A stretch of 64,000 bases of DNA. It comes from Gemmatales bacterium. GTDB taxonomy: Bacteria; Planctomycetota; Planctomycetia; Gemmatales; HRBIN36. A model generated the notes under the pieces. That model searched no databases and had not been told where the DNA came from. It saw only the letters and a program-made list of their open reading frames with translations. The stretch covers positions 1,201,195-1,265,194 of the forward strand of contig JBEPZY010000001.1 of the NCBI GenBank assembly GCA_041640595.1. Direction: 5' to 3'. The translations under genes and the position numbers were made by a program. The first letter of the stretch is position 1. Every line of letters begins with the position of its first letter. Of the stretch, positions 1 through 64,000 are shown in pieces.

Positions 1-768
1 GACTGTCTCATTGCCGGTTATCGGCAAGGGGATAATTTGCTGACCATAACCACCGCCGTCGAAAATGACGTAATAGACTTTGCTGTTATAAGCGAGCACA
101 TCCACGGAAACTTCGGGATCCTGCAAAAATTTAGAAAGATGGCGTTCGATGGCGAGTTTAGCTTCGGCGAGGGTCATGCCGGCCACATAAACACTACCAT
201 AAGTGCCCAGGCCAATCGTGCCATCGGGCCGGACTAAGTGTTCGCCACGAATTTGCTGGAGTGCCCGCGATTCTGCCAAGCTCACGGTAACCCGCGGGTC
301 TTTGAGAATCCTGCGAAGGTAAGATTCGATGGTCTGGCGAGCTTCTTCGAGGGTCTGACCGGCAACGCGAACCGAACCGTAACTTGGACCGAGCAGAATT
401 GTCCCATCCGGGTCCACACGGTACAACCCTGCAATAGGTTCATCCGGCAGCGTGCCTAACACCTGTATGAACAGCACATCCAGAGGCTCGATGCGATAGG
501 GCGGCAACGGAATGACCCGTACCGCGTCAATCAGCAAAATGTCCGGCGGCTCGATTACGTAGCTGGGCAACGACACTTTTTGCAGCTCGCGCGGCAGGTC
601 GGGAAAAAACGGCTGGCTCATGCGAGTGTCAGCACAACCAACAAGCCACAGCGCTGCGCACATCAGGAGCGTTCCGGTTGCGCTTGGGCGCGACTGCAAC
701 CGAGATTTTCTCCCAGGCGCCACTGGAATCGCGCAGCTAGTCGGACTGAAGCAAGCTGGCCCCGTCAT
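1..768 (-). CDS. Polysaccharide export outer-membrane lipoprotein (Wza/Poly_export family), runs off the window start
   Basis: Hand translation (absent from the ORF track): GGAG then ATG at 768; lipobox-like ALWLVGC; PRELQKVSLPSYVIEPPDILLID, VDPDGTILLGPSYGSVRVAGQTLEEA and VRPDGTIGLGTYGSVYVAGMTLAEA (two Poly_export repeats); open to base 1. Confidence 0.9.
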   Translation of the reverse strand, partial: MTGPACFSPTSCAIPVAPGRKSRLQSRPSATGTLLMCAALWLVGCADTRMSQPFFPDLPRELQKVSLPSYVIEPPDILLIDAVRVIPLPPYRIEPLDVLFIQVLGTLPDEPIAGLYRVDPDGTILLGPSYGSVRVAGQTLEEARQTIESYLRRILKDPRVTVSLAESRALQQIRGEHLVRPDGTIGLGTYGSVYVAGMTLAEAKLAIERHLSKFLQDPEVSVDVLAYNSKVYYVIFDGGGYGQQIIPLPITGNETV

Positions 769-1533
769 GTCTCCCCGCGCAAAAAGCTGGCATGGATATA
801 ACCGGCTGGCCAGGAAATGCTAGTCCAGCTTTCACATCGCTAACGTTTGTGCAGCCGCAGTTTCGTTCAGTAAGCGGCCAGTCGAACCGCATCATGGAAG
901 CGATCGCTGGCGTTCGCTCAAAAGCAAGTTCAGCCAAAGTCAGCGTTGCCGCGGTTCGGCGAAAGCAGGTTATTGCGGTTTGTCCGATACAACTTCGGGA
1001 AGGGTCAGCAATTCGCCGCGAGGTAAGTGGGCGGGTTGGATGACCTCAGCTATTGGCAGGCAAAACAGGTCGCGTTACAAAGGCTGGAAATGCTCGCCCC
1101 AACCGAAACCATCTCTGTCTTCTATCCACCAGCGGCAGGTTCCATGAGCTCGAAATGCTTGCACAAGGCAAAGATGGCTGGACAAGTTTACAGTTTTCGG
1201 TCGGTCCTGGCCGTGTTTTTCAGCGAGGCTGTTGTTCGAGGACAGGGGGCGATAACTCACGTGCCAACCGGACATTGTGAAACGTTGCCGAGTCAAGATC
1301 ACCTGCCTACCGAGCCGAACAACTGGTCTCGTCAAGCCGATGGCTTTGTGATACAAGGGGCGAGCCGAATCGCTGACCCGCATCGCTCATAAGGCTTGCT
1401 GCTAAGGAAGTGCCCGGAAAAATTGGCAGCTTCGCGGCAAGGGCTGGTGAGCCCGCATAACCGCGTGAGGCAAACTACTTCGCCGGGGGTCAGCAAACTC
1501 GGTGTCGCCGCCAGGTGAGCGGCTAGCTAAACC

Positions 1534-3138
1534 ATGCGGGGCTGGCGGATCCGCCACAAACTGATTGCCGGGCTGACTCTCGTCGTCAGCTGCGTCGGGG
1601 TGTTACTGACTGGCACCCTGTGGGGGTTATTTTCGTATCGCGCCACGATGAAAAGCATTGATAGCAAACTTGCCGAACTGCGTACCGCCCAGGAAGTGCA
1701 AGAGGCGGTGATGGCCCTGGCGGCACTGGCGGAAACCGAACAGGCCGTCACCATCTCGGAATTTGCCCGACGGCTCGAACAAGCCCGACAAGCGTTAGCA
1801 GCTTACCAGCAGCAACTCGAATACAGCGTTGCCCTGGGTCGCGATCCGGATCGCGGCCAGGATGAACGCGATGTCGTGGATGCCTTCAGGGCACTGCTGG
1901 CAGAATTGGACCAGCTAATCGGGCAGACGGAACCGGCGGTGATGAGCGTGGGAGGGGGCGAAGTTCGGCCACTGCAGGAAAAAGCCCTGACCGTTTTGCA
2001 ACGGCTACGCCAGCTAGCTCCGGAACTGCGGGAGGTAATTCATAGCGATCTGAACCGACGTATCCATGCGGCCCGGCACGATTATCGAAATAGCCTGCTG
2101 GCCGTGTCGCTTGCTTCCGGCCTGGCCGTGTTGCTGGTCTTAGCGCTGGGCTTGCTGGCTTACCGCTGGATCATGGCACCCATTCGTGAATTGCACCAGA
2201 AAGTCATGCGATTGGCCCAGGGAAACTTCGACAGTCACATCTCGGTGCAGAGCCACGATGAAATGCGTGACCTGGCGCAGGCCTTCAATCACATGATAGA
2301 CCGCCTGCGGGAGATTTACCGCGACCTGGAACGCCAGGTTCAGGAACGCAGCCGACAACTGGTGCGTTCGGAACGCCTGGCAGGCATTGGTTTCCTTGCC
2401 GCAGGCGTAGCCCACGAAATCAATAATCCGCTGGCCAGTATCGCCTTTTGCTGCGAAGCTCTGGAAAGACGCCTGACCGACCTGCTGGGCGACAAACAGG
2501 ACCATCCTGATTACGCCACCGTTTTCCAGTACCTGCGGATGATGCAACAGGAGGCTTTCCGTTGCAAAAAGATCACGGAAAAGCTCCTGGAGTTCAGCCG
2601 CGTTGGTGAAAAGCATCGAGAAGTTACTGACCTGGCCGAACTCGTTCAATCGGTGCTGCAAATGGTGGAACACATGCCCCATCACAAAGGGAAAATCGTC
2701 CGCTTCGACATTCGCCATCGGCCGCGGGTGCTGGTGAACGCCCATGAAATCAAATCCGTGGTGCTCAACCTGGTGGTCAACGCCCTGGAAAGCATGGATG
2801 AAGGCGGGGAGCTGGTGATCACGCTGGACGCCGACCAGGACTGGGCAGTGATGACCTTCCGCGATACCGGTTGCGGCATGACACCCGAAGTGCTGGAAAA
2901 CATCTTTGAGCCGTTCTTCACCCGCAGCCGCACCGGTAAGGGAACGGGGTTGGGTCTATCCATCACGCACCACATTGTAACGCAGCATGGCGGAGAAATC
3001 GAAGCCCACAGCGATGGCCCCAACCGCGGCAGCACGTTTACCGTGCGATTGCCACTTCGTGCCTCATTGGCAACGGAACCAGCGCGCGAGCCGAAAGTAA
3101 CCAACTCACACTCGCCGCTCCTGGCTAAAGCGGCTTGA
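1534..3138 (+). CDS. Membrane HAMP-domain sensor histidine kinase
   Basis: Two TM segments, HAMP, H-box [12 protein letters not shown]-box NLVVNA, DTGCG, FEPFFT, GTGLGL. Confidence 0.95.
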
Positions 3139-3163
3139 GGATGAACCGGAGAGGAGGTCAGTA

Positions 3164-4573
3164 GTGCAGGCGACAGCAACGCGACGCTTGCGCGTGCTTT
3201 TTGCCGACGACGAACCCCACTTGCGAGAATTGCTCCAGACCGAATTGAGCCGCCTCGGACATTACGTTACGGTTTGTCCGGATGGCCCGAGTGCTCTCAA
3301 AGCCCTGGAAAAGGGGAGTTACGACGCGGCTATTCTGGATATTCGCATGCCCGGCATGAGCGGCCTGGAAGTGCTCATGCGGATGAAACAAATTGCACCC
3401 AATACCGAGGCGATTTTGCTGACCGGCCATGCCAGCCTGGAATCGGCGGTGGAAGCGTTGCGGCTGGGAGCGTTTGAATATATCACCAAGCCGTGCAAGC
3501 TGGCGGAAATCGAAGCGGTGTTACGCCGCATTGCCGAGAAAAAAGAACTCACCCTGCACAATCTCGCCTTGCAACGCCGCCTGCGCGCTGCCGAAGGGCC
3601 GACTGTGCTCATTGGCGAATCTCCGCCCATGCAGCAGGTGCGACGCCTGATTGCAACCATCGCCCCTACCGACGCCACGGTGCTGATTTTGGGAGAGACC
3701 GGCACCGGCAAGGAACTGGTGGCCCGCATCATCTACGAACAAAGCCGGCGTGCGGCTATGCCTTTTGTTCCGGTTAATTGTGGTGCTCTTTCGGAAAACC
3801 TGGTCGAGAGCGAACTCTTCGGACATCGCAAAGGCGCGTTCACCGGTGCCGACCGCGACCATAAGGGATTATTCGAGGTGGCCAACGGGGGTACCCTGTT
3901 TCTCGATGAAGTGGCAGAGTTGAGCAAGCACATCCAGGTGAAACTGTTACGCTTTCTGGAATCGGGCGAGATTCGCCGCGTCGGTGAAACTGAACCGTTT
4001 CGCACGGACGTGCGGGTGCTGTGTGCCACCAACCGAGACCTGCGGCAGATGGTGGAACGCGAGGAATTTCGTGAGGACCTTTACTTCCGCATCAACACTT
4101 TCGAGATTCATCTCCCACCGTTACGGGAGCGACGAGCGGATATTCCGGAGCTAGCCCGGCATCTTCTGGCGCGGGCAGCACGCAAACCGGTGGAACAGGT
4201 GGCGGAATTGCTGCGTCCAGAAACACTTGACGCCTTGCTGGAGCACGATTGGCCTGGCAATGTTCGCGAACTGGCCAACGCCATGGAGCATGCCTGGATC
4301 GTTTCCGGTGGCGGGATGATTACTCCCGATCACCTGCCGCGGCACGTCGTGGAACGTGCTGCCGGGGTCAGTCTGGCCACAGTTCGACAGCACGGTCCTG
4401 GAGAACCCCCGCAGCCACGCACCCTGCGCGAAGTGGAAATGGAACACGTGCTCCGCGTTCTGGAAAAACATGGCGGTAACAAACCCGCGGCCGCTGCTGA
4501 ACTCGGCATCAGTCTGAAAACACTTTACAATAAACTGCATCAGCTCGAGGCCGAGCGCAAACAGGCGGGCTAG
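3164..4573 (+). CDS. Sigma54-dependent response regulator (NtrC/AtoC family)
   Basis: Receiver domain (ADDE, LDIRMP), Walker [31 protein letters not shown]-terminal Fis HTH. Confidence 0.95.
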
Positions 4574-4739
4574 CCCATTTCCATGGGGCTATCAACCTAA
4601 AAGTCTGCCCAGCAACGACGGCACATACACGGAGCATCTGTCCAGCCTGTACGCCTCATCGCTCTTTTTGAGGACAGAGCGGTCAAACTTTTCGGGTTAG
4701 AAGACCGGCCAGCGACGGGCAACATTTTCCACAGGATAC

Positions 4740-5186
4740 GTGGCCATGTCGAGCGAAGCTGTTAGCCGCACCACGCCGGCAACTGCTGGCCAGAATCGGG
4801 GCGAAGTATCAGCACGTCCACCGCGACGCTGGCGGGATAAGTTCGCCGATGCTTTCCGCGGTCTCAAGCTGGGAATCCGTGGGCAGTCCAGCTTTTTCGT
4901 ACATTTTTTCGTGGCCGCCGCTGCCCTGGCTGCTGCTTGGGTAATGGCCCTGGACTGGGTCAGCTGGTGCTTGCTGCTGTTATGTATCGGCATGGTTTTG
5001 ACAGCTGAGATGTTCAACAGCGCCCTGGAGACGTTTTGTCGCGGTCTGGACGAACCCAGCCGTAACCGTTGTGCCCCGGCTCTGGATATTGCCGCAGGGG
5101 CAGTGCTTTTAGCGGCGAGCACGGCAATTCTTGTCGGGGGAGCAATTTTTCTGGTTCGGCTGGCTGTTTTGCTGCACTGGTTCTAA
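4740..5186 (+). CDS. Prokaryotic diacylglycerol/undecaprenol kinase family membrane protein
   Basis: KFADAFRGL, AEMFNSALE, ALDIAAGAVL; three TM helices. Confidence 0.85.
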   Translation: MAMSSEAVSRTTPATAGQNRGEVSARPPRRWRDKFADAFRGLKLGIRGQSSFFVHFFVAAAALAAAWVMALDWVSWCLLLLCIGMVLTAEMFNSALETFCRGLDEPSRNRCAPALDIAAGAVLLAASTAILVGGAIFLVRLAVLLHWF

Positions 5187-5252
5187 AAGAGCCGCACCGT
5201 TGACTAAAATAATCGAGGCGAGGACGGAAACTCATCCTGGAGAGGGCTGCTT

Positions 5253-5975
5253 ATGCGCGTCCTGGTGGCTATTCCCGTATATAACGAAGAGCGGAACGTT
5301 GTGACGGTGTTGCGACAGGTTCGGGAATGGGTGAGCGAAATCCTGGTGGTCAATGACGGTTCGACCGATGGCACAGCCGATTTGCTGGCCCGGGAAAAAG
5401 ACCTGCATTTGATCACACACCGGCAGAATCGGGGTTACGGAGCGGCGATCCGCTCGGCCATGGCGTTTGCCCTGGCGCATCGTTACGAGGTGCTGGTGAC
5501 CATGGACTGCGATGGCCAGCACGAACCGCACCGGATTCCCGTGTTGCTGGAAGCCCTCAGCGAGGAAATCGAGCTGGTCTCCGGCTCACGTTACCTGCGC
5601 CGTTTTCATCATGACGACGAACCGCCACACGACCGCAGACACATCAATCAAGTCATCACCCAGGAGCTCAACCAGCGACTTGGTTTGCAAATCACGGATG
5701 CTTTTTGCGGTTTCAAAGCCTATCGGGTGCGTGCGCTCAAAGACCTGGACCTCGACGAAGATGGCTGGGGCATGCCTTTGCAACTGTGGGTACAGGCAGC
5801 GTTTTTAGGCTGGCGAATCCGCGAAGTGGCTGTCCCGCGCCTCTACCTTGACCCCCATCGAGCTTTTGGCGGTACGTTGAACGATCCCGAGGTGCGGCTG
5901 GCTTATTATCGCAGTGTCCTCGAACGGGAACTAACCCGCTGTCTCATTGGCTGGCGGGGAGGCTACCGCGGATGA
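5253..5975 (+). CDS. Glycosyltransferase family 2 (DPM1-like)
   Basis: IPVYNEE, VNDGSTDGT, NRGYGAA, MDCDGQH, DAFCGFKAY. Confidence 0.92.
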   Translation: MRVLVAIPVYNEERNVVTVLRQVREWVSEILVVNDGSTDGTADLLAREKDLHLITHRQNRGYGAAIRSAMAFALAHRYEVLVTMDCDGQHEPHRIPVLLEALSEEIELVSGSRYLRRFHHDDEPPHDRRHINQVITQELNQRLGLQITDAFCGFKAYRVRALKDLDLDEDGWGMPLQLWVQAAFLGWRIREVAVPRLYLDPHRAFGGTLNDPEVRLAYYRSVLERELTRCLIGWRGGYRG

Positions 5976-7675
5976 ATGCCGCCAGATGGCATGCCCCGCA
6001 GGAAGACGGTGGCACACTCATCGAACCACCACCGTCCAACTGGCCTGAATGTGTAAAGACCAACGCCGAGTGTTTCCGGACAATCGAGACGCGATTCTGT
6101 GGCATTTCGTTGGCCGATTGGCGCAGCGAACTGCGCACCCTGGTTGCGCAATTGGCAAGTGTTCAGCTTCAGCGCTGGGGCGAAAATGTCCGCTGGCCCG
6201 AGGGAGGATTTCTGGTAACCGGCCATCAACCGGAATTGTTCCATCCCGGCGTCTGGGCCAAGTGCTTTGCCCTTGCCGAGGCTGCACCAAAAATCGGATT
6301 AGTCCCACTGAATTTGATCGCCGACCACGACCAGCCGAAGCCTCTGGCCATTCGTGTCCCAGTCCGCAATGAACGGGGGCTGACTACGGAGTGGGTTCCG
6401 TTCTGCGATGCCAGCCCTGCCCTGGCATGGGAAGAATACGCTGTTAGCTGGGGACAGGAATACTCGTTACCAACACTGCAGGCACAACTTCAATCGAGCC
6501 CGCCTATCCCCACACAGTCGGCACCAAACTTGTGTTCGGAAGAACGTTTTCAAAATTTCCCCAAACAGGTCGTGCGAATATGTGGTGATTTGTTACCGGA
6601 GATGATTCTGCCGGACTTCTGGTCGTTAGCGATGGAGCTAGCGGCGCGACTCAATCCCCCGGCCTGCCTCGCGGAGACTTTGTCCGGAGCCAGAAGGCTC
6701 TGGGAACAGCGCTGGGGTTATCACAACGCCGAATTGCGAGTCTCGGCCCTGTCAGATACGGAACCGTTTCATGCGTTTGTCGTCACGTTGCTCGATCAAT
6801 TGCCGAGCTTTGTCCAGCAACACAACGCCGAACTGTACGCTTTTCGACGCGAGAACCGTCTGCGCAGTCGCACCCATCCGGTGCCTCCATTGCGGAGCGC
6901 TGAGGGTTGGTGCGAATCTCCTTTCTGGGCGTGGACGCGTGGCCAACCGCGACGACCGTTATGGTGGTCTGCTCGGAACGATGGCTGGCAATTGCGTTTG
7001 GGGGAAGCCGGCCCAATTCTTCACGTCCGCGCCGTTCGACGTCGGGAAGATTTATCAGTCTGGCGGCAGGCACTTCAGCAGGCCGGGTGGAAAATTCGTC
7101 CCCGCGCACTGACCCTGACACTTTTCGTCCGCCTTTTCCTTGCTGAGCTGTTTGTGCACGGCATCGGTGGAGCAATTTACGACCGGTTTACCGACCGACT
7201 ACTATGGCGTGTGTGGGGAATCAAGCCGCCGCACTACACGGTGGTTTCGGCAACGTTGCGGTTACCATTGCCGCGTCCGGCAGTACCCTCGTGGAACCGT
7301 GCGGAGTTATTACAGCGTGTGCGCGATTGCCAGTTTAACCCCGACCGCGTCTTACCACCGCAAGCCCTGGCGCTACCGCAAGTGCAATCGCTGGTAGCGC
7401 GCAAACGAGCTCTTCTGCAGCAATGGGCTGAGGCTAGCCGAGAGCAACGACCGGTCCTGCATCGGCAGCTTGCAGAAATCCGCGAGGCTTTGCGGCCTAT
7501 GACGCGGCAGGTCGAGGCAGAGCTACGCCAGCGACTCAATATGCTCGCCCATTATCAGGCACAATCGGCTCTGGTAACGGCTCGCGACTGGGCTTTCGTC
7601 TTATACAGTGACAGCGCGTTGACACACCTGGTGGAAATCGTCCGGCAAAAATTCTCGGTGTTGCGAGGCGTTTGA
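5972..7675 (+). CDS. Conserved hypothetical protein, distant BshC (bacillithiol cysteine-adding enzyme)-like
   Basis: VTGHQPELFHPGVWAK, LNLIADHD and FVHGIGGAIYD resemble the BshC motifs VxGQQ, GEDHD and GPGExxY; C-terminal coiled coil; ATGA overlap with the GT2. Confidence 0.55.
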   Translation: MNAARWHAPQEDGGTLIEPPPSNWPECVKTNAECFRTIETRFCGISLADWRSELRTLVAQLASVQLQRWGENVRWPEGGFLVTGHQPELFHPGVWAKCFALAEAAPKIGLVPLNLIADHDQPKPLAIRVPVRNERGLTTEWVPFCDASPALAWEEYAVSWGQEYSLPTLQAQLQSSPPIPTQSAPNLCSEERFQNFPKQVVRICGDLLPEMILPDFWSLAMELAARLNPPACLAETLSGARRLWEQRWGYHNAELRVSALSDTEPFHAFVVTLLDQLPSFVQQHNAELYAFRRENRLRSRTHPVPPLRSAEGWCESPFWAWTRGQPRRPLWWSARNDGWQLRLGEAGPILHVRAVRRREDLSVWRQALQQAGWKIRPRALTLTLFVRLFLAELFVHGIGGAIYDRFTDRLLWRVWGIKPPHYTVVSATLRLPLPRPAVPSWNRAELLQRVRDCQFNPDRVLPPQALALPQVQSLVARKRALLQQWAEASREQRPVLHRQLAEIREALRPMTRQVEAELRQRLNMLAHYQAQSALVTARDWAFVLYSDSALTHLVEIVRQKFSVLRGV

Positions 7676-7695
7676 ACCCATAGCGGTTCACCGGA

Positions 7696-9951
7696 CTAGG
7701 CCGCTTGGCTGTGCGACCAGCAACAGGAGGACGCCTTGCCCACTGCATTCAAGGTACGTTTACGCTCCGCCACTTCGTAAAAGATATCGAGCAGAGCCCG
7801 GTACAAATGATCCATCGTCCAGTCTGCGGCAGCACGACGAGCATGCAGGGAACATTGCCGGCGGATATCTGGTTGGGAGAGCAAATCCAGATACTCCGCC
7901 AGTCTCCAGTAATCATGCGGGTCATCCAGCACGAAACCGTTCAGCGGCGGGGTCAACAATTCGGCGGCGCCGTTGTAGCAGGTGGTGATGACGGGCAAAC
8001 CGCAGGCCAGGGCTTCCATGACTACCAGCGAACAGGGATCGTAAAAGGTGGGATGCACGACAAAATCCGCAGCGAAGAAGCAGCGTCGCACGTCCGCTTG
8101 GTAGCCGAGAAAATGTACCTGTTCACTCACGCCCAACCGGTGAGCAAGTTGTCGGTAAGCGACATCCTTCCGACTGCCGCAAACCAGCAACCGCAATGGT
8201 TTGCCGCGAAGAACCTGCATGGCCTGGAGAAGTGTCCCCAGCCCTTTGAGGGGATAGTTGTGGCCGACGAACAACGCCACCGGGACATCGGGGGCGATGC
8301 CCAGGCGTTGCCGCATTTCCTGCCGCAGATTTTCCCGCTGGTCCTCGGCGAATCGCTGAGGATCAATGGCGGCATGCAAAACACGAATTTGGTCGGCAGG
8401 AAGATGGTAATAGCGTTGACAATGGCGTTTGACCATATCGCTTACCGCGATGATCAACGGTCGGCGTCCGCGACAAAACTGTTTGCGCTCCAGCAGTAAA
8501 TACGACCAGTAGCAGATGTCCAGCATGCGCCACACTCGAGCTATCCCCCGTCGCCACCAACTGCGATAGCGCAGGATGTTGTGGTCGGCGTTGGCCACAT
8601 GCAAACCGCCTCCGAGAATGATTACGTCCTGGTGCCAGGTTTTGACAAAGCCGACCGTAACGTCAAAATGCTGTTGTCGCAGGGCATCTTCGCAGGATTG
8701 TGCGAAATACCACGGCCGCAAAAACCGCGGCATCCACCGCATCGGCAAACGGTGGAAAATGAGGCTGTCTGGCAAAGCCTCCGCATCCCGCTGCCAGGCA
8801 AAGAGGTGAACCTCGTGACCGTCTCGTATCAGTCGGCGAATCAGATCCACGATAAAGACTTCCATGCCCCCACGGGCCGGATACACTTTGTCGTAACACA
8901 GCGCAATCCGCAGCGGTACTGGATGGCAGGGCAGAATGGACGAAGAACTGTTCCCGCTACTCCAGACACGAAGGCCTGCCGCCCGACCTCCACTGCTCTC
9001 CGACGGCGTTTCGATTGTTGGCGTGGACGGTTGGTCAGATCGTGATGAACTCGTTGTCGCCTCAGTATGTATCCACCAGTTTCGCTTGGATTGTACACCG
9101 GCGTGATGGGCATTTTGCCGGCGATAGCGTTCGGCTTTGCGCAGGACTCGACGCAATAGGCGCAGGTCGCATGGGTTTAGCTGGTCGCGATTCAGGTAGG
9201 AGCGGAAGAAGATCATCCAGTCGTCCGGCTCCAGGCCCGGTACGGACATGGAGAATGCTAATTGTGCTAAATCCTTGGTTCGCCAGCGCCAAACGAGCCA
9301 GTTATGCTGTCGCATCCGGTGCAGGTCAATCAGATAGATCCGGTCGCGCAATTCTGCATCGGGGCGCAAACACTCAGCGGGCAGGAAAAAGTGGCACAGG
9401 TACAAATCCTTGTGGAATCGTTGGGCAGCATGTAAGCGACGCACCAGCTGACCCAGATGCTGGAGCAAGCACGTTTTCCAGTGCTGAAACTCCTGCGGAG
9501 TAAGCATTCGCCAGGCAAGCGGTATAGCCTGGTGCAACGGAAGCATGTCTTGGAGCTCGCGCACCGCCAGGAAACTTTGCAGACGCAAGCCCGGTCCAAA
9601 ATGTTCTCCTGCGGCCAGGGCTTCAGGGACAGCCAATCCCGCTGCTTTCGCCCATTGCAGGTTTCGCCATTCCTGCATGGCACTGGATTCCCCGAACCCA
9701 CATAACACCGTCAGACGCTGCCACAACGGTAACCAGTAGTGGCGTTTCAAAAAAAGAGTCAATTGACCGTCGGGGCCGCTCACGGTCAACTTCCCCACCG
9801 AACGCCCTTGCTTGGAACTGGCGATTTCCTGCACCGACCACCGCAGCACATCTTGCACGGCAGCCTCGCCGAAGTAGCGCCGCCAGGTCGGTGTGCTTTC
9901 CACCACGACTTTTCCTCGCCGCCAGCGTTGCCACCATGCATACCAGCTCAT
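7696..9951 (-). CDS. Fusion of WaaP-like LPS core kinase (N-terminal) and WaaG-like GT4 glycosyltransferase (C-terminal)
   Basis: LKRHYW, FHKDLYLCHFF, IDLHR, WRTKDLAQL, then an S/T/P-rich linker, then YPARGGME, FVGHNYPLKGL, YDPCSLVVMEALACGLPVIT; start taken at MSWYAW (uncertain). Confidence 0.85.
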   Translation of the reverse strand: MSWYAWWQRWRRGKVVVESTPTWRRYFGEAAVQDVLRWSVQEIASSKQGRSVGKLTVSGPDGQLTLFLKRHYWLPLWQRLTVLCGFGESSAMQEWRNLQWAKAAGLAVPEALAAGEHFGPGLRLQSFLAVRELQDMLPLHQAIPLAWRMLTPQEFQHWKTCLLQHLGQLVRRLHAAQRFHKDLYLCHFFLPAECLRPDAELRDRIYLIDLHRMRQHNWLVWRWRTKDLAQLAFSMSVPGLEPDDWMIFFRSYLNRDQLNPCDLRLLRRVLRKAERYRRQNAHHAGVQSKRNWWIHTEATTSSSRSDQPSTPTIETPSESSGGRAAGLRVWSSGNSSSSILPCHPVPLRIALCYDKVYPARGGMEVFIVDLIRRLIRDGHEVHLFAWQRDAEALPDSLIFHRLPMRWMPRFLRPWYFAQSCEDALRQQHFDVTVGFVKTWHQDVIILGGGLHVANADHNILRYRSWWRRGIARVWRMLDICYWSYLLLERKQFCRGRRPLIIAVSDMVKRHCQRYYHLPADQIRVLHAAIDPQRFAEDQRENLRQEMRQRLGIAPDVPVALFVGHNYPLKGLGTLLQAMQVLRGKPLRLLVCGSRKDVAYRQLAHRLGVSEQVHFLGYQADVRRCFFAADFVVHPTFYDPCSLVVMEALACGLPVITTCYNGAAELLTPPLNGFVLDDPHDYWRLAEYLDLLSQPDIRRQCSLHARRAAADWTMDHLYRALLDIFYEVAERKRTLNAVGKASSCCWSHSQAA

Positions 9952-10052
9952 CCTGGTCTCCGGTTCTTCCGTAAAATCTTCGCTCAGCCAGTCTCTCGAA
10001 TCGCCCGAGGTCACGCAGCTAGCCAACTTGCGCTGTGGCAAGTTTCAGACAA

Positions 10053-10892
10053 TCACGCGTCAGCATAAAGGAGGCAATCCTGGAGAGCTACCTGCCAGCG
10101 CCGCTTGCGTACCACCGTTTCACGGCAACGCTCAGCTTCGCGCCGCACAGCTTTCCACAAAGGCAGACACCGGGCGCCAGTCGGTTGTAGTCGGTCTCCT
10201 CGTAGTTGGCCGGCGGTCAAACGCCCCAGATAGGTTTCCAGGAACTCCCGAAATTCCCCTGCTCTAGCCTGCCCTTGCGGCAGGGACGAAGCCAGTTTGG
10301 CCAGTTCGCGGATGCGTTCGGGCCAAGGGACGAACTTGTCCTGCCAGGAGCGAGCCAAATCGAGTACACCGATTTCCTGGTCAGTTAACCGCACGTAAAT
10401 GTGCCAGGCATACAGATCGGGGTGGGCCAACCCGGCTCCGTGAAACTTAGCGAGCCAACTGGCCAATCGTTTCAATAGGCCTTGCCATTCCTCGGTAGAG
10501 GCTCCAATAGCGTATTTGTCCAGTGGTACGCAATCCTGAAGTTCGGCAGTCAGCAAAAAGCCCTGCGAGCCGCGCTGCCCACAAGCCAGCACTGTTGGCA
10601 CCAGAAAACCCGCCGCCTGTGCTCGGCGTAACATCCGCCATTCACGAACCGATTTGCCTACTGGTCCAAAACCATCCCACCAGTTGCGGAATTTTTCCTT
10701 GGCAGCAATGCGAAATTCTCGTTTCAGATACGCCGTCAATGGCCCCAAGCGCAGGCGTGTTACACTACGGCTACCGTTTTGCCGACGCCGCACCACCACA
10801 CCTTGGCTCACCTTCAAAAAATCATCGAAGCGCAGCAGATTTTGTTCCTGCAGCAGGGTCAGGTAACCAGGATGCCGCCACAGCAATTCCAT
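10053..10892 (-). CDS. Lipopolysaccharide kinase (Kdo/WaaP family)
   Basis: AYLKRE, REWRML, HPDLYAWHIY, VLDLAR; sits in the LPS operon. Confidence 0.85.
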   Translation of the reverse strand: MELLWRHPGYLTLLQEQNLLRFDDFLKVSQGVVVRRRQNGSRSVTRLRLGPLTAYLKREFRIAAKEKFRNWWDGFGPVGKSVREWRMLRRAQAAGFLVPTVLACGQRGSQGFLLTAELQDCVPLDKYAIGASTEEWQGLLKRLASWLAKFHGAGLAHPDLYAWHIYVRLTDQEIGVLDLARSWQDKFVPWPERIRELAKLASSLPQGQARAGEFREFLETYLGRLTAGQLRGDRLQPTGARCLPLWKAVRREAERCRETVVRKRRWQVALQDCLLYADA

Positions 10893-10952
10893 CGGCTCGC
10901 CTCCGTGCTCGAAAAGACCTAATAATTGGCAATTGGGAAACAGCACTCGGCT

Positions 10953-11064
10953 CGCTTCCGTGCTTTCGCTGTAATCAAGGATGATAAGGCCTCGGGGCGG
11001 GCAAATCTCGCAGTGGGGTTAGACCACCGCTTCCGTGCTTTCGCTGTAATCGAGGATGATCAGG
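10953..11064. repeat. 37-bp direct repeat pair around a 38-bp unique segment
   Basis: CGCTTCCGTGCTTTCGCTGTAATCRAGGATGATMAGG at 10953-10989 and 11028-11064, 2 mismatches. Confidence 0.95.
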
Positions 11065-11131
11065 AGAGGCCTGCCATCGCCTTATGGAAGCTGGTGCTTT
11101 CACGATGCGCTTGCGAATCCGTGATCGGGAA

Positions 11132-12286
11132 TTAAGGATTCCGGTTTAGGCTAGGGATGAATGCAGCCGAGGCTTGCACAGTCTCGAGCGGGACAGTGCA
11201 AGCATCCCGCCAGCGATGCAGCCAGGAGCATGCCTGTTCAAAGACAAATTCGGGCGCCAGTTCGCGCATGCAGCGGTGATCGCGCGGGCATCGCCGCAAT
11301 TGACACGGTCCGCAGGAGACAACCTGTTGCAGGTGCAGCGAGCGCGGATGGAAAGTTTCCGTCCAGGCGATGTGAGTCGGCCCGAAGATTGTAACCACTG
11401 GACGGTCAAAAGCTACGGCAATGTGTCGCGGCCCGCTGTCCGTAGTAATCAGCATCGCCACCCGTTTCAGGCACGCCTTGACCAATCCCAGATCGATCCT
11501 TTCGTGGTGCAATCCATAGACCTGCGGATGGCTGGAGAGCTTTTCAATTTCCTGGGCAATTTTTCGCTCGGCTGGCCCACACAAGACCAGAACACCACAT
11601 GCCAATTCCCAGGCCAGCCGGCGGGCCAGTTCCGCGAAATAATCCACAGGCCAGCATTTCGCCGAACCGTAAGCCGCTCCGGGGTGTAAAGCCACCACCG
11701 GACGAGTTTGCCAATTCCGCTTCTGCCAGATGCGCTCTGCGGCCGCCTCCTGCTCTGGTGTGGTAAATAGCTGCATTTGCACTCCGGGATCGGGGCATCC
11801 CAATCGCTGAGCCAGGCGGTTATAGGCCAGCAGGACGGGATAAGGTAACCGTCGGCCCTTTTCGATGGCTGGCCAGTCGAGTGCTTCCGTGAGTAACCAG
11901 CTGCGACCATCTCGTCGGTAACCGATACGGTTTCGGCAGCCACCCAGCCATGCCGCCAGCGCTGTCCGCAGGGAATTGGGAAATAATAAGCCCCAAGTTG
12001 CCTGCCTGGAGCGCAGTTGACGTACCATCGGCCAAAAATCGTCACTGGCAATCGCGTCGTCGAACCAGGGACATCCCGCCAGCAGTTCGGACAGATAACG
12101 CCGATAAACCGCAACGATTAACGCCTGCGGAAAATGCTGTCGCAAAGCCCTCAGCGCCGGCGTGCACATGACCACATCTCCCACCCAATTCGGCAAAAAC
12201 ACCGCCAGCACCGGTTTGGCGTCAGGCTTCGTTCCGGCAACCAGGCGAACCCCACCGGTGGTTTCGTCGAGCATCGGGGTGGTCAT
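11132..12286 (-). CDS. waaF: Lipopolysaccharide heptosyltransferase II (GT9)
   Basis: PNWVGDVVM, FPNSLRTA, HPGAAYGSAKCWP, TTDSGPRHIA, IFGPT, PCQLRRCP; start uncertain. Confidence 0.9.
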   Translation of the reverse strand: MTTPMLDETTGGVRLVAGTKPDAKPVLAVFLPNWVGDVVMCTPALRALRQHFPQALIVAVYRRYLSELLAGCPWFDDAIASDDFWPMVRQLRSRQATWGLLFPNSLRTALAAWLGGCRNRIGYRRDGRSWLLTEALDWPAIEKGRRLPYPVLLAYNRLAQRLGCPDPGVQMQLFTTPEQEAAAERIWQKRNWQTRPVVALHPGAAYGSAKCWPVDYFAELARRLAWELACGVLVLCGPAERKIAQEIEKLSSHPQVYGLHHERIDLGLVKACLKRVAMLITTDSGPRHIAVAFDRPVVTIFGPTHIAWTETFHPRSLHLQQVVSCGPCQLRRCPRDHRCMRELAPEFVFEQACSWLHRWRDACTVPLETVQASAAFIPSLNRNP

Positions 12287-12432
12287 GGCCGAACGAAACC
12301 TGCGGCTGCGCTGCAAATGGGACAGCCAGCACAGTTCTCGTGACTGAGCTGAACAAACTTATCTCCAGCAAGTGCCGTCTTTCGAGGAAGCAAGCTCCAC
12401 ACTGGTTCTGTCCTCCCTGGAAAGCGGACGAC

Positions 12433-13983
12433 CTAAGCCGCGCGGCTAACGGTCGCAGTCATCAACCGATGAATTAAAGCGGTGGTGCTGAACCCGTCAT
12501 GGTACGCGGCAATATGGACACGCCCACCGTAAGATTGCACGAAATCGGCTCCGATTACTTCCTGGGGCCGGTAATCACCTCCTTTGACAAGCACATCGGG
12601 CCGAATCCGGCGGATCAGTTCCAGAGGTGTGGCGTCGTCGAAGACCACCAGAAAATCCACCGCCTCCAGTGCCGCCAGGACGGCCAGCCGGGCTTCGCAC
12701 GGTTGCACCGGCCGATTCGCTCCTTTCAATTGCCGAACGCTGGCATCGCTATTGACCGCCACAAACAGGACATCTCCCTGAGCTTTGGCTTCCTGCAAAT
12801 AACGCACATGGCCCACGTGTAACAAATCAAAACAACCGTTGGTGAAAACGATACGCAGACCCGCCTGGCGGCAACGCTCGACTACGGCAGGGATTTCCTC
12901 GCTACTCAGGATTTTGCGAGGCGTAAGTCCCGCAGATTTTCGCCAGGAATTTCCGAACTGGCAGGCAGATTCCATTTCGCGGAGGTCCTGCAAAATTTCG
13001 TCGCGTGTTACGGGAGCAACACCGATCCGCTCGACTTCCAGTCCACCGGCCACATTGGCCAGACGGATAGCCTCGGGATAATCCGCTCCGGCCGCCAGTG
13101 CCATTCCCAGCATGCTCAAAACCATGTCGCCAGCTCCGGTAATGTCATACACCTGCCGGGGACGTGTCGGAAAATGCGATCGGCGGCCACTGCGGTCAGC
13201 CAGAACCATGCCGTCCTTGTCGAGGGTGACAATGCACGCTTCCAGTCCCAGCCAGTCCAGCAACTGTCCGGCGGCAGCCAGTGCCTGCGGTACCGTAGTC
13301 GTCGCCAGTCCGGTCGCCAACGCAGCTTCGAGACGATTGGGCGTCAGGGCTGTGCAGCCCCGGTATTTTTCGTACACGTGGTTCTCGGCGGAACTCTTGC
13401 AACGCACCGGGTCTGCCAGGATTTGTTTGCCTCTCGTTTTTGCTTCTGCCACCACCCAGGCCAACAGCGACGGCGTGCAAACGCCCTTGTCGTAATCGCT
13501 AACCAGAACGAGATCGGCCCGACCTATCCGCGGACGCAAAAGCTCACGCAACCGCGATTCGATACCGGAACCGATCCACTCACGGCTTTCGTAATCCACA
13601 CGCAGCATCTGCTGCGGATGGCGTTGCTGGGCCCGACCCATGTAACGTTCTTTGACGGTAGTGGGTCGGTCGGAGTCCACCAGCACAGCTTCGCGTTCCA
13701 CTCCCAGATCATCGAGAAGCTGGCAAACACGGCGAGCATCGGCATCCTCACCAATAACTCCGGCCAGCATTACTCGAGCTCCCAGCGCACGTAGCAGGGT
13801 CGCCACACTACTGGCACCACCCAACCGTTCTTCCTTGCGATCCGCATGCAATAGCACCACCGGAGCTTCCTGACTGATCCGTTCAGCGTTGCCCCAGATG
13901 TAGCGGTCGAGCATGATGTCGCCCACTACAAGAATTTCCGGTTGACCCAATCGCTCCACCAGTGCTATCAGGTCGTTGGTCAT
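12433..13983 (-). CDS. hldE: Bifunctional D-glycero-D-manno-heptose-7-phosphate kinase / heptose-1-phosphate adenylyltransferase
   Basis: VGDIMLDRY, RISQEAPV, SDYDKG, DITGAGD, FTNGCFDLLHVGH, VKGGDY. Confidence 0.95.
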   Translation of the reverse strand: MTNDLIALVERLGQPEILVVGDIMLDRYIWGNAERISQEAPVVLLHADRKEERLGGASSVATLLRALGARVMLAGVIGEDADARRVCQLLDDLGVEREAVLVDSDRPTTVKERYMGRAQQRHPQQMLRVDYESREWIGSGIESRLRELLRPRIGRADLVLVSDYDKGVCTPSLLAWVVAEAKTRGKQILADPVRCKSSAENHVYEKYRGCTALTPNRLEAALATGLATTTVPQALAAAGQLLDWLGLEACIVTLDKDGMVLADRSGRRSHFPTRPRQVYDITGAGDMVLSMLGMALAAGADYPEAIRLANVAGGLEVERIGVAPVTRDEILQDLREMESACQFGNSWRKSAGLTPRKILSSEEIPAVVERCRQAGLRIVFTNGCFDLLHVGHVRYLQEAKAQGDVLFVAVNSDASVRQLKGANRPVQPCEARLAVLAALEAVDFLVVFDDATPLELIRRIRPDVLVKGGDYRPQEVIGADFVQSYGGRVHIAAYHDGFSTTALIHRLMTATVSRAA

Positions 13984-14043
13984 GCACTCACACCTCGGTT
14001 TTGTGGGAAAGGCACAATCGGCTTGGCTGTTCTCTGCCCGAGC

Positions 14044-15147
14044 TTACCTTCGCAGCTGGTGCAAATGCGACACTGCTCCATCCGCTACCGGTGCTGCCAG
14101 CGCACAAATTACCGCCGCGTGCAATAACGGGATGAGGATTTCGTGATGCCCGATAATTTCGATGCTGGCATCTGCGGGTCGCTCACAAACGTTGACCCGA
14201 CTGCGGTACTGCACATGCTTATCGAGGTTCACCGTGAGCAACCCCTGCAGCGAATAGCCAAGATTGCGAGCCACGCTCACGGCTTTCAGGAAAACTTCCG
14301 GCATGATGACTGCACTGCCGAGATTCATCCAGATACCATGTGCCAAACCCGCGACCACACCGCAAAGTTTTCGGAAATCCGTAAGACTCGCTTCGCCCAG
14401 GTCGGCTCCGCGAACCTGTGGATGCATGTGCACGATATCCGTCCCCAGTGCCACATGAACGGTACAGGGAATACCGGCTTGATATGCCGTCGCTACCAGG
14501 CTGCAATGCAGGTATGGCAAACGGTCTTCCACCATGCAGGCACCCAGGGCAGCTCCCAAGCCGATACCTTCGCGGGCAGCACGTTCGGCGGCTCGAGCGA
14601 AGATCGCTGCCGTTTCGCGGGCCATGCCGAATTTTCCCTGCGGTAATTGTGCGGCAACATCCTCGCTGGTCTTCCCGGCGCAGGCGAGCTCAAAATCGTG
14701 AATCGCCGCCGAGCCGTTCATGGCTACCGCATGCAGGATGCCGCGCTGAATCCAGTCGTTCAGGTAGGGACCGCAACCGGTCTTAACCACGTGCCCGCCA
14801 ATCGCCGCCACGACGGTGTGCTTATTTCGCACTGCGTTCACGATGGCGTCGCGCAGACGCCGTATCTCTACGGCTGCCAGTTGCTGCGGCAGACTTTCCA
14901 GCCAATCGCTAAAACTTACTCGACCTGCTAGAGGACGGCCCAACTGTCCCACGTGCACCTTGCTAGGACGATCATGGAGCGAATAGGTGGTGAGCCGTTC
15001 CCAGGGCAGATCGGCGGGCAAACCAGCTTGCGAAGCTCTGCTGCGAGCAGCATCGTCAGTAGTGGGACAGGATGCTGACGTCCTGCGGACGCCAGACTCG
15101 GCACCGAGGCAATCCGAATCGCACGGTCGGGCAGGATTACGTTCCAT
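14044..15147 (-). CDS. Conserved hypothetical protein with deoxyhypusine-synthase-like NAD-binding fold
   Basis: GGHVVKTG, AMNGSAAIHDFE, FGMARET, IPCTVHVALGTDIVHMHP, NLGSAVIMPEVFLKA, GHHEILIP. Confidence 0.65.
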   Translation of the reverse strand: MERNPARPCDSDCLGAESGVRRTSASCPTTDDAARSRASQAGLPADLPWERLTTYSLHDRPSKVHVGQLGRPLAGRVSFSDWLESLPQQLAAVEIRRLRDAIVNAVRNKHTVVAAIGGHVVKTGCGPYLNDWIQRGILHAVAMNGSAAIHDFELACAGKTSEDVAAQLPQGKFGMARETAAIFARAAERAAREGIGLGAALGACMVEDRLPYLHCSLVATAYQAGIPCTVHVALGTDIVHMHPQVRGADLGEASLTDFRKLCGVVAGLAHGIWMNLGSAVIMPEVFLKAVSVARNLGYSLQGLLTVNLDKHVQYRSRVNVCERPADASIEIIGHHEILIPLLHAAVICALAAPVADGAVSHLHQLRR

Positions 15148-16375
15148 GACCGGTTCCTAAAACGGCAAGTTCTCCGCTGCGGTTGCGGTCATCCGAAGTA
15201 GTGGAGGTTTCGGAAGGTCTCAGAATCTGCCGGACTCGCTGCCACAAAATGTCCCCGCCTTCGATCCAGGCAAATTCGCAGACCAAAGCCCATAACGGTT
15301 TGCCCGCCAGCTCCCGCATGGGTAGTTTGACCAGGTCTTTGCGGGTTGTAACGGCGAAGCTGGCCTGCGGATAAGCGGAGGCCCAGTTCCGGAGTTGGTC
15401 AAGGATTTGCGAGTAATCGCAATGGTCGGGACAGAAACAACTGGCCACGATTTCCGCCCCCAATTGTCGCAAACCGGCCAGAAAAGCAGCAGGATTACCA
15501 AGGCCACAAAACGCCAGTATTTTCTCGCCTCGCAGTTGTTGCAATCCCGCAACGGTGCCTCCGGAGTTGACGAGATGCGCCGGGGCGTGGCGGGCCAGTG
15601 TCATGACCGCCTGCGGAGCCGTCTGGGCGATTTGCCGCTGCAACTCACGACAACGCTTCTCACTCACCAGGTCGCACCGAGTGAGCACAATCACGTCGGC
15701 TCGTCGCAACGCGCTACGCGGTTCACGGAGCATACCTCGGGGCAGAAGATGGCCCCACCCCCAGGGATTCGTGGCATCCAGGAGAACAATGTCCAGGTCG
15801 CGGTGGAGCCTGCGGTGTTGAAAACCATCGTCCAGCAGCAATACCTGTGCACCGTCCGCAATAGCTTGCCTGGCCAGTTCGGCACGATTCCTCCCCTGCC
15901 GGAGCAGGATGCCCGGTAACTCAGCCAAAAGTTCCCGCCCTTCATCGTTGTAAGTTTGCTGCCAATGTGTTGCGGCGATTGCGTCTGAACCCGCATGCTC
16001 ACACGGCAAACACCTTGTCGCCGCAGATGCCCTGTAACCCCGGCTCAAAATAGCCGCACGCAACCCCGTTTGAAGTAAACGCTTAGCCAGCCAGGCAACC
16101 AGAGGCGTCTTTCCCGTACCCCCTGCTGTCAGATTGCCAACACTGATAACCGGCACCGGTACGGTCAGCACCCGCGAGCGAAAGGTATCGTAAAACCGAT
16201 TGCGCAGATGCACAGCAACGCCGTATCCCAGGCTGGCCAACCACAAGTTACCGCGAACCAAAGTTGCAGGCCAGGACCTCTGCTCGGCGGAGATGGTTTT
16301 CCACCACCACGCCGCCAGACGTTCCTTGATAGAGCCGGCCAGCATAAGCGGATTCGGTTGGAGTTCCGGCAGCAT
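15137..16375 (-). CDS. lpxK: Tetraacyldisaccharide 4'-kinase
   Basis: VISVGNLTAGGTGKTP, LSRGY, NDEG, LLDDGFQH, LLPRGMLRE, FCGLGNP, PDH, TTRKD; start uncertain. Confidence 0.95.
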   Translation of the reverse strand: MLPELQPNPLMLAGSIKERLAAWWWKTISAEQRSWPATLVRGNLWLASLGYGVAVHLRNRFYDTFRSRVLTVPVPVISVGNLTAGGTGKTPLVAWLAKRLLQTGLRAAILSRGYRASAATRCLPCEHAGSDAIAATHWQQTYNDEGRELLAELPGILLRQGRNRAELARQAIADGAQVLLLDDGFQHRRLHRDLDIVLLDATNPWGWGHLLPRGMLREPRSALRRADVIVLTRCDLVSEKRCRELQRQIAQTAPQAVMTLARHAPAHLVNSGGTVAGLQQLRGEKILAFCGLGNPAAFLAGLRQLGAEIVASCFCPDHCDYSQILDQLRNWASAYPQASFAVTTRKDLVKLPMRELAGKPLWALVCEFAWIEGGDILWQRVRQILRPSETSTTSDDRNRSGELAVLGTGHGT

Positions 16376-16454
16376 ACACGGTTGAACCCAATTGGTTCCT
16401 ACAAGCCCATACCACAAAAACAGGCTTCGTGCAATGCCAACCCGACCGGTGTGG

Positions 16455-16556
16455 TTAGGTTAGCCTAATTATTCTGATTAGCCAAGCCGAATGATAATTA
16501 GTGGTACCTAATGCTCATAGTTAGTGCCACCTAGCTAAGAAATTAGGAAAACCTAA
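16455..16556. promoter_or_regulatory. Five phased DtxR/MntR-family-like operator boxes (TTAGG-N4-CCTAA)
   Basis: TTAGGTTAGCCTAA 16455, TTAGCCAAGCCGAA 16478, TTAGTGGTACCTAA 16498, TTAGTGCCACCTAG 16521, TTAGGAAAACCTAA 16543, in an AT-rich divergent intergenic region. Confidence 0.7.
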
Positions 16557-16576
16557 CAATATTGCGGAAGGTCTCT

Positions 16577-17437
16577 ATGAACGCATACAGTCTAAACTTA
16601 GGCACGATGGCGCTATGGCTGGCATTTTCGGAAACAGTGTTAGCCCAGCTCCCGCCCAATACCGCGTCAGGCAACGGAATTGATAAACCTGCCTTCCGCC
16701 CTACCAGCGAAGCCACAGCCAACAGCCGATCAACTTCGATACGCCGACCAGGGCCTGACACTGCCGATCTACCTGACAGCCCTTACGCTGTACCGCCAGG
16801 TGTCGTTTACGTTGAAACCGCACTAACCTATCAGCGGAGTAAGTCTCCCGCTGATCATGAGTATTTCACGGCCACACTGGTTCGCGTCGGTCTTCTACAG
16901 AATTGGGAGCTACGGGTGGGCGGTCCGGGTTTGATCGTTCGGGATGGTTTGCCAGACTCCACTACCGGATTTGGCCCGATTACCATCGGTGCGAAGTGGC
17001 ACTGGTGGGAGGAAATCGAGGACAGGGGAACTCCTGCGGCCGGACTGATTTTCCAGGTAACCACCCCAACCGGTTCCGATGCTTTTCGGCCTGAAATTGC
17101 CGAACCGGCTGGCTTCCTCTCTTTTTGCCATCCACTGCCCTGGGAAATGGAATTTGAATGGAACGTTGGTCTTGCTCTGACCAGGGGCCAATGCGAGCGG
17201 ACTCAGCTTGAGGGTTGGCTATTGTGGGCTTTGAGCAGGCAAGTTACTCCGAATTTGAACGTATTTATGCACGGCTACATAGTTACGCCGGGCCTCGTCA
17301 GCGAGACCGAAATCGTTTTGGGGCCTGGTCTGATCTGGTTTATCAGCGAACGAATGGCATTGGATACCAGCTCGGTTTTCGGCGTTACCGACGATGCTCC
17401 TACCATCGCACGCGTGGGATTGAATCTGGCCTTTTAG
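16577..17437 (+). CDS. Putative outer-membrane beta-barrel channel (MetA-pathway/COG4313-like transporter family)
   Basis: Signal peptide, PDTADLPDSPYAVPPG.VYVE, LVRVGL...WELR, amphipathic beta strands, terminal Phe (VGLNLAF). Confidence 0.7.
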   Translation: MNAYSLNLGTMALWLAFSETVLAQLPPNTASGNGIDKPAFRPTSEATANSRSTSIRRPGPDTADLPDSPYAVPPGVVYVETALTYQRSKSPADHEYFTATLVRVGLLQNWELRVGGPGLIVRDGLPDSTTGFGPITIGAKWHWWEEIEDRGTPAAGLIFQVTTPTGSDAFRPEIAEPAGFLSFCHPLPWEMEFEWNVGLALTRGQCERTQLEGWLLWALSRQVTPNLNVFMHGYIVTPGLVSETEIVLGPGLIWFISERMALDTSSVFGVTDDAPTIARVGLNLAF

Positions 17438-17463
17438 CATCGGACGTCGAATTTCCCCCTGTC

Positions 17464-17576
17464 AGGTGTGCCAGTGGTGATTCGTTTCGGAGGCCAGCCA
17501 CATTCTCGTCGGCTTCCTCGAGGTTTAACCTACGCGAGGATGTGCCAGGGGGCTTCGTTTCACAAGCCAGCCAAAT
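17464..17576. repeat. Degenerate ~40-bp direct repeat pair, offset 73-74
   Basis: AGG-TGTGCCAGTGGTGATTCGTTTCGGAGGCCAGCCACAT versus AGGATGTGCCAGGGG-GCTTCGTTTCACAAGCCAGCCAAAT. Confidence 0.8.
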
Positions 17577-17655
17577 GACCGACGTGTGATATTTCGCTAC
17601 CTTATACCGTAACTTCCTGCCCACCAAAAGTCCCTGCCCAACGGAGTCAGCAACC

Positions 17656-20070
17656 ATGAAACAATGTCTGCTGGGGAACACGTGGTTACTGGTGATTCTG
17701 GTCGGAGCGGCGATGATCGGTTCAGCCCAGGGAGACCGTGTCAAACCGCCCGACCGCATGGTGCAAGAATTACTGCAACTTTCGCCCGACGTGTATCCGA
17801 CGCAGTCAGATGAGGCAAAGCGTTTACGGCAAGCGTGGCCGGAATTGTTGCGTGATGGCTTACGGCAGGCGAATCGTCGCAGTACCCAACAATGGCAAGG
17901 CTTGCAAAGTCGGGCCGATTGGGAGCAATTCCGTCGGGAAAAACTGGCAAAGCTTCGCCAGGCCCTTGCCATTCCCGAAGCTCCACCACCTGCGCCACGG
18001 GTAATGGTGACCGGACGCATCCGCGGCGAAGGTTACCGCATCGAAAACTTGCTCTACGAAAGCCGGCCTGGTCTGTGGGTCAGTGCGAATCTCTATTTGC
18101 CCGAACCGGTCCAGGCAAAGCCAGCCGGGTTGATCCTGGTGCACAGCCATCACACTCCGAAATGGCATACTGAATTGCAGGACATGGGCATCCTGTGGGC
18201 GAAAGCGGGATCGGCTGTGCTGGTGCCGGACTTGCTCGGTCACGGTGAGCGGCGGACCCATCCTTTCGTAGATGCCAAAAGTTTCCCCGAACCATTCCGG
18301 GTGGGTCGGCAGGATTATTACTTCCGCTACAACACGGCAGCGCAGTTGTACCTGCTGGGAGAAACGTTGATGGGCTGGATGGTGTGGGATTTGCGATGCG
18401 GTGTGGAGGTGTTGCTCAAGCATGCTCAGGCGGATCCAAAGCGGATCGGCATTTTGGGCTCTGTGGCCGGTGGAGGCGATGTGGCTGCTGTAACCGCCGC
18501 CGTCGAGGAACGCATCTCCGCTGCGGTGGTCTTCAACTTCGGCGGACCGGAACCGGAAGACCCGTTCCCACTACCAGACGATGCCGAGGTCTCTTTCAAC
18601 TACGCAGGTAGTGGCTCCTGGGAATCCACGCGCAACCTGATCCATTCGGCCCGTGATGGATTTTTGCCGTGGGTCATCGTGGGAGCGATCGCCCCGCGAC
18701 GGCTCTGCTATGCTCATGAGTTCAGTTGGGACCGCGAGCGCGATCCAGTATGGAGACGCCTGCAGCGCATTTGGGCATGGTATGAGGTGCCGGAGCATTT
18801 GCGCTACGCTCACGGTCGCGGTCAACTAAGCGGAAAGCCCCCGGAAAGCACTCACTGCACCCATATCGGCGAATTTCACCGTCGCTCCGGAGTTTACCAG
18901 GCACTCCAGGCATGGTTTGGTTTGCCAATTCCGCAACACGAAAACACGACGCATTATTCCATCACCGAACTGACCTGCTGGACAGAAGAAGCACGCAGGC
19001 AGCTCCGTCCATTGCCCTGGCCCGAATGGCTTTCGCGCTGGTATGAACAACAAAAGGCGAGTATCAAAACTACTTCCGTTGGCCCGACGGCAAACGAAGT
19101 ATGGGCTGGCTGGGTCAAACGAAACGCCGATCGGCAAAAGGAGCCCGCCCGCCCTGCTCTGGTTCGCCAGCAAGCGTTCCAGGGAGGTCGTGCACAGTGG
19201 TGGCTGGTATCCAATCTGGACGGCATGCCAATCCCTGTTATGTTGCTCCTCGCTGATACTGGGGGTAAACAAAAACCGGGCGTGGTCGCCGTCTGTTCGC
19301 AGGGCAAGGCAAGGTTTTTGCGTGAACACGCCGGAGCGGTGGCGCAATTGCTCGCCTCCGGTGTGGATGTCTGCCTGGTGGATGTGCGCGGCGTTGGCGA
19401 GACGGCAACGGAGAGCGTTCCCAGTCGCACGGGTGCAGGCACGTCGCATGCCGCTACCGCACTTATGCTCGGCCAGAGTATCGTCGAACTTCGTCTGCTG
19501 GATCTGCTGGCCGTTGTAGGCGACGAACAATCGCCCAGGGCCGATAATGCCCCCAAGCGGCGGATAGCGGTGTGGGGAACGGATGAAGGTCCGGTCAATG
19601 GGCCGGCAATTATGACCGAAGTGCCCTGGGATGCGAGTCGGTTGCCGGCTTTCGCCGACCCGACCGGTCCTCATTTAGCCTTACGTTTGGCAGCGCTGGA
19701 TAAAGCGGTGGTAGCTGTCTATGCTGCCGGTGAACTGGCGAGTTATCGTTCCGCCCTGGCCTCCCCATTCTTGTTTCTGCCGCTGGCTGCTATCGAGCCG
19801 GGTATGCTCGATCCGAAACGGGGTCGCGGCGACCCAGCCGACTTATTGCCTAGCCTTGCTCCACGGCCAGTACGGCTGGAAGCGCTTCGGGATGCCCGGA
19901 ATCGTTTGCTCAACGATGCTTCCGTGCAATCCTGGCTCGCAGACTTACACGCCACACTTCGCCAGTACGGACACCGCCAACCGGAAACGTGGCTCCAGGC
20001 CAGCAGCCAGCGCAGTTCTGACACCGACATCGCCCTCTGGCTCCTCCGCCACCTTCACCGCAATCACTGA
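17656..20070 (+). CDS. Secreted tandem alpha/beta-hydrolase-fold protein (acetylxylan esterase/dienelactone hydrolase-like)
   Basis: Signal peptide, GYRIENLLYESRPGLWVSANLYLP, PDLLGHGER, GWMVWDL, DPKRIGILG; second domain with VDVRGVGET. Confidence 0.8.
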   Translation: MKQCLLGNTWLLVILVGAAMIGSAQGDRVKPPDRMVQELLQLSPDVYPTQSDEAKRLRQAWPELLRDGLRQANRRSTQQWQGLQSRADWEQFRREKLAKLRQALAIPEAPPPAPRVMVTGRIRGEGYRIENLLYESRPGLWVSANLYLPEPVQAKPAGLILVHSHHTPKWHTELQDMGILWAKAGSAVLVPDLLGHGERRTHPFVDAKSFPEPFRVGRQDYYFRYNTAAQLYLLGETLMGWMVWDLRCGVEVLLKHAQADPKRIGILGSVAGGGDVAAVTAAVEERISAAVVFNFGGPEPEDPFPLPDDAEVSFNYAGSGSWESTRNLIHSARDGFLPWVIVGAIAPRRLCYAHEFSWDRERDPVWRRLQRIWAWYEVPEHLRYAHGRGQLSGKPPESTHCTHIGEFHRRSGVYQALQAWFGLPIPQHENTTHYSITELTCWTEEARRQLRPLPWPEWLSRWYEQQKASIKTTSVGPTANEVWAGWVKRNADRQKEPARPALVRQQAFQGGRAQWWLVSNLDGMPIPVMLLLADTGGKQKPGVVAVCSQGKARFLREHAGAVAQLLASGVDVCLVDVRGVGETATESVPSRTGAGTSHAATALMLGQSIVELRLLDLLAVVGDEQSPRADNAPKRRIAVWGTDEGPVNGPAIMTEVPWDASRLPAFADPTGPHLALRLAALDKAVVAVYAAGELASYRSALASPFLFLPLAAIEPGMLDPKRGRGDPADLLPSLAPRPVRLEALRDARNRLLNDASVQSWLADLHATLRQYGHRQPETWLQASSQRSSDTDIALWLLRHLHRNH

Positions 20071-20264
20071 ACCTCTAACCGTAACCCTGCCGGGCGAAAT
20101 TGCGTTCGGTACTTGATCCGCGATCAAGCAACGGCAAGAGGAATAATCGCTAGGATGATTGCAAACCGGAATGGTTCGACTGAATGAACCGCACATCGCT
20201 ATCCAAGCCGGCTCTACCGAAGAATATCCAGTGCGGATAAGCCAAGTTTGGGAAGGAAGTGGGC

Positions 20265-20717
20265 ATGCTTACGCGGCAGGAATTCGATGTCATTCTCGCG
20301 GACACCACCAAGCGCATCCTGGGAGATATTGATTGGCGAGAAGATGCAGACCATTCTCCGGCCCGCGAATTTCGCATCGAGGTTAGCTCGGATAACGGAT
20401 GGCCCATTTTCATCGTCGGCCGTTGGAATCCCTATGCCGGGACGTTGAGCTACGTTCTCATCCATCGCGGTGCCGGACGCATCTACGGACTGGACCTGGG
20501 CGCTGATCATCACAATCCTACTTGCGAGCGGGTCGGCGAGAAACATAAGCACGCATGGACTGAAGAATTTCGCGATAAGCAGGCTTACGTGCCCAGCGAC
20601 ATCACAGCGTCTTGGGACCAGCCCGTGGAGGTGTGGCGTCAGTTTTGCCGTCAGGCCAACATCACGCACCAGGGTCAAATGCATCCTCCCTCGGTGCAAG
20701 GGGAACTAATCCCATGA
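20265..20717 (+). CDS. DUF6978-like hypothetical protein
   Basis: LDLGADHHNP...KHKHAW.E...DKQAY His-rich motif and the FC..ANI ending typical of this family (recalled, not searched). Confidence 0.7.
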   Translation: MLTRQEFDVILADTTKRILGDIDWREDADHSPAREFRIEVSSDNGWPIFIVGRWNPYAGTLSYVLIHRGAGRIYGLDLGADHHNPTCERVGEKHKHAWTEEFRDKQAYVPSDITASWDQPVEVWRQFCRQANITHQGQMHPPSVQGELIP

Positions 20718-21490
20718 CTTGCGAAGAACTGCGTGCGCAATTGCACGCATCCGGACATCTGCTATTTGAATGCAGTCCGGCCCCACGGGAAGGGATCAGA
20801 GTCCGGACATTTTTGCTTTATCCGGACGGAGGCATCATTGATGTTTTCGTCGTGGAGCGGGATGGACAGTTAGAGGTGACCGATTTCGGCGAAGCTTTGG
20901 GCTGGCTTCGCCTGCAATCTCCGAGAGGACATCTTTCCCCCAAGCAAAAGCGTCTGATTGCTGACGTATGTCTTACCCTGGGCGTGGAATGTTTTCGTGG
21001 CCAGCTGGTGTGCCGAGTCAAAAATAATGACGTCTCCGCGGCAGTTCTGAAGGTGGCTCAAGCAGTGCTGCGCGTGACCGATTTGTGGTTCACCATGCGC
21101 ACGCGAGTAATTGAAAATGTCGCAGACGAAGTGGCGGACTGGCTCAGCGAGAAAGGCATTGCCTTTGAACGTGGTGCCACACACGTCGGTCGTTCGGGAC
21201 GTGTCTGGACCGTGGACTACCAGACGCACTTGCCTCAACGTACCTCGCTTGTTTTCCTGCTCGCTACAGGTTCGCGTGCGGCAGCCCGTCGAGTCACCGA
21301 ACATGTGCTGGCCGGGTTATACGACCTCAGCCACCTCAAGGTAGTGCAGCCCCAGCTTGCGTTCGTCTCACTTTTCGACGACACCGAGGACGTCTGGCAG
21401 GAAGAGGATTTTCGACTCGTCCAGGATTTGTCCGTGGTGGCACGATGGTCGCGGCCGGACGAGTTCGAAAAGATACTGCGGGCCGCATGA
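20714..21490 (+). CDS. DUF1828 domain protein with C-terminal DUF1829-like (restriction-endonuclease-like) domain
   Basis: RTFLLYPDGGIIDVFV...VTDFGEALGWL; C-terminal HVGRSGRVWTVDY; ATGA overlap with the upstream gene. Confidence 0.75.
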   Translation: MTCEELRAQLHASGHLLFECSPAPREGIRVRTFLLYPDGGIIDVFVVERDGQLEVTDFGEALGWLRLQSPRGHLSPKQKRLIADVCLTLGVECFRGQLVCRVKNNDVSAAVLKVAQAVLRVTDLWFTMRTRVIENVADEVADWLSEKGIAFERGATHVGRSGRVWTVDYQTHLPQRTSLVFLLATGSRAAARRVTEHVLAGLYDLSHLKVVQPQLAFVSLFDDTEDVWQEEDFRLVQDLSVVARWSRPDEFEKILRAA

Positions 21491-21896
21491 ATTGCAAACA
21501 CCGCCGGCTCATTGCCAGGCAACCACCGCTCCGACCCCACAAGCAGCTCTCGGCGACACGCGAACATGAGGCTGATTTCTGGCACAGCCGTTCAGGGGCC
21601 ATATACCCCTACTTACACCACCAGCGTCAGAAAAACAGAACCAGGGTGGAATCCCGCTGGCAGCACGCCACACGTTATCGGTGACACGCAGCTATTGTCC
21701 CTGTTCACGCTTAGTTACGGGCTTTGTTCACGATAATTTCTTTGGCAAGCCAACGAATAAACACGAGGAGCAAAGTCAAGGGCAAAACCAGCAGTGCGTT
21801 CCGAATATATTTCCTAGCTAGCCCACGGCCAGGCTTCTTTTTTCGGTGCTCAGGCGAACATCCGGAACCGAGTCGGCAAGGTGGACACCAGGCGAC

Positions 21897-22784
21897 ATGG
21901 ACACCACGCTGTTAGCCGACAACACCGTCGGCAAAATCTATTTCGCGGATAACCTGGAGGTGCTCAGGACGTTTCCGGACGAATCGGTGGATTTGATCTA
22001 CATCGATCCGCCGTTCAACACCGGGAAGGTACAGGAACGCATCTCCATCAAAGCGGTGAGGTCGGAAGAAGGTGACCGGGTCGGCTTTCAGGGACGTCGC
22101 TACCAAAGCGTCGTCATCGGGAGAAAGCGTTTCGCGGATATGTTCGACGACTACCTGGGCTTCCTGGAACCGCGTCTGGTCGAAGCCTACCGCATTCTCG
22201 CGCCCCACGGATCGCTGTATTTCCATGTGGATTACCGTGAGGTGCACTATTGCAAGGTGCTGCTCGACTGCATATTTGGCCGACAGTGTTTCCTGAACGA
22301 AATCATCTGGGCCTATGACTACGGTGGGCGTCCTAAAGACAGATGGCCGGCTAAACACGACAACATTCTGCTTTACGTGAAAAGTCCTGGTCAGCACGTG
22401 TTCAATGCAGATGCGATCGAACGCATACCGTATATGGCCCCAGGATTGGTAGGTGCGGAGAAAGCAGCCCGCGGAAAACTACCGACCGATGTCTGGTGGC
22501 ACACCATCGTTCCGACCAATAGCGCTGAAAAAACGGGATACCCGACCCAGAAGCCCCTGGGCATCCTTCGCCGCATCATTCAGGCCTCTTCTCGACCGGG
22601 TGCCGTTGTGCTCGACTTTTTTGCCGGCAGCGGAACGACCGGGATGGCTGCCCTCGAACTGGGCCGCCGCTTTATTCTCGTGGACAACAACCCCGAAGCC
22701 CTGGCAGTGATGGCTCGCCGCTTCGACGGCATCAAAGGAATCACATGGTCCGGCTTCGACCCTGCTGCATCGCGGAGAATTTGA
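21897..22784 (+). CDS. Site-specific DNA methyltransferase (N6A/N4C, beta order), no cognate endonuclease adjacent
   Basis: Motif IV IYIDPPFNTG precedes motif I VLDFFAGSGTTG; YPTQKP; NEIIWAY. Confidence 0.95.
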   Translation: MDTTLLADNTVGKIYFADNLEVLRTFPDESVDLIYIDPPFNTGKVQERISIKAVRSEEGDRVGFQGRRYQSVVIGRKRFADMFDDYLGFLEPRLVEAYRILAPHGSLYFHVDYREVHYCKVLLDCIFGRQCFLNEIIWAYDYGGRPKDRWPAKHDNILLYVKSPGQHVFNADAIERIPYMAPGLVGAEKAARGKLPTDVWWHTIVPTNSAEKTGYPTQKPLGILRRIIQASSRPGAVVLDFFAGSGTTGMAALELGRRFILVDNNPEALAVMARRFDGIKGITWSGFDPAASRRI

Positions 22785-22895
22785 ATCCGCAATTTCGATC
22801 AAAGGAATCGACTGGTTCGGTTTCGACCCGCTAGCGATTGCGACAGCGTTTCAATCCCACCGATCGAAGGAACCGCATGGTCCGGCTTCACCCGC
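22731..22895. repeat. Three degenerate copies of the methyltransferase 3' end, offsets 67 and 65
   Basis: ATCAAAGGAATCACATGGTCCGGCTTCGACCC (22731), ATCAAAGGAATCGACTGGTTCGGTTTCGACCC (22798), ATCGAAGGAACCGCATGGTCCGGCTTC-ACCC (22863). Confidence 0.85.
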
Positions 22896-22976
22896 AATGG
22901 TCGTTTTGAACGAATCCGTTACCGCGGCACCTAAGGAATATGCTTCGGCTTCGACCGAACCTTTACCGGAAACACG

Positions 22977-23221
22977 TCTGGCAGCGGCAAGCGGCGGTGC
23001 AGTTCTACGGCGACGAGGCGATGAAGCTGCTCCGCGACGCGGTGGCTAAGGGATTCAAGGATGCCGCTCGCATGAAGAAGGACAGCGCCTTCGACGTGAT
23101 CTGATTGGAAACAGTCACGGCAACGTCCAGCGCCCGCATGCAAAAGGACAGCGACCTCGACCCGCTGCGGCAACGTTCCGACTTCCAGCAATTGCTGCAG
23201 GAGTTGCTCGGCCCCCGGTGA
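22977..23221 (+). pseudogene. Remnant of the C-terminal TPR tail typical of planctomycete Ser/Thr kinase-TPR proteins
   Basis: Hand translation: YGDEAMKLLRDAVAKGFKDAARMKKDSAFDVI*, then RMQKDSDLDPLRQRSDFQQLLQELLGPR* in the same frame; no 5' part. Confidence 0.75.
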
Positions 23222-23524
23222 ATCGGTCAATAACCAGTTTCCCCTGGAAAAGTGCGATGACCGCCCAATGGTGGACCACGACGGCCCGAGTCCGCAAGCA
23301 GCGGACTGGTGGCCACGTGTCACATGGATTTTTGGCAGGTCGGTTGGCAAATTGGGACACGCCACAACGCCTTCTGCAACACACGTGAAGGGGAGCGTTA
23401 TTGTGGCCAGAAGAAAGTCGGTGCCGGAGAGGTTTTCGACAAGAATGGCGGCATCGCCCCTCGCAGTCGGGAACAATAGCGGCATGGCCTGCCACAATGG
23501 GGGCCGATATTGGTCCCGCAATCA

Positions 23525-23933
23525 GGATCGCTGCCGAAGCCCCATCGGAGCCTGGTGCTGGCTTGCTAATTCAATCCAGCCGTCGCTCGATTAGCACCGT
23601 CGAGGAATTATTGGACCTTGGTGCGGGCAGCCGGTCGCGGCTCGTCCTCGCAAGCGCAGCAAGCCCCAAAACGCCTCGTGCACGGTTTACTGGCGAGCAG
23701 TTTGTACCTACCCCTACATCGGTTTCAAACTCTGGTTCTGATCCCGCTCGGTTTACTGGCGAGCAGTTTATGCCTACCCGCACCGCCGTCTGATGGATCC
23801 CCAGAAAGCTGAAGAGGTGACGCAGGCCTTCTTTGCGAAGCTGCTGGCCAGGAAATACCTCCACGCACTCACGCCAACACGGGGACAATTCCGAGCATTT
23901 CTGCTGACCGCTTGCCGGCGTTTCCTGCAATAA
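23525..23933 (+). pseudogene. Degraded ECF sigma factor (N-terminal/sigma-2 region)
   Basis: Fragments HRSLVLAC*, YWTLVRAAGRGSSSQAQQAPKRL, (frameshift) CTVYWRAV, YWRAVYAYPHRRLMDPQKAEEVTQAFFAKLLARKYLHALTPTRGQFRAFLLTACRRFLQ*; resembles the PVC-group ECF pattern HWSLV...YW.P.YAY...AEDLTQ.FF...RGRFR.FLL. Confidence 0.75.
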
Positions 23934-23984
23934 GCGCTGGAGCCGGGCCGCCCTACAGAAGCGCGACGACGTGCGGGGCGGCGG

Positions 23985-25934
23985 TTATTTTTTCACTTCG
24001 AAGTCGGCGTCAATGACGCCTTCGGATGGACCGCCAGTCTGACGGCTGCCATCGCCACTGGTGGTGGTTCCCGCACCGGCCGCCTGGCGATACAGGTGCT
24101 GCGACATGGCGTGGGAAGCCTGTTCGAGTTCGGCAATGGCTTGACGAATGGCGGTAATGTCGTCGCCCTTCATCTTTTCCTTGAGCCGGGCTATGGCCGA
24201 CTCCACCGCGGCCTTGTCGGCGCTGGAGAGTTTGCTGCCGTGCTCGCGCAACACTTTTTCGATGTGGTAGATGAGGTTGTCAGCCTGGTTGCGAGTTTCG
24301 GCCAATTCGCGGCGACGACGATCCTCGGCCGCGTGGGCTTCGGCTTCTTTGCGCATGCGTTCGATTTCGGCCTGGGTCAGGCCGCTGGACGCTTCGATAC
24401 GAATCTTTTGCTCCTTACCCGTGGCCAGATCACGGGCCGAGACATGCAGGATGCCGTTGTGGTCCACCTCGAAGGTAACTTCGATTTGCGGCACGCCCCG
24501 CGGGGCTGGCGGAATGCCTTCGAGGTTGAATTGGGCCAGCAAACGGTTATCAGCGGCCATTTCGCGCTCGCCCTGGAACACGCGGATGGTAACTGCTGTC
24601 TGGTTATCTTCGGCAGTGGTGAAAATCTGCTTGCGGGACGTCGGGATGGTGGTGTTGCGCTCGATGATTTTGGTGAACACGCCACCCAGCGTTTCGAGAC
24701 CGAGCGAGAGCGGCACAACGTCCAGCAGGAGCACTTCCGATTTGCTCCCCAGCAAGAGCTGGTGGCCCTGGATGGCGGCACCTACCGCAACGACTTCGTC
24801 GGGATTGACGCCCTTGTGCCCTTCTTTGCCGAAAATCTCCCGCACCAGTTGCTGGACGCGCGGCACGCGGGTCATACCGCCGACGAGCACCACTTCGTCA
24901 ATGTCGCTGGGTTTCAAACCAGCATCGCGTAGGGCCTGCATGACCGGTCCGCGGCAACGTTCCACCAGATGCTCTGTCAACTGCTCGAATTTCGACCGGG
25001 TAATGGTCATTTGCAGGTGCTTCGGGCCGCTCGCATCAGCGGTGATGAACGGCAGGTTGATGTCGGTCTGGGTCTGGCCGGACAATTCCTTCTTGGCTCG
25101 CTCGGCTGCCTCTTTCAGCCGCTGCATGGCCATGTTATCCTTGCGCAGGTCAATGCCGGTTTCCTTCTTGAACTCATCGGCGATGTAGTTGATCAGCACC
25201 TCGTCCCAGTTATCGCCACCCAGGTGGGTATCGCCGTTGACCGCCTTCACTTCAAACACGCCATCGCCCACCTCCAGGATGGATATGTCGAAAGTACCGC
25301 CGCCCAGATCGAAGACTGCGATCTTCTCGTTTTTCTTCTTTTCCAAGCCGTAAGCCAGGGCAGCCGCGGTCGGCTCGTTGATGATACGCATACGCTGACG
25401 AACGATTTTGCCGGTCTTCGGATCTTCCAGTTCCCATTCGGGGTCAAACCCGGCAATGGCAGCGGCATCAATGGTGGCTTGGCGTTGGGCATCGTTGAAG
25501 TACGCGGGCACGGTAATCACAGCCCGGCGAACCTTATGGCCCAGATAGTTCTCGGCCGCCTCCTTCAACTTGCGCAGCACCATGGCCGAGATTTCGGGCG
25601 GCGTGTAAATCTTGTCGCCGATTTTAACGGCGGCCATTCCTTTGGAGTCGGGCACCACTTCATACGGAACCATCTTGCGTTCCTGCTCGACTTCCTCGAA
25701 ACGCCGACCCATGAAACGCTTGATGGAGTAAATCGTGCGTTTCGGGTTGGTGATGGCCTGGCGTTTGGCCGGATCGCCCACCAGAATTTCGCCCTTGTCG
25801 GTAAACGCAACCACGCTCGGCGTCAACCGGTTGCCCTCCTGGTTGGGGATCACTTTCACCTCGTTTCCTTCCATGACTGCCACAACGGAGTTTGTGGTGC
25901 CCAGGTCAATTCCGATAATCACGTCGCTAGCCAT
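23985..25934 (-). CDS. dnaK: Molecular chaperone DnaK
   Basis: [59 protein letters not shown] end. Confidence 0.99.
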
Positions 25935-26112
25935 GGCTCACTCCTGTCATTAGAGGTTGGTCGTTTTCCAGTCCGTTCGCTCCCTGCGGCCGGGGCGGGA
26001 AAATTGCCCACCCCTACGGTAGGCAAGCGCGGCAGCACCAGCCGAGTTAGGGTAGGTTCTCTGCAGCTCGCCGCACCGGTAAATCGTTCTCTCTTCAATT
26101 GTACAGCATAGG

Positions 26113-26128
26113 AGCAACCGACGTGCCA
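26113..26128 (-). promoter_or_regulatory. Sigma54 (-24/-12) promoter of dnaK
   Basis: Minus strand reads TGGCACG-TCGG-TTGCT, an exact match to the RpoN consensus. Confidence 0.8.
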
Positions 26129-26371
26129 GGAATTCTGGTCAGCGAGCAAATCATCAAGTGTTTGTATCACAGCGACTTGCGTCATAAGCCGTTATCGGGG
26201 CTAGTCCAGGTTCGCGGAAAAATGCCGATTCGGCAGTATTATGGTGGCCAAAACGACGCCATCGGCTGATATATGCCATTTCGGCAGCATGGAATATTGG
26301 CGGGCAGGAACAGCCAGGCTGGCAGTTTTGCAATTCCCATGATTTTTGCCGGAAAATCTTTGTGTAGATTA

Positions 26372-26400
26372 TTGACAGTGGACAGTCGCGGTCATAAATT
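26372..26400 (+). promoter_or_regulatory. Sigma70-type promoter of pheA
   Basis: TTGACA-17 bp-TAAATT, 34 bp before the ATG. Confidence 0.65.
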
Positions 26401-26434
26401 ACAATGGCATCAGGGAATTCAGTCGAGGCCAGCC

Positions 26435-27568
26435 ATGAGTCGCAAGTCGAGCGAAGATGGCAGCGTCACTGTAACTCGATCCCAGGCCCAGTTGCGGTCG
26501 TTGCGGGGCCAAATTGACAAACTCGATTTGCAAATCCTCAAGCTGATCAACGAGCGGGCAGCCATTGCCTTGAAAATTGGCCAGTTGAAAAACGATCACG
26601 GTCAGGAAGTTTTTTCGCCAGCACGAGAAGAGGAAGTGTTGCGGCACGTGTTGCAAGCCAATAAAGGGCCGCTCTCGGAGCAAGCAGTTCGGGCCATTTT
26701 CCGGGAACTCATGAGTGGTTCGCGGGCCTTGCAAAAGGTGCTGCGTGTGGCTTATTTGGGCCCGGAATACAGTTTCAGCCATCTGGCCGCACTGGAACGG
26801 TTCGGGCAAAGCGTGGAATTCATCCGCGTTGGTACGATTGCCGCCGTTTTTGAGGATGTGGATCGTGGCCAGGCCGATTACGGCGTCGTGCCGCTGGAGA
26901 ATTCCACCGATGGCCGCATTGTGGACACCCTTGAAATGTTTGTCCGCATGCCGCAAATCAAGATTTGTGCCGAAGTGCGACTGCGGATCCACTATCACCT
27001 GATGGCGAACTGTGCCCCCAGCGAAATCCGCCGCGTTTACAGCAAGACGCAGGCCTTATCGCAGTGCCGCAACTGGCTGGCCAAGAATGTTCCGCAAGCC
27101 CAGCTCATCGAGGTCGCGAGCACGGCGACGGCGGCGGAACTGGCCCAGCGGGAGCCGGGAGCGGCTGCAGTAGCGAGTAGGCAGGCGGCTACGCGGTACG
27201 GCTTGCGTATCCTCTTTTCCAACATCGAGGACTATCCCTACAACGAAACGCGTTTTGCCGTCATCGCCACACAGTCCCCGCCGCATTCCTCAGAGGTGCC
27301 GGAAAAGACGGCCGTCATGTTTCAGGTGCCGCATCGCCCCGGTGCTCTGGTGGATGCGCTCAACGTCTTCAAGCAGAACAAGGTCAATCTGACCTGGATT
27401 GAATCGTTCCCGGCTCGTTCGGGTCGGCCGGAGTACGTGTTTTTCGTGGATTTCGAGGGGCATCAGGACGAACCCAAGATTCGCCGCACCCTCGAAGCGC
27501 TCCAGGAGCACTGCGAACGTGTGGTCATCCTCGGCTCCTTCCCCACCAGCGAACCCGCGGAAACGTAA
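26435..27568 (+). CDS. pheA: Chorismate mutase / prephenate dehydratase (P-protein)
   Basis: LRGQIDKLD..REEEV CM domain, AYLGPEYSFS, VPLENSTDG, QALSQC, NETRF, ACT domain NLTWIESFP. Confidence 0.96.
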   Translation: MSRKSSEDGSVTVTRSQAQLRSLRGQIDKLDLQILKLINERAAIALKIGQLKNDHGQEVFSPAREEEVLRHVLQANKGPLSEQAVRAIFRELMSGSRALQKVLRVAYLGPEYSFSHLAALERFGQSVEFIRVGTIAAVFEDVDRGQADYGVVPLENSTDGRIVDTLEMFVRMPQIKICAEVRLRIHYHLMANCAPSEIRRVYSKTQALSQCRNWLAKNVPQAQLIEVASTATAAELAQREPGAAAVASRQAATRYGLRILFSNIEDYPYNETRFAVIATQSPPHSSEVPEKTAVMFQVPHRPGALVDALNVFKQNKVNLTWIESFPARSGRPEYVFFVDFEGHQDEPKIRRTLEALQEHCERVVILGSFPTSEPAET

Positions 27569-27810
27569 GCACACTTGCCCGCCCCCGCCTGCGTATCATC
27601 CTCGTCCTCGCCACACTTAAAGCTGTTCGCACCACATCCGGCCTGCCTGGTGTGCTGTGCGTCACCGCGACGCGAATTAACTTTGGCCGCTACTGCACGG
27701 TAAACAGTTCCAGCTCGGCTTCGGTCGGCCAAGGCAAAAAAGCGAACCAGTCTGGGTTGTTCGAGAAATCCAAGTTGCGGAAGGCTCTGGCAATATGGTC
27801 CCGTAGGCTT

Positions 27811-30420
27811 TCAGTTGGCGAAGGGGACGAGGCGATAAGAAAACTGCACGTCATCGGCCGGGGTCAGGCTGTCGGCCAGCTGAATGAAGAGCGTTCCCTG
27901 GGCGGCGCGGTGCACCGGTCGCGGTTTGTCGAACTCAATCCGCACGCCGAAACCGCCACGATCGATCAGCACCCCTCGCGCCATCACCGGCTTGTCGGCA
28001 AGTGGCTCGCCCGCCTGACCGTCGTCGCCCAGTACCGTAACGGTGGTCGGCAGCGGTTTCTGTCCTGGCCGGGCTTTACCCTGCGGCAAAAACGGAATGA
28101 GTTCGTACACCTCGCGGACCTTGCCACGGAACGGATTTTTCAGCCACAGCGCCAGTAGCTCTTTATCCTGCGTCTGCTGCAATTGTACCTGGCAGCGGAT
28201 GCCGTCCGGTTCGAAGATGTACACCCGCCGGCAGCGTAACGGTGTTCCGCGGATGTCACCGGAGCTTTCCACCCGTTGTCCGACAAGGCGGGCATCGAAG
28301 TGTTCGCTATCCCCGGCGACAAACGGCGAACCGTCGGCCTGAATCCCGGCCAGGGTGTGCAGGCGGAAACCGCGCCATTGGGAAACGTCCATATTCTCGC
28401 CATAAGCCCCATTGAGCACCGAAGCCAGGACCAGTCCCCTACCCGGCACATGCAACTGGCAGATCATGCCGCCACCGTAACCGGATTGCCCCAGGTGGCT
28501 GTGCGTTTCCCATTTCGGCGACAACCGACCGTGATAGGTCAGGACGTAATAGTTTTTCCGGCGAGCGGCGAACCACTCGTTGGCCCCGTTGACCGACTCG
28601 GTGAAATCCGGCCCCGGCAAACCTTTCCAGGCGAAAGGCCCTTCGGTCTCGATTTTCCAGTGGGGATAGTAGTGGGTACGGGAACTCCACGGCCCAGCAG
28701 GAACGTTTTCGTCGGCCAACGTGTAGCTGAACCATCGCCGCACGCCATCGTACACCTTTTGCAACCGCGGATCGGGCAGGTCAGCCAGGATTGCTTGCCA
28801 CGTTGTCAGGATGTAAGAGCCGTAGTGATACGCATAGGCGAACCCTTCCTGCACCGGTCCGGAAGGCCCGACGCCGACTCGTTCGCCCCAGCCACCACGG
28901 GTAAAACGCTCCCAGTAGGTGTCGAACAATTCCTTCTGCAGCGGATCGCCGGTCGCTTCGTAACAATAACGCAGCGCCGCCAGCACCTGGGCGTATGAGT
29001 TGCCGTTGACCCGTTCCCAACTGCGGCAAAACGCCAGCCGATCACCAGCCACCAGAAACGCCTCGCGGACGATCGCTTTCACCTCGTCCGGTGCATCGCT
29101 GTGTTGCAGGATGTGCCACGCCGGCCGCCAGTATTGCCACGCATAGTTGCTGAACTCGTAAGCGAGATTGGCAAACGGCCCACCCATCGCGACGGCGACG
29201 TGATCGTTCGGCCCGATGGCTCGCAGCCCGGCGAACAGTTCCCGCAACGCCACATTCAACGCCGCACGGTTTTTGTGTGCGGGATAATGATGCATAATCC
29301 GATCGCACAGGGGCGGCTGGCCGTACGGACCGTTCACCGGCAAAAAGTTTGGTCGCTGCGGAAGCACAGGCAACTTCTGTCCCGGCGGATAGCCCGCCAC
29401 CGGTGTCGCCAGTTCCCCTTTTTCGTTCCGCACCTCGAAATCTTCCGGCCGCAGCTTCTTCAGCCAGTCGTGGAAGCGAACCTGGAAGCCGTGCCAGAAT
29501 ACCTCGCCGTCGTGATAAATGGCACCGTTGCGGATCGCCCGAGCCGTCGCTTCATCAGCTGCCAGCACCGCCGGCACTGCCGGTTCGCCCCGATGGTGTA
29601 CGTTGGCATTTCGCTGCAACCGCAACTTCACCAGGAGCAGGAAATCATTATCCCCCGGCGATACTTCCAGCCGCAGCACCTGATCCCACAGTTGTTCCGG
29701 CTGGGCAAAATCCACCGCCGTCTTCCAGAAAATCGGTCCCGGCTCGTTGGCCACCAGTTCCTTGCCGTCGGGAGTATAGATCGCCACACGCCGTTGTCGC
29801 GGCCGGTCGTATTCCGCGATCGCCACATACAGCCCGACGCTGCCCCGCGGCACATACAAATACGCTCGCCGCCATTGCTCGCCGTGCCCGTGCAGCCAAT
29901 CCGGATGGCCCGCCATTGCCGTCGGCAGCTCCGGTTCGATCTTGAACGACACTACATGATCCGTCGCCCCGACGATCACCACCCGATACACGCCCGCCTG
30001 TCCCCCACGCACTGCAAAGCGAAAGTCGCGCTTCGGCACCGCCGCCAGCCGGGCCGGGTCCATGACCGCACTCCAGCGAAGCAATGCCGCTCCCTTTTCC
30101 TGAGCGTAAGCGTGATACCACGCTTCATGGTCCCAGCCGCCCATCGGCAACTGAAACAGCGGCTTGGTAATACCGTCATCGGGCAGCACTTGCCGCACCA
30201 CGCACCGCCCCTGCGGATCATACACCTTCACCAGCACCTCACGCGGGCCGAACTCATACAGGTTCAGGTCGCGGACACCCAGATGCACCGTGAAATCCTT
30301 ACCCGCCTCGTTGACCACGAAGACGGTAATCCCGTCATGCAACCTATGCGTGGATTGTGCCTGCAACAGCGGCGCGCACCCTATCAGCATCAGAGCCACC
30401 AGTACCGCGTTCCTTTTCAT
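27811..30420 (-). CDS. Large secreted hypothetical protein (869 aa)
   Basis: Long ORF with signal peptide (LLQA-QS) and GGAG RBS; no family recognised. Confidence 0.85.
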   Translation of the reverse strand: MKRNAVLVALMLIGCAPLLQAQSTHRLHDGITVFVVNEAGKDFTVHLGVRDLNLYEFGPREVLVKVYDPQGRCVVRQVLPDDGITKPLFQLPMGGWDHEAWYHAYAQEKGAALLRWSAVMDPARLAAVPKRDFRFAVRGGQAGVYRVVIVGATDHVVSFKIEPELPTAMAGHPDWLHGHGEQWRRAYLYVPRGSVGLYVAIAEYDRPRQRRVAIYTPDGKELVANEPGPIFWKTAVDFAQPEQLWDQVLRLEVSPGDNDFLLLVKLRLQRNANVHHRGEPAVPAVLAADEATARAIRNGAIYHDGEVFWHGFQVRFHDWLKKLRPEDFEVRNEKGELATPVAGYPPGQKLPVLPQRPNFLPVNGPYGQPPLCDRIMHHYPAHKNRAALNVALRELFAGLRAIGPNDHVAVAMGGPFANLAYEFSNYAWQYWRPAWHILQHSDAPDEVKAIVREAFLVAGDRLAFCRSWERVNGNSYAQVLAALRYCYEATGDPLQKELFDTYWERFTRGGWGERVGVGPSGPVQEGFAYAYHYGSYILTTWQAILADLPDPRLQKVYDGVRRWFSYTLADENVPAGPWSSRTHYYPHWKIETEGPFAWKGLPGPDFTESVNGANEWFAARRKNYYVLTYHGRLSPKWETHSHLGQSGYGGGMICQLHVPGRGLVLASVLNGAYGENMDVSQWRGFRLHTLAGIQADGSPFVAGDSEHFDARLVGQRVESSGDIRGTPLRCRRVYIFEPDGIRCQVQLQQTQDKELLALWLKNPFRGKVREVYELIPFLPQGKARPGQKPLPTTVTVLGDDGQAGEPLADKPVMARGVLIDRGGFGVRIEFDKPRPVHRAAQGTLFIQLADSLTPADDVQFSYRLVPFAN

Positions 30421-30447
30421 GCGAGCGCTCCTTGTTGACCTCCAGCG

Positions 30448-30780
30448 TCCGCAGTCTTAGCCGCGAGTGCTCCAACTATTCCACCTGAGATGGTGATCGA
30501 AATGCTAAAGGGGTAATGTGCTTGTAGCGTTAGCCGTAAGCGACCCAAGTATCCCACTCAGGTGGCGAAAGTGCGGCTATGTATTCTGCTGGAGTTTGTA
30601 GCGTTAGCCGCCAGTGCCCCTAGCATCCCAGTCGGATTGCAGCAGTGCGGCAATGTGCCCTGTTTGGGTTTGTAGCGTTAGCCGTAAGCGACCCAAGTAT
30701 CCCACTCAGGTGGCGAAAGTGCGGCTATGTATTCTGCTGGAGTTTGTAGCATGAGCCGCCAGCGATCTAAGTATCTCAGA
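30448..30780. repeat. 74-bp tandem array (4 units, the last partial, plus one degenerate leading unit)
   Basis: TTGTAGC unit starts at 30522, 30596, 30670, 30744; units 1 and 3 identical; degenerate unit near 30448. Confidence 0.95.
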
Positions 30781-30811
30781 CCTGGGCCGGATTGTCTGGT
30801 GCTCGCTGACA

Positions 30812-31701
30812 CTTTCGCCGTCAGCGTGTATCGCAACGGTGCCGCTACCCCGTCATTATGCGAACCCCAGCCCACGATGTACACACACCTCTGTTCGTTG
30901 ACCGCTGATTTGACAGCGAGCTTGTTGCCCTGCTAGCCCTAGAGGGGCACATCCGCCTCTCGTTAACATTGACTCATTCCAAGGCATGCCTTCTAGAAAC
31001 GAGAGCAACTACGCCCTGGCAGACGCAGCCTTAGCGTGGCATGAGTGCTGGATTCTAGCCGGTGGCACAGCTCGCCTATAAAAATTCTTGATAAACACTC
31101 GCACAAAAGCTCGGCGAACGAAGCTGATACGGCGCAATGGGAGTCAGCCATGTCCAAACGTTTTACACTTAGAAAGGTGCTGTTAGGTATAGCTAGTCTC
31201 ACTGCTTTGCTGATCGGGGCTCCCATCTGGCCTATCTTTTCAATCGTAGCAGCAATGGACCGGCATTTCGATCTGACCACAATTATCGTGCTAATGACCG
31301 TGTGGAGTGTTGCATCGCTGGTGACTTTTGGCGTGGCCATGTACTTTATCTACCTGGTATACCACAATGAAGCGCTACAAGCAGAACAAAAGGTGATTTG
31401 GACCATGCTTTTGATATTTTTCTGGCCGGTGATGCCTGTGATATATTGGTACAACTATATTTGGAAGGAACCGCAAGCCGACCGGAGCCCACAAGGAGGC
31501 TAGCTCGTCACTACTAAATGCAGGATTCTGAACCGTCGCCTTTCCGCCGTCAGCGTATGTCGCAGCGTTCCGCTACCCCGTCATTATGCGAACTCGTCAA
31601 GGTTAGCTATAGACCATCCAGAGACGCACCCAATTACCCTGCTGCGTCATTATGCGAGCCCAGCCCAGGATGTACACACACCTCCGTCCTTGACCGCTGA
31701 T
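30812..31701. repeat. ~100-bp direct repeats (30812-30909 and 31540-31701) flanking a membrane ORF
   Basis: Shared CGCCGTCAGCGT, CCGCTACCCCGTCATTATGCGA, GATGTACACACACCTC, TTGACCGCTGAT; the second copy is about 65 bp longer. Confidence 0.9.
31150..31503 (+). CDS. Small membrane protein, PLDc_N-like C-terminal hairpin
   Basis: GGAG RBS; 3-4 TM segments; KVIWTMLLIFFWPVMPVIYWY. Confidence 0.75.
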   Translation: MSKRFTLRKVLLGIASLTALLIGAPIWPIFSIVAAMDRHFDLTTIIVLMTVWSVASLVTFGVAMYFIYLVYHNEALQAEQKVIWTMLLIFFWPVMPVIYWYNYIWKEPQADRSPQGG

Positions 31702-31986
31702 CGACTTCAATGACCGCTCCTTATAGACAGAAGGAATTACACTGTGCTATCTTTCATTAAGTAGCAACTGCTACCCTAAGCGCGAACAGTACTGTCAAGC
31801 TACCAACAAACCAAATCACAATCCCCTTCTTAGCAACACCGGCCTAACATTACTGATATGCCTAATAAGACGGGGCCTGAGCATCTGGAATCCATCGGCG
31901 CGAAGATGTTCCCCCTTGGTCAGGTGAACCACGCCTGGATATGATCTCGTCTACTTCCTACCCACACGGGAGAGGACATAAGTCCT

Positions 31987-32214
31987 ATGAAGAGGTCCAT
32001 CCGCAATTTCACTACGTACGATCGCGGTAATGCCGATGAGCTATTTGTAAGCGTCAGCACCGAAAATGGCCTCATAGCGCTTGTGCTGTCGCTGAAAGCT
32101 GACGGTGATATTACCGTGTTCCTGGACACCCCTGCTGCTAGAGAGCTAGCAAACGCACTCATTGAGGCAGCTAACCAGTCCGAATTAGAATACCCGCCCC
32201 ACGAAACTACGTAG
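31987..32214 (+). CDS. Hypothetical protein (75 aa)
   Basis: GAGAGGA upstream; globular protein-like composition (DGDITVFLDTPAARELANALIEAA). Confidence 0.6.
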   Translation: MKRSIRNFTTYDRGNADELFVSVSTENGLIALVLSLKADGDITVFLDTPAARELANALIEAANQSELEYPPHETT

Positions 32215-32667
32215 TTGTTGTTGCTGATGGGGGTCGGGGCGCGTTAGGACTGGGCTTTCGACCAGTACCTGCGGAAACCGATCGAGGAGTGGATCCGCAT
32301 GTGCAAGTGGCGTTCGCAGCCTGTGTTCAAAACACAGAGTGCATTCAATTTTGGGATAGCTTTGCGGCTGGACGGGAATCGCAGTGGCGATCAGCGCCTT
32401 TCCAGCCAGTGCACCTCAACTTCAGATGAGTCGTAAAATATTAGTGGGGTCGCGCCTTTACACCGCTGCAACTACAAGAATCATTCACATTCGGCCTCAG
32501 CATGGGCGAGCCGGTTTGAATTGATTATCATACACTTCGAGGGCATAAGATACCCCGTACTGACTCGGATGTGTTGGAGAGTAAACTTCATTCTTCTGGA
32601 GACAACCTAACAAACTAGTCACGGAAGCTTTTCGTTAGACAATTAACGAGTACCAGAGGAGGTTCAA

Positions 32668-33105
32668 ATGACACCAGAAGAGGTAATATCGAGGGCGGAA
32701 AATCAGCGAGAACTAGAAGATATACCCACTTATGATGCCTTCTTCCACCCGTCTCATATCGAATTTTTCGCAGAGCTTTTCCAGCTGAGGATTCCTATCT
32801 GGATTCCGGATTATGACCTCGCCAGGTTGAAGCGTAAGATATGGTTCATTAAGGTGATGGAGGTACCGACCAGGCGTCATGATCTACTTGTTTACCACGT
32901 CCAGAGGTATTTCGTCGAGCGGGAGGCTGAGCTAGACCGCCATGTGCTTGGAAGGTTAATCTACTCCCCTGAGAAGCGCTGCCTATCGCTATTTTCGAAT
33001 GACGGTCTGAAGGTCGAAATGGAAGTGTCGGCATTATGCGTTGAGCTGATAAAAAGACAAGAAGTGCGGTGGGATTGGCGTTGGCTTGATATCATCTGTT
33101 GTTAA
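32668..33105 (+). CDS. Hypothetical protein (145 aa)
   Basis: Strong AGGAGG RBS; AT-richer codon use than the flanking genes. Confidence 0.75.
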   Translation: MTPEEVISRAENQRELEDIPTYDAFFHPSHIEFFAELFQLRIPIWIPDYDLARLKRKIWFIKVMEVPTRRHDLLVYHVQRYFVEREAELDRHVLGRLIYSPEKRCLSLFSNDGLKVEMEVSALCVELIKRQEVRWDWRWLDIICC

Positions 33106-33709
33106 GATAATGGGACTTACGTGTGCTAGGCTTTTGGTACCCTTGGGCAACAGCGGGTATTCACTCTTGGGGGCGTAACTCTTCGCGTTTCGCCCTACGC
33201 GTTGCTGCGACCCACAACCTAGCCACCCCTCCGCGAAGACCCACTCTCGTTCATCACCGGCGGTGACCGCGATAGGGGATGTAAACTAGCCATGCCCCTT
33301 TCTCGGTATGAGAGAAACTAAGCAGACCGCCGGGCATGTAAGTTGCGAAAACGTGTTCGTGCCTCTACTTATACATGCACAGAAAATCAGCGCATCGCTG
33401 AACAGAGAAATTGTGGCACTATACTTGAGAATTCACTTCCCGGTACAATGCAAGTTGGCACACCGTTTGGCTTCCAATGTTAGCCGCGAAGGAGACTTGC
33501 CTTTGGCCTTGAGTTGCAATGCAAGTTGGCGCTCCGTAGGCCACCGAACGTGTGGCTCTTTGTCCGCGGCTCCAGTTATAGGCGCAAAGGAAACCAGAGC
33601 CTCGTCGGGCCGGAAAAGTTGCCAGAAACTATTGTCGGCTGTCATTCCTGGTTATTAATGGCTCCAATTGCTGGTTCGATGCGAAGCTAATAGATCGCCG
33701 GGCAGGTAG

Positions 33710-34285
33710 GCTGATGTGCGTTGTTCGCAAGCGTCTTGATGCGAATCGGACAGCTAAGCTTGCAGGCAGACTGCTGTCCTCTGTCCGCAACATAACCGAA
33801 CATGTGACTAAGCTCTTAGGCGCAAGGACATTCTAGCCGGACTGCTGTCGTTTGTCGCAACGTGACTGAGGGTCTGGTTAGTGTTTAGGCCCAATCTACA
33901 TTCCCGGCGGGCTGCGGTGTTTGTTCGCAATGTGACCGAGGGTCTGGATAGGCCTATAGGCCCAATCTGCATTCCGGGCGGGCTGCGGTGTTTGTTCGCA
34001 ATGTGACCGAGGGTCTGGATAGGCCTATAGACCCAATCTACATTCCCGGCGGGCTCTGGTGTTTGTTCGCAATGTGACCGAGGGTCTGGATAGGCCTATA
34101 GGCCCAATCTGCATTCTGGGCGGGCTGCTGTCGTTTGTTTGCTACGTGACCGAGCGTCTGGATAGGCTTTTAGACCCAATCTACATTCCGGGCGGGCTGC
34201 TGTCGTTTGTTTGCTACGTGACCGAGCGTCTGGGTAGGCTTTTAGACCCAATCTACATTCCCGGCGGGTCCGGTGTTTGTTCGCA
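33710..34285. repeat. ~71-bp tandem array (6 clear units plus 2 degenerate upstream units)
   Basis: GTTTGT unit starts at 33850, 33919, 33990, 34061, 34133, 34205, 34275; consensus GTTTGTTCGCAATGTGACCGAGGGTCTGGATAGGCCTATAGRCCCAATCTRCATTCCSGGCGGGCTGCGGT; no unique spacers. Confidence 0.97.
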
Positions 34286-34766
34286 TCGCCACTTATAGGT
34301 GGGACAAAGCTTACAGTGCTGGACAGGTATAGCGGTGCGGGGAACGGTGAGCAAACTCCTCTAATTCGGCAGAGTCTTCTTTATAAGTGGAACCGGGAAG
34401 GTATAGCTGTGCGGAACCTTGATAGGACGCCGTATCGGTCTCGTGCTCGCGAAAGTAACCGGGAATGTAAAGCTGTGCGAAAGCGCTAAGCGAACTCGGT
34501 TGGGTGGCGGTGGGCGACTCCGCCGACCCGAACCGAGTCGCGTCCGGCCTGCGTTAGCGAAACCCCGAAAGTCTTGTGATGCGGATCGCTCAGCTTCGCA
34601 TGGAAATAGCTAGCTGCCTGCCGTCGGCCACAGTGGGCGGAGCGGGATGGCAGTCGGAAAAGCGGGTTGGACTCACTCCTCACCAGAGAAATACGCAGAA
34701 CCCGAGGAGAAATTAGGTAGCCAGCAGTTAAAAAACCGTCAGTCCATCCCCGAATTCCGCCGGGGC

Positions 34767-34805
34767 TTGACGGAACCCAGGTGAGTCGGTAAAATTGGTA
34801 TAACA
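34767..34805 (+). promoter_or_regulatory. Sigma70-type promoter upstream of the metal ABC transporter, followed by an imperfect palindrome
   Basis: TTGACG-17 bp-TAAAAT, then TGGTATAACA (one mismatch from the TGTTATAACA core of proteobacterial Zur boxes). Confidence 0.55.
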
Positions 34806-35090
34806 TGGTAATACCGACGGTGAGCAACTTGGTTCAGATGGCTTCGTGCCTCTCGGACGGCCAGATGGTCAGGGAAGGCATTCCGAATGGCTTACAGGGC
34901 CGAAGGAGGCCCTTGCTGGCCAAAATAAACAAGCCATTGCCCAGCCATGGTGAAGGAACGCGCTGGTGCAGAACAACCGGGAGCCGCAGAGCCTGTTCCA
35001 CACAAGCTAGGAAGCAAGTCCTTTCTTGTCAATAACTTATGGCGAAAATCGCGGCGTATTTCCTGAAAATTTAGCAAATGGAGGTGGAAA

Positions 35091-36125
35091 ATGCGTGTCG
35101 GCAGAAAACCGGCAGACTCAAAGTCTCCGCAAGTGCAAAAATGGTGGCTGCGAATCCCGGCCAAATGGCTCGCGGTCGGTTTGGTCGTGTTGTTAGGCAT
35201 GACGGCTGGTGGATGCGTGAGGCGACTGGAAGGCGATCCCTGGGGTGGGACGTCGAAACTTCGCGTGCTGGCGACGATCGTGCCCTGGCACTGTCTGGCC
35301 GCCAGCATCGCGGAACCGGAGGCTGATGTCCGATGTTTGTGCATAACCAACGGTCCGCACGAATTTCAGCCGACGGCCGAAGAAGCGAGGCTGCTCAACA
35401 GTGCCGACCTGGTAATTGCGAATGGTCTGGGGCTGGAAGGGTTCCTGGTGCCGATGCTGCGTGGCAGTGGGCGGAAAGACTTGACAGTGTTGCGGGTGGC
35501 GGAAGAATTACCGCGTCGCGGCGGCAAGTTGATCGAGGTACCGGGCTATGAACATCACGGGCACGTGCATGGTCCTGGTAACGATCCCCATGTCTGGCTG
35601 GGTTTCCAGGAAGCGGAGTTGGCGGCCGAGATGATTACCGAAGCGCTGAGCCAGGCCCGTCCAGAGCATAAGGAAGCATTCCAGCAACGCTGCGAACAGG
35701 TCAAGCAACGACTGAATGCACTGCGTAAACAAGCTGAACCGCTGAGTCGCACGCAGGGCGCCCTTCTAACCGCTCATGACGCGTTTCGCTATTTCGGACG
35801 CTCGGTGTTCGGAGCGGACTACGAACAGCGGCTGATTGCCGTGCGCGGTTTGCACGGAGAAGAACTTGCCGCGGCCGACTTTGATAAACTGGTAATCGAG
35901 TGCCGCCGCAAACGTGTCCGTGCTTTCGCGATTGAACCGGGGTCTTCTCGCGTGATCCTGGATCGCATCCAGGAAAGTCTTGGAGAAAAACTGCCTGTCC
36001 TCGAACTCGACCCGATAGAAACGGCCGATCCAGACCCGCAACGCCGCTTCTATGTCTCCCCCGACTGGTATTTCAAGGTCATGGAAAAGAACCTGCAACA
36101 ACTCCTTGGGGTATTTCAGCCATGA
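35091..36125 (+). CDS. Zn/Mn ABC transporter substrate-binding lipoprotein (ZnuA/TroA family)
   Basis: Lipobox-like AGGC, GPHEFQP, NGLGLE, His-rich HHGHVHG, DPHVW, HDAFRYF; GGAGG RBS. Confidence 0.92.
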   Translation: MRVGRKPADSKSPQVQKWWLRIPAKWLAVGLVVLLGMTAGGCVRRLEGDPWGGTSKLRVLATIVPWHCLAASIAEPEADVRCLCITNGPHEFQPTAEEARLLNSADLVIANGLGLEGFLVPMLRGSGRKDLTVLRVAEELPRRGGKLIEVPGYEHHGHVHGPGNDPHVWLGFQEAELAAEMITEALSQARPEHKEAFQQRCEQVKQRLNALRKQAEPLSRTQGALLTAHDAFRYFGRSVFGADYEQRLIAVRGLHGEELAAADFDKLVIECRRKRVRAFAIEPGSSRVILDRIQESLGEKLPVLELDPIETADPDPQRRFYVSPDWYFKVMEKNLQQLLGVFQP

Positions 36126-36883
36126 AGCCGTCGGACGATGCCCTGGTTACGGTGGAAGACCTAAGTGTCACGCTGGGCGGGAAAGCTATCCTGCAGCACC
36201 TGCATACGCGAATTCCGCGAGGCCAGATCACAGCGCTCATCGGTTTGAATGGTTCGGGCAAGACAACGTTTCTGCGGGCGATCCTGGGTGAGGTACCGTA
36301 CACCGGACGGGTGGTTTTTCACTGCGGCCACAATCATCGCTCCAGGCATCCGGAAAAGATCGGCTACGTTCCGCAACGGTTGCTTTTTGATATGAACCTG
36401 CCGATTACCGTGGTGGAACTGCTAGCGTTGGGAATCACGGCACGCCCGTTGTTTCTCGGCATTGGGAAGGCGACCCGTCAGCGCATCCGCGAACTCTTGA
36501 GCCGGGTGCATGCCGAACACTTGCTCGATAGTCCCGTGGCTGGCTTGTCGGGTGGGGAATTGCAGCGTGTGTTGCTGGCTCTGGCACTGGAGCCGTTACC
36601 AGAGCTGTTGCTCCTGGACGAGCCAGCAGCGGGGATTGATTTCCGACACCAGGGAGAGTTTTACTCTCTGATCGCGGAGCTGAATCAGCAGCACGGTATT
36701 ACCACCGTGCTGGTCTCGCATGACCTGAGCGTGGTAAGCAATTGTGCCCATCATGTGCTTTGCTTGCGCAACGGACAGATTCAATGCGAAGGGCCACCCC
36801 GGGAAATTTTAAGCGGAGAGCGAATCGCGGAAATATTCGGCGAGGACAAGGCTGTTTATCCCCATCGTGCCCACCATCACTAG
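36122..36883 (+). CDS. Zn/Mn ABC transporter ATP-binding subunit (ZnuC-like)
   Basis: GLNGSGKTT, IGYVPQ, LSGGELQR, LLLDEP, VSHD, His tail. Confidence 0.93.
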   Translation: MKPSDDALVTVEDLSVTLGGKAILQHLHTRIPRGQITALIGLNGSGKTTFLRAILGEVPYTGRVVFHCGHNHRSRHPEKIGYVPQRLLFDMNLPITVVELLALGITARPLFLGIGKATRQRIRELLSRVHAEHLLDSPVAGLSGGELQRVLLALALEPLPELLLLDEPAAGIDFRHQGEFYSLIAELNQQHGITTVLVSHDLSVVSNCAHHVLCLRNGQIQCEGPPREILSGERIAEIFGEDKAVYPHRAHHH

Positions 36884-37021
36884 CCTGGTTCCGCTCTTCC
36901 CTTGTTAGCAGTCTGTTCTGAAAATGGGCAGAAGAATATCGGGGCAGCCCTTCCAGCCCGCCTTCAGACTTGCTATCTCCAGGGTGGATTTGTTTGACTG
37001 GCGAAACACCAGGGGAACCCC

Positions 37022-38344
37022 ATGCGTGCGGAAATCATTGCCATCGGCACGGAACTCGTCCACGGACAGAAGCTCGACACTAACAGTGCCTGGCTGAGCC
37101 GACGGGTGCAGGAGCTCGGTCTGGAACCCACCTGGCATACCACGATTCCCGATGACCTTGAAGTCATGGTCGCGGCCCTGGATTTGGCGCGACAGCGAGC
37201 GGACCTCGTTATCATCACCGGCGGTTTGGGTCCCACCCTGGACGATTTAACCCGCGAAGCTCTGGCACGGTTGGCCGGGGTCGAACTGGTGCTGCATGAA
37301 CCGTCTTTGCGTCGCATCGAGGAACTATTTGCCCGCCGCGGTCGTCCCATGCCGGAACGCAACCGGGTCCAGGCAATGATTCCTCGAGGTGCCGAGGTCA
37401 TCGTTAACGAGTTGGGCACCGCTCCCGGTATCTGGATGAGCGTGCCTCGCCAGCCGTGTGGTTGCCCCCGTGAAGACAGCCCGCTGACGCTGGGCCTGGC
37501 TAAGCCGCGAACGTTAGTCATAGCCTTGCCCGGAGTGCCGAGCGAACTTTTTGCCATGTGGGAAAAAGAAGTTCGGCCACGCCTGCAAAAGCAACTGCCG
37601 GGTGGGGTAGTAGTCCGCGAACGATTGCTGCATTGTTTCGGGCTGGGCGAATCCGCCATCGAGGCCAAACTCGGTGATCTGACACGCCGCGGTCGCAATC
37701 CGGAGGTGGGAATCACCGCTTCCGATGCGGTGATCACGCTGCGGCTGGTGGCCCGTGCGGCTACGGAAGCGGAAGCACTCGCCCTTTTGCAAACCGATGA
37801 AGCGTATATTCGCCAGCAACTGGGGGAACTGGTATTCGGTAGCGGACAGGAAGAACTGCAACATGCTGTGGCCTCCCTGCTGGCAGCCACAGGCCAGACG
37901 CTGGCAACTGCGGAAAGCGTAACCGGCGGACTGCTCGCCAGTCGGCTCACTCAGGTTCCCGGTATCAGCAAATGGTATCGCGGCGGAATTGTGGCTTATC
38001 AGACGCCCGTAAAAGCCGAGGTTCTGGGCGTAGATAAGGAGTTACTGGATCGCTTTGGGGCGGTTTCCGCACCAGTAGCATCGGCGATGGCGGAACGCGC
38101 TCGACAACTTTTTGCTTCCGACCTGGCTCTTTCGACCACCGGTGTCGCTGGCCCCGATCCGGATGAGCGCGGCAATCCGGTAGGTCTGGTGTACATCGGT
38201 TTGGCTTATCCGGGCGGCGTGCACACCTGCGAGGTCCGCTGGTTCGGCAACCGCCTGGAAATTCAGAGCCGTGCTGCTAAATCGGCTCTCAACGAATTGC
38301 GATTGCATTTGTTGCGCAAGCTGCCAACTCCATCGCGGGCCTAA
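37022..38344 (+). CDS. cinA: Competence/damage-inducible protein CinA (MoCF + NMN amidohydrolase domains)
   Basis: IGTELVHG..DTNS, TGGLGPTLDDLT, GTAPG, LPGVPSE, AESVTGG, GAVS, TTGVAGP, PVGLV. Confidence 0.95.
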   Translation: MRAEIIAIGTELVHGQKLDTNSAWLSRRVQELGLEPTWHTTIPDDLEVMVAALDLARQRADLVIITGGLGPTLDDLTREALARLAGVELVLHEPSLRRIEELFARRGRPMPERNRVQAMIPRGAEVIVNELGTAPGIWMSVPRQPCGCPREDSPLTLGLAKPRTLVIALPGVPSELFAMWEKEVRPRLQKQLPGGVVVRERLLHCFGLGESAIEAKLGDLTRRGRNPEVGITASDAVITLRLVARAATEAEALALLQTDEAYIRQQLGELVFGSGQEELQHAVASLLAATGQTLATAESVTGGLLASRLTQVPGISKWYRGGIVAYQTPVKAEVLGVDKELLDRFGAVSAPVASAMAERARQLFASDLALSTTGVAGPDPDERGNPVGLVYIGLAYPGGVHTCEVRWFGNRLEIQSRAAKSALNELRLHLLRKLPTPSRA

Positions 38345-38700
38345 ACGAAGCTACCGCGGCTTTTCGGACCATCCCGACAAAGTCGCAGCGACTGTGGGGG
38401 AGAATCCAAGCGAAAAAACCACCCTAGTCGCAACACGTTCTTTGCAAGATCGTTCACCTTGCCGGCCGACCTTGCGGCTCGCATACTTACTATTCGGTTC
38501 TTCCCGTGTACGGTGACCAATTACTCTTGCCACACAGCAAGAGCAACCGGAGGGCTTTCCGCGTTGCCTCGTGTAAAACCAGGGGCCACCGGCTAGTCCC
38601 GTGCTTGCCTATACTTTAGGAGTACATTTGTACGTAGTGGCAGGAGGTCGGCACTGGAGAATCGCAAACCCACTCGACAGGGGATCTGGAGAAGCGCACC

Positions 38701-39729
38701 ATGACCGATGGAATTCATGTGGCAGTAGTAGGCGCGACCGGCGCCGTGGGCGAAATGATGCGACGATTGTTGCTGGAACGCCGTTTCCCGTTAGCCAGCA
38801 TCAGATTCCTGGCTTCGGAGCGCAGCGCAGGCAAACCAATTGAGTTTGCGGGGAAAACCTACACGGTGGAACCGTTGCGTCCGGAGGCCTTCGCCGGTGT
38901 CGAACTGGTATTATCGAGCACACCGGCAGCGGTGAGCCGCGAGTGGAGTCCGGTAGCTGCCAGGGCCGGGGCGATCATCGTGGACAATTCCAGTGCCTGG
39001 CGGATGGATCCGGATGTGCCCCTGGTAGTGCCGGAAGTCAATCCGCATACGCTCGCCCGCATCCCCAAACGCATAATCGCCAACCCGAATTGCTCCACCA
39101 TTCAGATGGTGGTGGCCCTGAAGCCATTGCACGATTTCGCCCGGATTCGCAGAATCGTCGTCTGCACCTATCAAGCCTCTTCGGGCAAAGGCGCTAAAGG
39201 CGTTTATGACCTGGAGCGGCAAATCCAGGCGCTGGCTCGCGGCGAACCGTTGCCCCCTTCCATCGCCCATGCTGCTCCCCTGGCCGGAAACGTCGTTCCG
39301 CATGATTGGAAACTCGGCGAAGAGGGATACTCGGAAGAAGAATGGAAAATGATTCGGGAAACCCGCAAAATCCTGGGCGATGAAACCATCCTGGTTTCGC
39401 CGACCACAGCCCGCGTGCCGGTGCACACTGGCCATGCCGAGGCGATCAACGTCGAATTTACCAGGCCGATCTCCCCAGAGCAAGCACGCGAATTGTTACG
39501 CAAAGCGCCGGGCGTTGTCGTGCTGGACGATTACGCGAAAGGGGAAGTGCCGATGCCCCTGACCGTCGCCGGACGGGACGAAGTGTTTGTCGGTCGAATT
39601 CGCCGGGATCCCACTGTGGCCAATGGCTTGAACCTGTGGGTTGTCGCGGACAATCTCCGTAAAGGAGCCGCTACTAACGCCGTGCAAATTGCCGAGGAGC
39701 TTCTGCGTCGCGGATTGTTGCGTCGCTAG
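38701..39729 (+). CDS. asd: Aspartate-semialdehyde dehydrogenase
   Basis: VGATGAVG, DNSSAWRM, VPEVN, ANPNCST, DNLRKGAATNAVQI. Confidence 0.98.
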   Translation: MTDGIHVAVVGATGAVGEMMRRLLLERRFPLASIRFLASERSAGKPIEFAGKTYTVEPLRPEAFAGVELVLSSTPAAVSREWSPVAARAGAIIVDNSSAWRMDPDVPLVVPEVNPHTLARIPKRIIANPNCSTIQMVVALKPLHDFARIRRIVVCTYQASSGKGAKGVYDLERQIQALARGEPLPPSIAHAAPLAGNVVPHDWKLGEEGYSEEEWKMIRETRKILGDETILVSPTTARVPVHTGHAEAINVEFTRPISPEQARELLRKAPGVVVLDDYAKGEVPMPLTVAGRDEVFVGRIRRDPTVANGLNLWVVADNLRKGAATNAVQIAEELLRRGLLRR

Positions 39730-39824
39730 CTGATACTGCTCAGGTCATTCATCGCCAGCGTTAACTTTCATGTCCATTCACCGTCCGCAAATAGAGCCGA
39801 GCGTGGCCCGGCCGTTGTGCAACT

Positions 39825-40763
39825 TCACGATCCGCCTGTTGTTCCGCTCATCGCAGCAGGGCTATCCAGGGCGGCCCGCAACTGTCTCACCAATCCCTCT
39901 ACGTTGGAAAGCAAGTCCGGCAGCGACAGGTTCTCGGCCTTCTCCAGATGAGAAACCAATGCACTGCCGACGATGATCCCATCGGCAAAATCGCGAAGCC
40001 AGCGGGCGTGTTCAGGCCGACTCACACCGAATCCCACGCACAAAGGCAAATCGGTGATGCTTCGCAACCAGCGAAGCCGCTCGACAAGCTCTTCCGGCAA
40101 CCGCTCGCGCACGCCGGTTATGCCCGTTACACTCACGCAGTACACGAAACCGCTGCTGCACTCGACGATGCGCCGGGCACGGTGAGGAGGAGTGGTGGGC
40201 GTGACCAGCTGCACCAGAGCCAGTCCCGCTTCCCGACACCGCGTCGCCAATCCCGTCGACTCCTCCACGGGCAAATCCGGCACAATTAAACCACTGAAAC
40301 CAGCAGACTGACACCGCTCCACGAACCTGTCCTCCCCCTGACGAAACACCAGACTGTACGAGCACATCGCCACCAGCAACGGTGGCCGACTCTTTATGGA
40401 AACACCGGGCCCCTGGCCGCTGACCACCGACCACTGGCCACCCGTCTCCGAGTGCTGACCCGCCCTTGCCTCCTGCGTGCACCAGTCGCGCACCAGAGCG
40501 AAAATATCATCCGCACGCACTCCGTGACGCAAGGCACGGGTGTAAGCTGCCTGGATGAGCGGACCGTCCGCGATTGGGTCGCTGTAGGGAAAGCCAACTT
40601 CGATAACATCGGCTCCACTGCGGGCCAGGACCTGGAGCAATTGCCGTGTCGCTTCCAGACTGGGATCACCCGCCGGCAAAAACGTAATCAGAGCACGCCG
40701 ACCTGTCTGTTTCAGTTCCCGCAGGTATTTTTCCAAAACTGGAGTGGCCTGTGTGTGTGGCAT
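39825..40763 (-). CDS. trpA: Tryptophan synthase alpha chain
   Basis: AGDP, EVGFPYSDPIADGPLIQ, VPDLP, GFVYCVSVTGITG, VGFGVS, DGIIVGSA; start taken at MPHTQ. Confidence 0.97.
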   Translation of the reverse strand: MPHTQATPVLEKYLRELKQTGRRALITFLPAGDPSLEATRQLLQVLARSGADVIEVGFPYSDPIADGPLIQAAYTRALRHGVRADDIFALVRDWCTQEARAGQHSETGGQWSVVSGQGPGVSIKSRPPLLVAMCSYSLVFRQGEDRFVERCQSAGFSGLIVPDLPVEESTGLATRCREAGLALVQLVTPTTPPHRARRIVECSSGFVYCVSVTGITGVRERLPEELVERLRWLRSITDLPLCVGFGVSRPEHARWLRDFADGIIVGSALVSHLEKAENLSLPDLLSNVEGLVRQLRAALDSPAAMSGTTGGS

Positions 40764-41181
40764 GTTTCCCAGAAGAATGTTTGGCAGAGGCTGGACGGGT
40801 TTATCATACGCTCTCCGGCACGGTCTCGACAATAAAAAGGCCGGGCTGCGCATCGTTACTTTTGGCCACGCGATAGGCCGGACTGCTGCAAACAGACGAT
40901 CGGCAGGCGGAATTAGCGGGAAGAATGTGCCGCAACGGGGCGGCCATTCACGGCGAGCTTGGTCGCCAACGGGGCAAAGCAGTTCGGCCGTGCAGGCCAT
41001 GGTGCTCTCGGAGGCGGTTGCAGGTCGCAGGGTTGGCAGCGTCTCTGCGGTCTGGACCGCCTCTGCATTTTTCACTGTAACGTACAGTTAGATTCCACGC
41101 ACGCTTACCGGTGTGGTCAGGTTTATGCGTGACGGTGTTTCCAGACTGGATGGTTCGCCTGAGTGATTGTCCCAAAAGCTG

Positions 41182-42432
41182 TCAGTCTTCCAGCGCAAAA
41201 TCGAAAACGTTTTTCTTGCCAGGCTCGACGGTAACCTCCAGAGGCGTGGTCTTGACACTGGCGTACTTCTTGGGCAACAGGTTCACAGACGTTCCATCTT
41301 CTCGTTCGCGAGTCAACTGAATGGTCACCTTGTATTTACCCGGAGCAGCGCCATCCCAGGCCTCATAGGTGCTCAGCCGGTACTGGCCGCCAGCATCCAC
41401 CATGGCATCCGCCCGGGGATTCGATTGCGGTTCCACCGGCATGAACGTCACGAACGCTCCCGGCACAACTTCGCCGCGGTAAGTCACTTTGCCCTCTACA
41501 GGCGTGGTCGGAACCATCTTACGCTTCGACCCTGGCTCGAAAGTATCCGGTACCTGCAAGTTTTCAGTGTATATGCCGTCCAGGAGAATATTGCACAGCA
41601 CCGGGCCGTTTTTCTTCATGGTCACCCAAACCACGTGGTCAAACTCCCCGTAATCCACCCCGCGAAGCTTGCTGACACCGCCAGTCGTCGCCAGCTGATA
41701 ATAAATGCGGCCATGACGCACAAATCGCCGATAGCGGTGAATGTGGCCGGCAAAGACAGTGTAGGGCCGATCCTGGAGCAACCGCTCAAACTCCAGCCAG
41801 CCGGTCTCGGCTACTTTCGAGGAAGTCCACAGCGGCCGATGCAGGAAAATCAGCGTCCAGCGCACTCGCGGATTCGCTTTCAGCACCCGCTCGAAATACG
41901 CGATTTGCTCCTGCGAGATGTGCCCTTCTTGCGTTTTCGGCGGATCGTCCGAATTCACCATCAAAAAGAGCACGTCCTGATACACAAAGTGATAATACGG
42001 TTGCGAAAATTTTTCCTTCCACATTCGTTCCTGCACCGGGTTGGCATAATCATGGTTGCCCGGCACATAAAAGAACGGCATTTGCAACCGTGCGATGAAA
42101 CTGTTGAATTCCTGCCATTCCTGCTCCAACTTCTTCACGTCTTCCGTGTAGCCTTCGATCAAGTCGCCTACCGAAACCACAAAGGCCGGCTGCAACAGAT
42201 TCAGATATTCCACGGCGCGGGAGAAAATCTTGGCGCGGTGCCCGCCGGTACGATCGCTGACAATGGCGAAAGTGAATTCTTCGTCGCTGCGATTGATTCG
42301 CAAATGATTCCACGGATTACGCTCGCGCACTTCGATCTGCAACGCCGGACGCAACGGTGCCTGGCCGATACTCCAGGCCACCAGTCCGGCAAAGATCCCC
42401 GTCACCAGCAGCAGGCAAGTCAGCCGCTTCAT
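41182..42432 (-). CDS. Secreted calcineurin-like metallophosphoesterase fused to a carboxypeptidase-regulatory-like beta domain
   Basis: SDRTG, VGDLIEG, PGNHD, FLHRP, FAGHIH; C-terminal VEGKVTYRGE...DGAAPGKYKVTI...LPKKY...TTPLEVTV. Confidence 0.85.
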   Translation of the reverse strand: MKRLTCLLLVTGIFAGLVAWSIGQAPLRPALQIEVRERNPWNHLRINRSDEEFTFAIVSDRTGGHRAKIFSRAVEYLNLLQPAFVVSVGDLIEGYTEDVKKLEQEWQEFNSFIARLQMPFFYVPGNHDYANPVQERMWKEKFSQPYYHFVYQDVLFLMVNSDDPPKTQEGHISQEQIAYFERVLKANPRVRWTLIFLHRPLWTSSKVAETGWLEFERLLQDRPYTVFAGHIHRYRRFVRHGRIYYQLATTGGVSKLRGVDYGEFDHVVWVTMKKNGPVLCNILLDGIYTENLQVPDTFEPGSKRKMVPTTPVEGKVTYRGEVVPGAFVTFMPVEPQSNPRADAMVDAGGQYRLSTYEAWDGAAPGKYKVTIQLTREREDGTSVNLLPKKYASVKTTPLEVTVEPGKKNVFDFALED

Positions 42433-42877
42433 CACCGTTCTCCTTCTGACCAAGAATGCTACAGCACGCTCACGGTTCCAGCGCAGTTCCAAGCCACATT
42501 GTAGGATTCGCCTCCCTGGAATACAGTGCCATACCCGCCATCAATGCTGTAAATTTATGGTAAAAGTTCGGTTAGCCACTACCAGAGCAAGCGAGCCACA
42601 CCGCCATACTTCTGACGCAAAAAAGCCTCGGCGGTCGTCTCAACGTTCTGACTATCCAGGCTGTCCAGGTCGGTGACGGTTGGCTACGTAAAAAACGCCC
42701 CCCGGCGAAAGATTGAGCAGTCGCGCTGATACCCAGTCGCTGGCTGTGCGTTCGTACTGCTGGTGCAGCAGGGGCATCACCAGAGCCAACTATTGAGAGC
42801 GATAACCAAGCATGCTGCTGCAAAAAAACGAATTCCCGTGCGCAAGACGCAGTGGCACACAACCTGTCGTCTGTACT

Positions 42878-42932
42878 ATTAGAAAAATTGATTGTACGGT
42901 GCACTTGCCATTAGCAATTTCAATGATATGAT
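42878..42932 (+). promoter_or_regulatory. Promoter with two LysR-type T-N11-A boxes
   Basis: ATTAGAAAAATTGAT (42878) and ATTAGCAATTTCAAT (42910); TTGCCA-16 bp-TATGAT with extended -10 TG. Confidence 0.6.
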
Positions 42933-42941
42933 GCAAAAGCC

Positions 42942-43910
42942 ATGCATTTGGAGACCCTGAAAATATACTGCGACGTAGCTCGCTACCGCAGCTTCTCCCG
43001 AGCCGCGGCGGCCAACGATATCACGCAGTCGGCCGTCTCGCAGATGATTGCGCAACTGGAAAGACGGCTGAATGTGCAGCTGATTGACCGCTCCAGCCGG
43101 CCGTTGCAGCTGACTCCTGCCGGCCGGATTTTCTACGATGGCTGCCGCGACTTATTGCAGCGCTTCCAGGAACTGCAACGCTCGCTGGTCAGTGGTCTGC
43201 AGCATTTGCAGTTGCCAGTGCGACTGGCAGCTATTTATTCGGTAGGTCTGCGGGACATGGGGCAATATGTGGAGCGATTTCGCCGCATGGAGCCTCGCGC
43301 CAACGTGCAGATCGAATATCTCCATCCCGACCAGGTTTATCAGCGTGTGCTCGACGGCACCGCGGATTTAGGTCTGGTTTCCTTCCCCAAATCCAGCCGC
43401 AAATTGCTGGCCGTGCCCTGGCGTGAAGAAGAAATGGTGGTGGTCTGCCCGCCGCAGCATCCCTGGAGTCGCCGGGGGCACATCCGCGTCCGCGAACTGC
43501 GAGGTCAGCCTTACGTCCATTTTGAGCAAGGACTGGTCATTCGCCGGCAGGTGGATCGGTTTCTACGCCACCACGGGGCCCCTGTTCAGGTGGTTATGGA
43601 ATTCGACAACATCGAGAACATTAAAAAAGCCGTCGAGGCTGGCGCCGGAGTTGCTCTGCTCCCGGAACCGACAGTGGCGCGAGAAGTCGAAGCCGGCACG
43701 CTTATTGCTCTCCCCTTAGCCGATGCCGTGTTCGTGCGACCTCTGGGAATCATTTACCGGCGCAGCCCCCGCTTGAGTTTAGCTGCCCAGCGCTTTCTCG
43801 ACGTGCTGCGCCAACCCGAAGAACTGAACGGTCAAGGCGGCGCCGTCGCGTCATGGACGCGGTCGCAGCGAAAACGTAGCCGTGCCGCCGCCAAAACTGC
43901 CGTCGGCTAA
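42942..43910 (+). CDS. LysR-family transcriptional regulator (probable glutamate synthase regulator)
   Basis: SFSRAA...TQSAVSQ..LE..L.VQLIDR...LTPAG; directly upstream of gltBD. Confidence 0.95.
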   Translation: MHLETLKIYCDVARYRSFSRAAAANDITQSAVSQMIAQLERRLNVQLIDRSSRPLQLTPAGRIFYDGCRDLLQRFQELQRSLVSGLQHLQLPVRLAAIYSVGLRDMGQYVERFRRMEPRANVQIEYLHPDQVYQRVLDGTADLGLVSFPKSSRKLLAVPWREEEMVVVCPPQHPWSRRGHIRVRELRGQPYVHFEQGLVIRRQVDRFLRHHGAPVQVVMEFDNIENIKKAVEAGAGVALLPEPTVAREVEAGTLIALPLADAVFVRPLGIIYRRSPRLSLAAQRFLDVLRQPEELNGQGGAVASWTRSQRKRSRAAAKTAVG

Positions 43911-44127
43911 CGCGCGTCCGTCTTCAGCCGACAGCCCTCCAGTCGTACTTCTTCCCGACTCCCAGCGCTCTGAACAAGGCCAGCATCACCAACGGCTGGC
44001 AGCGCAATATGCAGCGAGAAACTTATCGCTCTCCCTCTGCAGAACCGCGTAACGGTCGCCCAAACGCAAAAGCAGCTTCCTTGCATCAGCAACCAGAACC
44101 AGCAGCTTTACATCTGAGGGGTATTCC

Positions 44128-47100
44128 ATGACGCAAAACGAGCAGGTGGCTTGGGGACAACCCCGCGGACTCTATGACCCCTGGTACGAGCACGATGCCT
44201 GCGGCGTGGGCTTTATAGTGGACATGAAAAATCGCCGCTCCCACGACCTCGTGCAAAAAGCCATCCAGATTCTGCTCAATCTGGAACACCGCGGGGCTTG
44301 CGGTTGTGAGGAAAACACCGGCGACGGTGCTGGTATCCTCTTGCAAATGCCCCATCGTTTCTTAGCCCGCGTCGCTGATGAAATTGGCATTCGTTTGCCG
44401 TCCCCTGGCCAGTACGGTGTGGGTATGGTTTTCCTGCCCACGCACCGTCAGGAACGCCTCACTATCGAACGCCAATTTGAAACCATCGTCCGTGAGGAAG
44501 GGCAACACCTGCTGGGCTGGCGCACCGTGCCCACGGACAACTCTCCTTTAGGCGAAACCGCTAAGTCCTGCCAGCCGGTTATTCGTCAGGTCTTTATTCA
44601 GCGCGGCGAAGGTTTTGCCGATGAAATGGCTTTTGAACGCAAGCTCTTCGTGATCCGCAAACGCATCGAAAACTGGGTGCGCCAGTCTAACCTGACTCAA
44701 AAACACATGTTCTATATCCCCAGTTTGTCTTATCGAACCATCGTGTACAAAGGTATGCTCAAAGCGAGCCAGCTCACCACGTTCTATCCCGACCTGCTCG
44801 ATCCGGATATGGAAACCGCCCTGGCTATGGTGCACTCCCGTTTCAGCACTAACACCTTCCCCAGCTGGTCTCGGGCCCACCCTTATCGCTATCTATGTCA
44901 CAACGGCGAAATTAATACTCTGCGGGGTAACGTTAACTGGATGCACGCCCGGCAAACGCTGTTCGCCTCGCCCTTATTTGGCGAGGACATCAAGAAAGTG
45001 CTACCGGTTATTGACGAAACTGGCAGCGATTCTGCCATGTTCGATAACGCCTTGGAAATGTTAGTGTTAGGAGGACGTTCCCTGCCCCACGCTGTGATGA
45101 TGATGATCCCCGAACCGTGGAGTAAACACGAGAGCATGAGTCCCACCAAGCGGGCTTTTTACGAATACCATGCCTGCTTGATGGAACCCTGGGACGGGCC
45201 AGCTTCCATCGCTTTTACCGACGGCACACAGATCGGCGCTGTCTTGGATCGCAACGGTCTTAGACCGTCGCGATATTACGTGTTGAAAGATGACCTGGTG
45301 GTAATGGCGTCGGAAGTGGGCGTCCTGGATGTGCCGCCGGAACGCGTAGCTTTCAAGGGACGGTTACAACCCGGCCGAATGCTTCTTGTGGACCTTAACG
45401 AGGGACGGCTTATTCCCGATGAGGAGCTCAAAGAAAAGATCGCCCGCGAAAAACCCTACGCTGACTGGCTCCGCCAGTATTTAGTGCCCATCCATCGCTT
45501 GCCGACTCCCGAATCGCAATTTGCCGATCCTTCTGCGCAACGCTGGCCTTCTAAGTCTGGCAACGGCCAGACGCTATCCGGTAATGGACAGGCTGATACT
45601 AAGCAAACCACACTCGGACACGCTGAGTTTAGCGATTCATCCGAGAAGGAATTGCGTACCTTACAGCAGGCTTTCGGTTACACTTTAGAGGATCTGCGCC
45701 TCATCATGGCACCCATGGCACAAGATGGCGTGGAGCCTGTTGGTTCTATGGGGACCGATACTCCCCTGGCTGTCCTCTCGAATAAGCCGCAACTCCTGTA
45801 TAACTACTTCAAACAACTCTTCGCCCAGGTAACTAATCCGCCTATAGATGCCATCCGTGAGGAGTTGATCGTTAGCGAAGAAACCACCATCGGCGCGGAA
45901 GGCAATTTATTAGACCCCCAGCCGGAATCCTGCCGCCAGATCAAGTTGCCAATTCCCATCCTCACTGAGGAGGAACTCGAAAGACTAAAGGCCCTGGATG
46001 GCTCCAATCCCTGGCGATTTAAATCGCGGACCCTCTCTATACTGTTCCGCGCTGACGAACAAACGGAGGGTTTGCGTCGGGCGTTAGAGCGACTTTGCCA
46101 GGAGGCGGATCAAGCCCTGGCCGATGGTTGCGACATCTTGATACTTTCGGATCGCGGCGTCTGCCGGGAGTGGGCGCCTATTCCTGCCCTGTTAGCCACA
46201 GCTGCCGTGCATCATCACTTGATCCGACAGGGTACGCGTACCCGTTGCGGCCTGGTAGTCGAAAGCGGCGAACCCCGCGAAGTGCACCATTTTTCTCTTC
46301 TAATCGGTTACGGCGCCGGGGGCATCTGTCCCTACCTTGCTTATGCGACCATTCGCCAGATGATACGCGAAGGTTTGCTTGCCAATATCGAGGAAAAGAA
46401 AGCCATCCACAACTATATCAAGGCGGTAGTCAAAGGCGTGGTCAAGGTCATGTCCAAGATGGGCATTTCGACCATCCAGAGCTACCGCGGTGCCCAGATT
46501 TTCGAGGCTATCGGTCTGGGCAAGGAAGTTATAGATCGTTATTTCACCTGGACTGCCTCGCGGATTGGTGGCATTGGATTAGATATTATAGCCAGGGAGA
46601 GCTTGGCCCGTCACCGCAAGGCCTATCCAGAACGCCTGATCAACGGACACGTTCTTGATCCTGGCGGCCAATATCAGTACCGCAAAGATGGAGAGTTTCA
46701 CCTTTTCAACCCGGAAACGGTACACAAGCTGCAGTACGCAGTGCGCACCGGCGACTATAAAGCGTTCAAGGAGTATAGTGCACTGATTGATAATCAGGAA
46801 AAAAACCTCTGCACACTGCGAAGCTTGCTTAGGTTCAAGAAGGTGCAGCCACCGGTTCCTATCGAGGAAGTCGAACCGATCGAAAACATCATGCGGCGGT
46901 TCAAGACCGGGGCAATGTCTTACGGTTCAATTAGCAAAGAAGCACACGAAGCCCTGGCCATTGCCATGAACCGCATCGGTGGCAAGAGCAATACGGGGGA
47001 AGGTGGCGAAGACCCAGAACGATATAAGCCCCTGCCTAACGGTGATTCTAAGAATAGCGCGATCAAACAGGTAGCCTCGGGCCGTTTCGGAGTTACCAGC

Positions 47101-48855
47101 CTTTATCTCGTCAACGCGAAAGAGTTGCAAATCAAGATGGCTCAGGGTGCTAAGCCCGGCGAAGGTGGTCAATTGCCAGGGCACAAGGTATATCCCTGGA
47201 TCGCTAAAGTGCGGCATTCGACACCGGGTGTCGGACTTATATCGCCACCACCGCACCATGACATTTACTCCATCGAAGACCTGGCTGAACTGATCCACGA
47301 CCTGAAAAATGCCAATCACCACGCGCGCATAAGCGTGAAACTGGTAGCGGAAGTAGGCGTGGGTACCATTGCTGCTGGTGTCGCTAAGGGGCATGCTGAT
47401 GTTGTCCTCATCAGTGGCCACGACGGAGGCACCGGAGCTTCGCCGCTGACCAGCATCAAGCATGCCGGGATCCCCTGGGAGTTAGGCTTAGCGGAAACTC
47501 ACCAGGTATTGCTACAAAACAATTTGCGCAGCCGCATCGTCGTCGAGGTAGATGGGCAACTGAAAACCGGCCGTGATGTGGTCATTGGCGCGTTATTAGG
47601 AGCTGAAGAATTTGGGTTTGCGACAGCGCCGCTGGTAGCGCTGGGTTGTATTATGATGCGCGTTTGCCACCTTAACACCTGCCCGGTCGGCGTGGCGACG
47701 CAAGACCCGCGTTTGCGCGAGAAATTTATGGGTAAGCCTGAGTATGTAGTGAATTTCATGCGTTTTGTCGCTCAGGAAGTACGCGAACTCATGGCGGAAT
47801 TAGGTTTTCGCCGCTTCGATGATATGGTGGGCCGATGCGATTTATTAGAATTCAACCATGAGATCGCTCATGAAAAAGCCAGAACCTTGGATTATTCAGC
47901 GATCCTCTATAAGCCCGAAGTGCCGAGCAACTGGGGAACATATTGCCAGATACCGCAGAATCACGGCATAGAAAAATCGCTGGATTGGAACGTTTTATTA
48001 GATTTATGCAAGCCGGCACTGGAAGAAGGTAAACCGGTTCGAGCGACCTTGCCGATTCGCAATACCAACCGTGTGGTCGGTACCATACTGGGAAGCGAGG
48101 TAACTCGCCGCTATGGCGCAGACGGTCTTCCGGAGGACACCATTACCTTGCATTTCCAGGGCTCGGCAGGTCAGAGTTTCGGTGCCTTTATTCCTAAGGG
48201 GATTACCTTGATTCTGGAAGGAGACTCCAATGACTATATCGGGAAAGGACTATCGGGTGGGAAAATCATTGTCTATCCGCCTGCGGGTTCTACATTTGTT
48301 CCGGAAGAAAACATCATTATCGGTAACGTGGCGTTTTACGGTGCGACCAGCGGGGAAGCCTATATTTACGGGATGGCCGGCGAACGCTTTTGCGTCCGCA
48401 ATAGCGGCGTGCGTGCCGTGGTCGAAGCGGTGGGCGATCACGGTTGTGAGTATATGACCGGAGGGCGGGTTGTCGTTCTCGGGCCTACTGGCCGCAACTT
48501 CGCTGCCGGTATGTCTGGCGGTATTGCTTATGTATTAGACGAAACCGGTGATTTTCCAAAACGCTGCAACCTGAGCATGGTGAAGTTATTCCCGCTGGAA
48601 GACCCGGAAGACATCGAAGAAGTCAAGGAGATGATTCGTAAGCATGCCCAGTACACCGGCAGCAAAAAAGCCTGGAAAATTCTGGCTCTCTGGGAACAAT
48701 ATCAACCGAAATTCGTTAAGGTCTATCCGAATGACTACCGCCGAGTGATCGAAGCCCAAAAGCGTTTGCGAGCGAAAGGGCTGCCCGAGGAGGAAGTCCT
48801 CATGGCTGCTTTCGAAGAAAATGCCCGCGATCTCGCCCGCATCGGCGGCAACTAA
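44128..48855 (+). CDS. gltB: Glutamate synthase large subunit
   Basis: [71 protein letters not shown] domain. Confidence 0.99.
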
Positions 48856-48976
48856 TCACAGCAACCGCTATGAGGCCTATCTATACTTTATTGCCGAACC
48901 AATATGCCGGAATTAGGCCCGTGCAATTAGGGTCGCCATACTAATCTTGATCCGGACTAAGCGGAGTCCAGCACCT

Positions 48977-50458
48977 ATGGGTAAGCCGACTGGATTTCTC
49001 GAATATCAGCGTGAGACTCCCGCCCAGGAACCACCCTTGCAGCGACTGCGGCACTGGCAGGAATTCCACGCTCATCCAGACGAGGAACTGTTGCGCCGCC
49101 AGGCAGCCCGGTGTATGGATTGCGGCATCCCCTTTTGTCATACCGGCATACTCCTGGGCGGCATGGCTTCGGGATGCCCGATCAATAACTTAATTCCGGA
49201 ATGGAACGACCTGGTTTATCGCGGATTGTGGCGGGAAGCTTACGAGCGACTAGCGAAAACGAACAATTTTCCAGAGTTTACGGGTCGAGTTTGTCCGGCT
49301 CCGTGTGAAGGGGCCTGCGTGCTCGGACTTACCGAACCGCCGGTGGCTATCAAGACCATTGAATGCGCGATCATCGAGAAGGCATTCGAAGAAGGCTGGA
49401 TTCGCCCATCTCCCCCGGCGAAACGGACCGGTAAAAAGGTAGCGGTGGTCGGTTCCGGCCCAGCCGGGCTCGCCTGTGCAGACCAGCTCAATAAGGCCGG
49501 GCACTGGGTTACCGTCTTTGAACGAGCCGATCGCATCGGTGGGTTGCTCATGTATGGTATCCCGAATATGAAGCTGGACAAGCGCATTGTTCAGCGCCGC
49601 ATTGATTTAATGGCAGCAGAAGGGGTGCGCTTTGTTACTAACTGCCATGTAGGTGTGAATTTTCCCGCGAAACGGTTATTAGAGGAATTTGATGCGGTGG
49701 TACTTTGTTGCGGAGCAACGCAACCACGCGACCTCCCCGTAGAAGGTCGGCAACTGCGTGGCATACATTTCGCTATGGAGTTTCTCACTGCCAACACCAA
49801 AACTTTATTAGACACTGGCAGCGTCGAACAGACCCCGATTTCCGCGAAAGATAAGGACGTAATCATCATCGGTGGTGGCGACACAGGAACGGATTGTGTC
49901 GCGACTGCCTTGCGTCAGGGATGCCGGAGTTTAGTGCAATTTGAAATTCTCCCGCGCCCGCCTCTAACTCGTGCACCGGACAATCCCTGGCCTCAATGGC
50001 CGAAAGTTTATAAACTTGATTACGGCCAGGAGGAAGCCGCTGCTTTGTTCGGCCAGGACCCGCGCGAATATCTGATCCAGACCAAACGGTTTATCGGCGA
50101 CGACACCGGCCATGTCAAAGAAGTGCACACGGTTCGCATCGAATGGGTCAAGGACAACGGTCGAATGACCCCGCGCGAGATTCCCGGGACTGAACGAATC
50201 TGGCCAGCACAATTAGTCTTACTAGCTATGGGTTTCCTTGGCCCGGAAAACCCCATCCTTAAAGAACTAGGTATTGCTCAGGATGCGCGAAGCAACGTCC
50301 AGGCTGAATATGGAAAGTTTCAGACTAACATTCCAAAAGTCTTCGCGGCTGGTGATATGCGGCGAGGACAAAGTTTAGTGGTCTGGGCTATTAATGAAGG
50401 TCGTGGTGCAGCCCGCGAAGTAGATCGCTTCCTCATGGGCCACACAGACTTGCCCTGA
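48977..50458 (+). CDS. gltD: Glutamate synthase small subunit
   Basis: [52 protein letters not shown]. Confidence 0.98.
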
Positions 50459-50487
50459 TTAGCAGTGGATGCCTGAGCAACTATCAG

Positions 50488-51078
50488 TTACGGTTCGGGC
50501 ATAGGTATCAACTGCACCCGGAAACGATAGTGTCCGGTGGAGTCAGAGCGCAGATATTCCACGGGGTGTCCGTAGAAAGCATCGAAACGTGCGAAAGTAT
50601 AGGAGGTCTGACCACTGCGGTCACGCTCTAAGTCCTGCTCTAACCATGTGAACAAACCCGGCACGGACCATTCCTGGCCATCACGTCGCAAGGTACGGCC
50701 ATCACTTAAAGTGATCGTAAGCAAGTCGGTTTCCCGCCCATCTGGATATTGCTGCACGGCACGAACGACGCGCTGTTGTCGAACTTCGATCCAATAAGTA
50801 CCTGGCATACGTCCTTCTGTGATAATTCGCAGGTCATAACTTTTTGGGCCGCGTTGTTCCCACAACTGACGTGCTTGCTGCAACCGCAACGGCGTCAGTG
50901 GATACCGGGAGCGAAACCAGACTACGCCTGCGCTGACGGTGACTAATGCCAACCCTAATACGACGCTCACCGCAGTGAAGATTCGTAACCTCGACGAAGA
51001 CGGAGCGGCAGGCTCCGACTTTGACGGGGACACAGATTCCTGCGGCGCGGGCGTCGCCCCGAAAGATTCTTCGGTCAT
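50488..51078 (-). CDS. Membrane-anchored hypothetical protein (DUF6174-like)
   Basis: One TM helix, ARQLWEQRGPKSYDL, SVPGLF, FDAFYGHP. Confidence 0.6.
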   Translation of the reverse strand: MTEESFGATPAPQESVSPSKSEPAAPSSSRLRIFTAVSVVLGLALVTVSAGVVWFRSRYPLTPLRLQQARQLWEQRGPKSYDLRIITEGRMPGTYWIEVRQQRVVRAVQQYPDGRETDLLTITLSDGRTLRRDGQEWSVPGLFTWLEQDLERDRSGQTSYTFARFDAFYGHPVEYLRSDSTGHYRFRVQLIPMPEP

Positions 51079-52322
51079 TTGAGGAAAGTCTCCGCCGGTT
51101 CATTTTTAGGTACCACTACCACACCGGATTCGGTAACCGTGAAACCACGCCGGCGATCATGGTCGAGGTCATAACCTAGACGGGTCCCGGGAGGAATACG
51201 CACCCCCTTATCAATGATCGCTCGACGAATACGGCAATGACGCCCCACATCCACACCTTCAAACAGGATCGAATCTTCCACTAACGCATAACTGTTGATG
51301 CGCACGTTGGGAGATAAGATGCTCCGATAGACATGCCCGCCACTAATAATGCAGCCGTTACATACCATGCTATCAATAGCCTCGCCCCGCCGCACTTCGG
51401 GTCCTATACCCTGATCACCAAACACAAACTTTGGCGGTGGGAGTTGCGGTTGATAAGTGCGAATTGGCCAATCGCGATCATAAAGGTTTAGCACCGGGTC
51501 CACGGCGATTAAGTCCATATTCGCCTGGTAATAGGAATCCAGGGTGCCGACGTCCCGCCAGTAAGGCTCTGCCTTGCGGTTCATGTCGCGGAAATGATAG
51601 GCAAAGACGCGATAACCGTTTTCGATCATGGTCGGGATAATATTCTGACCGAAATCGTGCTTGCTTTCTTTATCGAGTGCGTCCTGGCACAGGATATCGA
51701 ACAATAAACGAGCATTGAAAACATAAATACCCATAGAAGCCAGGCACTTATCCACGCTGCCTGGCATGGGTTTAGCTTCACGCGGTTTCTCGCGAAAAAC
51801 CTGAATACGCTGCTGGGCGTCCACTTCCATGATCCCGAAATGATGGCATTGCTGAAGCGGTACAGGTATGCAACCGATGGTCAGGTCTGCGCCTGCCTCC
51901 ACATGAAAACGCAACATGTCGCTGTAATCCATCTTGTAAATGTGGTCGCCAGCTAAGATGAGCAGCAAGTCGGGATTCTCCTGCTCCAGAGCATAAATGT
52001 TCTGGTAAATGGCATCAGCAGTACCTTTATACCAGGTCTCATCCAGGCGTTGTTGAGGTGGCAGGATTTCGATGTACTCGTTCAGCTGACGGCTCAGGAA
52101 ATCCCAGGCCAGGTGAATGTGGCGATCCAGACTAAGGGCCTTATATTGCGTCAAGACAAAAATTTGCCGGAGATGGCTGTTGATGCAATTGGACAAAGGA
52201 AAATCTATAATGCGGTAAAGTCCGCCGAAAGGAACAGCGGGTTTAGCGCGATCGCGAGTGAGCGGCTCCAAGCGAGTTCCCTTGCCCCCTGCTAAGATCA
52301 CGGTAACGACGCGGTGTCTCAT
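51075..52322 (-). CDS. glgC: Glucose-1-phosphate adenylyltransferase
   Basis: LAGGKGTRL, RAKPAVPFGG, GTADA, GDHIYKMDY, ASMGIY, DFG, YWRDVGT. Confidence 0.98.
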   Translation of the reverse strand: MRHRVVTVILAGGKGTRLEPLTRDRAKPAVPFGGLYRIIDFPLSNCINSHLRQIFVLTQYKALSLDRHIHLAWDFLSRQLNEYIEILPPQQRLDETWYKGTADAIYQNIYALEQENPDLLLILAGDHIYKMDYSDMLRFHVEAGADLTIGCIPVPLQQCHHFGIMEVDAQQRIQVFREKPREAKPMPGSVDKCLASMGIYVFNARLLFDILCQDALDKESKHDFGQNIIPTMIENGYRVFAYHFRDMNRKAEPYWRDVGTLDSYYQANMDLIAVDPVLNLYDRDWPIRTYQPQLPPPKFVFGDQGIGPEVRRGEAIDSMVCNGCIISGGHVYRSILSPNVRINSYALVEDSILFEGVDVGRHCRIRRAIIDKGVRIPPGTRLGYDLDHDRRRGFTVTESGVVVVPKNEPAETFLK

Positions 52323-52423
52323 ACTCGGCCCTCCTGGAAAAATCAGCCAAATCCATGCAGTGCCGACCAGGATCCAAAAGCCGGCTCACGGTTGCACCAG
52401 ACGCAGTTTCGTGCATTAGCGGT

Positions 52424-54226
52424 TTACCATTCCAGATAGTTTAGTCGGCGCTGTCCCAGATATAACAATGTAAGCGTAGGAATGCTGCCTACAAGTAGCT
52501 GAGCCAGGCATAAAAGCCATTCGCGTTGACCGGGAGTGCTTGGCCCTTGCTCCAAAACCTGGTCAGGATCAATGGCCGTTTGGAAATCTGCCAGAACAGG
52601 AAGCCCGGCCAATCCGGTCAGCAGCAGCGCCAAGGCAGTGCATACCAGTAACGTCAGTGTGTTACCGTAACTGCTGAGCGGTTGAGTGAGGCTGAAGGCA
52701 TGCGGCTCGACAAAGAGTCCGCCCAGACTTACGCTAACCCCGGCCAGGGTCAAACCCAGAATCACTGCCGCGGAGGTGTGTAATAAACCAGAACTGGCAT
52801 CCATCTGCAATACCCAGTGGCTCAGGCTTGTTACCGCCAGTGCACCAACCGTTCCCAGCAGTCCCGTGAATAGCCACTTGCTCCACAACAAGCCCGAGCG
52901 ACGAACCGGACTCATACCCAGTAACCAGAAAGTGCGGATTTCCTGAGCCACGAGTGGATATACAAACCGGCTGGCCCAGGTAGCCAGTGTCAGGGCCACC
53001 ATGGCCAGATTGAACAAATGAAGCATACGCCGAAGATAAAAAGGTATAGTCTCGTGGCCAAACTGGAACACTGTCCAGAAGTAGATCGCCAGCACACAGG
53101 CCAAGATGCCGAGTTGGGCCCACTGAACGGGATCGCGGCAAAGAGTCACCAGGTCTTTACGCAGTAAAGCACGTGTCGGTCGAGAAAACCAGGAAGTGGC
53201 AGCGGCAAGAATTGTCAACGACCAGCCGAAAGACGGTTGGCCACGCCGATCGCCCAGACCGGCGATCGTGGCATAAGTGCGGCGGTAGATGCGTCCGGCA
53301 AACGTAACCGTGAGCAGATACAAAACCAGGGCATTGCTCCAGAGCAAAGCAGCAAAAAATAACGACTTGGTGAAATTACCCGCCGCTGCCTCTACCAATC
53401 CGGAGCTCCACCATCGGCTGGGGGCGAGAAACCATTGCATCGGCCGCAACTGCCGCACTAACTGCCGCAGCCACGCAAATAAACCCTGGTTCAGGTTCGC
53501 TGGAGGGACAATCGCTCCCAACCACCAGGCCAGCAACAGCACGGCGCCGAGTATTAAGCCGATTAACAGCCGCTTGCTCTGACCGGGAATGCTATACGCC
53601 ACCAGCAGGCAAACCAAACATGCAAACGACCCGGCAAGCACCAGCAGACCGCCGAGCATGACCACAAGCATTCCATAAGACCACCCAGGCGCGTGCAAAT
53701 GTCTCAGCCACTCCGTCAACACGGGCGTGGGCAAAAGTAACATCATCCACAGCCCCGGAATGAGTGTCCGCAGCCATTTGTATGCGAAAATCCGCTCCGC
53801 ACTCAACGGCGAGCATAATAGCAACGGACTATCCGGTGCCCGGAACAATTCCAGGTAACAGCACAGTCCTGCAGAAAAGGCCACCAGTCCGGCAAGAATT
53901 ACCGCAAGTGCTCCCAGCACCAGCGAACTGAACTGACGCATTACGTAGGCAGGCAAAACGGTACCGGCAAGTACGTCGAGCCCGGTCGCAGTCAACGCGG
54001 CTAAACTGAACCAGAGAATCACAGCGACAACAACCATAAGAGCGGTTCGTAACCATGCCCGGGTGAGATTCACCCGCAAGTGGTTGCATAATAACCGCCA
54101 GGCCAATCGCCACATCACGCCGGTACCCGAGGTTCGCGGCTGGCGGTAAGCCTCTGGCACGAGCCTGCCCGCAACGGTGGCGTGTTTGGTCGGGTTGGGA
54201 TCATGCGGTTCCAGCATCATAGCCAT
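52424..54226 (-). CDS. Putative ABC exporter permease (multi-TM)
   Basis: About 12 TM segments; LLCSP....IF..K, RKDL....RDP.QW, RFVYP....E...FW; overlaps the ATPase gene. Confidence 0.8.
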   Translation of the reverse strand: MAMMLEPHDPNPTKHATVAGRLVPEAYRQPRTSGTGVMWRLAWRLLCNHLRVNLTRAWLRTALMVVVAVILWFSLAALTATGLDVLAGTVLPAYVMRQFSSLVLGALAVILAGLVAFSAGLCCYLELFRAPDSPLLLCSPLSAERIFAYKWLRTLIPGLWMMLLLPTPVLTEWLRHLHAPGWSYGMLVVMLGGLLVLAGSFACLVCLLVAYSIPGQSKRLLIGLILGAVLLLAWWLGAIVPPANLNQGLFAWLRQLVRQLRPMQWFLAPSRWWSSGLVEAAAGNFTKSLFFAALLWSNALVLYLLTVTFAGRIYRRTYATIAGLGDRRGQPSFGWSLTILAAATSWFSRPTRALLRKDLVTLCRDPVQWAQLGILACVLAIYFWTVFQFGHETIPFYLRRMLHLFNLAMVALTLATWASRFVYPLVAQEIRTFWLLGMSPVRRSGLLWSKWLFTGLLGTVGALAVTSLSHWVLQMDASSGLLHTSAAVILGLTLAGVSVSLGGLFVEPHAFSLTQPLSSYGNTLTLLVCTALALLLTGLAGLPVLADFQTAIDPDQVLEQGPSTPGQREWLLCLAQLLVGSIPTLTLLYLGQRRLNYLEW

Positions 54227-55007
54227 CCGCTTGCACCGGTTTGCCAGAAGCGAAGCGGTTTGCCTGCTCGCCTTTTCCGGCAGTTAGCCGCAAGAAAATT
54301 TCTTCCAGCGAGCCATGACTGCTAGCACGCTGCCGCAGTTCTTCGAGTGTGCCCACCGCGACCAGCTGGCCGCGATCCACGATAGCGATACGATCCGCCA
54401 GGGCTTCCACCAGGTCTAGCGAATGCGTGGAAAGAAAAACCGTACCGCCCTGCCGGGTTTGGATGCGAAGCAGATTTTTGAGGGCACGCATACCGAATGG
54501 ATCAAGTCCCAGAGTCGGTTCATCAACCACGAGCACCGGAGCTTCATGCAACAGCGCCGCCGCAAATGCCACGCGCTGCTTCATGCCATGAGAGTAAGTT
54601 TCCGTCAGGTCGTCGAGGTAACCGTGGAGCTCGAACAACTCGACCAGTTCCGCTATCCGTCTCCGTCCTTGCTGGTAATCTACGCCGTACAGGTCGAGCA
54701 CCAACTCGAAAAACTCGCGGCCGGTGAGTTTGTCGTACAGGTGCGGATTGTCGGGGACGTAACTCACACAAAGTCGCGCCTGGTCGGATTGTTCCTGAAC
54801 GTCGTATCCGCAAACGCGAATGCAACCGGCACTGGGACGTAACAACCCGCAGATCATTTTGATGGTGGTGGTTTTGCCAGCACCGTTGGGTCCGAGAAAG
54901 GCAAACAGCTCACCGCGGTGGACGGTCAACGTCAGTTTATGAACGGCAACCTTTTTGCCGAAGGTGCGGGTCACTTCCACCAGTTCGATCGCCGCAGGAT
55001 GTTGCAT
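54201..55007 (-). CDS. ABC transporter ATP-binding protein
   Basis: GPNGAGKTT, YSHGMKQR, VVDEP, STH. Confidence 0.95.
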   Translation of the reverse strand: MQHPAAIELVEVTRTFGKKVAVHKLTLTVHRGELFAFLGPNGAGKTTTIKMICGLLRPSAGCIRVCGYDVQEQSDQARLCVSYVPDNPHLYDKLTGREFFELVLDLYGVDYQQGRRRIAELVELFELHGYLDDLTETYSHGMKQRVAFAAALLHEAPVLVVDEPTLGLDPFGMRALKNLLRIQTRQGGTVFLSTHSLDLVEALADRIAIVDRGQLVAVGTLEELRQRASSHGSLEEIFLRLTAGKGEQANRFASGKPVQADGYDAGTA

Positions 55008-55015
55008 GAATCACC

Positions 55016-55939
55016 TCAGGGCATGCGATACAGCCAGGCCGGCGGCACCAGTAAATCCTGGCGTGTGACCTGCGTTTGTCGTATGACCAGCAGCTCCATA
55101 TTCCCCCAGCCAACGACCTGCTGCAAAACCACATCCCGCAGCGGCGGTTGCTGGGCTACCCACCATTGCATTTCGACAGGCTCCTGGCGAACTCGAACCA
55201 CCAGGCAGGAGTATGTCTGGCCCTGCCAGGTGAGGTTCACCGGTTTGGGTTCCACCACCGCAGTATGCACGCCTCCCGGCACGCCCGACAATCGCAAGGC
55301 GTTCACCCAGGGCAACGCCCACGATTGTCCTGGTCGCAAAGATGGTAACCGGTCTGGCGGTCCGAGACTGTTCACCGGCAGCGCTTTCAACGACCAGGGT
55401 AATGCCGATTCCTGCCGCCAGACTCCGCCCGGCAAATTAAGCATCCAGCGCATCGTCGCCTCGCCGTCGTGCCGGGGAATTACGTCCAGCATTATTAACC
55501 ACCGTCCCCAGGCTGACCATCCCCCTACAATCCGCAGCCGTTGCAATTCCCCAAACAGCCCCGCATCCAGCCGAGATTCCAGTCGCAGTTGCCCTGCCGA
55601 TTCCGGAATGGGAAGCTCGTGCCACACTTGCCCCACATCCATCTCCAATTGATGAACTATACAGACGATGCCGCTTTGTTCGTCGCGCTGAACCTGAGAT
55701 ACTATCACTCCCACAGCCATGGGTTCCAGCCACTGGCCGTCAGGTCCACGCGTCCGGCGAAAGACATGCCACTCGATCGGCTCAGTTGTAGCGTCCGTGA
55801 AAGACTCCGTCAGGGCAGGTGGCAGGCTGCGGTGGTACTGCCACTCCCGTAAGAGGAAGGTCCCCATCGTCCCCAGCCAGAAACCAATTATCACGCAACG
55901 GACTAATCGTTGCAGCATGAGGACACCCCGCTTCCCCAT
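55016..55939 (-). CDS. Hypothetical membrane-anchored protein, first gene of the ABC operon
   Basis: N-terminal TM (IIGFWLGTMGTFL); 8 bp from the ATPase start. Confidence 0.75.
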   Translation of the reverse strand: MGKRGVLMLQRLVRCVIIGFWLGTMGTFLLREWQYHRSLPPALTESFTDATTEPIEWHVFRRTRGPDGQWLEPMAVGVIVSQVQRDEQSGIVCIVHQLEMDVGQVWHELPIPESAGQLRLESRLDAGLFGELQRLRIVGGWSAWGRWLIMLDVIPRHDGEATMRWMLNLPGGVWRQESALPWSLKALPVNSLGPPDRLPSLRPGQSWALPWVNALRLSGVPGGVHTAVVEPKPVNLTWQGQTYSCLVVRVRQEPVEMQWWVAQQPPLRDVVLQQVVGWGNMELLVIRQTQVTRQDLLVPPAWLYRMP

Positions 55940-56275
55940 TCTTCGGCTGAGAATTGCCAGTTTCCCGCGGGCGTGAAGACGATTGTAATCAGCGGCACGT
56001 GTTTCTGCAACCAGGCAGCATCACAAGGGCAGGTAGCCCGTATTCCTCGACTGGCGCCGACAGGACAGGTTACCTGAACCAATATGTTCGCCCACAGCCT
56101 CGCCCTCAAGCGGATGAACGAGCAACAAGCTGTCGCGTATAAAAGTAGTGATTCATTCAGCATGCCCAACGCTGGCTATTCCTGCCCGGTGCCTCGTCAG
56201 GCACAAGGACTGCAGCCCTGAATTCCGGTCGGCCCACCTTCAGAACGAAACTTTCTAACCTGGTCGGAGGAAGCC

Positions 56276-57685
56276 GTGTTTTTGCTCTCCTTAGCTGCCA
56301 GTCAACCAGATTCTTTCGGTGGCGAACATCTCTGGACGATTGACCAAATCGTCGCGGTGTTGCGGCGGGTGCACGTGGAAGAAATGCTCTTGCCGCTACT
56401 TCTCCAGCTGGTGCTGATCATTGTGGTGGCGCGGATATTCGCTACCCTGGCCCGGCGAGTGTACCAGCCCGGAGTAGTAGGAGAAATTGTGGCGGGCCTG
56501 GTGCTTGGTCCCTCGGTACTGGGTGCGCTATTTCCGCAAGTTTTCAGCTGGCTTTTTCACCCTGGTCTGCCCCAGGTGCCCCACGCGCTGGCCGACCAGG
56601 TGCTCAGTTCAGTGATGAGCACACTCAGTCAGCTGGGTTTGATTTTTCTGCTGTTTCTCGTGGGGCTGGAGTTCGATTTCGGGCATCTACGCTGGCACGG
56701 ATATGCAGCATTCCTGATTTCCCTGGTCGGAATCGCCTTCCCCTTTTTGCTGGGCCTCGGATTAGCGCAGTGGATGTATCCGTATGTAGAACCCCTGCCA
56801 CGCCTGGGTTTTTCGCTGTTTCTGGCTACTGCGCTTTCCATCACGGCTTTGCCAATCCTCGGCCGGATGATGATCGAACTCAACATAACGCGCACCCGGC
56901 TGGGAACCATTACTATTTCGGCTGCCGCCGTGGATGACGCCGGAGGATGGATTTTGCTTGCAGCCGTGGCAGCCCTGGCGCGGGCCGATTTCAATCCCTG
57001 GAAAATCGCGGCGATGGCTGCGGAAACGGTTGGCTTTGCCTTGCTTATGGTTATTTTGGGCCGACCCCTGGCGCGTTACTTTGCCGCACGTCTAACCGAG
57101 CGCGGCGACGGTGAAATCACCATCAACGAGCTGGCAGCTTTGCTAACGATAGTTTTGCTCTGTGCCCTGGTTACCAATCTCATCGGCATCTTCGCAATTT
57201 TTGGTGCGTTCCTTTTTGGAGCGATCTGTTCGCGGGAAGCGGTGTTGCGGGAGGCCGTTCGTCGTCGGATGCTCGATTTTGTCAGCGCCTTTTTCCTGCC
57301 TATCTTTTTTACCTACACGGGCCTGCGCACCGATGTGGGAACGCTCGATTCCCGCGTGTTATGGGGGTTTTGCGTCGTGGTCATTCTGGCGGCTATTGTG
57401 GGCAAACTGATCGGCTGCATGTGTGCGGCTCGAATAGGCGGGTTCAGCTGGCGCGAATCGTTCTGTATTGGCACCATGATGAACACGCGGGCACTCATGG
57501 CGCTGGTAGTCATCAACGTGGGCCGCGATTTGGGCGTAATTTCCCCCAGTATCTTCTGCATGCTGGTGCTGATGGCTGTTCTGACCACGCTGATGACCAC
57601 TCCGCTTTTGCTGCTCGCCATGCCGGGCACCGAGCTGGAGCCTTACATTCGAGCTTCCGGTTTCTTACGCCAACCGGGAAAATGA
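56276..57685 (+). CDS. Cation:proton antiporter (CPA2 family)
   Basis: QPGVVGEIVAGLVLGPS, FLVGLE, SITALPILGR, AAVDD..GW, FLPIFF, GK, MNTR. Confidence 0.93.
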   Translation: MFLLSLAASQPDSFGGEHLWTIDQIVAVLRRVHVEEMLLPLLLQLVLIIVVARIFATLARRVYQPGVVGEIVAGLVLGPSVLGALFPQVFSWLFHPGLPQVPHALADQVLSSVMSTLSQLGLIFLLFLVGLEFDFGHLRWHGYAAFLISLVGIAFPFLLGLGLAQWMYPYVEPLPRLGFSLFLATALSITALPILGRMMIELNITRTRLGTITISAAAVDDAGGWILLAAVAALARADFNPWKIAAMAAETVGFALLMVILGRPLARYFAARLTERGDGEITINELAALLTIVLLCALVTNLIGIFAIFGAFLFGAICSREAVLREAVRRRMLDFVSAFFLPIFFTYTGLRTDVGTLDSRVLWGFCVVVILAAIVGKLIGCMCAARIGGFSWRESFCIGTMMNTRALMALVVINVGRDLGVISPSIFCMLVLMAVLTTLMTTPLLLLAMPGTELEPYIRASGFLRQPGK

Positions 57686-57770
57686 GTATGTGCCTGCAAC
57701 CAGTGCAACCTTCCCTCGCCAGAGGCTCAAACGCTCAACCGGGCCGACTTCTTCGGCCCCACCAATCCGC

Positions 57771-59206
<1,436 letters not shown>

Positions 59207-59454
59207 TTACGCTAACCCTCGTTCGCCCTGCTCTGCACTTACGTAATTGCGGGGCCACCTGGCACGTTCTCCTAATAAGCGATCCTAACGCTGAACAGTG
59301 CGGGAACACCCGAAGCCAGGCAGGCCTTCTACGAATCGGCGACGAAAGTTTCGATGGTAGGATGCAAGCAGTGAGCAAGCACTGGCCAAAGCAGCGACAA
59401 TGGCGTTGCCGCTATCCACCTGCTTCGCGATCGCGCTACCGCGTGGGCATAATC

Positions 59455-60855
59455 TCATTCCCGGGATGGAATCGTGGCGGGGACTTCCCAGATTCGCAAG
59501 GTACCATCGGCGCTGCAGGATGCGATGCGTTTGCCGTCAGGCGAAACCGCCACGTCGGTGATGCCCATACTGTGTCCTTCTCCAACGGCCAGTTTGCGAC
59601 CGGAAATGTCCCAGAGATAAACGCGGCTCGGCAAATCGAGATAGTCCACCCATTTTCCCCTTAGCGGGGGATCAGCAGCTACGTCAGGCGGGACGACCTT
59701 CCACCCCTTGCAAAACTCGCCGCTGACAAACCATGAATCGTTCGGAGACACCGCCACAGCCAGCACTGCACCCGCATGGTGACAACGGGCGATTTTCTTG
59801 CCGCTTTCGTCCCATACGAGCACGAACCCTTCGCTCTGCCCGTCGTCCTTACCAATCACCAGTGCGAGGCCACGACCATACCTAAAGAGGTAGTCCTCTC
59901 CCTGGGCGTGAGCGGAAACCCAGTACCGCTGATGCTTCACCTGCATCCAATCCAGGTCGTAAACTCTGTCTGCATCCCGGCCAGGTTTCTCGGGGTCTTC
60001 GATTTGCCAGTGCCGCACCTTCTTTCGCGTGTCCAGGTCCCAAAAGGCGATTCGAAAATAGTTTCCGGCCACAGCGACTTCGCGGAACTTCTTCCTGGAG
60101 CGGGGATCACCAGACGCCGGGTCGAACGCCAGACAAAGAAGCTGGTTGCAGGTCGCGTCCCAGGCGTTAATCTCCCGTTTGTTTTCCCCAGGTCGCCAGG
60201 TCTGCGCGAAAGCTAAACTAGGTGGGTTGGAGGCCGTCCAGACCACATCCCACCATGTGATTCGCTGTCCGGAGTACACCGCCGCTAGGGTCAACCCATC
60301 CGGCGAAACCCGCACCGCATGGACCCAGCGGTTGGTACCTTCCAGAGCCACTTTGAGGTCGCCGTGTTTTCTACCCGCTTGAAACTGATGCTTTTTGATG
60401 CCCGCGCCCTTGTCCTCGAACACCCTATCGCGAACCTCCCAGACCTGCACTTTTTCGTAGTCGTTGAATGCTATCCAATACCCCTGCGGCTCAATAGTTA
60501 GCCGGTAAACCCCCGGCGGAATGTTGCGGCGTTCTTCGATGGTCGCTACCGCCCGTTCCCACAGTAGCTGGCCCTTAGCAATATCCCAACTTCGCAGAAA
60601 GACCTGTCCGCTCTTCGGTGCGAAACTGGTCGTGTACACGCGCTGGCCATCGGTCGGCGCGAAGACTACCGACAGAAACCGCTCCGGCATACCGCCGTCT
60701 TTTTTCTCGAAGTTGCAAATTTCTTTCAGCTTGACTGGCTGGGATGGCTCAGCCGGTTTGTTCGCCCCTGCGTGGATGCTGCACAGCGATAGACACCACA
60801 CCAGGGTCGCCAGTATCATCCCAGTCAGAGCTGCTTTCGTCCTCTTTTGGGTCAT
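59455..60855 (-). CDS. Secreted WD40-repeat beta-propeller protein
   Basis: Signal peptide; VSPDG, AFWD, LWD, GHSMGITDVAVSPDGKRIASCSADGTLRIWE. Confidence 0.88.
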   Translation of the reverse strand: MTQKRTKAALTGMILATLVWCLSLCSIHAGANKPAEPSQPVKLKEICNFEKKDGGMPERFLSVVFAPTDGQRVYTTSFAPKSGQVFLRSWDIAKGQLLWERAVATIEERRNIPPGVYRLTIEPQGYWIAFNDYEKVQVWEVRDRVFEDKGAGIKKHQFQAGRKHGDLKVALEGTNRWVHAVRVSPDGLTLAAVYSGQRITWWDVVWTASNPPSLAFAQTWRPGENKREINAWDATCNQLLCLAFDPASGDPRSRKKFREVAVAGNYFRIAFWDLDTRKKVRHWQIEDPEKPGRDADRVYDLDWMQVKHQRYWVSAHAQGEDYLFRYGRGLALVIGKDDGQSEGFVLVWDESGKKIARCHHAGAVLAVAVSPNDSWFVSGEFCKGWKVVPPDVAADPPLRGKWVDYLDLPSRVYLWDISGRKLAVGEGHSMGITDVAVSPDGKRIASCSADGTLRIWEVPATIPSRE

Positions 60856-61187
60856 GTCTCTTCCCCTCTTTTCGTTGACCTGCACCATCCCGCTGCGCGG
60901 CGGTGCTCGCAGAGAATTTGCCTCGTTCATTTCTTGCCATGCACGGCCGATGTTTCCCGCATCGCGTCCGTACATAAGACGAACCGGCACGCTGCCAGGA
61001 TCGTTCAGGGAATCGGGCAATCACACTCACCTGGATTACCCAGCTTGCCCCCACGCTGATTTCGGTAGATTTGATTCAATCGTTACAATGCTCGCTCCCG
61101 ATGATTAGTAGGGTAATGGCTGGTCATGAGTCCGCTTCTGGACGGTTCCGAGAACCTCTTGCTATACACTCTCGGGGAAATTCGCAG

Positions 61188-62852
61188 ATGCCCAGTAGCA
61201 GGCGGCTCGTCTCTGACGGGCTTGTAGCGGTATTGCTGGCGCTGACCGGCTGCCAAACATGGACGGAACAGTCCTTCCACCTGGATGAATCGCTTTTGAC
61301 CCGAGGAAGCGTTACCCTTACAGGCGCACAGCCGCCTAGCATTTGCGATACCAATGGTTTGGGAGCAATTGCTTCCGGAACCTTAACCACGCAGACCAGC
61401 GAATCGCAGCGTTACCAGTTTGAGCCGGCAAAACCAACGCAGCTGACCCTCGAGCCATGGCCAACCCAGCGCAACCGATTGCTAGACCAGATAGTTGCCA
61501 CCTCCCCAGGCGAATCAGCTATGGGAAGTACAGCCCGCGTGCCTGTATTATCCGACGGTCAAAGCCAGGCGGACAGGGGCGATGCAACAGCCGAAAGCGT
61601 CGAAGCACTGCCGCCAGCCAGGACCGTGCAACCAGGAGCCAGTCAGAACACGCGCGAGCCAGTCCTGGATCTGGATTACCTGGTTGAGCTAGCGCGGCAA
61701 CGACATCCACTCCTAGCGGCCGCTCGACTAAACGTCGAAGCTGCCCGTGGCCGACTCATCCAGGCCGGCTTATATCCCAATCCCGTGGTTGGGTTTGAAA
61801 GCGAAGATATCGCCGAGGGCGGACAGGCGGGCAAGCATGGTCCGTTCTTCGAACAAGAGATTGTCCTGGGCGGGAAATTGCGTTGGGCACAGCAAGTTGC
61901 TGCTGCTGAACTGCTCGCCGCCGACTGGCAAGCGGTGGCTCAGTGGTACGATTTGCTGACGCGGATTCGCCTCGCCTGGGTGGAACTGCTCGCCGCAGAA
62001 AGCGAGTATCGCCTTCATCAGAGCTATGTTCGACTAGTCGGGGAAGAAGAAGGGGGCCTGGTTTTTCAAGCGCGACGGTTAGCGAAGGTGGAAGGTTTTC
62101 GCTGGGAATTGCTCCGAGCCGAGGTGGAACACCAGACGGCCCGTGCTCGCCTGGAGGCCGCCGAACGTCGTCGCCAGGCCGCTCGCCGCGAACTGGCCGC
62201 TCTCCTGGGAGTGAACGAACTGCCCGGCGAAGTCCCTGTCGAGAGACTCAGCTTGCAAATCCCCTCCTATCGCTGGGAAGAAACATTAGCGGCGATCTTG
62301 TCCCGCTCCGCGGAACTCAAGCAGGCCGAGGCTCTGGTGCAGCGGGCGGAAGGGGAATGGCGACTGATTGCGTCGCAAAATATCCCCAACCTGCGCGTGC
62401 GAGTGCGGCCCGGCTACACTTTCAGCGCCAACACTCCGGATGTCAAGGTAGAGGGCGGCATCATGTTGCCCATTTTCAATCGTCAGCAAGGAAACCTTTT
62501 CGCAGCCCAGTCGGAAATCGCCCGACAGGCCCGGCTAGTGGAGAGCCTGCGGCTCGATCTGACACGCCGTCTGGCCGACGCCCTGGGCCGATACGCCGCT
62601 GCGCGACAACAAGCTCAGACCTACGCCGAGCACATCCTGCCTCGCGCCGAGGAATCGCTCAAGGTGATGCGCACCGTTTTCCAACGGGCCAAAGCCGAGG
62701 AATTGCGTTCTGCTTTTCTGGGATTGCTCGAAGCCCACCGTGCCTGGCTGGAAGCCCAGCTCGGTTACCTGCAAGCTCGCCGCGAACTCTGGCTCGCCGT
62801 TTTTGAGATTGCCGGTCTGCTTCAGCAAGAGCGCCTGGAATCCTTGCCCTAA
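61188..62852 (+). CDS. TolC/CzcC-family outer-membrane efflux lipoprotein
   Basis: Lipobox LTGC, HPLLAAA, QAGLYPNP, EQEIVLGGKL, LPIFNRQQG. Confidence 0.9.
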   Translation: MPSSRRLVSDGLVAVLLALTGCQTWTEQSFHLDESLLTRGSVTLTGAQPPSICDTNGLGAIASGTLTTQTSESQRYQFEPAKPTQLTLEPWPTQRNRLLDQIVATSPGESAMGSTARVPVLSDGQSQADRGDATAESVEALPPARTVQPGASQNTREPVLDLDYLVELARQRHPLLAAARLNVEAARGRLIQAGLYPNPVVGFESEDIAEGGQAGKHGPFFEQEIVLGGKLRWAQQVAAAELLAADWQAVAQWYDLLTRIRLAWVELLAAESEYRLHQSYVRLVGEEEGGLVFQARRLAKVEGFRWELLRAEVEHQTARARLEAAERRRQAARRELAALLGVNELPGEVPVERLSLQIPSYRWEETLAAILSRSAELKQAEALVQRAEGEWRLIASQNIPNLRVRVRPGYTFSANTPDVKVEGGIMLPIFNRQQGNLFAAQSEIARQARLVESLRLDLTRRLADALGRYAAARQQAQTYAEHILPRAEESLKVMRTVFQRAKAEELRSAFLGLLEAHRAWLEAQLGYLQARRELWLAVFEIAGLLQQERLESLP

Positions 62853-62945
62853 CTGTTGGACGCCTTGTTAGCGGAAAAATTGCGTATGCTAACGGTGACT
62901 TCCGCCCAGGCAGTACGAGGAGGACACCCCTGGAGCACCATCTTT

Positions 62946-64000
62946 ATGTCAACACTTTCACTACTTGCCGCAGAACTGCCGGTGAGCACCGCTGGCAGCT
63001 ACTTTGGACCGCTGTTGAGTGTACCTGTTCTGGTGCTGCTGAACGCCTTTTTCGTGGCAGCGGAGTTTGCCCTGGTCATGGTTCGCCGCACTCAGGTCGA
63101 AACCATGCGGCAACAAGGAGTACGCTGGGCCTGGGCGTTGCGGTGGTTGAAATGCCGGCTCGATCACGCCATCGCTGCCACCCAGCTGGGCATCACCATG
63201 ACCAGCGTCGGACTGGGCTGGGTGAGTGAGCCAGCCCTGGCTGACCTCCTGCAACCGCTTCTCCAATCGCTCTCCCCAGAGACGCGCTCCCAGACACTGC
63301 GAGCCACCTCGACAACGCTTGCCTTTGCTCTGGTGACATTTCTGCACGTGGCTTTCGGAGAATTGGCCCCCAAGGCCATCGCTTTGCAACGCCCGGCCAC
63401 GGTGGCCCTCTGGGTCGCCTGGCCCATGTGGCTCTTTACTCGACTGACACGACCACTGGTGTGGCTTATGAACGGCATCGGTAACCTGACAGTACGCTGT
63501 CTTGGTTTTCGCCAGATTGAGGACCGCGAAATGGTGCATTCCGTTGAGGAACTCGCCATGATTGTTGAAGAAATCGAAGAAGCTGGCCTGCTCTCGCCGG
63601 AACAGGCCGACTATGTACAAAACGTCTTCCGGCTCAGCCGCAAGACTGTCCGCGAATGTATGGTACCCCGCGACCGAATGGTGGCTCTGGAATTGCATAC
63701 CCCTCCCGACAAAATCCTCGAAGTTTGCCGAACCTCGGCCCACACGCGGATGCCTGTTTACGAAGGCCAGCTCGACAACATCATTGGCATCGTCAACACC
63801 AAAGACCTTTTCTATCTGTTCAGCTTGCGAGGCGTAGTCGTGCTCCAGGACGCTCTTTATCCCCCACTATTCCTCAAACCGGATCAGCCCATCGCCGATG
63901 CCCTGCGGCTATTTAAGCGAGCCCGACGGCCCATGGCGATAGTCCGCGATGAGGACGGCCAGGTACTCGGCCTTATTACCCTGGAGGACATCGTGGAGGA
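62946..64000 (+). CDS. HlyC/CorC (CNNM + CBS) family protein, runs off the window end
   Basis: Hand translation: LLNAFFVAAEFALV, ATQLGIT, GWVSEP, HVAFGELAPK, MVPRD, HTRMPVY, GLITLEDIVE. Confidence 0.93.
   Translation, partial: MSTLSLLAAELPVSTAGSYFGPLLSVPVLVLLNAFFVAAEFALVMVRRTQVETMRQQGVRWAWALRWLKCRLDHAIAATQLGITMTSVGLGWVSEPALADLLQPLLQSLSPETRSQTLRATSTTLAFALVTFLHVAFGELAPKAIALQRPATVALWVAWPMWLFTRLTRPLVWLMNGIGNLTVRCLGFRQIEDREMVHSVEELAMIVEEIEEAGLLSPEQADYVQNVFRLSRKTVRECMVPRDRMVALELHTPPDKILEVCRTSAHTRMPVYEGQLDNIIGIVNTKDLFYLFSLRGVVVLQDALYPPLFLKPDQPIADALRLFKRARRPMAIVRDEDGQVLGLITLEDIVE

Follow-up and report, generated by a model that had tools for sequence, protein, structure and literature searches.

Duplication-and-insert scars in a wild planctomycete genome point to off-target spacer integration by two Cas1-Cas2 modules

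Non-canonical integration of spacers is reported to give rise to 'neo-CRISPR' loci in E. coli, which carries a type I-E system. As described in papers that cite it, the study of Nivala, Shipman and Church (2018; Nat Microbiol 3:310) found that off-target integration spawns new arrays in E. coli, and it offered circumstantial evidence for two other species. According to passages of PMC13769266, Cas1-Cas2 alone integrates at non-canonical sites in vitro, and fidelity needs the leader together with a DNA-bending protein, which is HU for Thermotoga profunda's type III-A system and IHF in E. coli I-E. Isolated or orphan arrays (Shmakov et al., as cited in PMC13142298) lie far from cas genes, and off-target acquisition is given there as one of three proposed origins. 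Brief accounts of ectopic spacer acquisition in Streptococcus thermophilus and S. mutans describe integration away from the leader-proximal repeat.

Here we describe a natural counterpart in a hot-spring planctomycete (Gemmatales bacterium), whose genome carries scars that very probably record off-target spacer integration by both of its Cas1-Cas2 modules; we make this attribution because of the geometry of the scars and their sequence links to the CRISPR loci. As in the E. coli loci, in the summaries given by citing papers, a spacer-sized insert lies outside any array between local duplicates of cognate-repeat length, and the new locus appears able to take further spacers. Unlike the E. coli case, no over-expression and no supplied oligonucleotides are involved; the modules are type I-B with Cas4 and RT-linked Cas1 instead of type I-E, with putative rulers of 30 and 37 bp; and a single wild genome carries at least 243 clean, fixed events, while one further event is polymorphic between wild strains. 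The loci differ from isolated arrays in that most consist of one repeat-spacer-repeat unit, a size below the reach of array finders, their repeats bear no relation to the cas-linked ones, and empty sites have been identified. The in vitro products described in PMC13769266 formed on plasmids, whereas those studied here are chromosomal and inherited, and the Streptococcus events, as summarized, use true repeats inside an array, whereas these fall in unrelated DNA elsewhere in the chromosome. Since two HU/IHF-family genes are encoded in the genome, absence or simple loss of a host fidelity factor is not supported as the explanation.

The analysis began with a 64,000-nt window of this genome, for which a sequence-only reading had listed 13 pairs of local repeats, each flanking an unrelated segment, in two tight offset classes. 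When these pairs were scored against a local null (99.9th percentile, 9.0), the duplication-plus-insert pattern proved real: 10 of the 13 score at least 13, one is borderline, and two, both already marked as weak, are at chance level (Table 1). Counted over the whole window at a threshold of at least 23/30 identity and offsets of 40-130, 13 of 14 diagonal hits lie at 65-67 or 70-75. No Rfam families were found in the window.

Table 1. Features of the window. Coordinates are positions in the 64,000-nt stretch; pairs in brackets are start positions from the sequence-only reading.
Feature	Position	Strand	Details
Scar, 37-nt class	10953..11064		Copies 10953-10989 / 11028-11064, 35/37 identical; insert 10990-11027, 38 nt; offset 75
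Decayed scar, 37-nt class	17481..17576		Copies 17481-17503 / 17554-17576, 19/23 identical; offset 73; intergenic
Three-copy mini-array, 30-nt class	22731..22894	+	Copies 22731-22762, 22798-22829, 22863-22894; inserts 22763-22797, 22830-22862
Scar, 30-nt class	23065..23161		Copies 23065-23095 / 23131-23161, 26/31 identical; 35-nt insert; offset 66 (23069/23135)
Borderline pair, left out of scar count	23544..23628		15/19 identical; score 9.0, edge of local null (23543/23609)
Scar, 30-nt class	23680..23779		Copies 23680-23713 / 23746-23779, 31/34 identical; 32-nt insert; offset 66
Empty target site in this genome	23779..23816		Filled in one contig of run X15 (wild strain)
Tandem array of whole 74-nt unit	30522..30775		3.4 copies; units 1 and 3 identical, unit 2 73% identical
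Empty target site	30836..30865 (approximate)		Single uninterrupted copy in paralogous segment 30800-30925; counterpart of filled 31566-31661
Scar, 30-nt class	31566..31661		Copies 31566-31595 / 31632-31661; 36-nt insert 31596-31631; 66 nt longer than paralogue
Chance-level pair, outside feature	33216..33292		9/10 identical; score 7.5 (33219/33286)
Decayed pair	33446..33537		33446-33466 / 33517-33537, 19/21 identical; offset 71
Tandem array of whole 71-72-nt unit	33764..34285		Tandem Repeats Finder: 33838-34285, 71 nt, 6.3 copies, 88% matches; weaker units back to 33764
Three copies	34317..34482		34317-34342, 34391-34416, 34457-34482; offsets 74 then 66
Chance-level pair, outside feature	42615..42695		9/10 identical; score 7.5 (42615/42686)

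The scar at 10953 has a Kdo/WaaP-family kinase gene on one side and a heptosyltransferase gene on the other. The mini-array occupies the 3′ end of a DNA methylase gene and its first copy is the native gene tail; the first step (22731/22798) is 27/32 identical at offset 67 and the second (22798/22863) 23/29 at offset 65. The DNA around the scar at 23065 is a short remnant of a gene, into which the insert brings a stop codon. Genome-wide, 46-47% of inserts lie at positions not covered by any open frame of 450 nt or more, compared with 8.7% of the genome, in keeping with the earlier observation that the pairs occupy intergenic or pseudogenised DNA or gene 3′ ends. Of the gene inactivation that had been suggested, the window shows cases only at the tails of genes and in genes that had already decayed. 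Conservation of the copies is uneven. The pair 31579/31645 is identical at 13 of 13 positions with an offset of 66; the copy that contains its second member is well kept over its 3′ 13-15 nt only and matches at 7/15 in its 5′ half, which counts against our preferred reading. In the three copies beginning at 34317, identity is clear over the 66-nt step (23/26) and decayed over the 74-nt step (34325/34399, 15/16).

Across the genome, with the two canonical CRISPR arrays left out, 275 repeat pairs passing the same identity threshold were counted at offsets of 65-68 nt and 354 at 72-76 nt, over a background of about 2-10 pairs per offset at most others and up to 39 at some multiples of three; both proposed offset classes thus extend well beyond the window. 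The modal duplicate length is 30 nt for the first class and 37 nt for the second. In what we term box-type segments, 124 and 119 in the two classes, homology between copies does not extend over the whole unit, and the offsets of these events rank 66>67>65>68 in one class and 74>73>75>72 in the other. A third peak, at 88-96 nt, belongs to a dispersed hairpin repeat family with one sequence at all sites, and was rejected as a scar class since that sequence is identical everywhere.

This geometry is that of the genome's own CRISPR loci. There are exactly two canonical arrays, with repeats of 30 nt and 37 nt, and the spacers of both are 35-38 nt long, mostly 36-37 (36>37>35>38 nt in the 30-nt array; 37>36>38 nt in the 37-nt array). 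The modal duplicate lengths equal these repeat lengths, and the insert lengths match those of the spacers. Exactly two cas1 and two cas2 genes are present, each cas1-cas2 pair adjoining one array, and no further Cas1-family gene was found in the genome. The 30-nt module is type I-B with Cas1b, Cas2 and Cas4; the 37-nt module combines an RT-linked Cas1 with Cas2. The genome has both cas1 genes and arrays whose period fits, as expected from the original suggestion of one or two promiscuous integrases with geometries of about 30+36 and 36/37+36. The duplicates show a weak end preference, the same as the G...C ends of canonical repeats: the first base is G in 28 of 53 (p=2e-4) and the last is C in 27 of 53 (p=5e-4), a bias absent from pairs at other offsets.

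Such loci could be ordinary small orphan CRISPR arrays, moved or leftover fragments of true arrays whose repeats have drifted, and for a handful this is true. In the 30-nt class, 4 of 100 duplicates prove to be degenerate canonical repeats (23-26/30 identical), and one of the four, C3:328836, has a spacer against contig C15 with a CCG PAM. The other 96 are like random DNA save for a slight shift, the mean identity of the class to the canonical 30-nt repeat being 12.4/30 compared with 11.4/30 at random positions; for the 37-nt class the figures are 14.1/37 and 13.8/37. Duplicate sequences differ from one site to the next, and the first copy of the mini-array, at 22731, belongs natively to the methylase gene and is shared with its orthologue in G017, which has one copy of this tail. 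Unrelated duplicates refute drifted fragments as a general account, to which we assign only a slim chance. Nor do these loci look like a functional CRISPR array, with a leader and one conserved repeat recognized by Cas6, 96 of 100 duplicates being unrelated to the canonical repeat.

Plain tandem duplication of units of about 66 and 74 nt by replication slippage, with one half of each unit since decayed, is in our judgement highly improbable as the origin of the scars. Whole-unit repeats do occur, at 30522-30775 and 33838-34285 and in 11 of 175 segments of the 30-nt class and 41 of 253 of the 37-nt class genome-wide, and the two inserts of the mini-array are weakly alike by eye. At box-type sites, however, copy-to-copy identity is about 0.90 within the duplicate and drops exactly at its edge to chance level, 0.25-0.35 (140 and 163 sites), so decay of one half of a tandem duplication does not account for the inserts. 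The minisatellite class accordingly describes the two whole-unit arrays and not the box-type segments. Nor does slippage predict that duplicates should measure exactly 30 and 37 nt, or that inserts should have matches in a canonical spacer, in contig C15 or at distant chromosomal sites.

Empty sites bear on the same question. An uninterrupted paralogue was found for 45 of 407 sites, the clean cases gaining 67, 66, 66, about 66 and 74 nt, and the empty paralogues carry the duplicate once and have no insert-like sequence, contrary to what tandem duplication would leave. Between wild strains, one contig of run X15 (depth 6.7), on which this polymorphism rests, reads to 23816, continues with 36 other letters and resumes at 23779, a 38-nt duplication plus a 36-nt insert with a period of 74; the insert has no match in this genome. 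Empty sites, which the sequence-only reading had proposed looking for, are thus documented by paralogues, by comparison with one wild strain and by one orthologue.

The arrays at 30522-30775 and 33838-34285 share the scar period and were not on the original list. No copies of the 74-nt or the 71-72-nt unit were found away from their respective loci, and contigs of run X2 break within the longer array. Integration alone does not yield whole-unit tandem arrays, and a second step is needed; we read both as scar units that were probably amplified secondarily.

The inserts are highly diverse, with 227 distinct families among 243 clean events, 213 of them singletons, and 201 of 248 have no other match in the genome. 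The insert at C2:174386 (offset 68) overlaps a spacer of the canonical 30-nt array, 30/31 identical with a 2-nt shift; it is the only one of 248 to overlap a spacer of the present arrays, which counts against our reading. An element present twice carries, in both copies, another off-target insert that matches contig C15; 31 canonical spacers target this contig. NGG is present on one flank in 26 of 32 canonical-spacer matches to C15 and flanks 3 of 4 traceable off-target inserts of the 30-nt class; one C15-matching insert is without this PAM and also counts against off-target integration. In the mini-array, insert 22830-22862 ends with the same 15 nt with which the canonical 30-nt repeat begins. 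This evidence on source and PAM, which had likewise been suggested as a check, covers the 30-nt class, the 37-nt class being without usable protospacers; in the 30-nt class, inserts and canonical spacers come from a common protospacer pool and share a PAM.

A different integrase or some unknown mobile element, unrelated to Cas1-Cas2 and leaving short inserts with long target-site duplications, would suit the regional clustering of scars (median neighbour distance 887 nt vs 4900 nt for random sites) and their modest proximity to the hairpin repeat family (18.3% within 300 nt vs 11.9% of matched random sites), but it is a most unlikely agent, given that a transposable element would carry one insert everywhere, that both duplication lengths are CRISPR repeat lengths and the insert lengths spacer lengths, that a shared protospacer and the I-B PAM point to CRISPR adaptation modules, and that the only two Cas1-family genes adjoin the arrays. 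With so many singletons, the inserts are not a transposon or MITE, that is, one element with defined ends bounded by a target-site duplication, and the unknown short-insert mutator once offered as an alternative is not needed. Scar density varies about 15-fold among contigs, even per kb of gene-poor DNA, which counts against off-target integration.

Off-target integration by the two Cas1-Cas2 modules would proceed as follows. Each enzyme would make two strand-transfer cuts on opposite strands at a fixed spacing, which would be 30 bp with the type I-B enzyme and 37 bp with the RT-linked one; a 35-38-nt prespacer would be joined at the cuts, and gap repair would copy the intervening 30 or 37 bp. 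With ordinary DNA as the target in place of the leader-repeat junction, the product would be the local 30 or 37 nt, a spacer, and the same 30 or 37 nt again. Repeated integration by the same enzyme may have built small arrays with different spacers at some scars; among 18 repeat-spacer-repeat-spacer-repeat chains, 16 have dissimilar spacers and 17 keep one class for both steps. Some units would later have been amplified whole, probably via slippage between the new direct repeats. The scars survive mainly in DNA that has no intact genes.

A relative, G002, carries cas1 of the 37-nt type only. Its 822 kb contain about 13 scars of the 72-76 class, sorted by hand, and two doubtful pairs at offset 66; class proportions differ from those of the present genome (Fisher p=0.018), a comparison that under strict criteria comes down to only 0 against 3 events.

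The loci show these marks of a neo-CRISPR scar: a duplication of repeat length, an insert of spacer length, local duplicates unrelated to the CRISPR repeat, inserts unrelated to their flanks, empty sites, cas1 and cas2 in the same genome and, for the 30-nt class, a source pool and PAM in common with canonical spacers. The mechanism is one already known, and it is the natural scale that is unusual: an error familiar from laboratory E. coli appears here to have been fixed hundreds of times in a wild genome.

The assembly comprises 4.45 Mb in 42 contigs, with the window on contig C1, and a k-mer offset histogram of the whole genome showed large peaks at 65–68, 72–76 and 88–93 nt. The first two were mostly due to two very large canonical CRISPR arrays. 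With these arrays masked, 204 seeded segments remained at 65–68 nt and 287 at 72–76 nt, while neighbouring offsets (e.g. 58–62 and 77–80) gave 0–7. A seed-free scan at 23/30 identity, masked in the same way, returned 275 and 354 matches, respectively, over a background of 2–10 at most other offsets and no more than 39 at offsets divisible by three, among which coding repeats fall. The genome-wide excess expected by the sequence-only reading, which had listed 13 duplicate pairs in the window and ascribed them to one or two promiscuous integrases or to an unknown short-insert mutator, therefore persists outside canonical arrays. We use the term scar for a local duplicate, a spacer-sized insert and a second copy of the duplicate. 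The modal duplicate length is 30 nt (29–31) for offsets of 65–68 (the 30-nt class, or class 1) and 37 nt (36–38) for offsets of 72–76 (the 37-nt class), lengths equal to those of the canonical repeats in the genome's own two arrays.

In the window, each listed pair was given the score of the highest-scoring ungapped segment along its diagonal; the same score at 3000 random positions, with offsets belonging to neither class, served as the null (99.9th percentile, 9.0). Ten of the 13 pairs scored 13–32. The pair at 23543/23609 scored 9.0, equal to the null percentile, and 33219/33286 and 42615/42686 proved to be at chance level (7.5 each). When 30-nt stretches recurring with at least 23/30 identity were collected at offsets of 40–130 nt, 13 of 14 recurrences fell at 65–67 or 70–75. 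A direct-repeat search and Tandem Repeats Finder recovered the sites of the sequence-only reading. The two further arrays in the table below are of the whole-unit kind, in which the insert is repeated too, and not box-type, in which the copies are alike only inside the duplicate; the unit of each array is confined to its own locus. Scanning the window for Rfam families and tRNA genes gave no match.

Canonical CRISPR arrays of the genome and whole-unit tandem arrays of the window
Feature	Position	Composition	Detection
37-nt array	C1:359749-377935	247 repeats; spacers mostly 37 nt (99), 36 nt (81), 38 nt (38)	
30-nt array	C8:2-21973 and C10:65236 to contig end	317+27 repeats of 30 nt	
Whole-unit tandem array	30522-30775	74 nt x 3.4	Tandem Repeats Finder and repeat search; not in the sequence-only reading
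Whole-unit tandem array	33838-34285	71 nt x 6.3	Tandem Repeats Finder and repeat search; not in the sequence-only reading

Two other features of the window were recorded. An 18-nt stretch that spans the likely ribosome-binding region of the kinase gene has a second copy 55 nt upstream of it (10892–10909 and 10947–10964, 17/18 identical), which overlaps the leading duplicate of the scar at 10953, and the 55-nt offset lies outside both classes. The tryptophan synthase alpha gene (39825–41075, minus strand), whose longest open frame has an N-terminal extension of ~110 residues, is interrupted by an insertion of ~27 residues, which separates the segments matching residues 8–88 and 97–264 of solved TrpA chains. 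This insertion was considered as a scar, but it contains no direct repeat and is unrelated to them.

We consider it very probable, on the sequence evidence, that the scars arose by off-target integration by both of the genome's Cas1-Cas2 modules, and this is the best explanation of the pattern. There are two cas1 genes, one adjoining each array. The 30-nt array, with spacers mostly of 36 nt (165), 37 nt (108), 35 nt (36) and 38 nt (26), is neighboured by Cas2, Cas1b, Cas4, Cas3, Cas5 and Cas7 of type I-B, followed by Cmr1-6 of type III-B. The neighbours of the 37-nt array are Cas2, a group-II-intron-type reverse transcriptase and Cas1. The reverse transcriptase gene stands alone between cas2 and cas1 (C1:356904-358556; L011:13905-15557 in locus coordinates), an arrangement suggesting that this adaptation module may take spacers from RNA.

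Inserts could in principle be decayed halves of plain tandem duplications, and some segments do cover at least a whole unit (11/175 in the 30-nt class, 41/253 in the 37-nt class). Box-type segments account for 124/175 and 119/253, respectively. Mean copy-to-copy identity is ~0.90 inside the duplicate (140 and 163 sites) and drops to 0.25–0.35, the base-composition expectation, within a few bases of its edge. Because identity is near chance beyond the edge, the inserts are not decayed tandem halves.

Off-target integration by the two modules also accords with the sequences of duplicates and inserts. Duplicates of the 30-nt class matched the canonical 30-nt repeat at a mean of 12.4/30 positions, compared with 11.4/30 at random positions (p=1e-4), and only 4 of 100 were true degenerate canonical repeats (23–26/30). 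For the 37-nt class the figures were 14.1/37 and 13.8/37, and neither class was shifted toward the canonical repeat of the other. Duplicates of the 30-nt class favour G as first base (28/53; p=2e-4) and C as last (27/53; p=5e-4), the same G...C ends as the canonical 30-nt repeat, and repeats at other offsets lack this preference. The inserts are diverse: 243 clean events hold 227 distinct insert families, 213 of them singletons, and 201 of 248 inserts have no other match in the genome.

A few inserts could be traced. At C2:174386, an off-target insert with offset 68 overlaps one of the spacers in the 30-nt array, at 30/31 identity and with a 2-nt shift. In the window, the last 15 nt of the insert at 22830–22862 reproduce the opening of the canonical 30-nt repeat letter for letter, which suggests a prespacer drawn from the array itself. 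A further source is C15, a 9.6-kb contig of the assembly (L099:1-9585) with 49.8% G+C, compared with ~57% for the genome, which is matched by 31 spacers near the cas-proximal end of the 30-nt array. Canonical spacer matches to C15 have NGG on the same flank in 26/32 cases, equivalent to 5'-CCN on the other strand, and a 5'-CCN PAM is typical of type I-B. None of its nine open frames matches a PHROG family. Since the 31 spacers match it with a consistent NGG flank, C15 probably represents a virus or plasmid that was sorted into the same bin as the genome. Two copies of one element share an off-target insert that agrees with C15 at 28/30 positions, and none of the reversed control inserts matched it as well. 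Among class-1 inserts with a traceable protospacer, 3/4 have an NGG flank; these three protospacers all come from the genome itself, one of them within a 23S rRNA gene, and the C15-derived class-1 insert is without the NGG.

To look for empty sites, the predicted sequence lacking the insert and one copy was aligned across its junction to the rest of the genome. An empty paralogue was found for 45/407 sites, and clean paralogue alignments gave gains of 67, 66, 66, ~66 and 74 nt with a single target copy in the empty paralogue. In the window, 30800–30925 is an uninterrupted paralogue of 31529–31717, which is 66 nt longer; the copies at 31566–31595 and 31632–31661 enclose the insert 31596–31631, and the 5' half of the second copy is a poor match. 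The sequence-only reading had suggested looking for empty sites in relatives, and this succeeded at one locus and failed at another. At 22731–22762 the first copy is the native tail of a DNA methylase gene, and in the orthologue of another genome, G017 (83% identical), that stretch occurs once, with divergence directly after it. At 10953–11064 the intergenic DNA could not be aligned to that of the relative G003, and same-genus genomes are only ~69–77% identical even in the flanking genes.

The organism is present in hot-spring and mat samples from 20 runs of 16 studies, and wild strains were compared by aligning contigs of four metagenome runs to 17000–36000. In run X15, a single contig (depth 6.7) follows the window as far as 23816, continues through 36 other letters and resumes at 23779. 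This event is a 38-nt duplication with a 36-nt insert (period 74) at a site that is empty in the present genome, and a search of the genome that allowed up to 3 mismatches gave no match to the insert. Insertion next to an old scar, as at 23779, is not a rule, since 0/66 neighbouring pairs genome-wide lie within 5 nt. Runs X3, X5 and X15, despite broken contig cover, all cover 22866–22873, within the third copy of the methylase tail. Contigs of X3 and X15 also join 31991 to 33644 through 21 other letters; this gene-poor stretch of 1.65 kb, which holds the 33446 pair, is replaced in other wild strains.

Other drivers were weighed. Scars lie within 300 nt of a dispersed hairpin repeat more often than expected (18.3% vs 11.9%), but this is a modest association and does not make the hairpins the main attractor. 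When up to 4 mismatches are allowed, the family numbers 904 copies genome-wide (e.g. C1:764202 and C2:38532) and 0 in the window; it is concentrated on the scar-rich contigs C2, C3 and C4 and is nearly absent from C6 and C7. Its members often stand in rows with an 88–96-nt period and partly conserved sequence between hairpins. The 88–96-nt peak was rejected as a third scar class, as its pairs carry one common hairpin sequence at all sites, which marks a dispersed repeat family and not site-specific duplications. When HU or IHF is left out, Cas1-Cas2 integrates promiscuously in vitro (PMC13769266); loss of such a fidelity factor was rejected here on the presence of two HU/IHF-family genes in the genome.

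A search of 31 genomes, this one included, found Cas1 in 20. G002, of the same genus, has only a 37-nt-type cas1, with an array repeat close to that of the present genome; in the same genus, G001 likewise has the 37-nt type alone and G003 has both types. At 23/30 identity, its 822 kb gave 27 matches at 72–76, sorted by eye into 2 from its own array, ~10 from a coding repeat and ~13 judged box-like, and only 2 adjacent, doubtful matches at 65–68. The comparison of 2 vs ~13 with 275 vs 354 here gives p=0.018 (Fisher), and strict seeded criteria left 0 vs 3 events after 4 artefacts from a run of N were dropped. These small numbers fit scar classes that track the cas1 repertoire. Samples from other relatives, with 1 match at 65–76 in 280 kb of G004 and, in 200 kb each, 6 in G027 (no cas1 found) and 3 in G019, these last with a coding or low-complexity look on inspection, say little because this genome's own 200-kb samples range from 4 to 67 matches.

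Scars are unevenly distributed. Inserts lack a covering open frame of 450 nt in 46–47% of cases, compared with 8.7% of the genome, and the median nearest-neighbour distance is 887 nt, compared with 4900 nt for random placement. Density varies between contigs from 0.4 to 12 per 100 kb. Normalised to gene-poor DNA, the spread across C1–C10 is still 2.7 to 44 per 100 kb, or ~15-fold (C2 43, C3 39, C6 2.7, C7 3.7), and neither coding density nor G+C content explains the differences among these contigs. Copies within a pair differ by 0–8 bases, with 18 of 243 pairs identical, and the events are spread over a long time. In 18 repeat-spacer-repeat-spacer-repeat chains, the spacers are dissimilar in 16 and the class is constant across both steps in 17; some scars have therefore been used again by the same enzyme. 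At such loci a first off-target event would have been followed by repeated integration, and at others whole units may have been amplified after integration.

Most work on targeting of the leader-repeat junction by Cas1-Cas2, and on the cost of misses, has been done in vitro or by over-expressing the E. coli proteins. The closest known counterparts, as described in citing papers, are the neo-CRISPR loci that arise in E. coli when type I-E Cas1-Cas2 is over-expressed, and off-target acquisition is one proposed origin of isolated arrays (PMC13142298). A search of main texts in a limited literature collection found no paper that reports hundreds of comparable scars within a single natural genome. 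The mechanism is already known; the present case is of value for its scale and for its natural setting and offers no new principle.

Read in this way, the genome has preserved, in a natural setting, no fewer than 243 clean misses by two integrases of different kinds, one with a 30-bp ruler and a predicted use of Cas4 for PAM selection, the other RT-linked with a 37-bp ruler. Empty sites serve as controls in this record, and at least one event is still variable between wild strains. For systems that have never been assayed, the record supplies measured rulers, the sources of inserts, the range of sites tolerated and weak preferences at the duplicate ends. It shows ordinary DNA giving rise to small growing arrays, and it cautions annotators that scar mini-arrays are neither functional CRISPRs nor satellites. 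A broader proposal, which we hold tentatively and as somewhat less than even in likelihood, is that off-target integration by two unrelated modules is frequent, ongoing in the wild and a real mutational force, with a host-side or chromosome-structure factor steering both. If so, integration would truncate gene tails and seed gene-poor regions with new direct repeats, and the 15-fold regional variation in scar density would reflect that steering factor. New arrays that start in this manner and keep taking spacers would represent the natural birth of CRISPR arrays.
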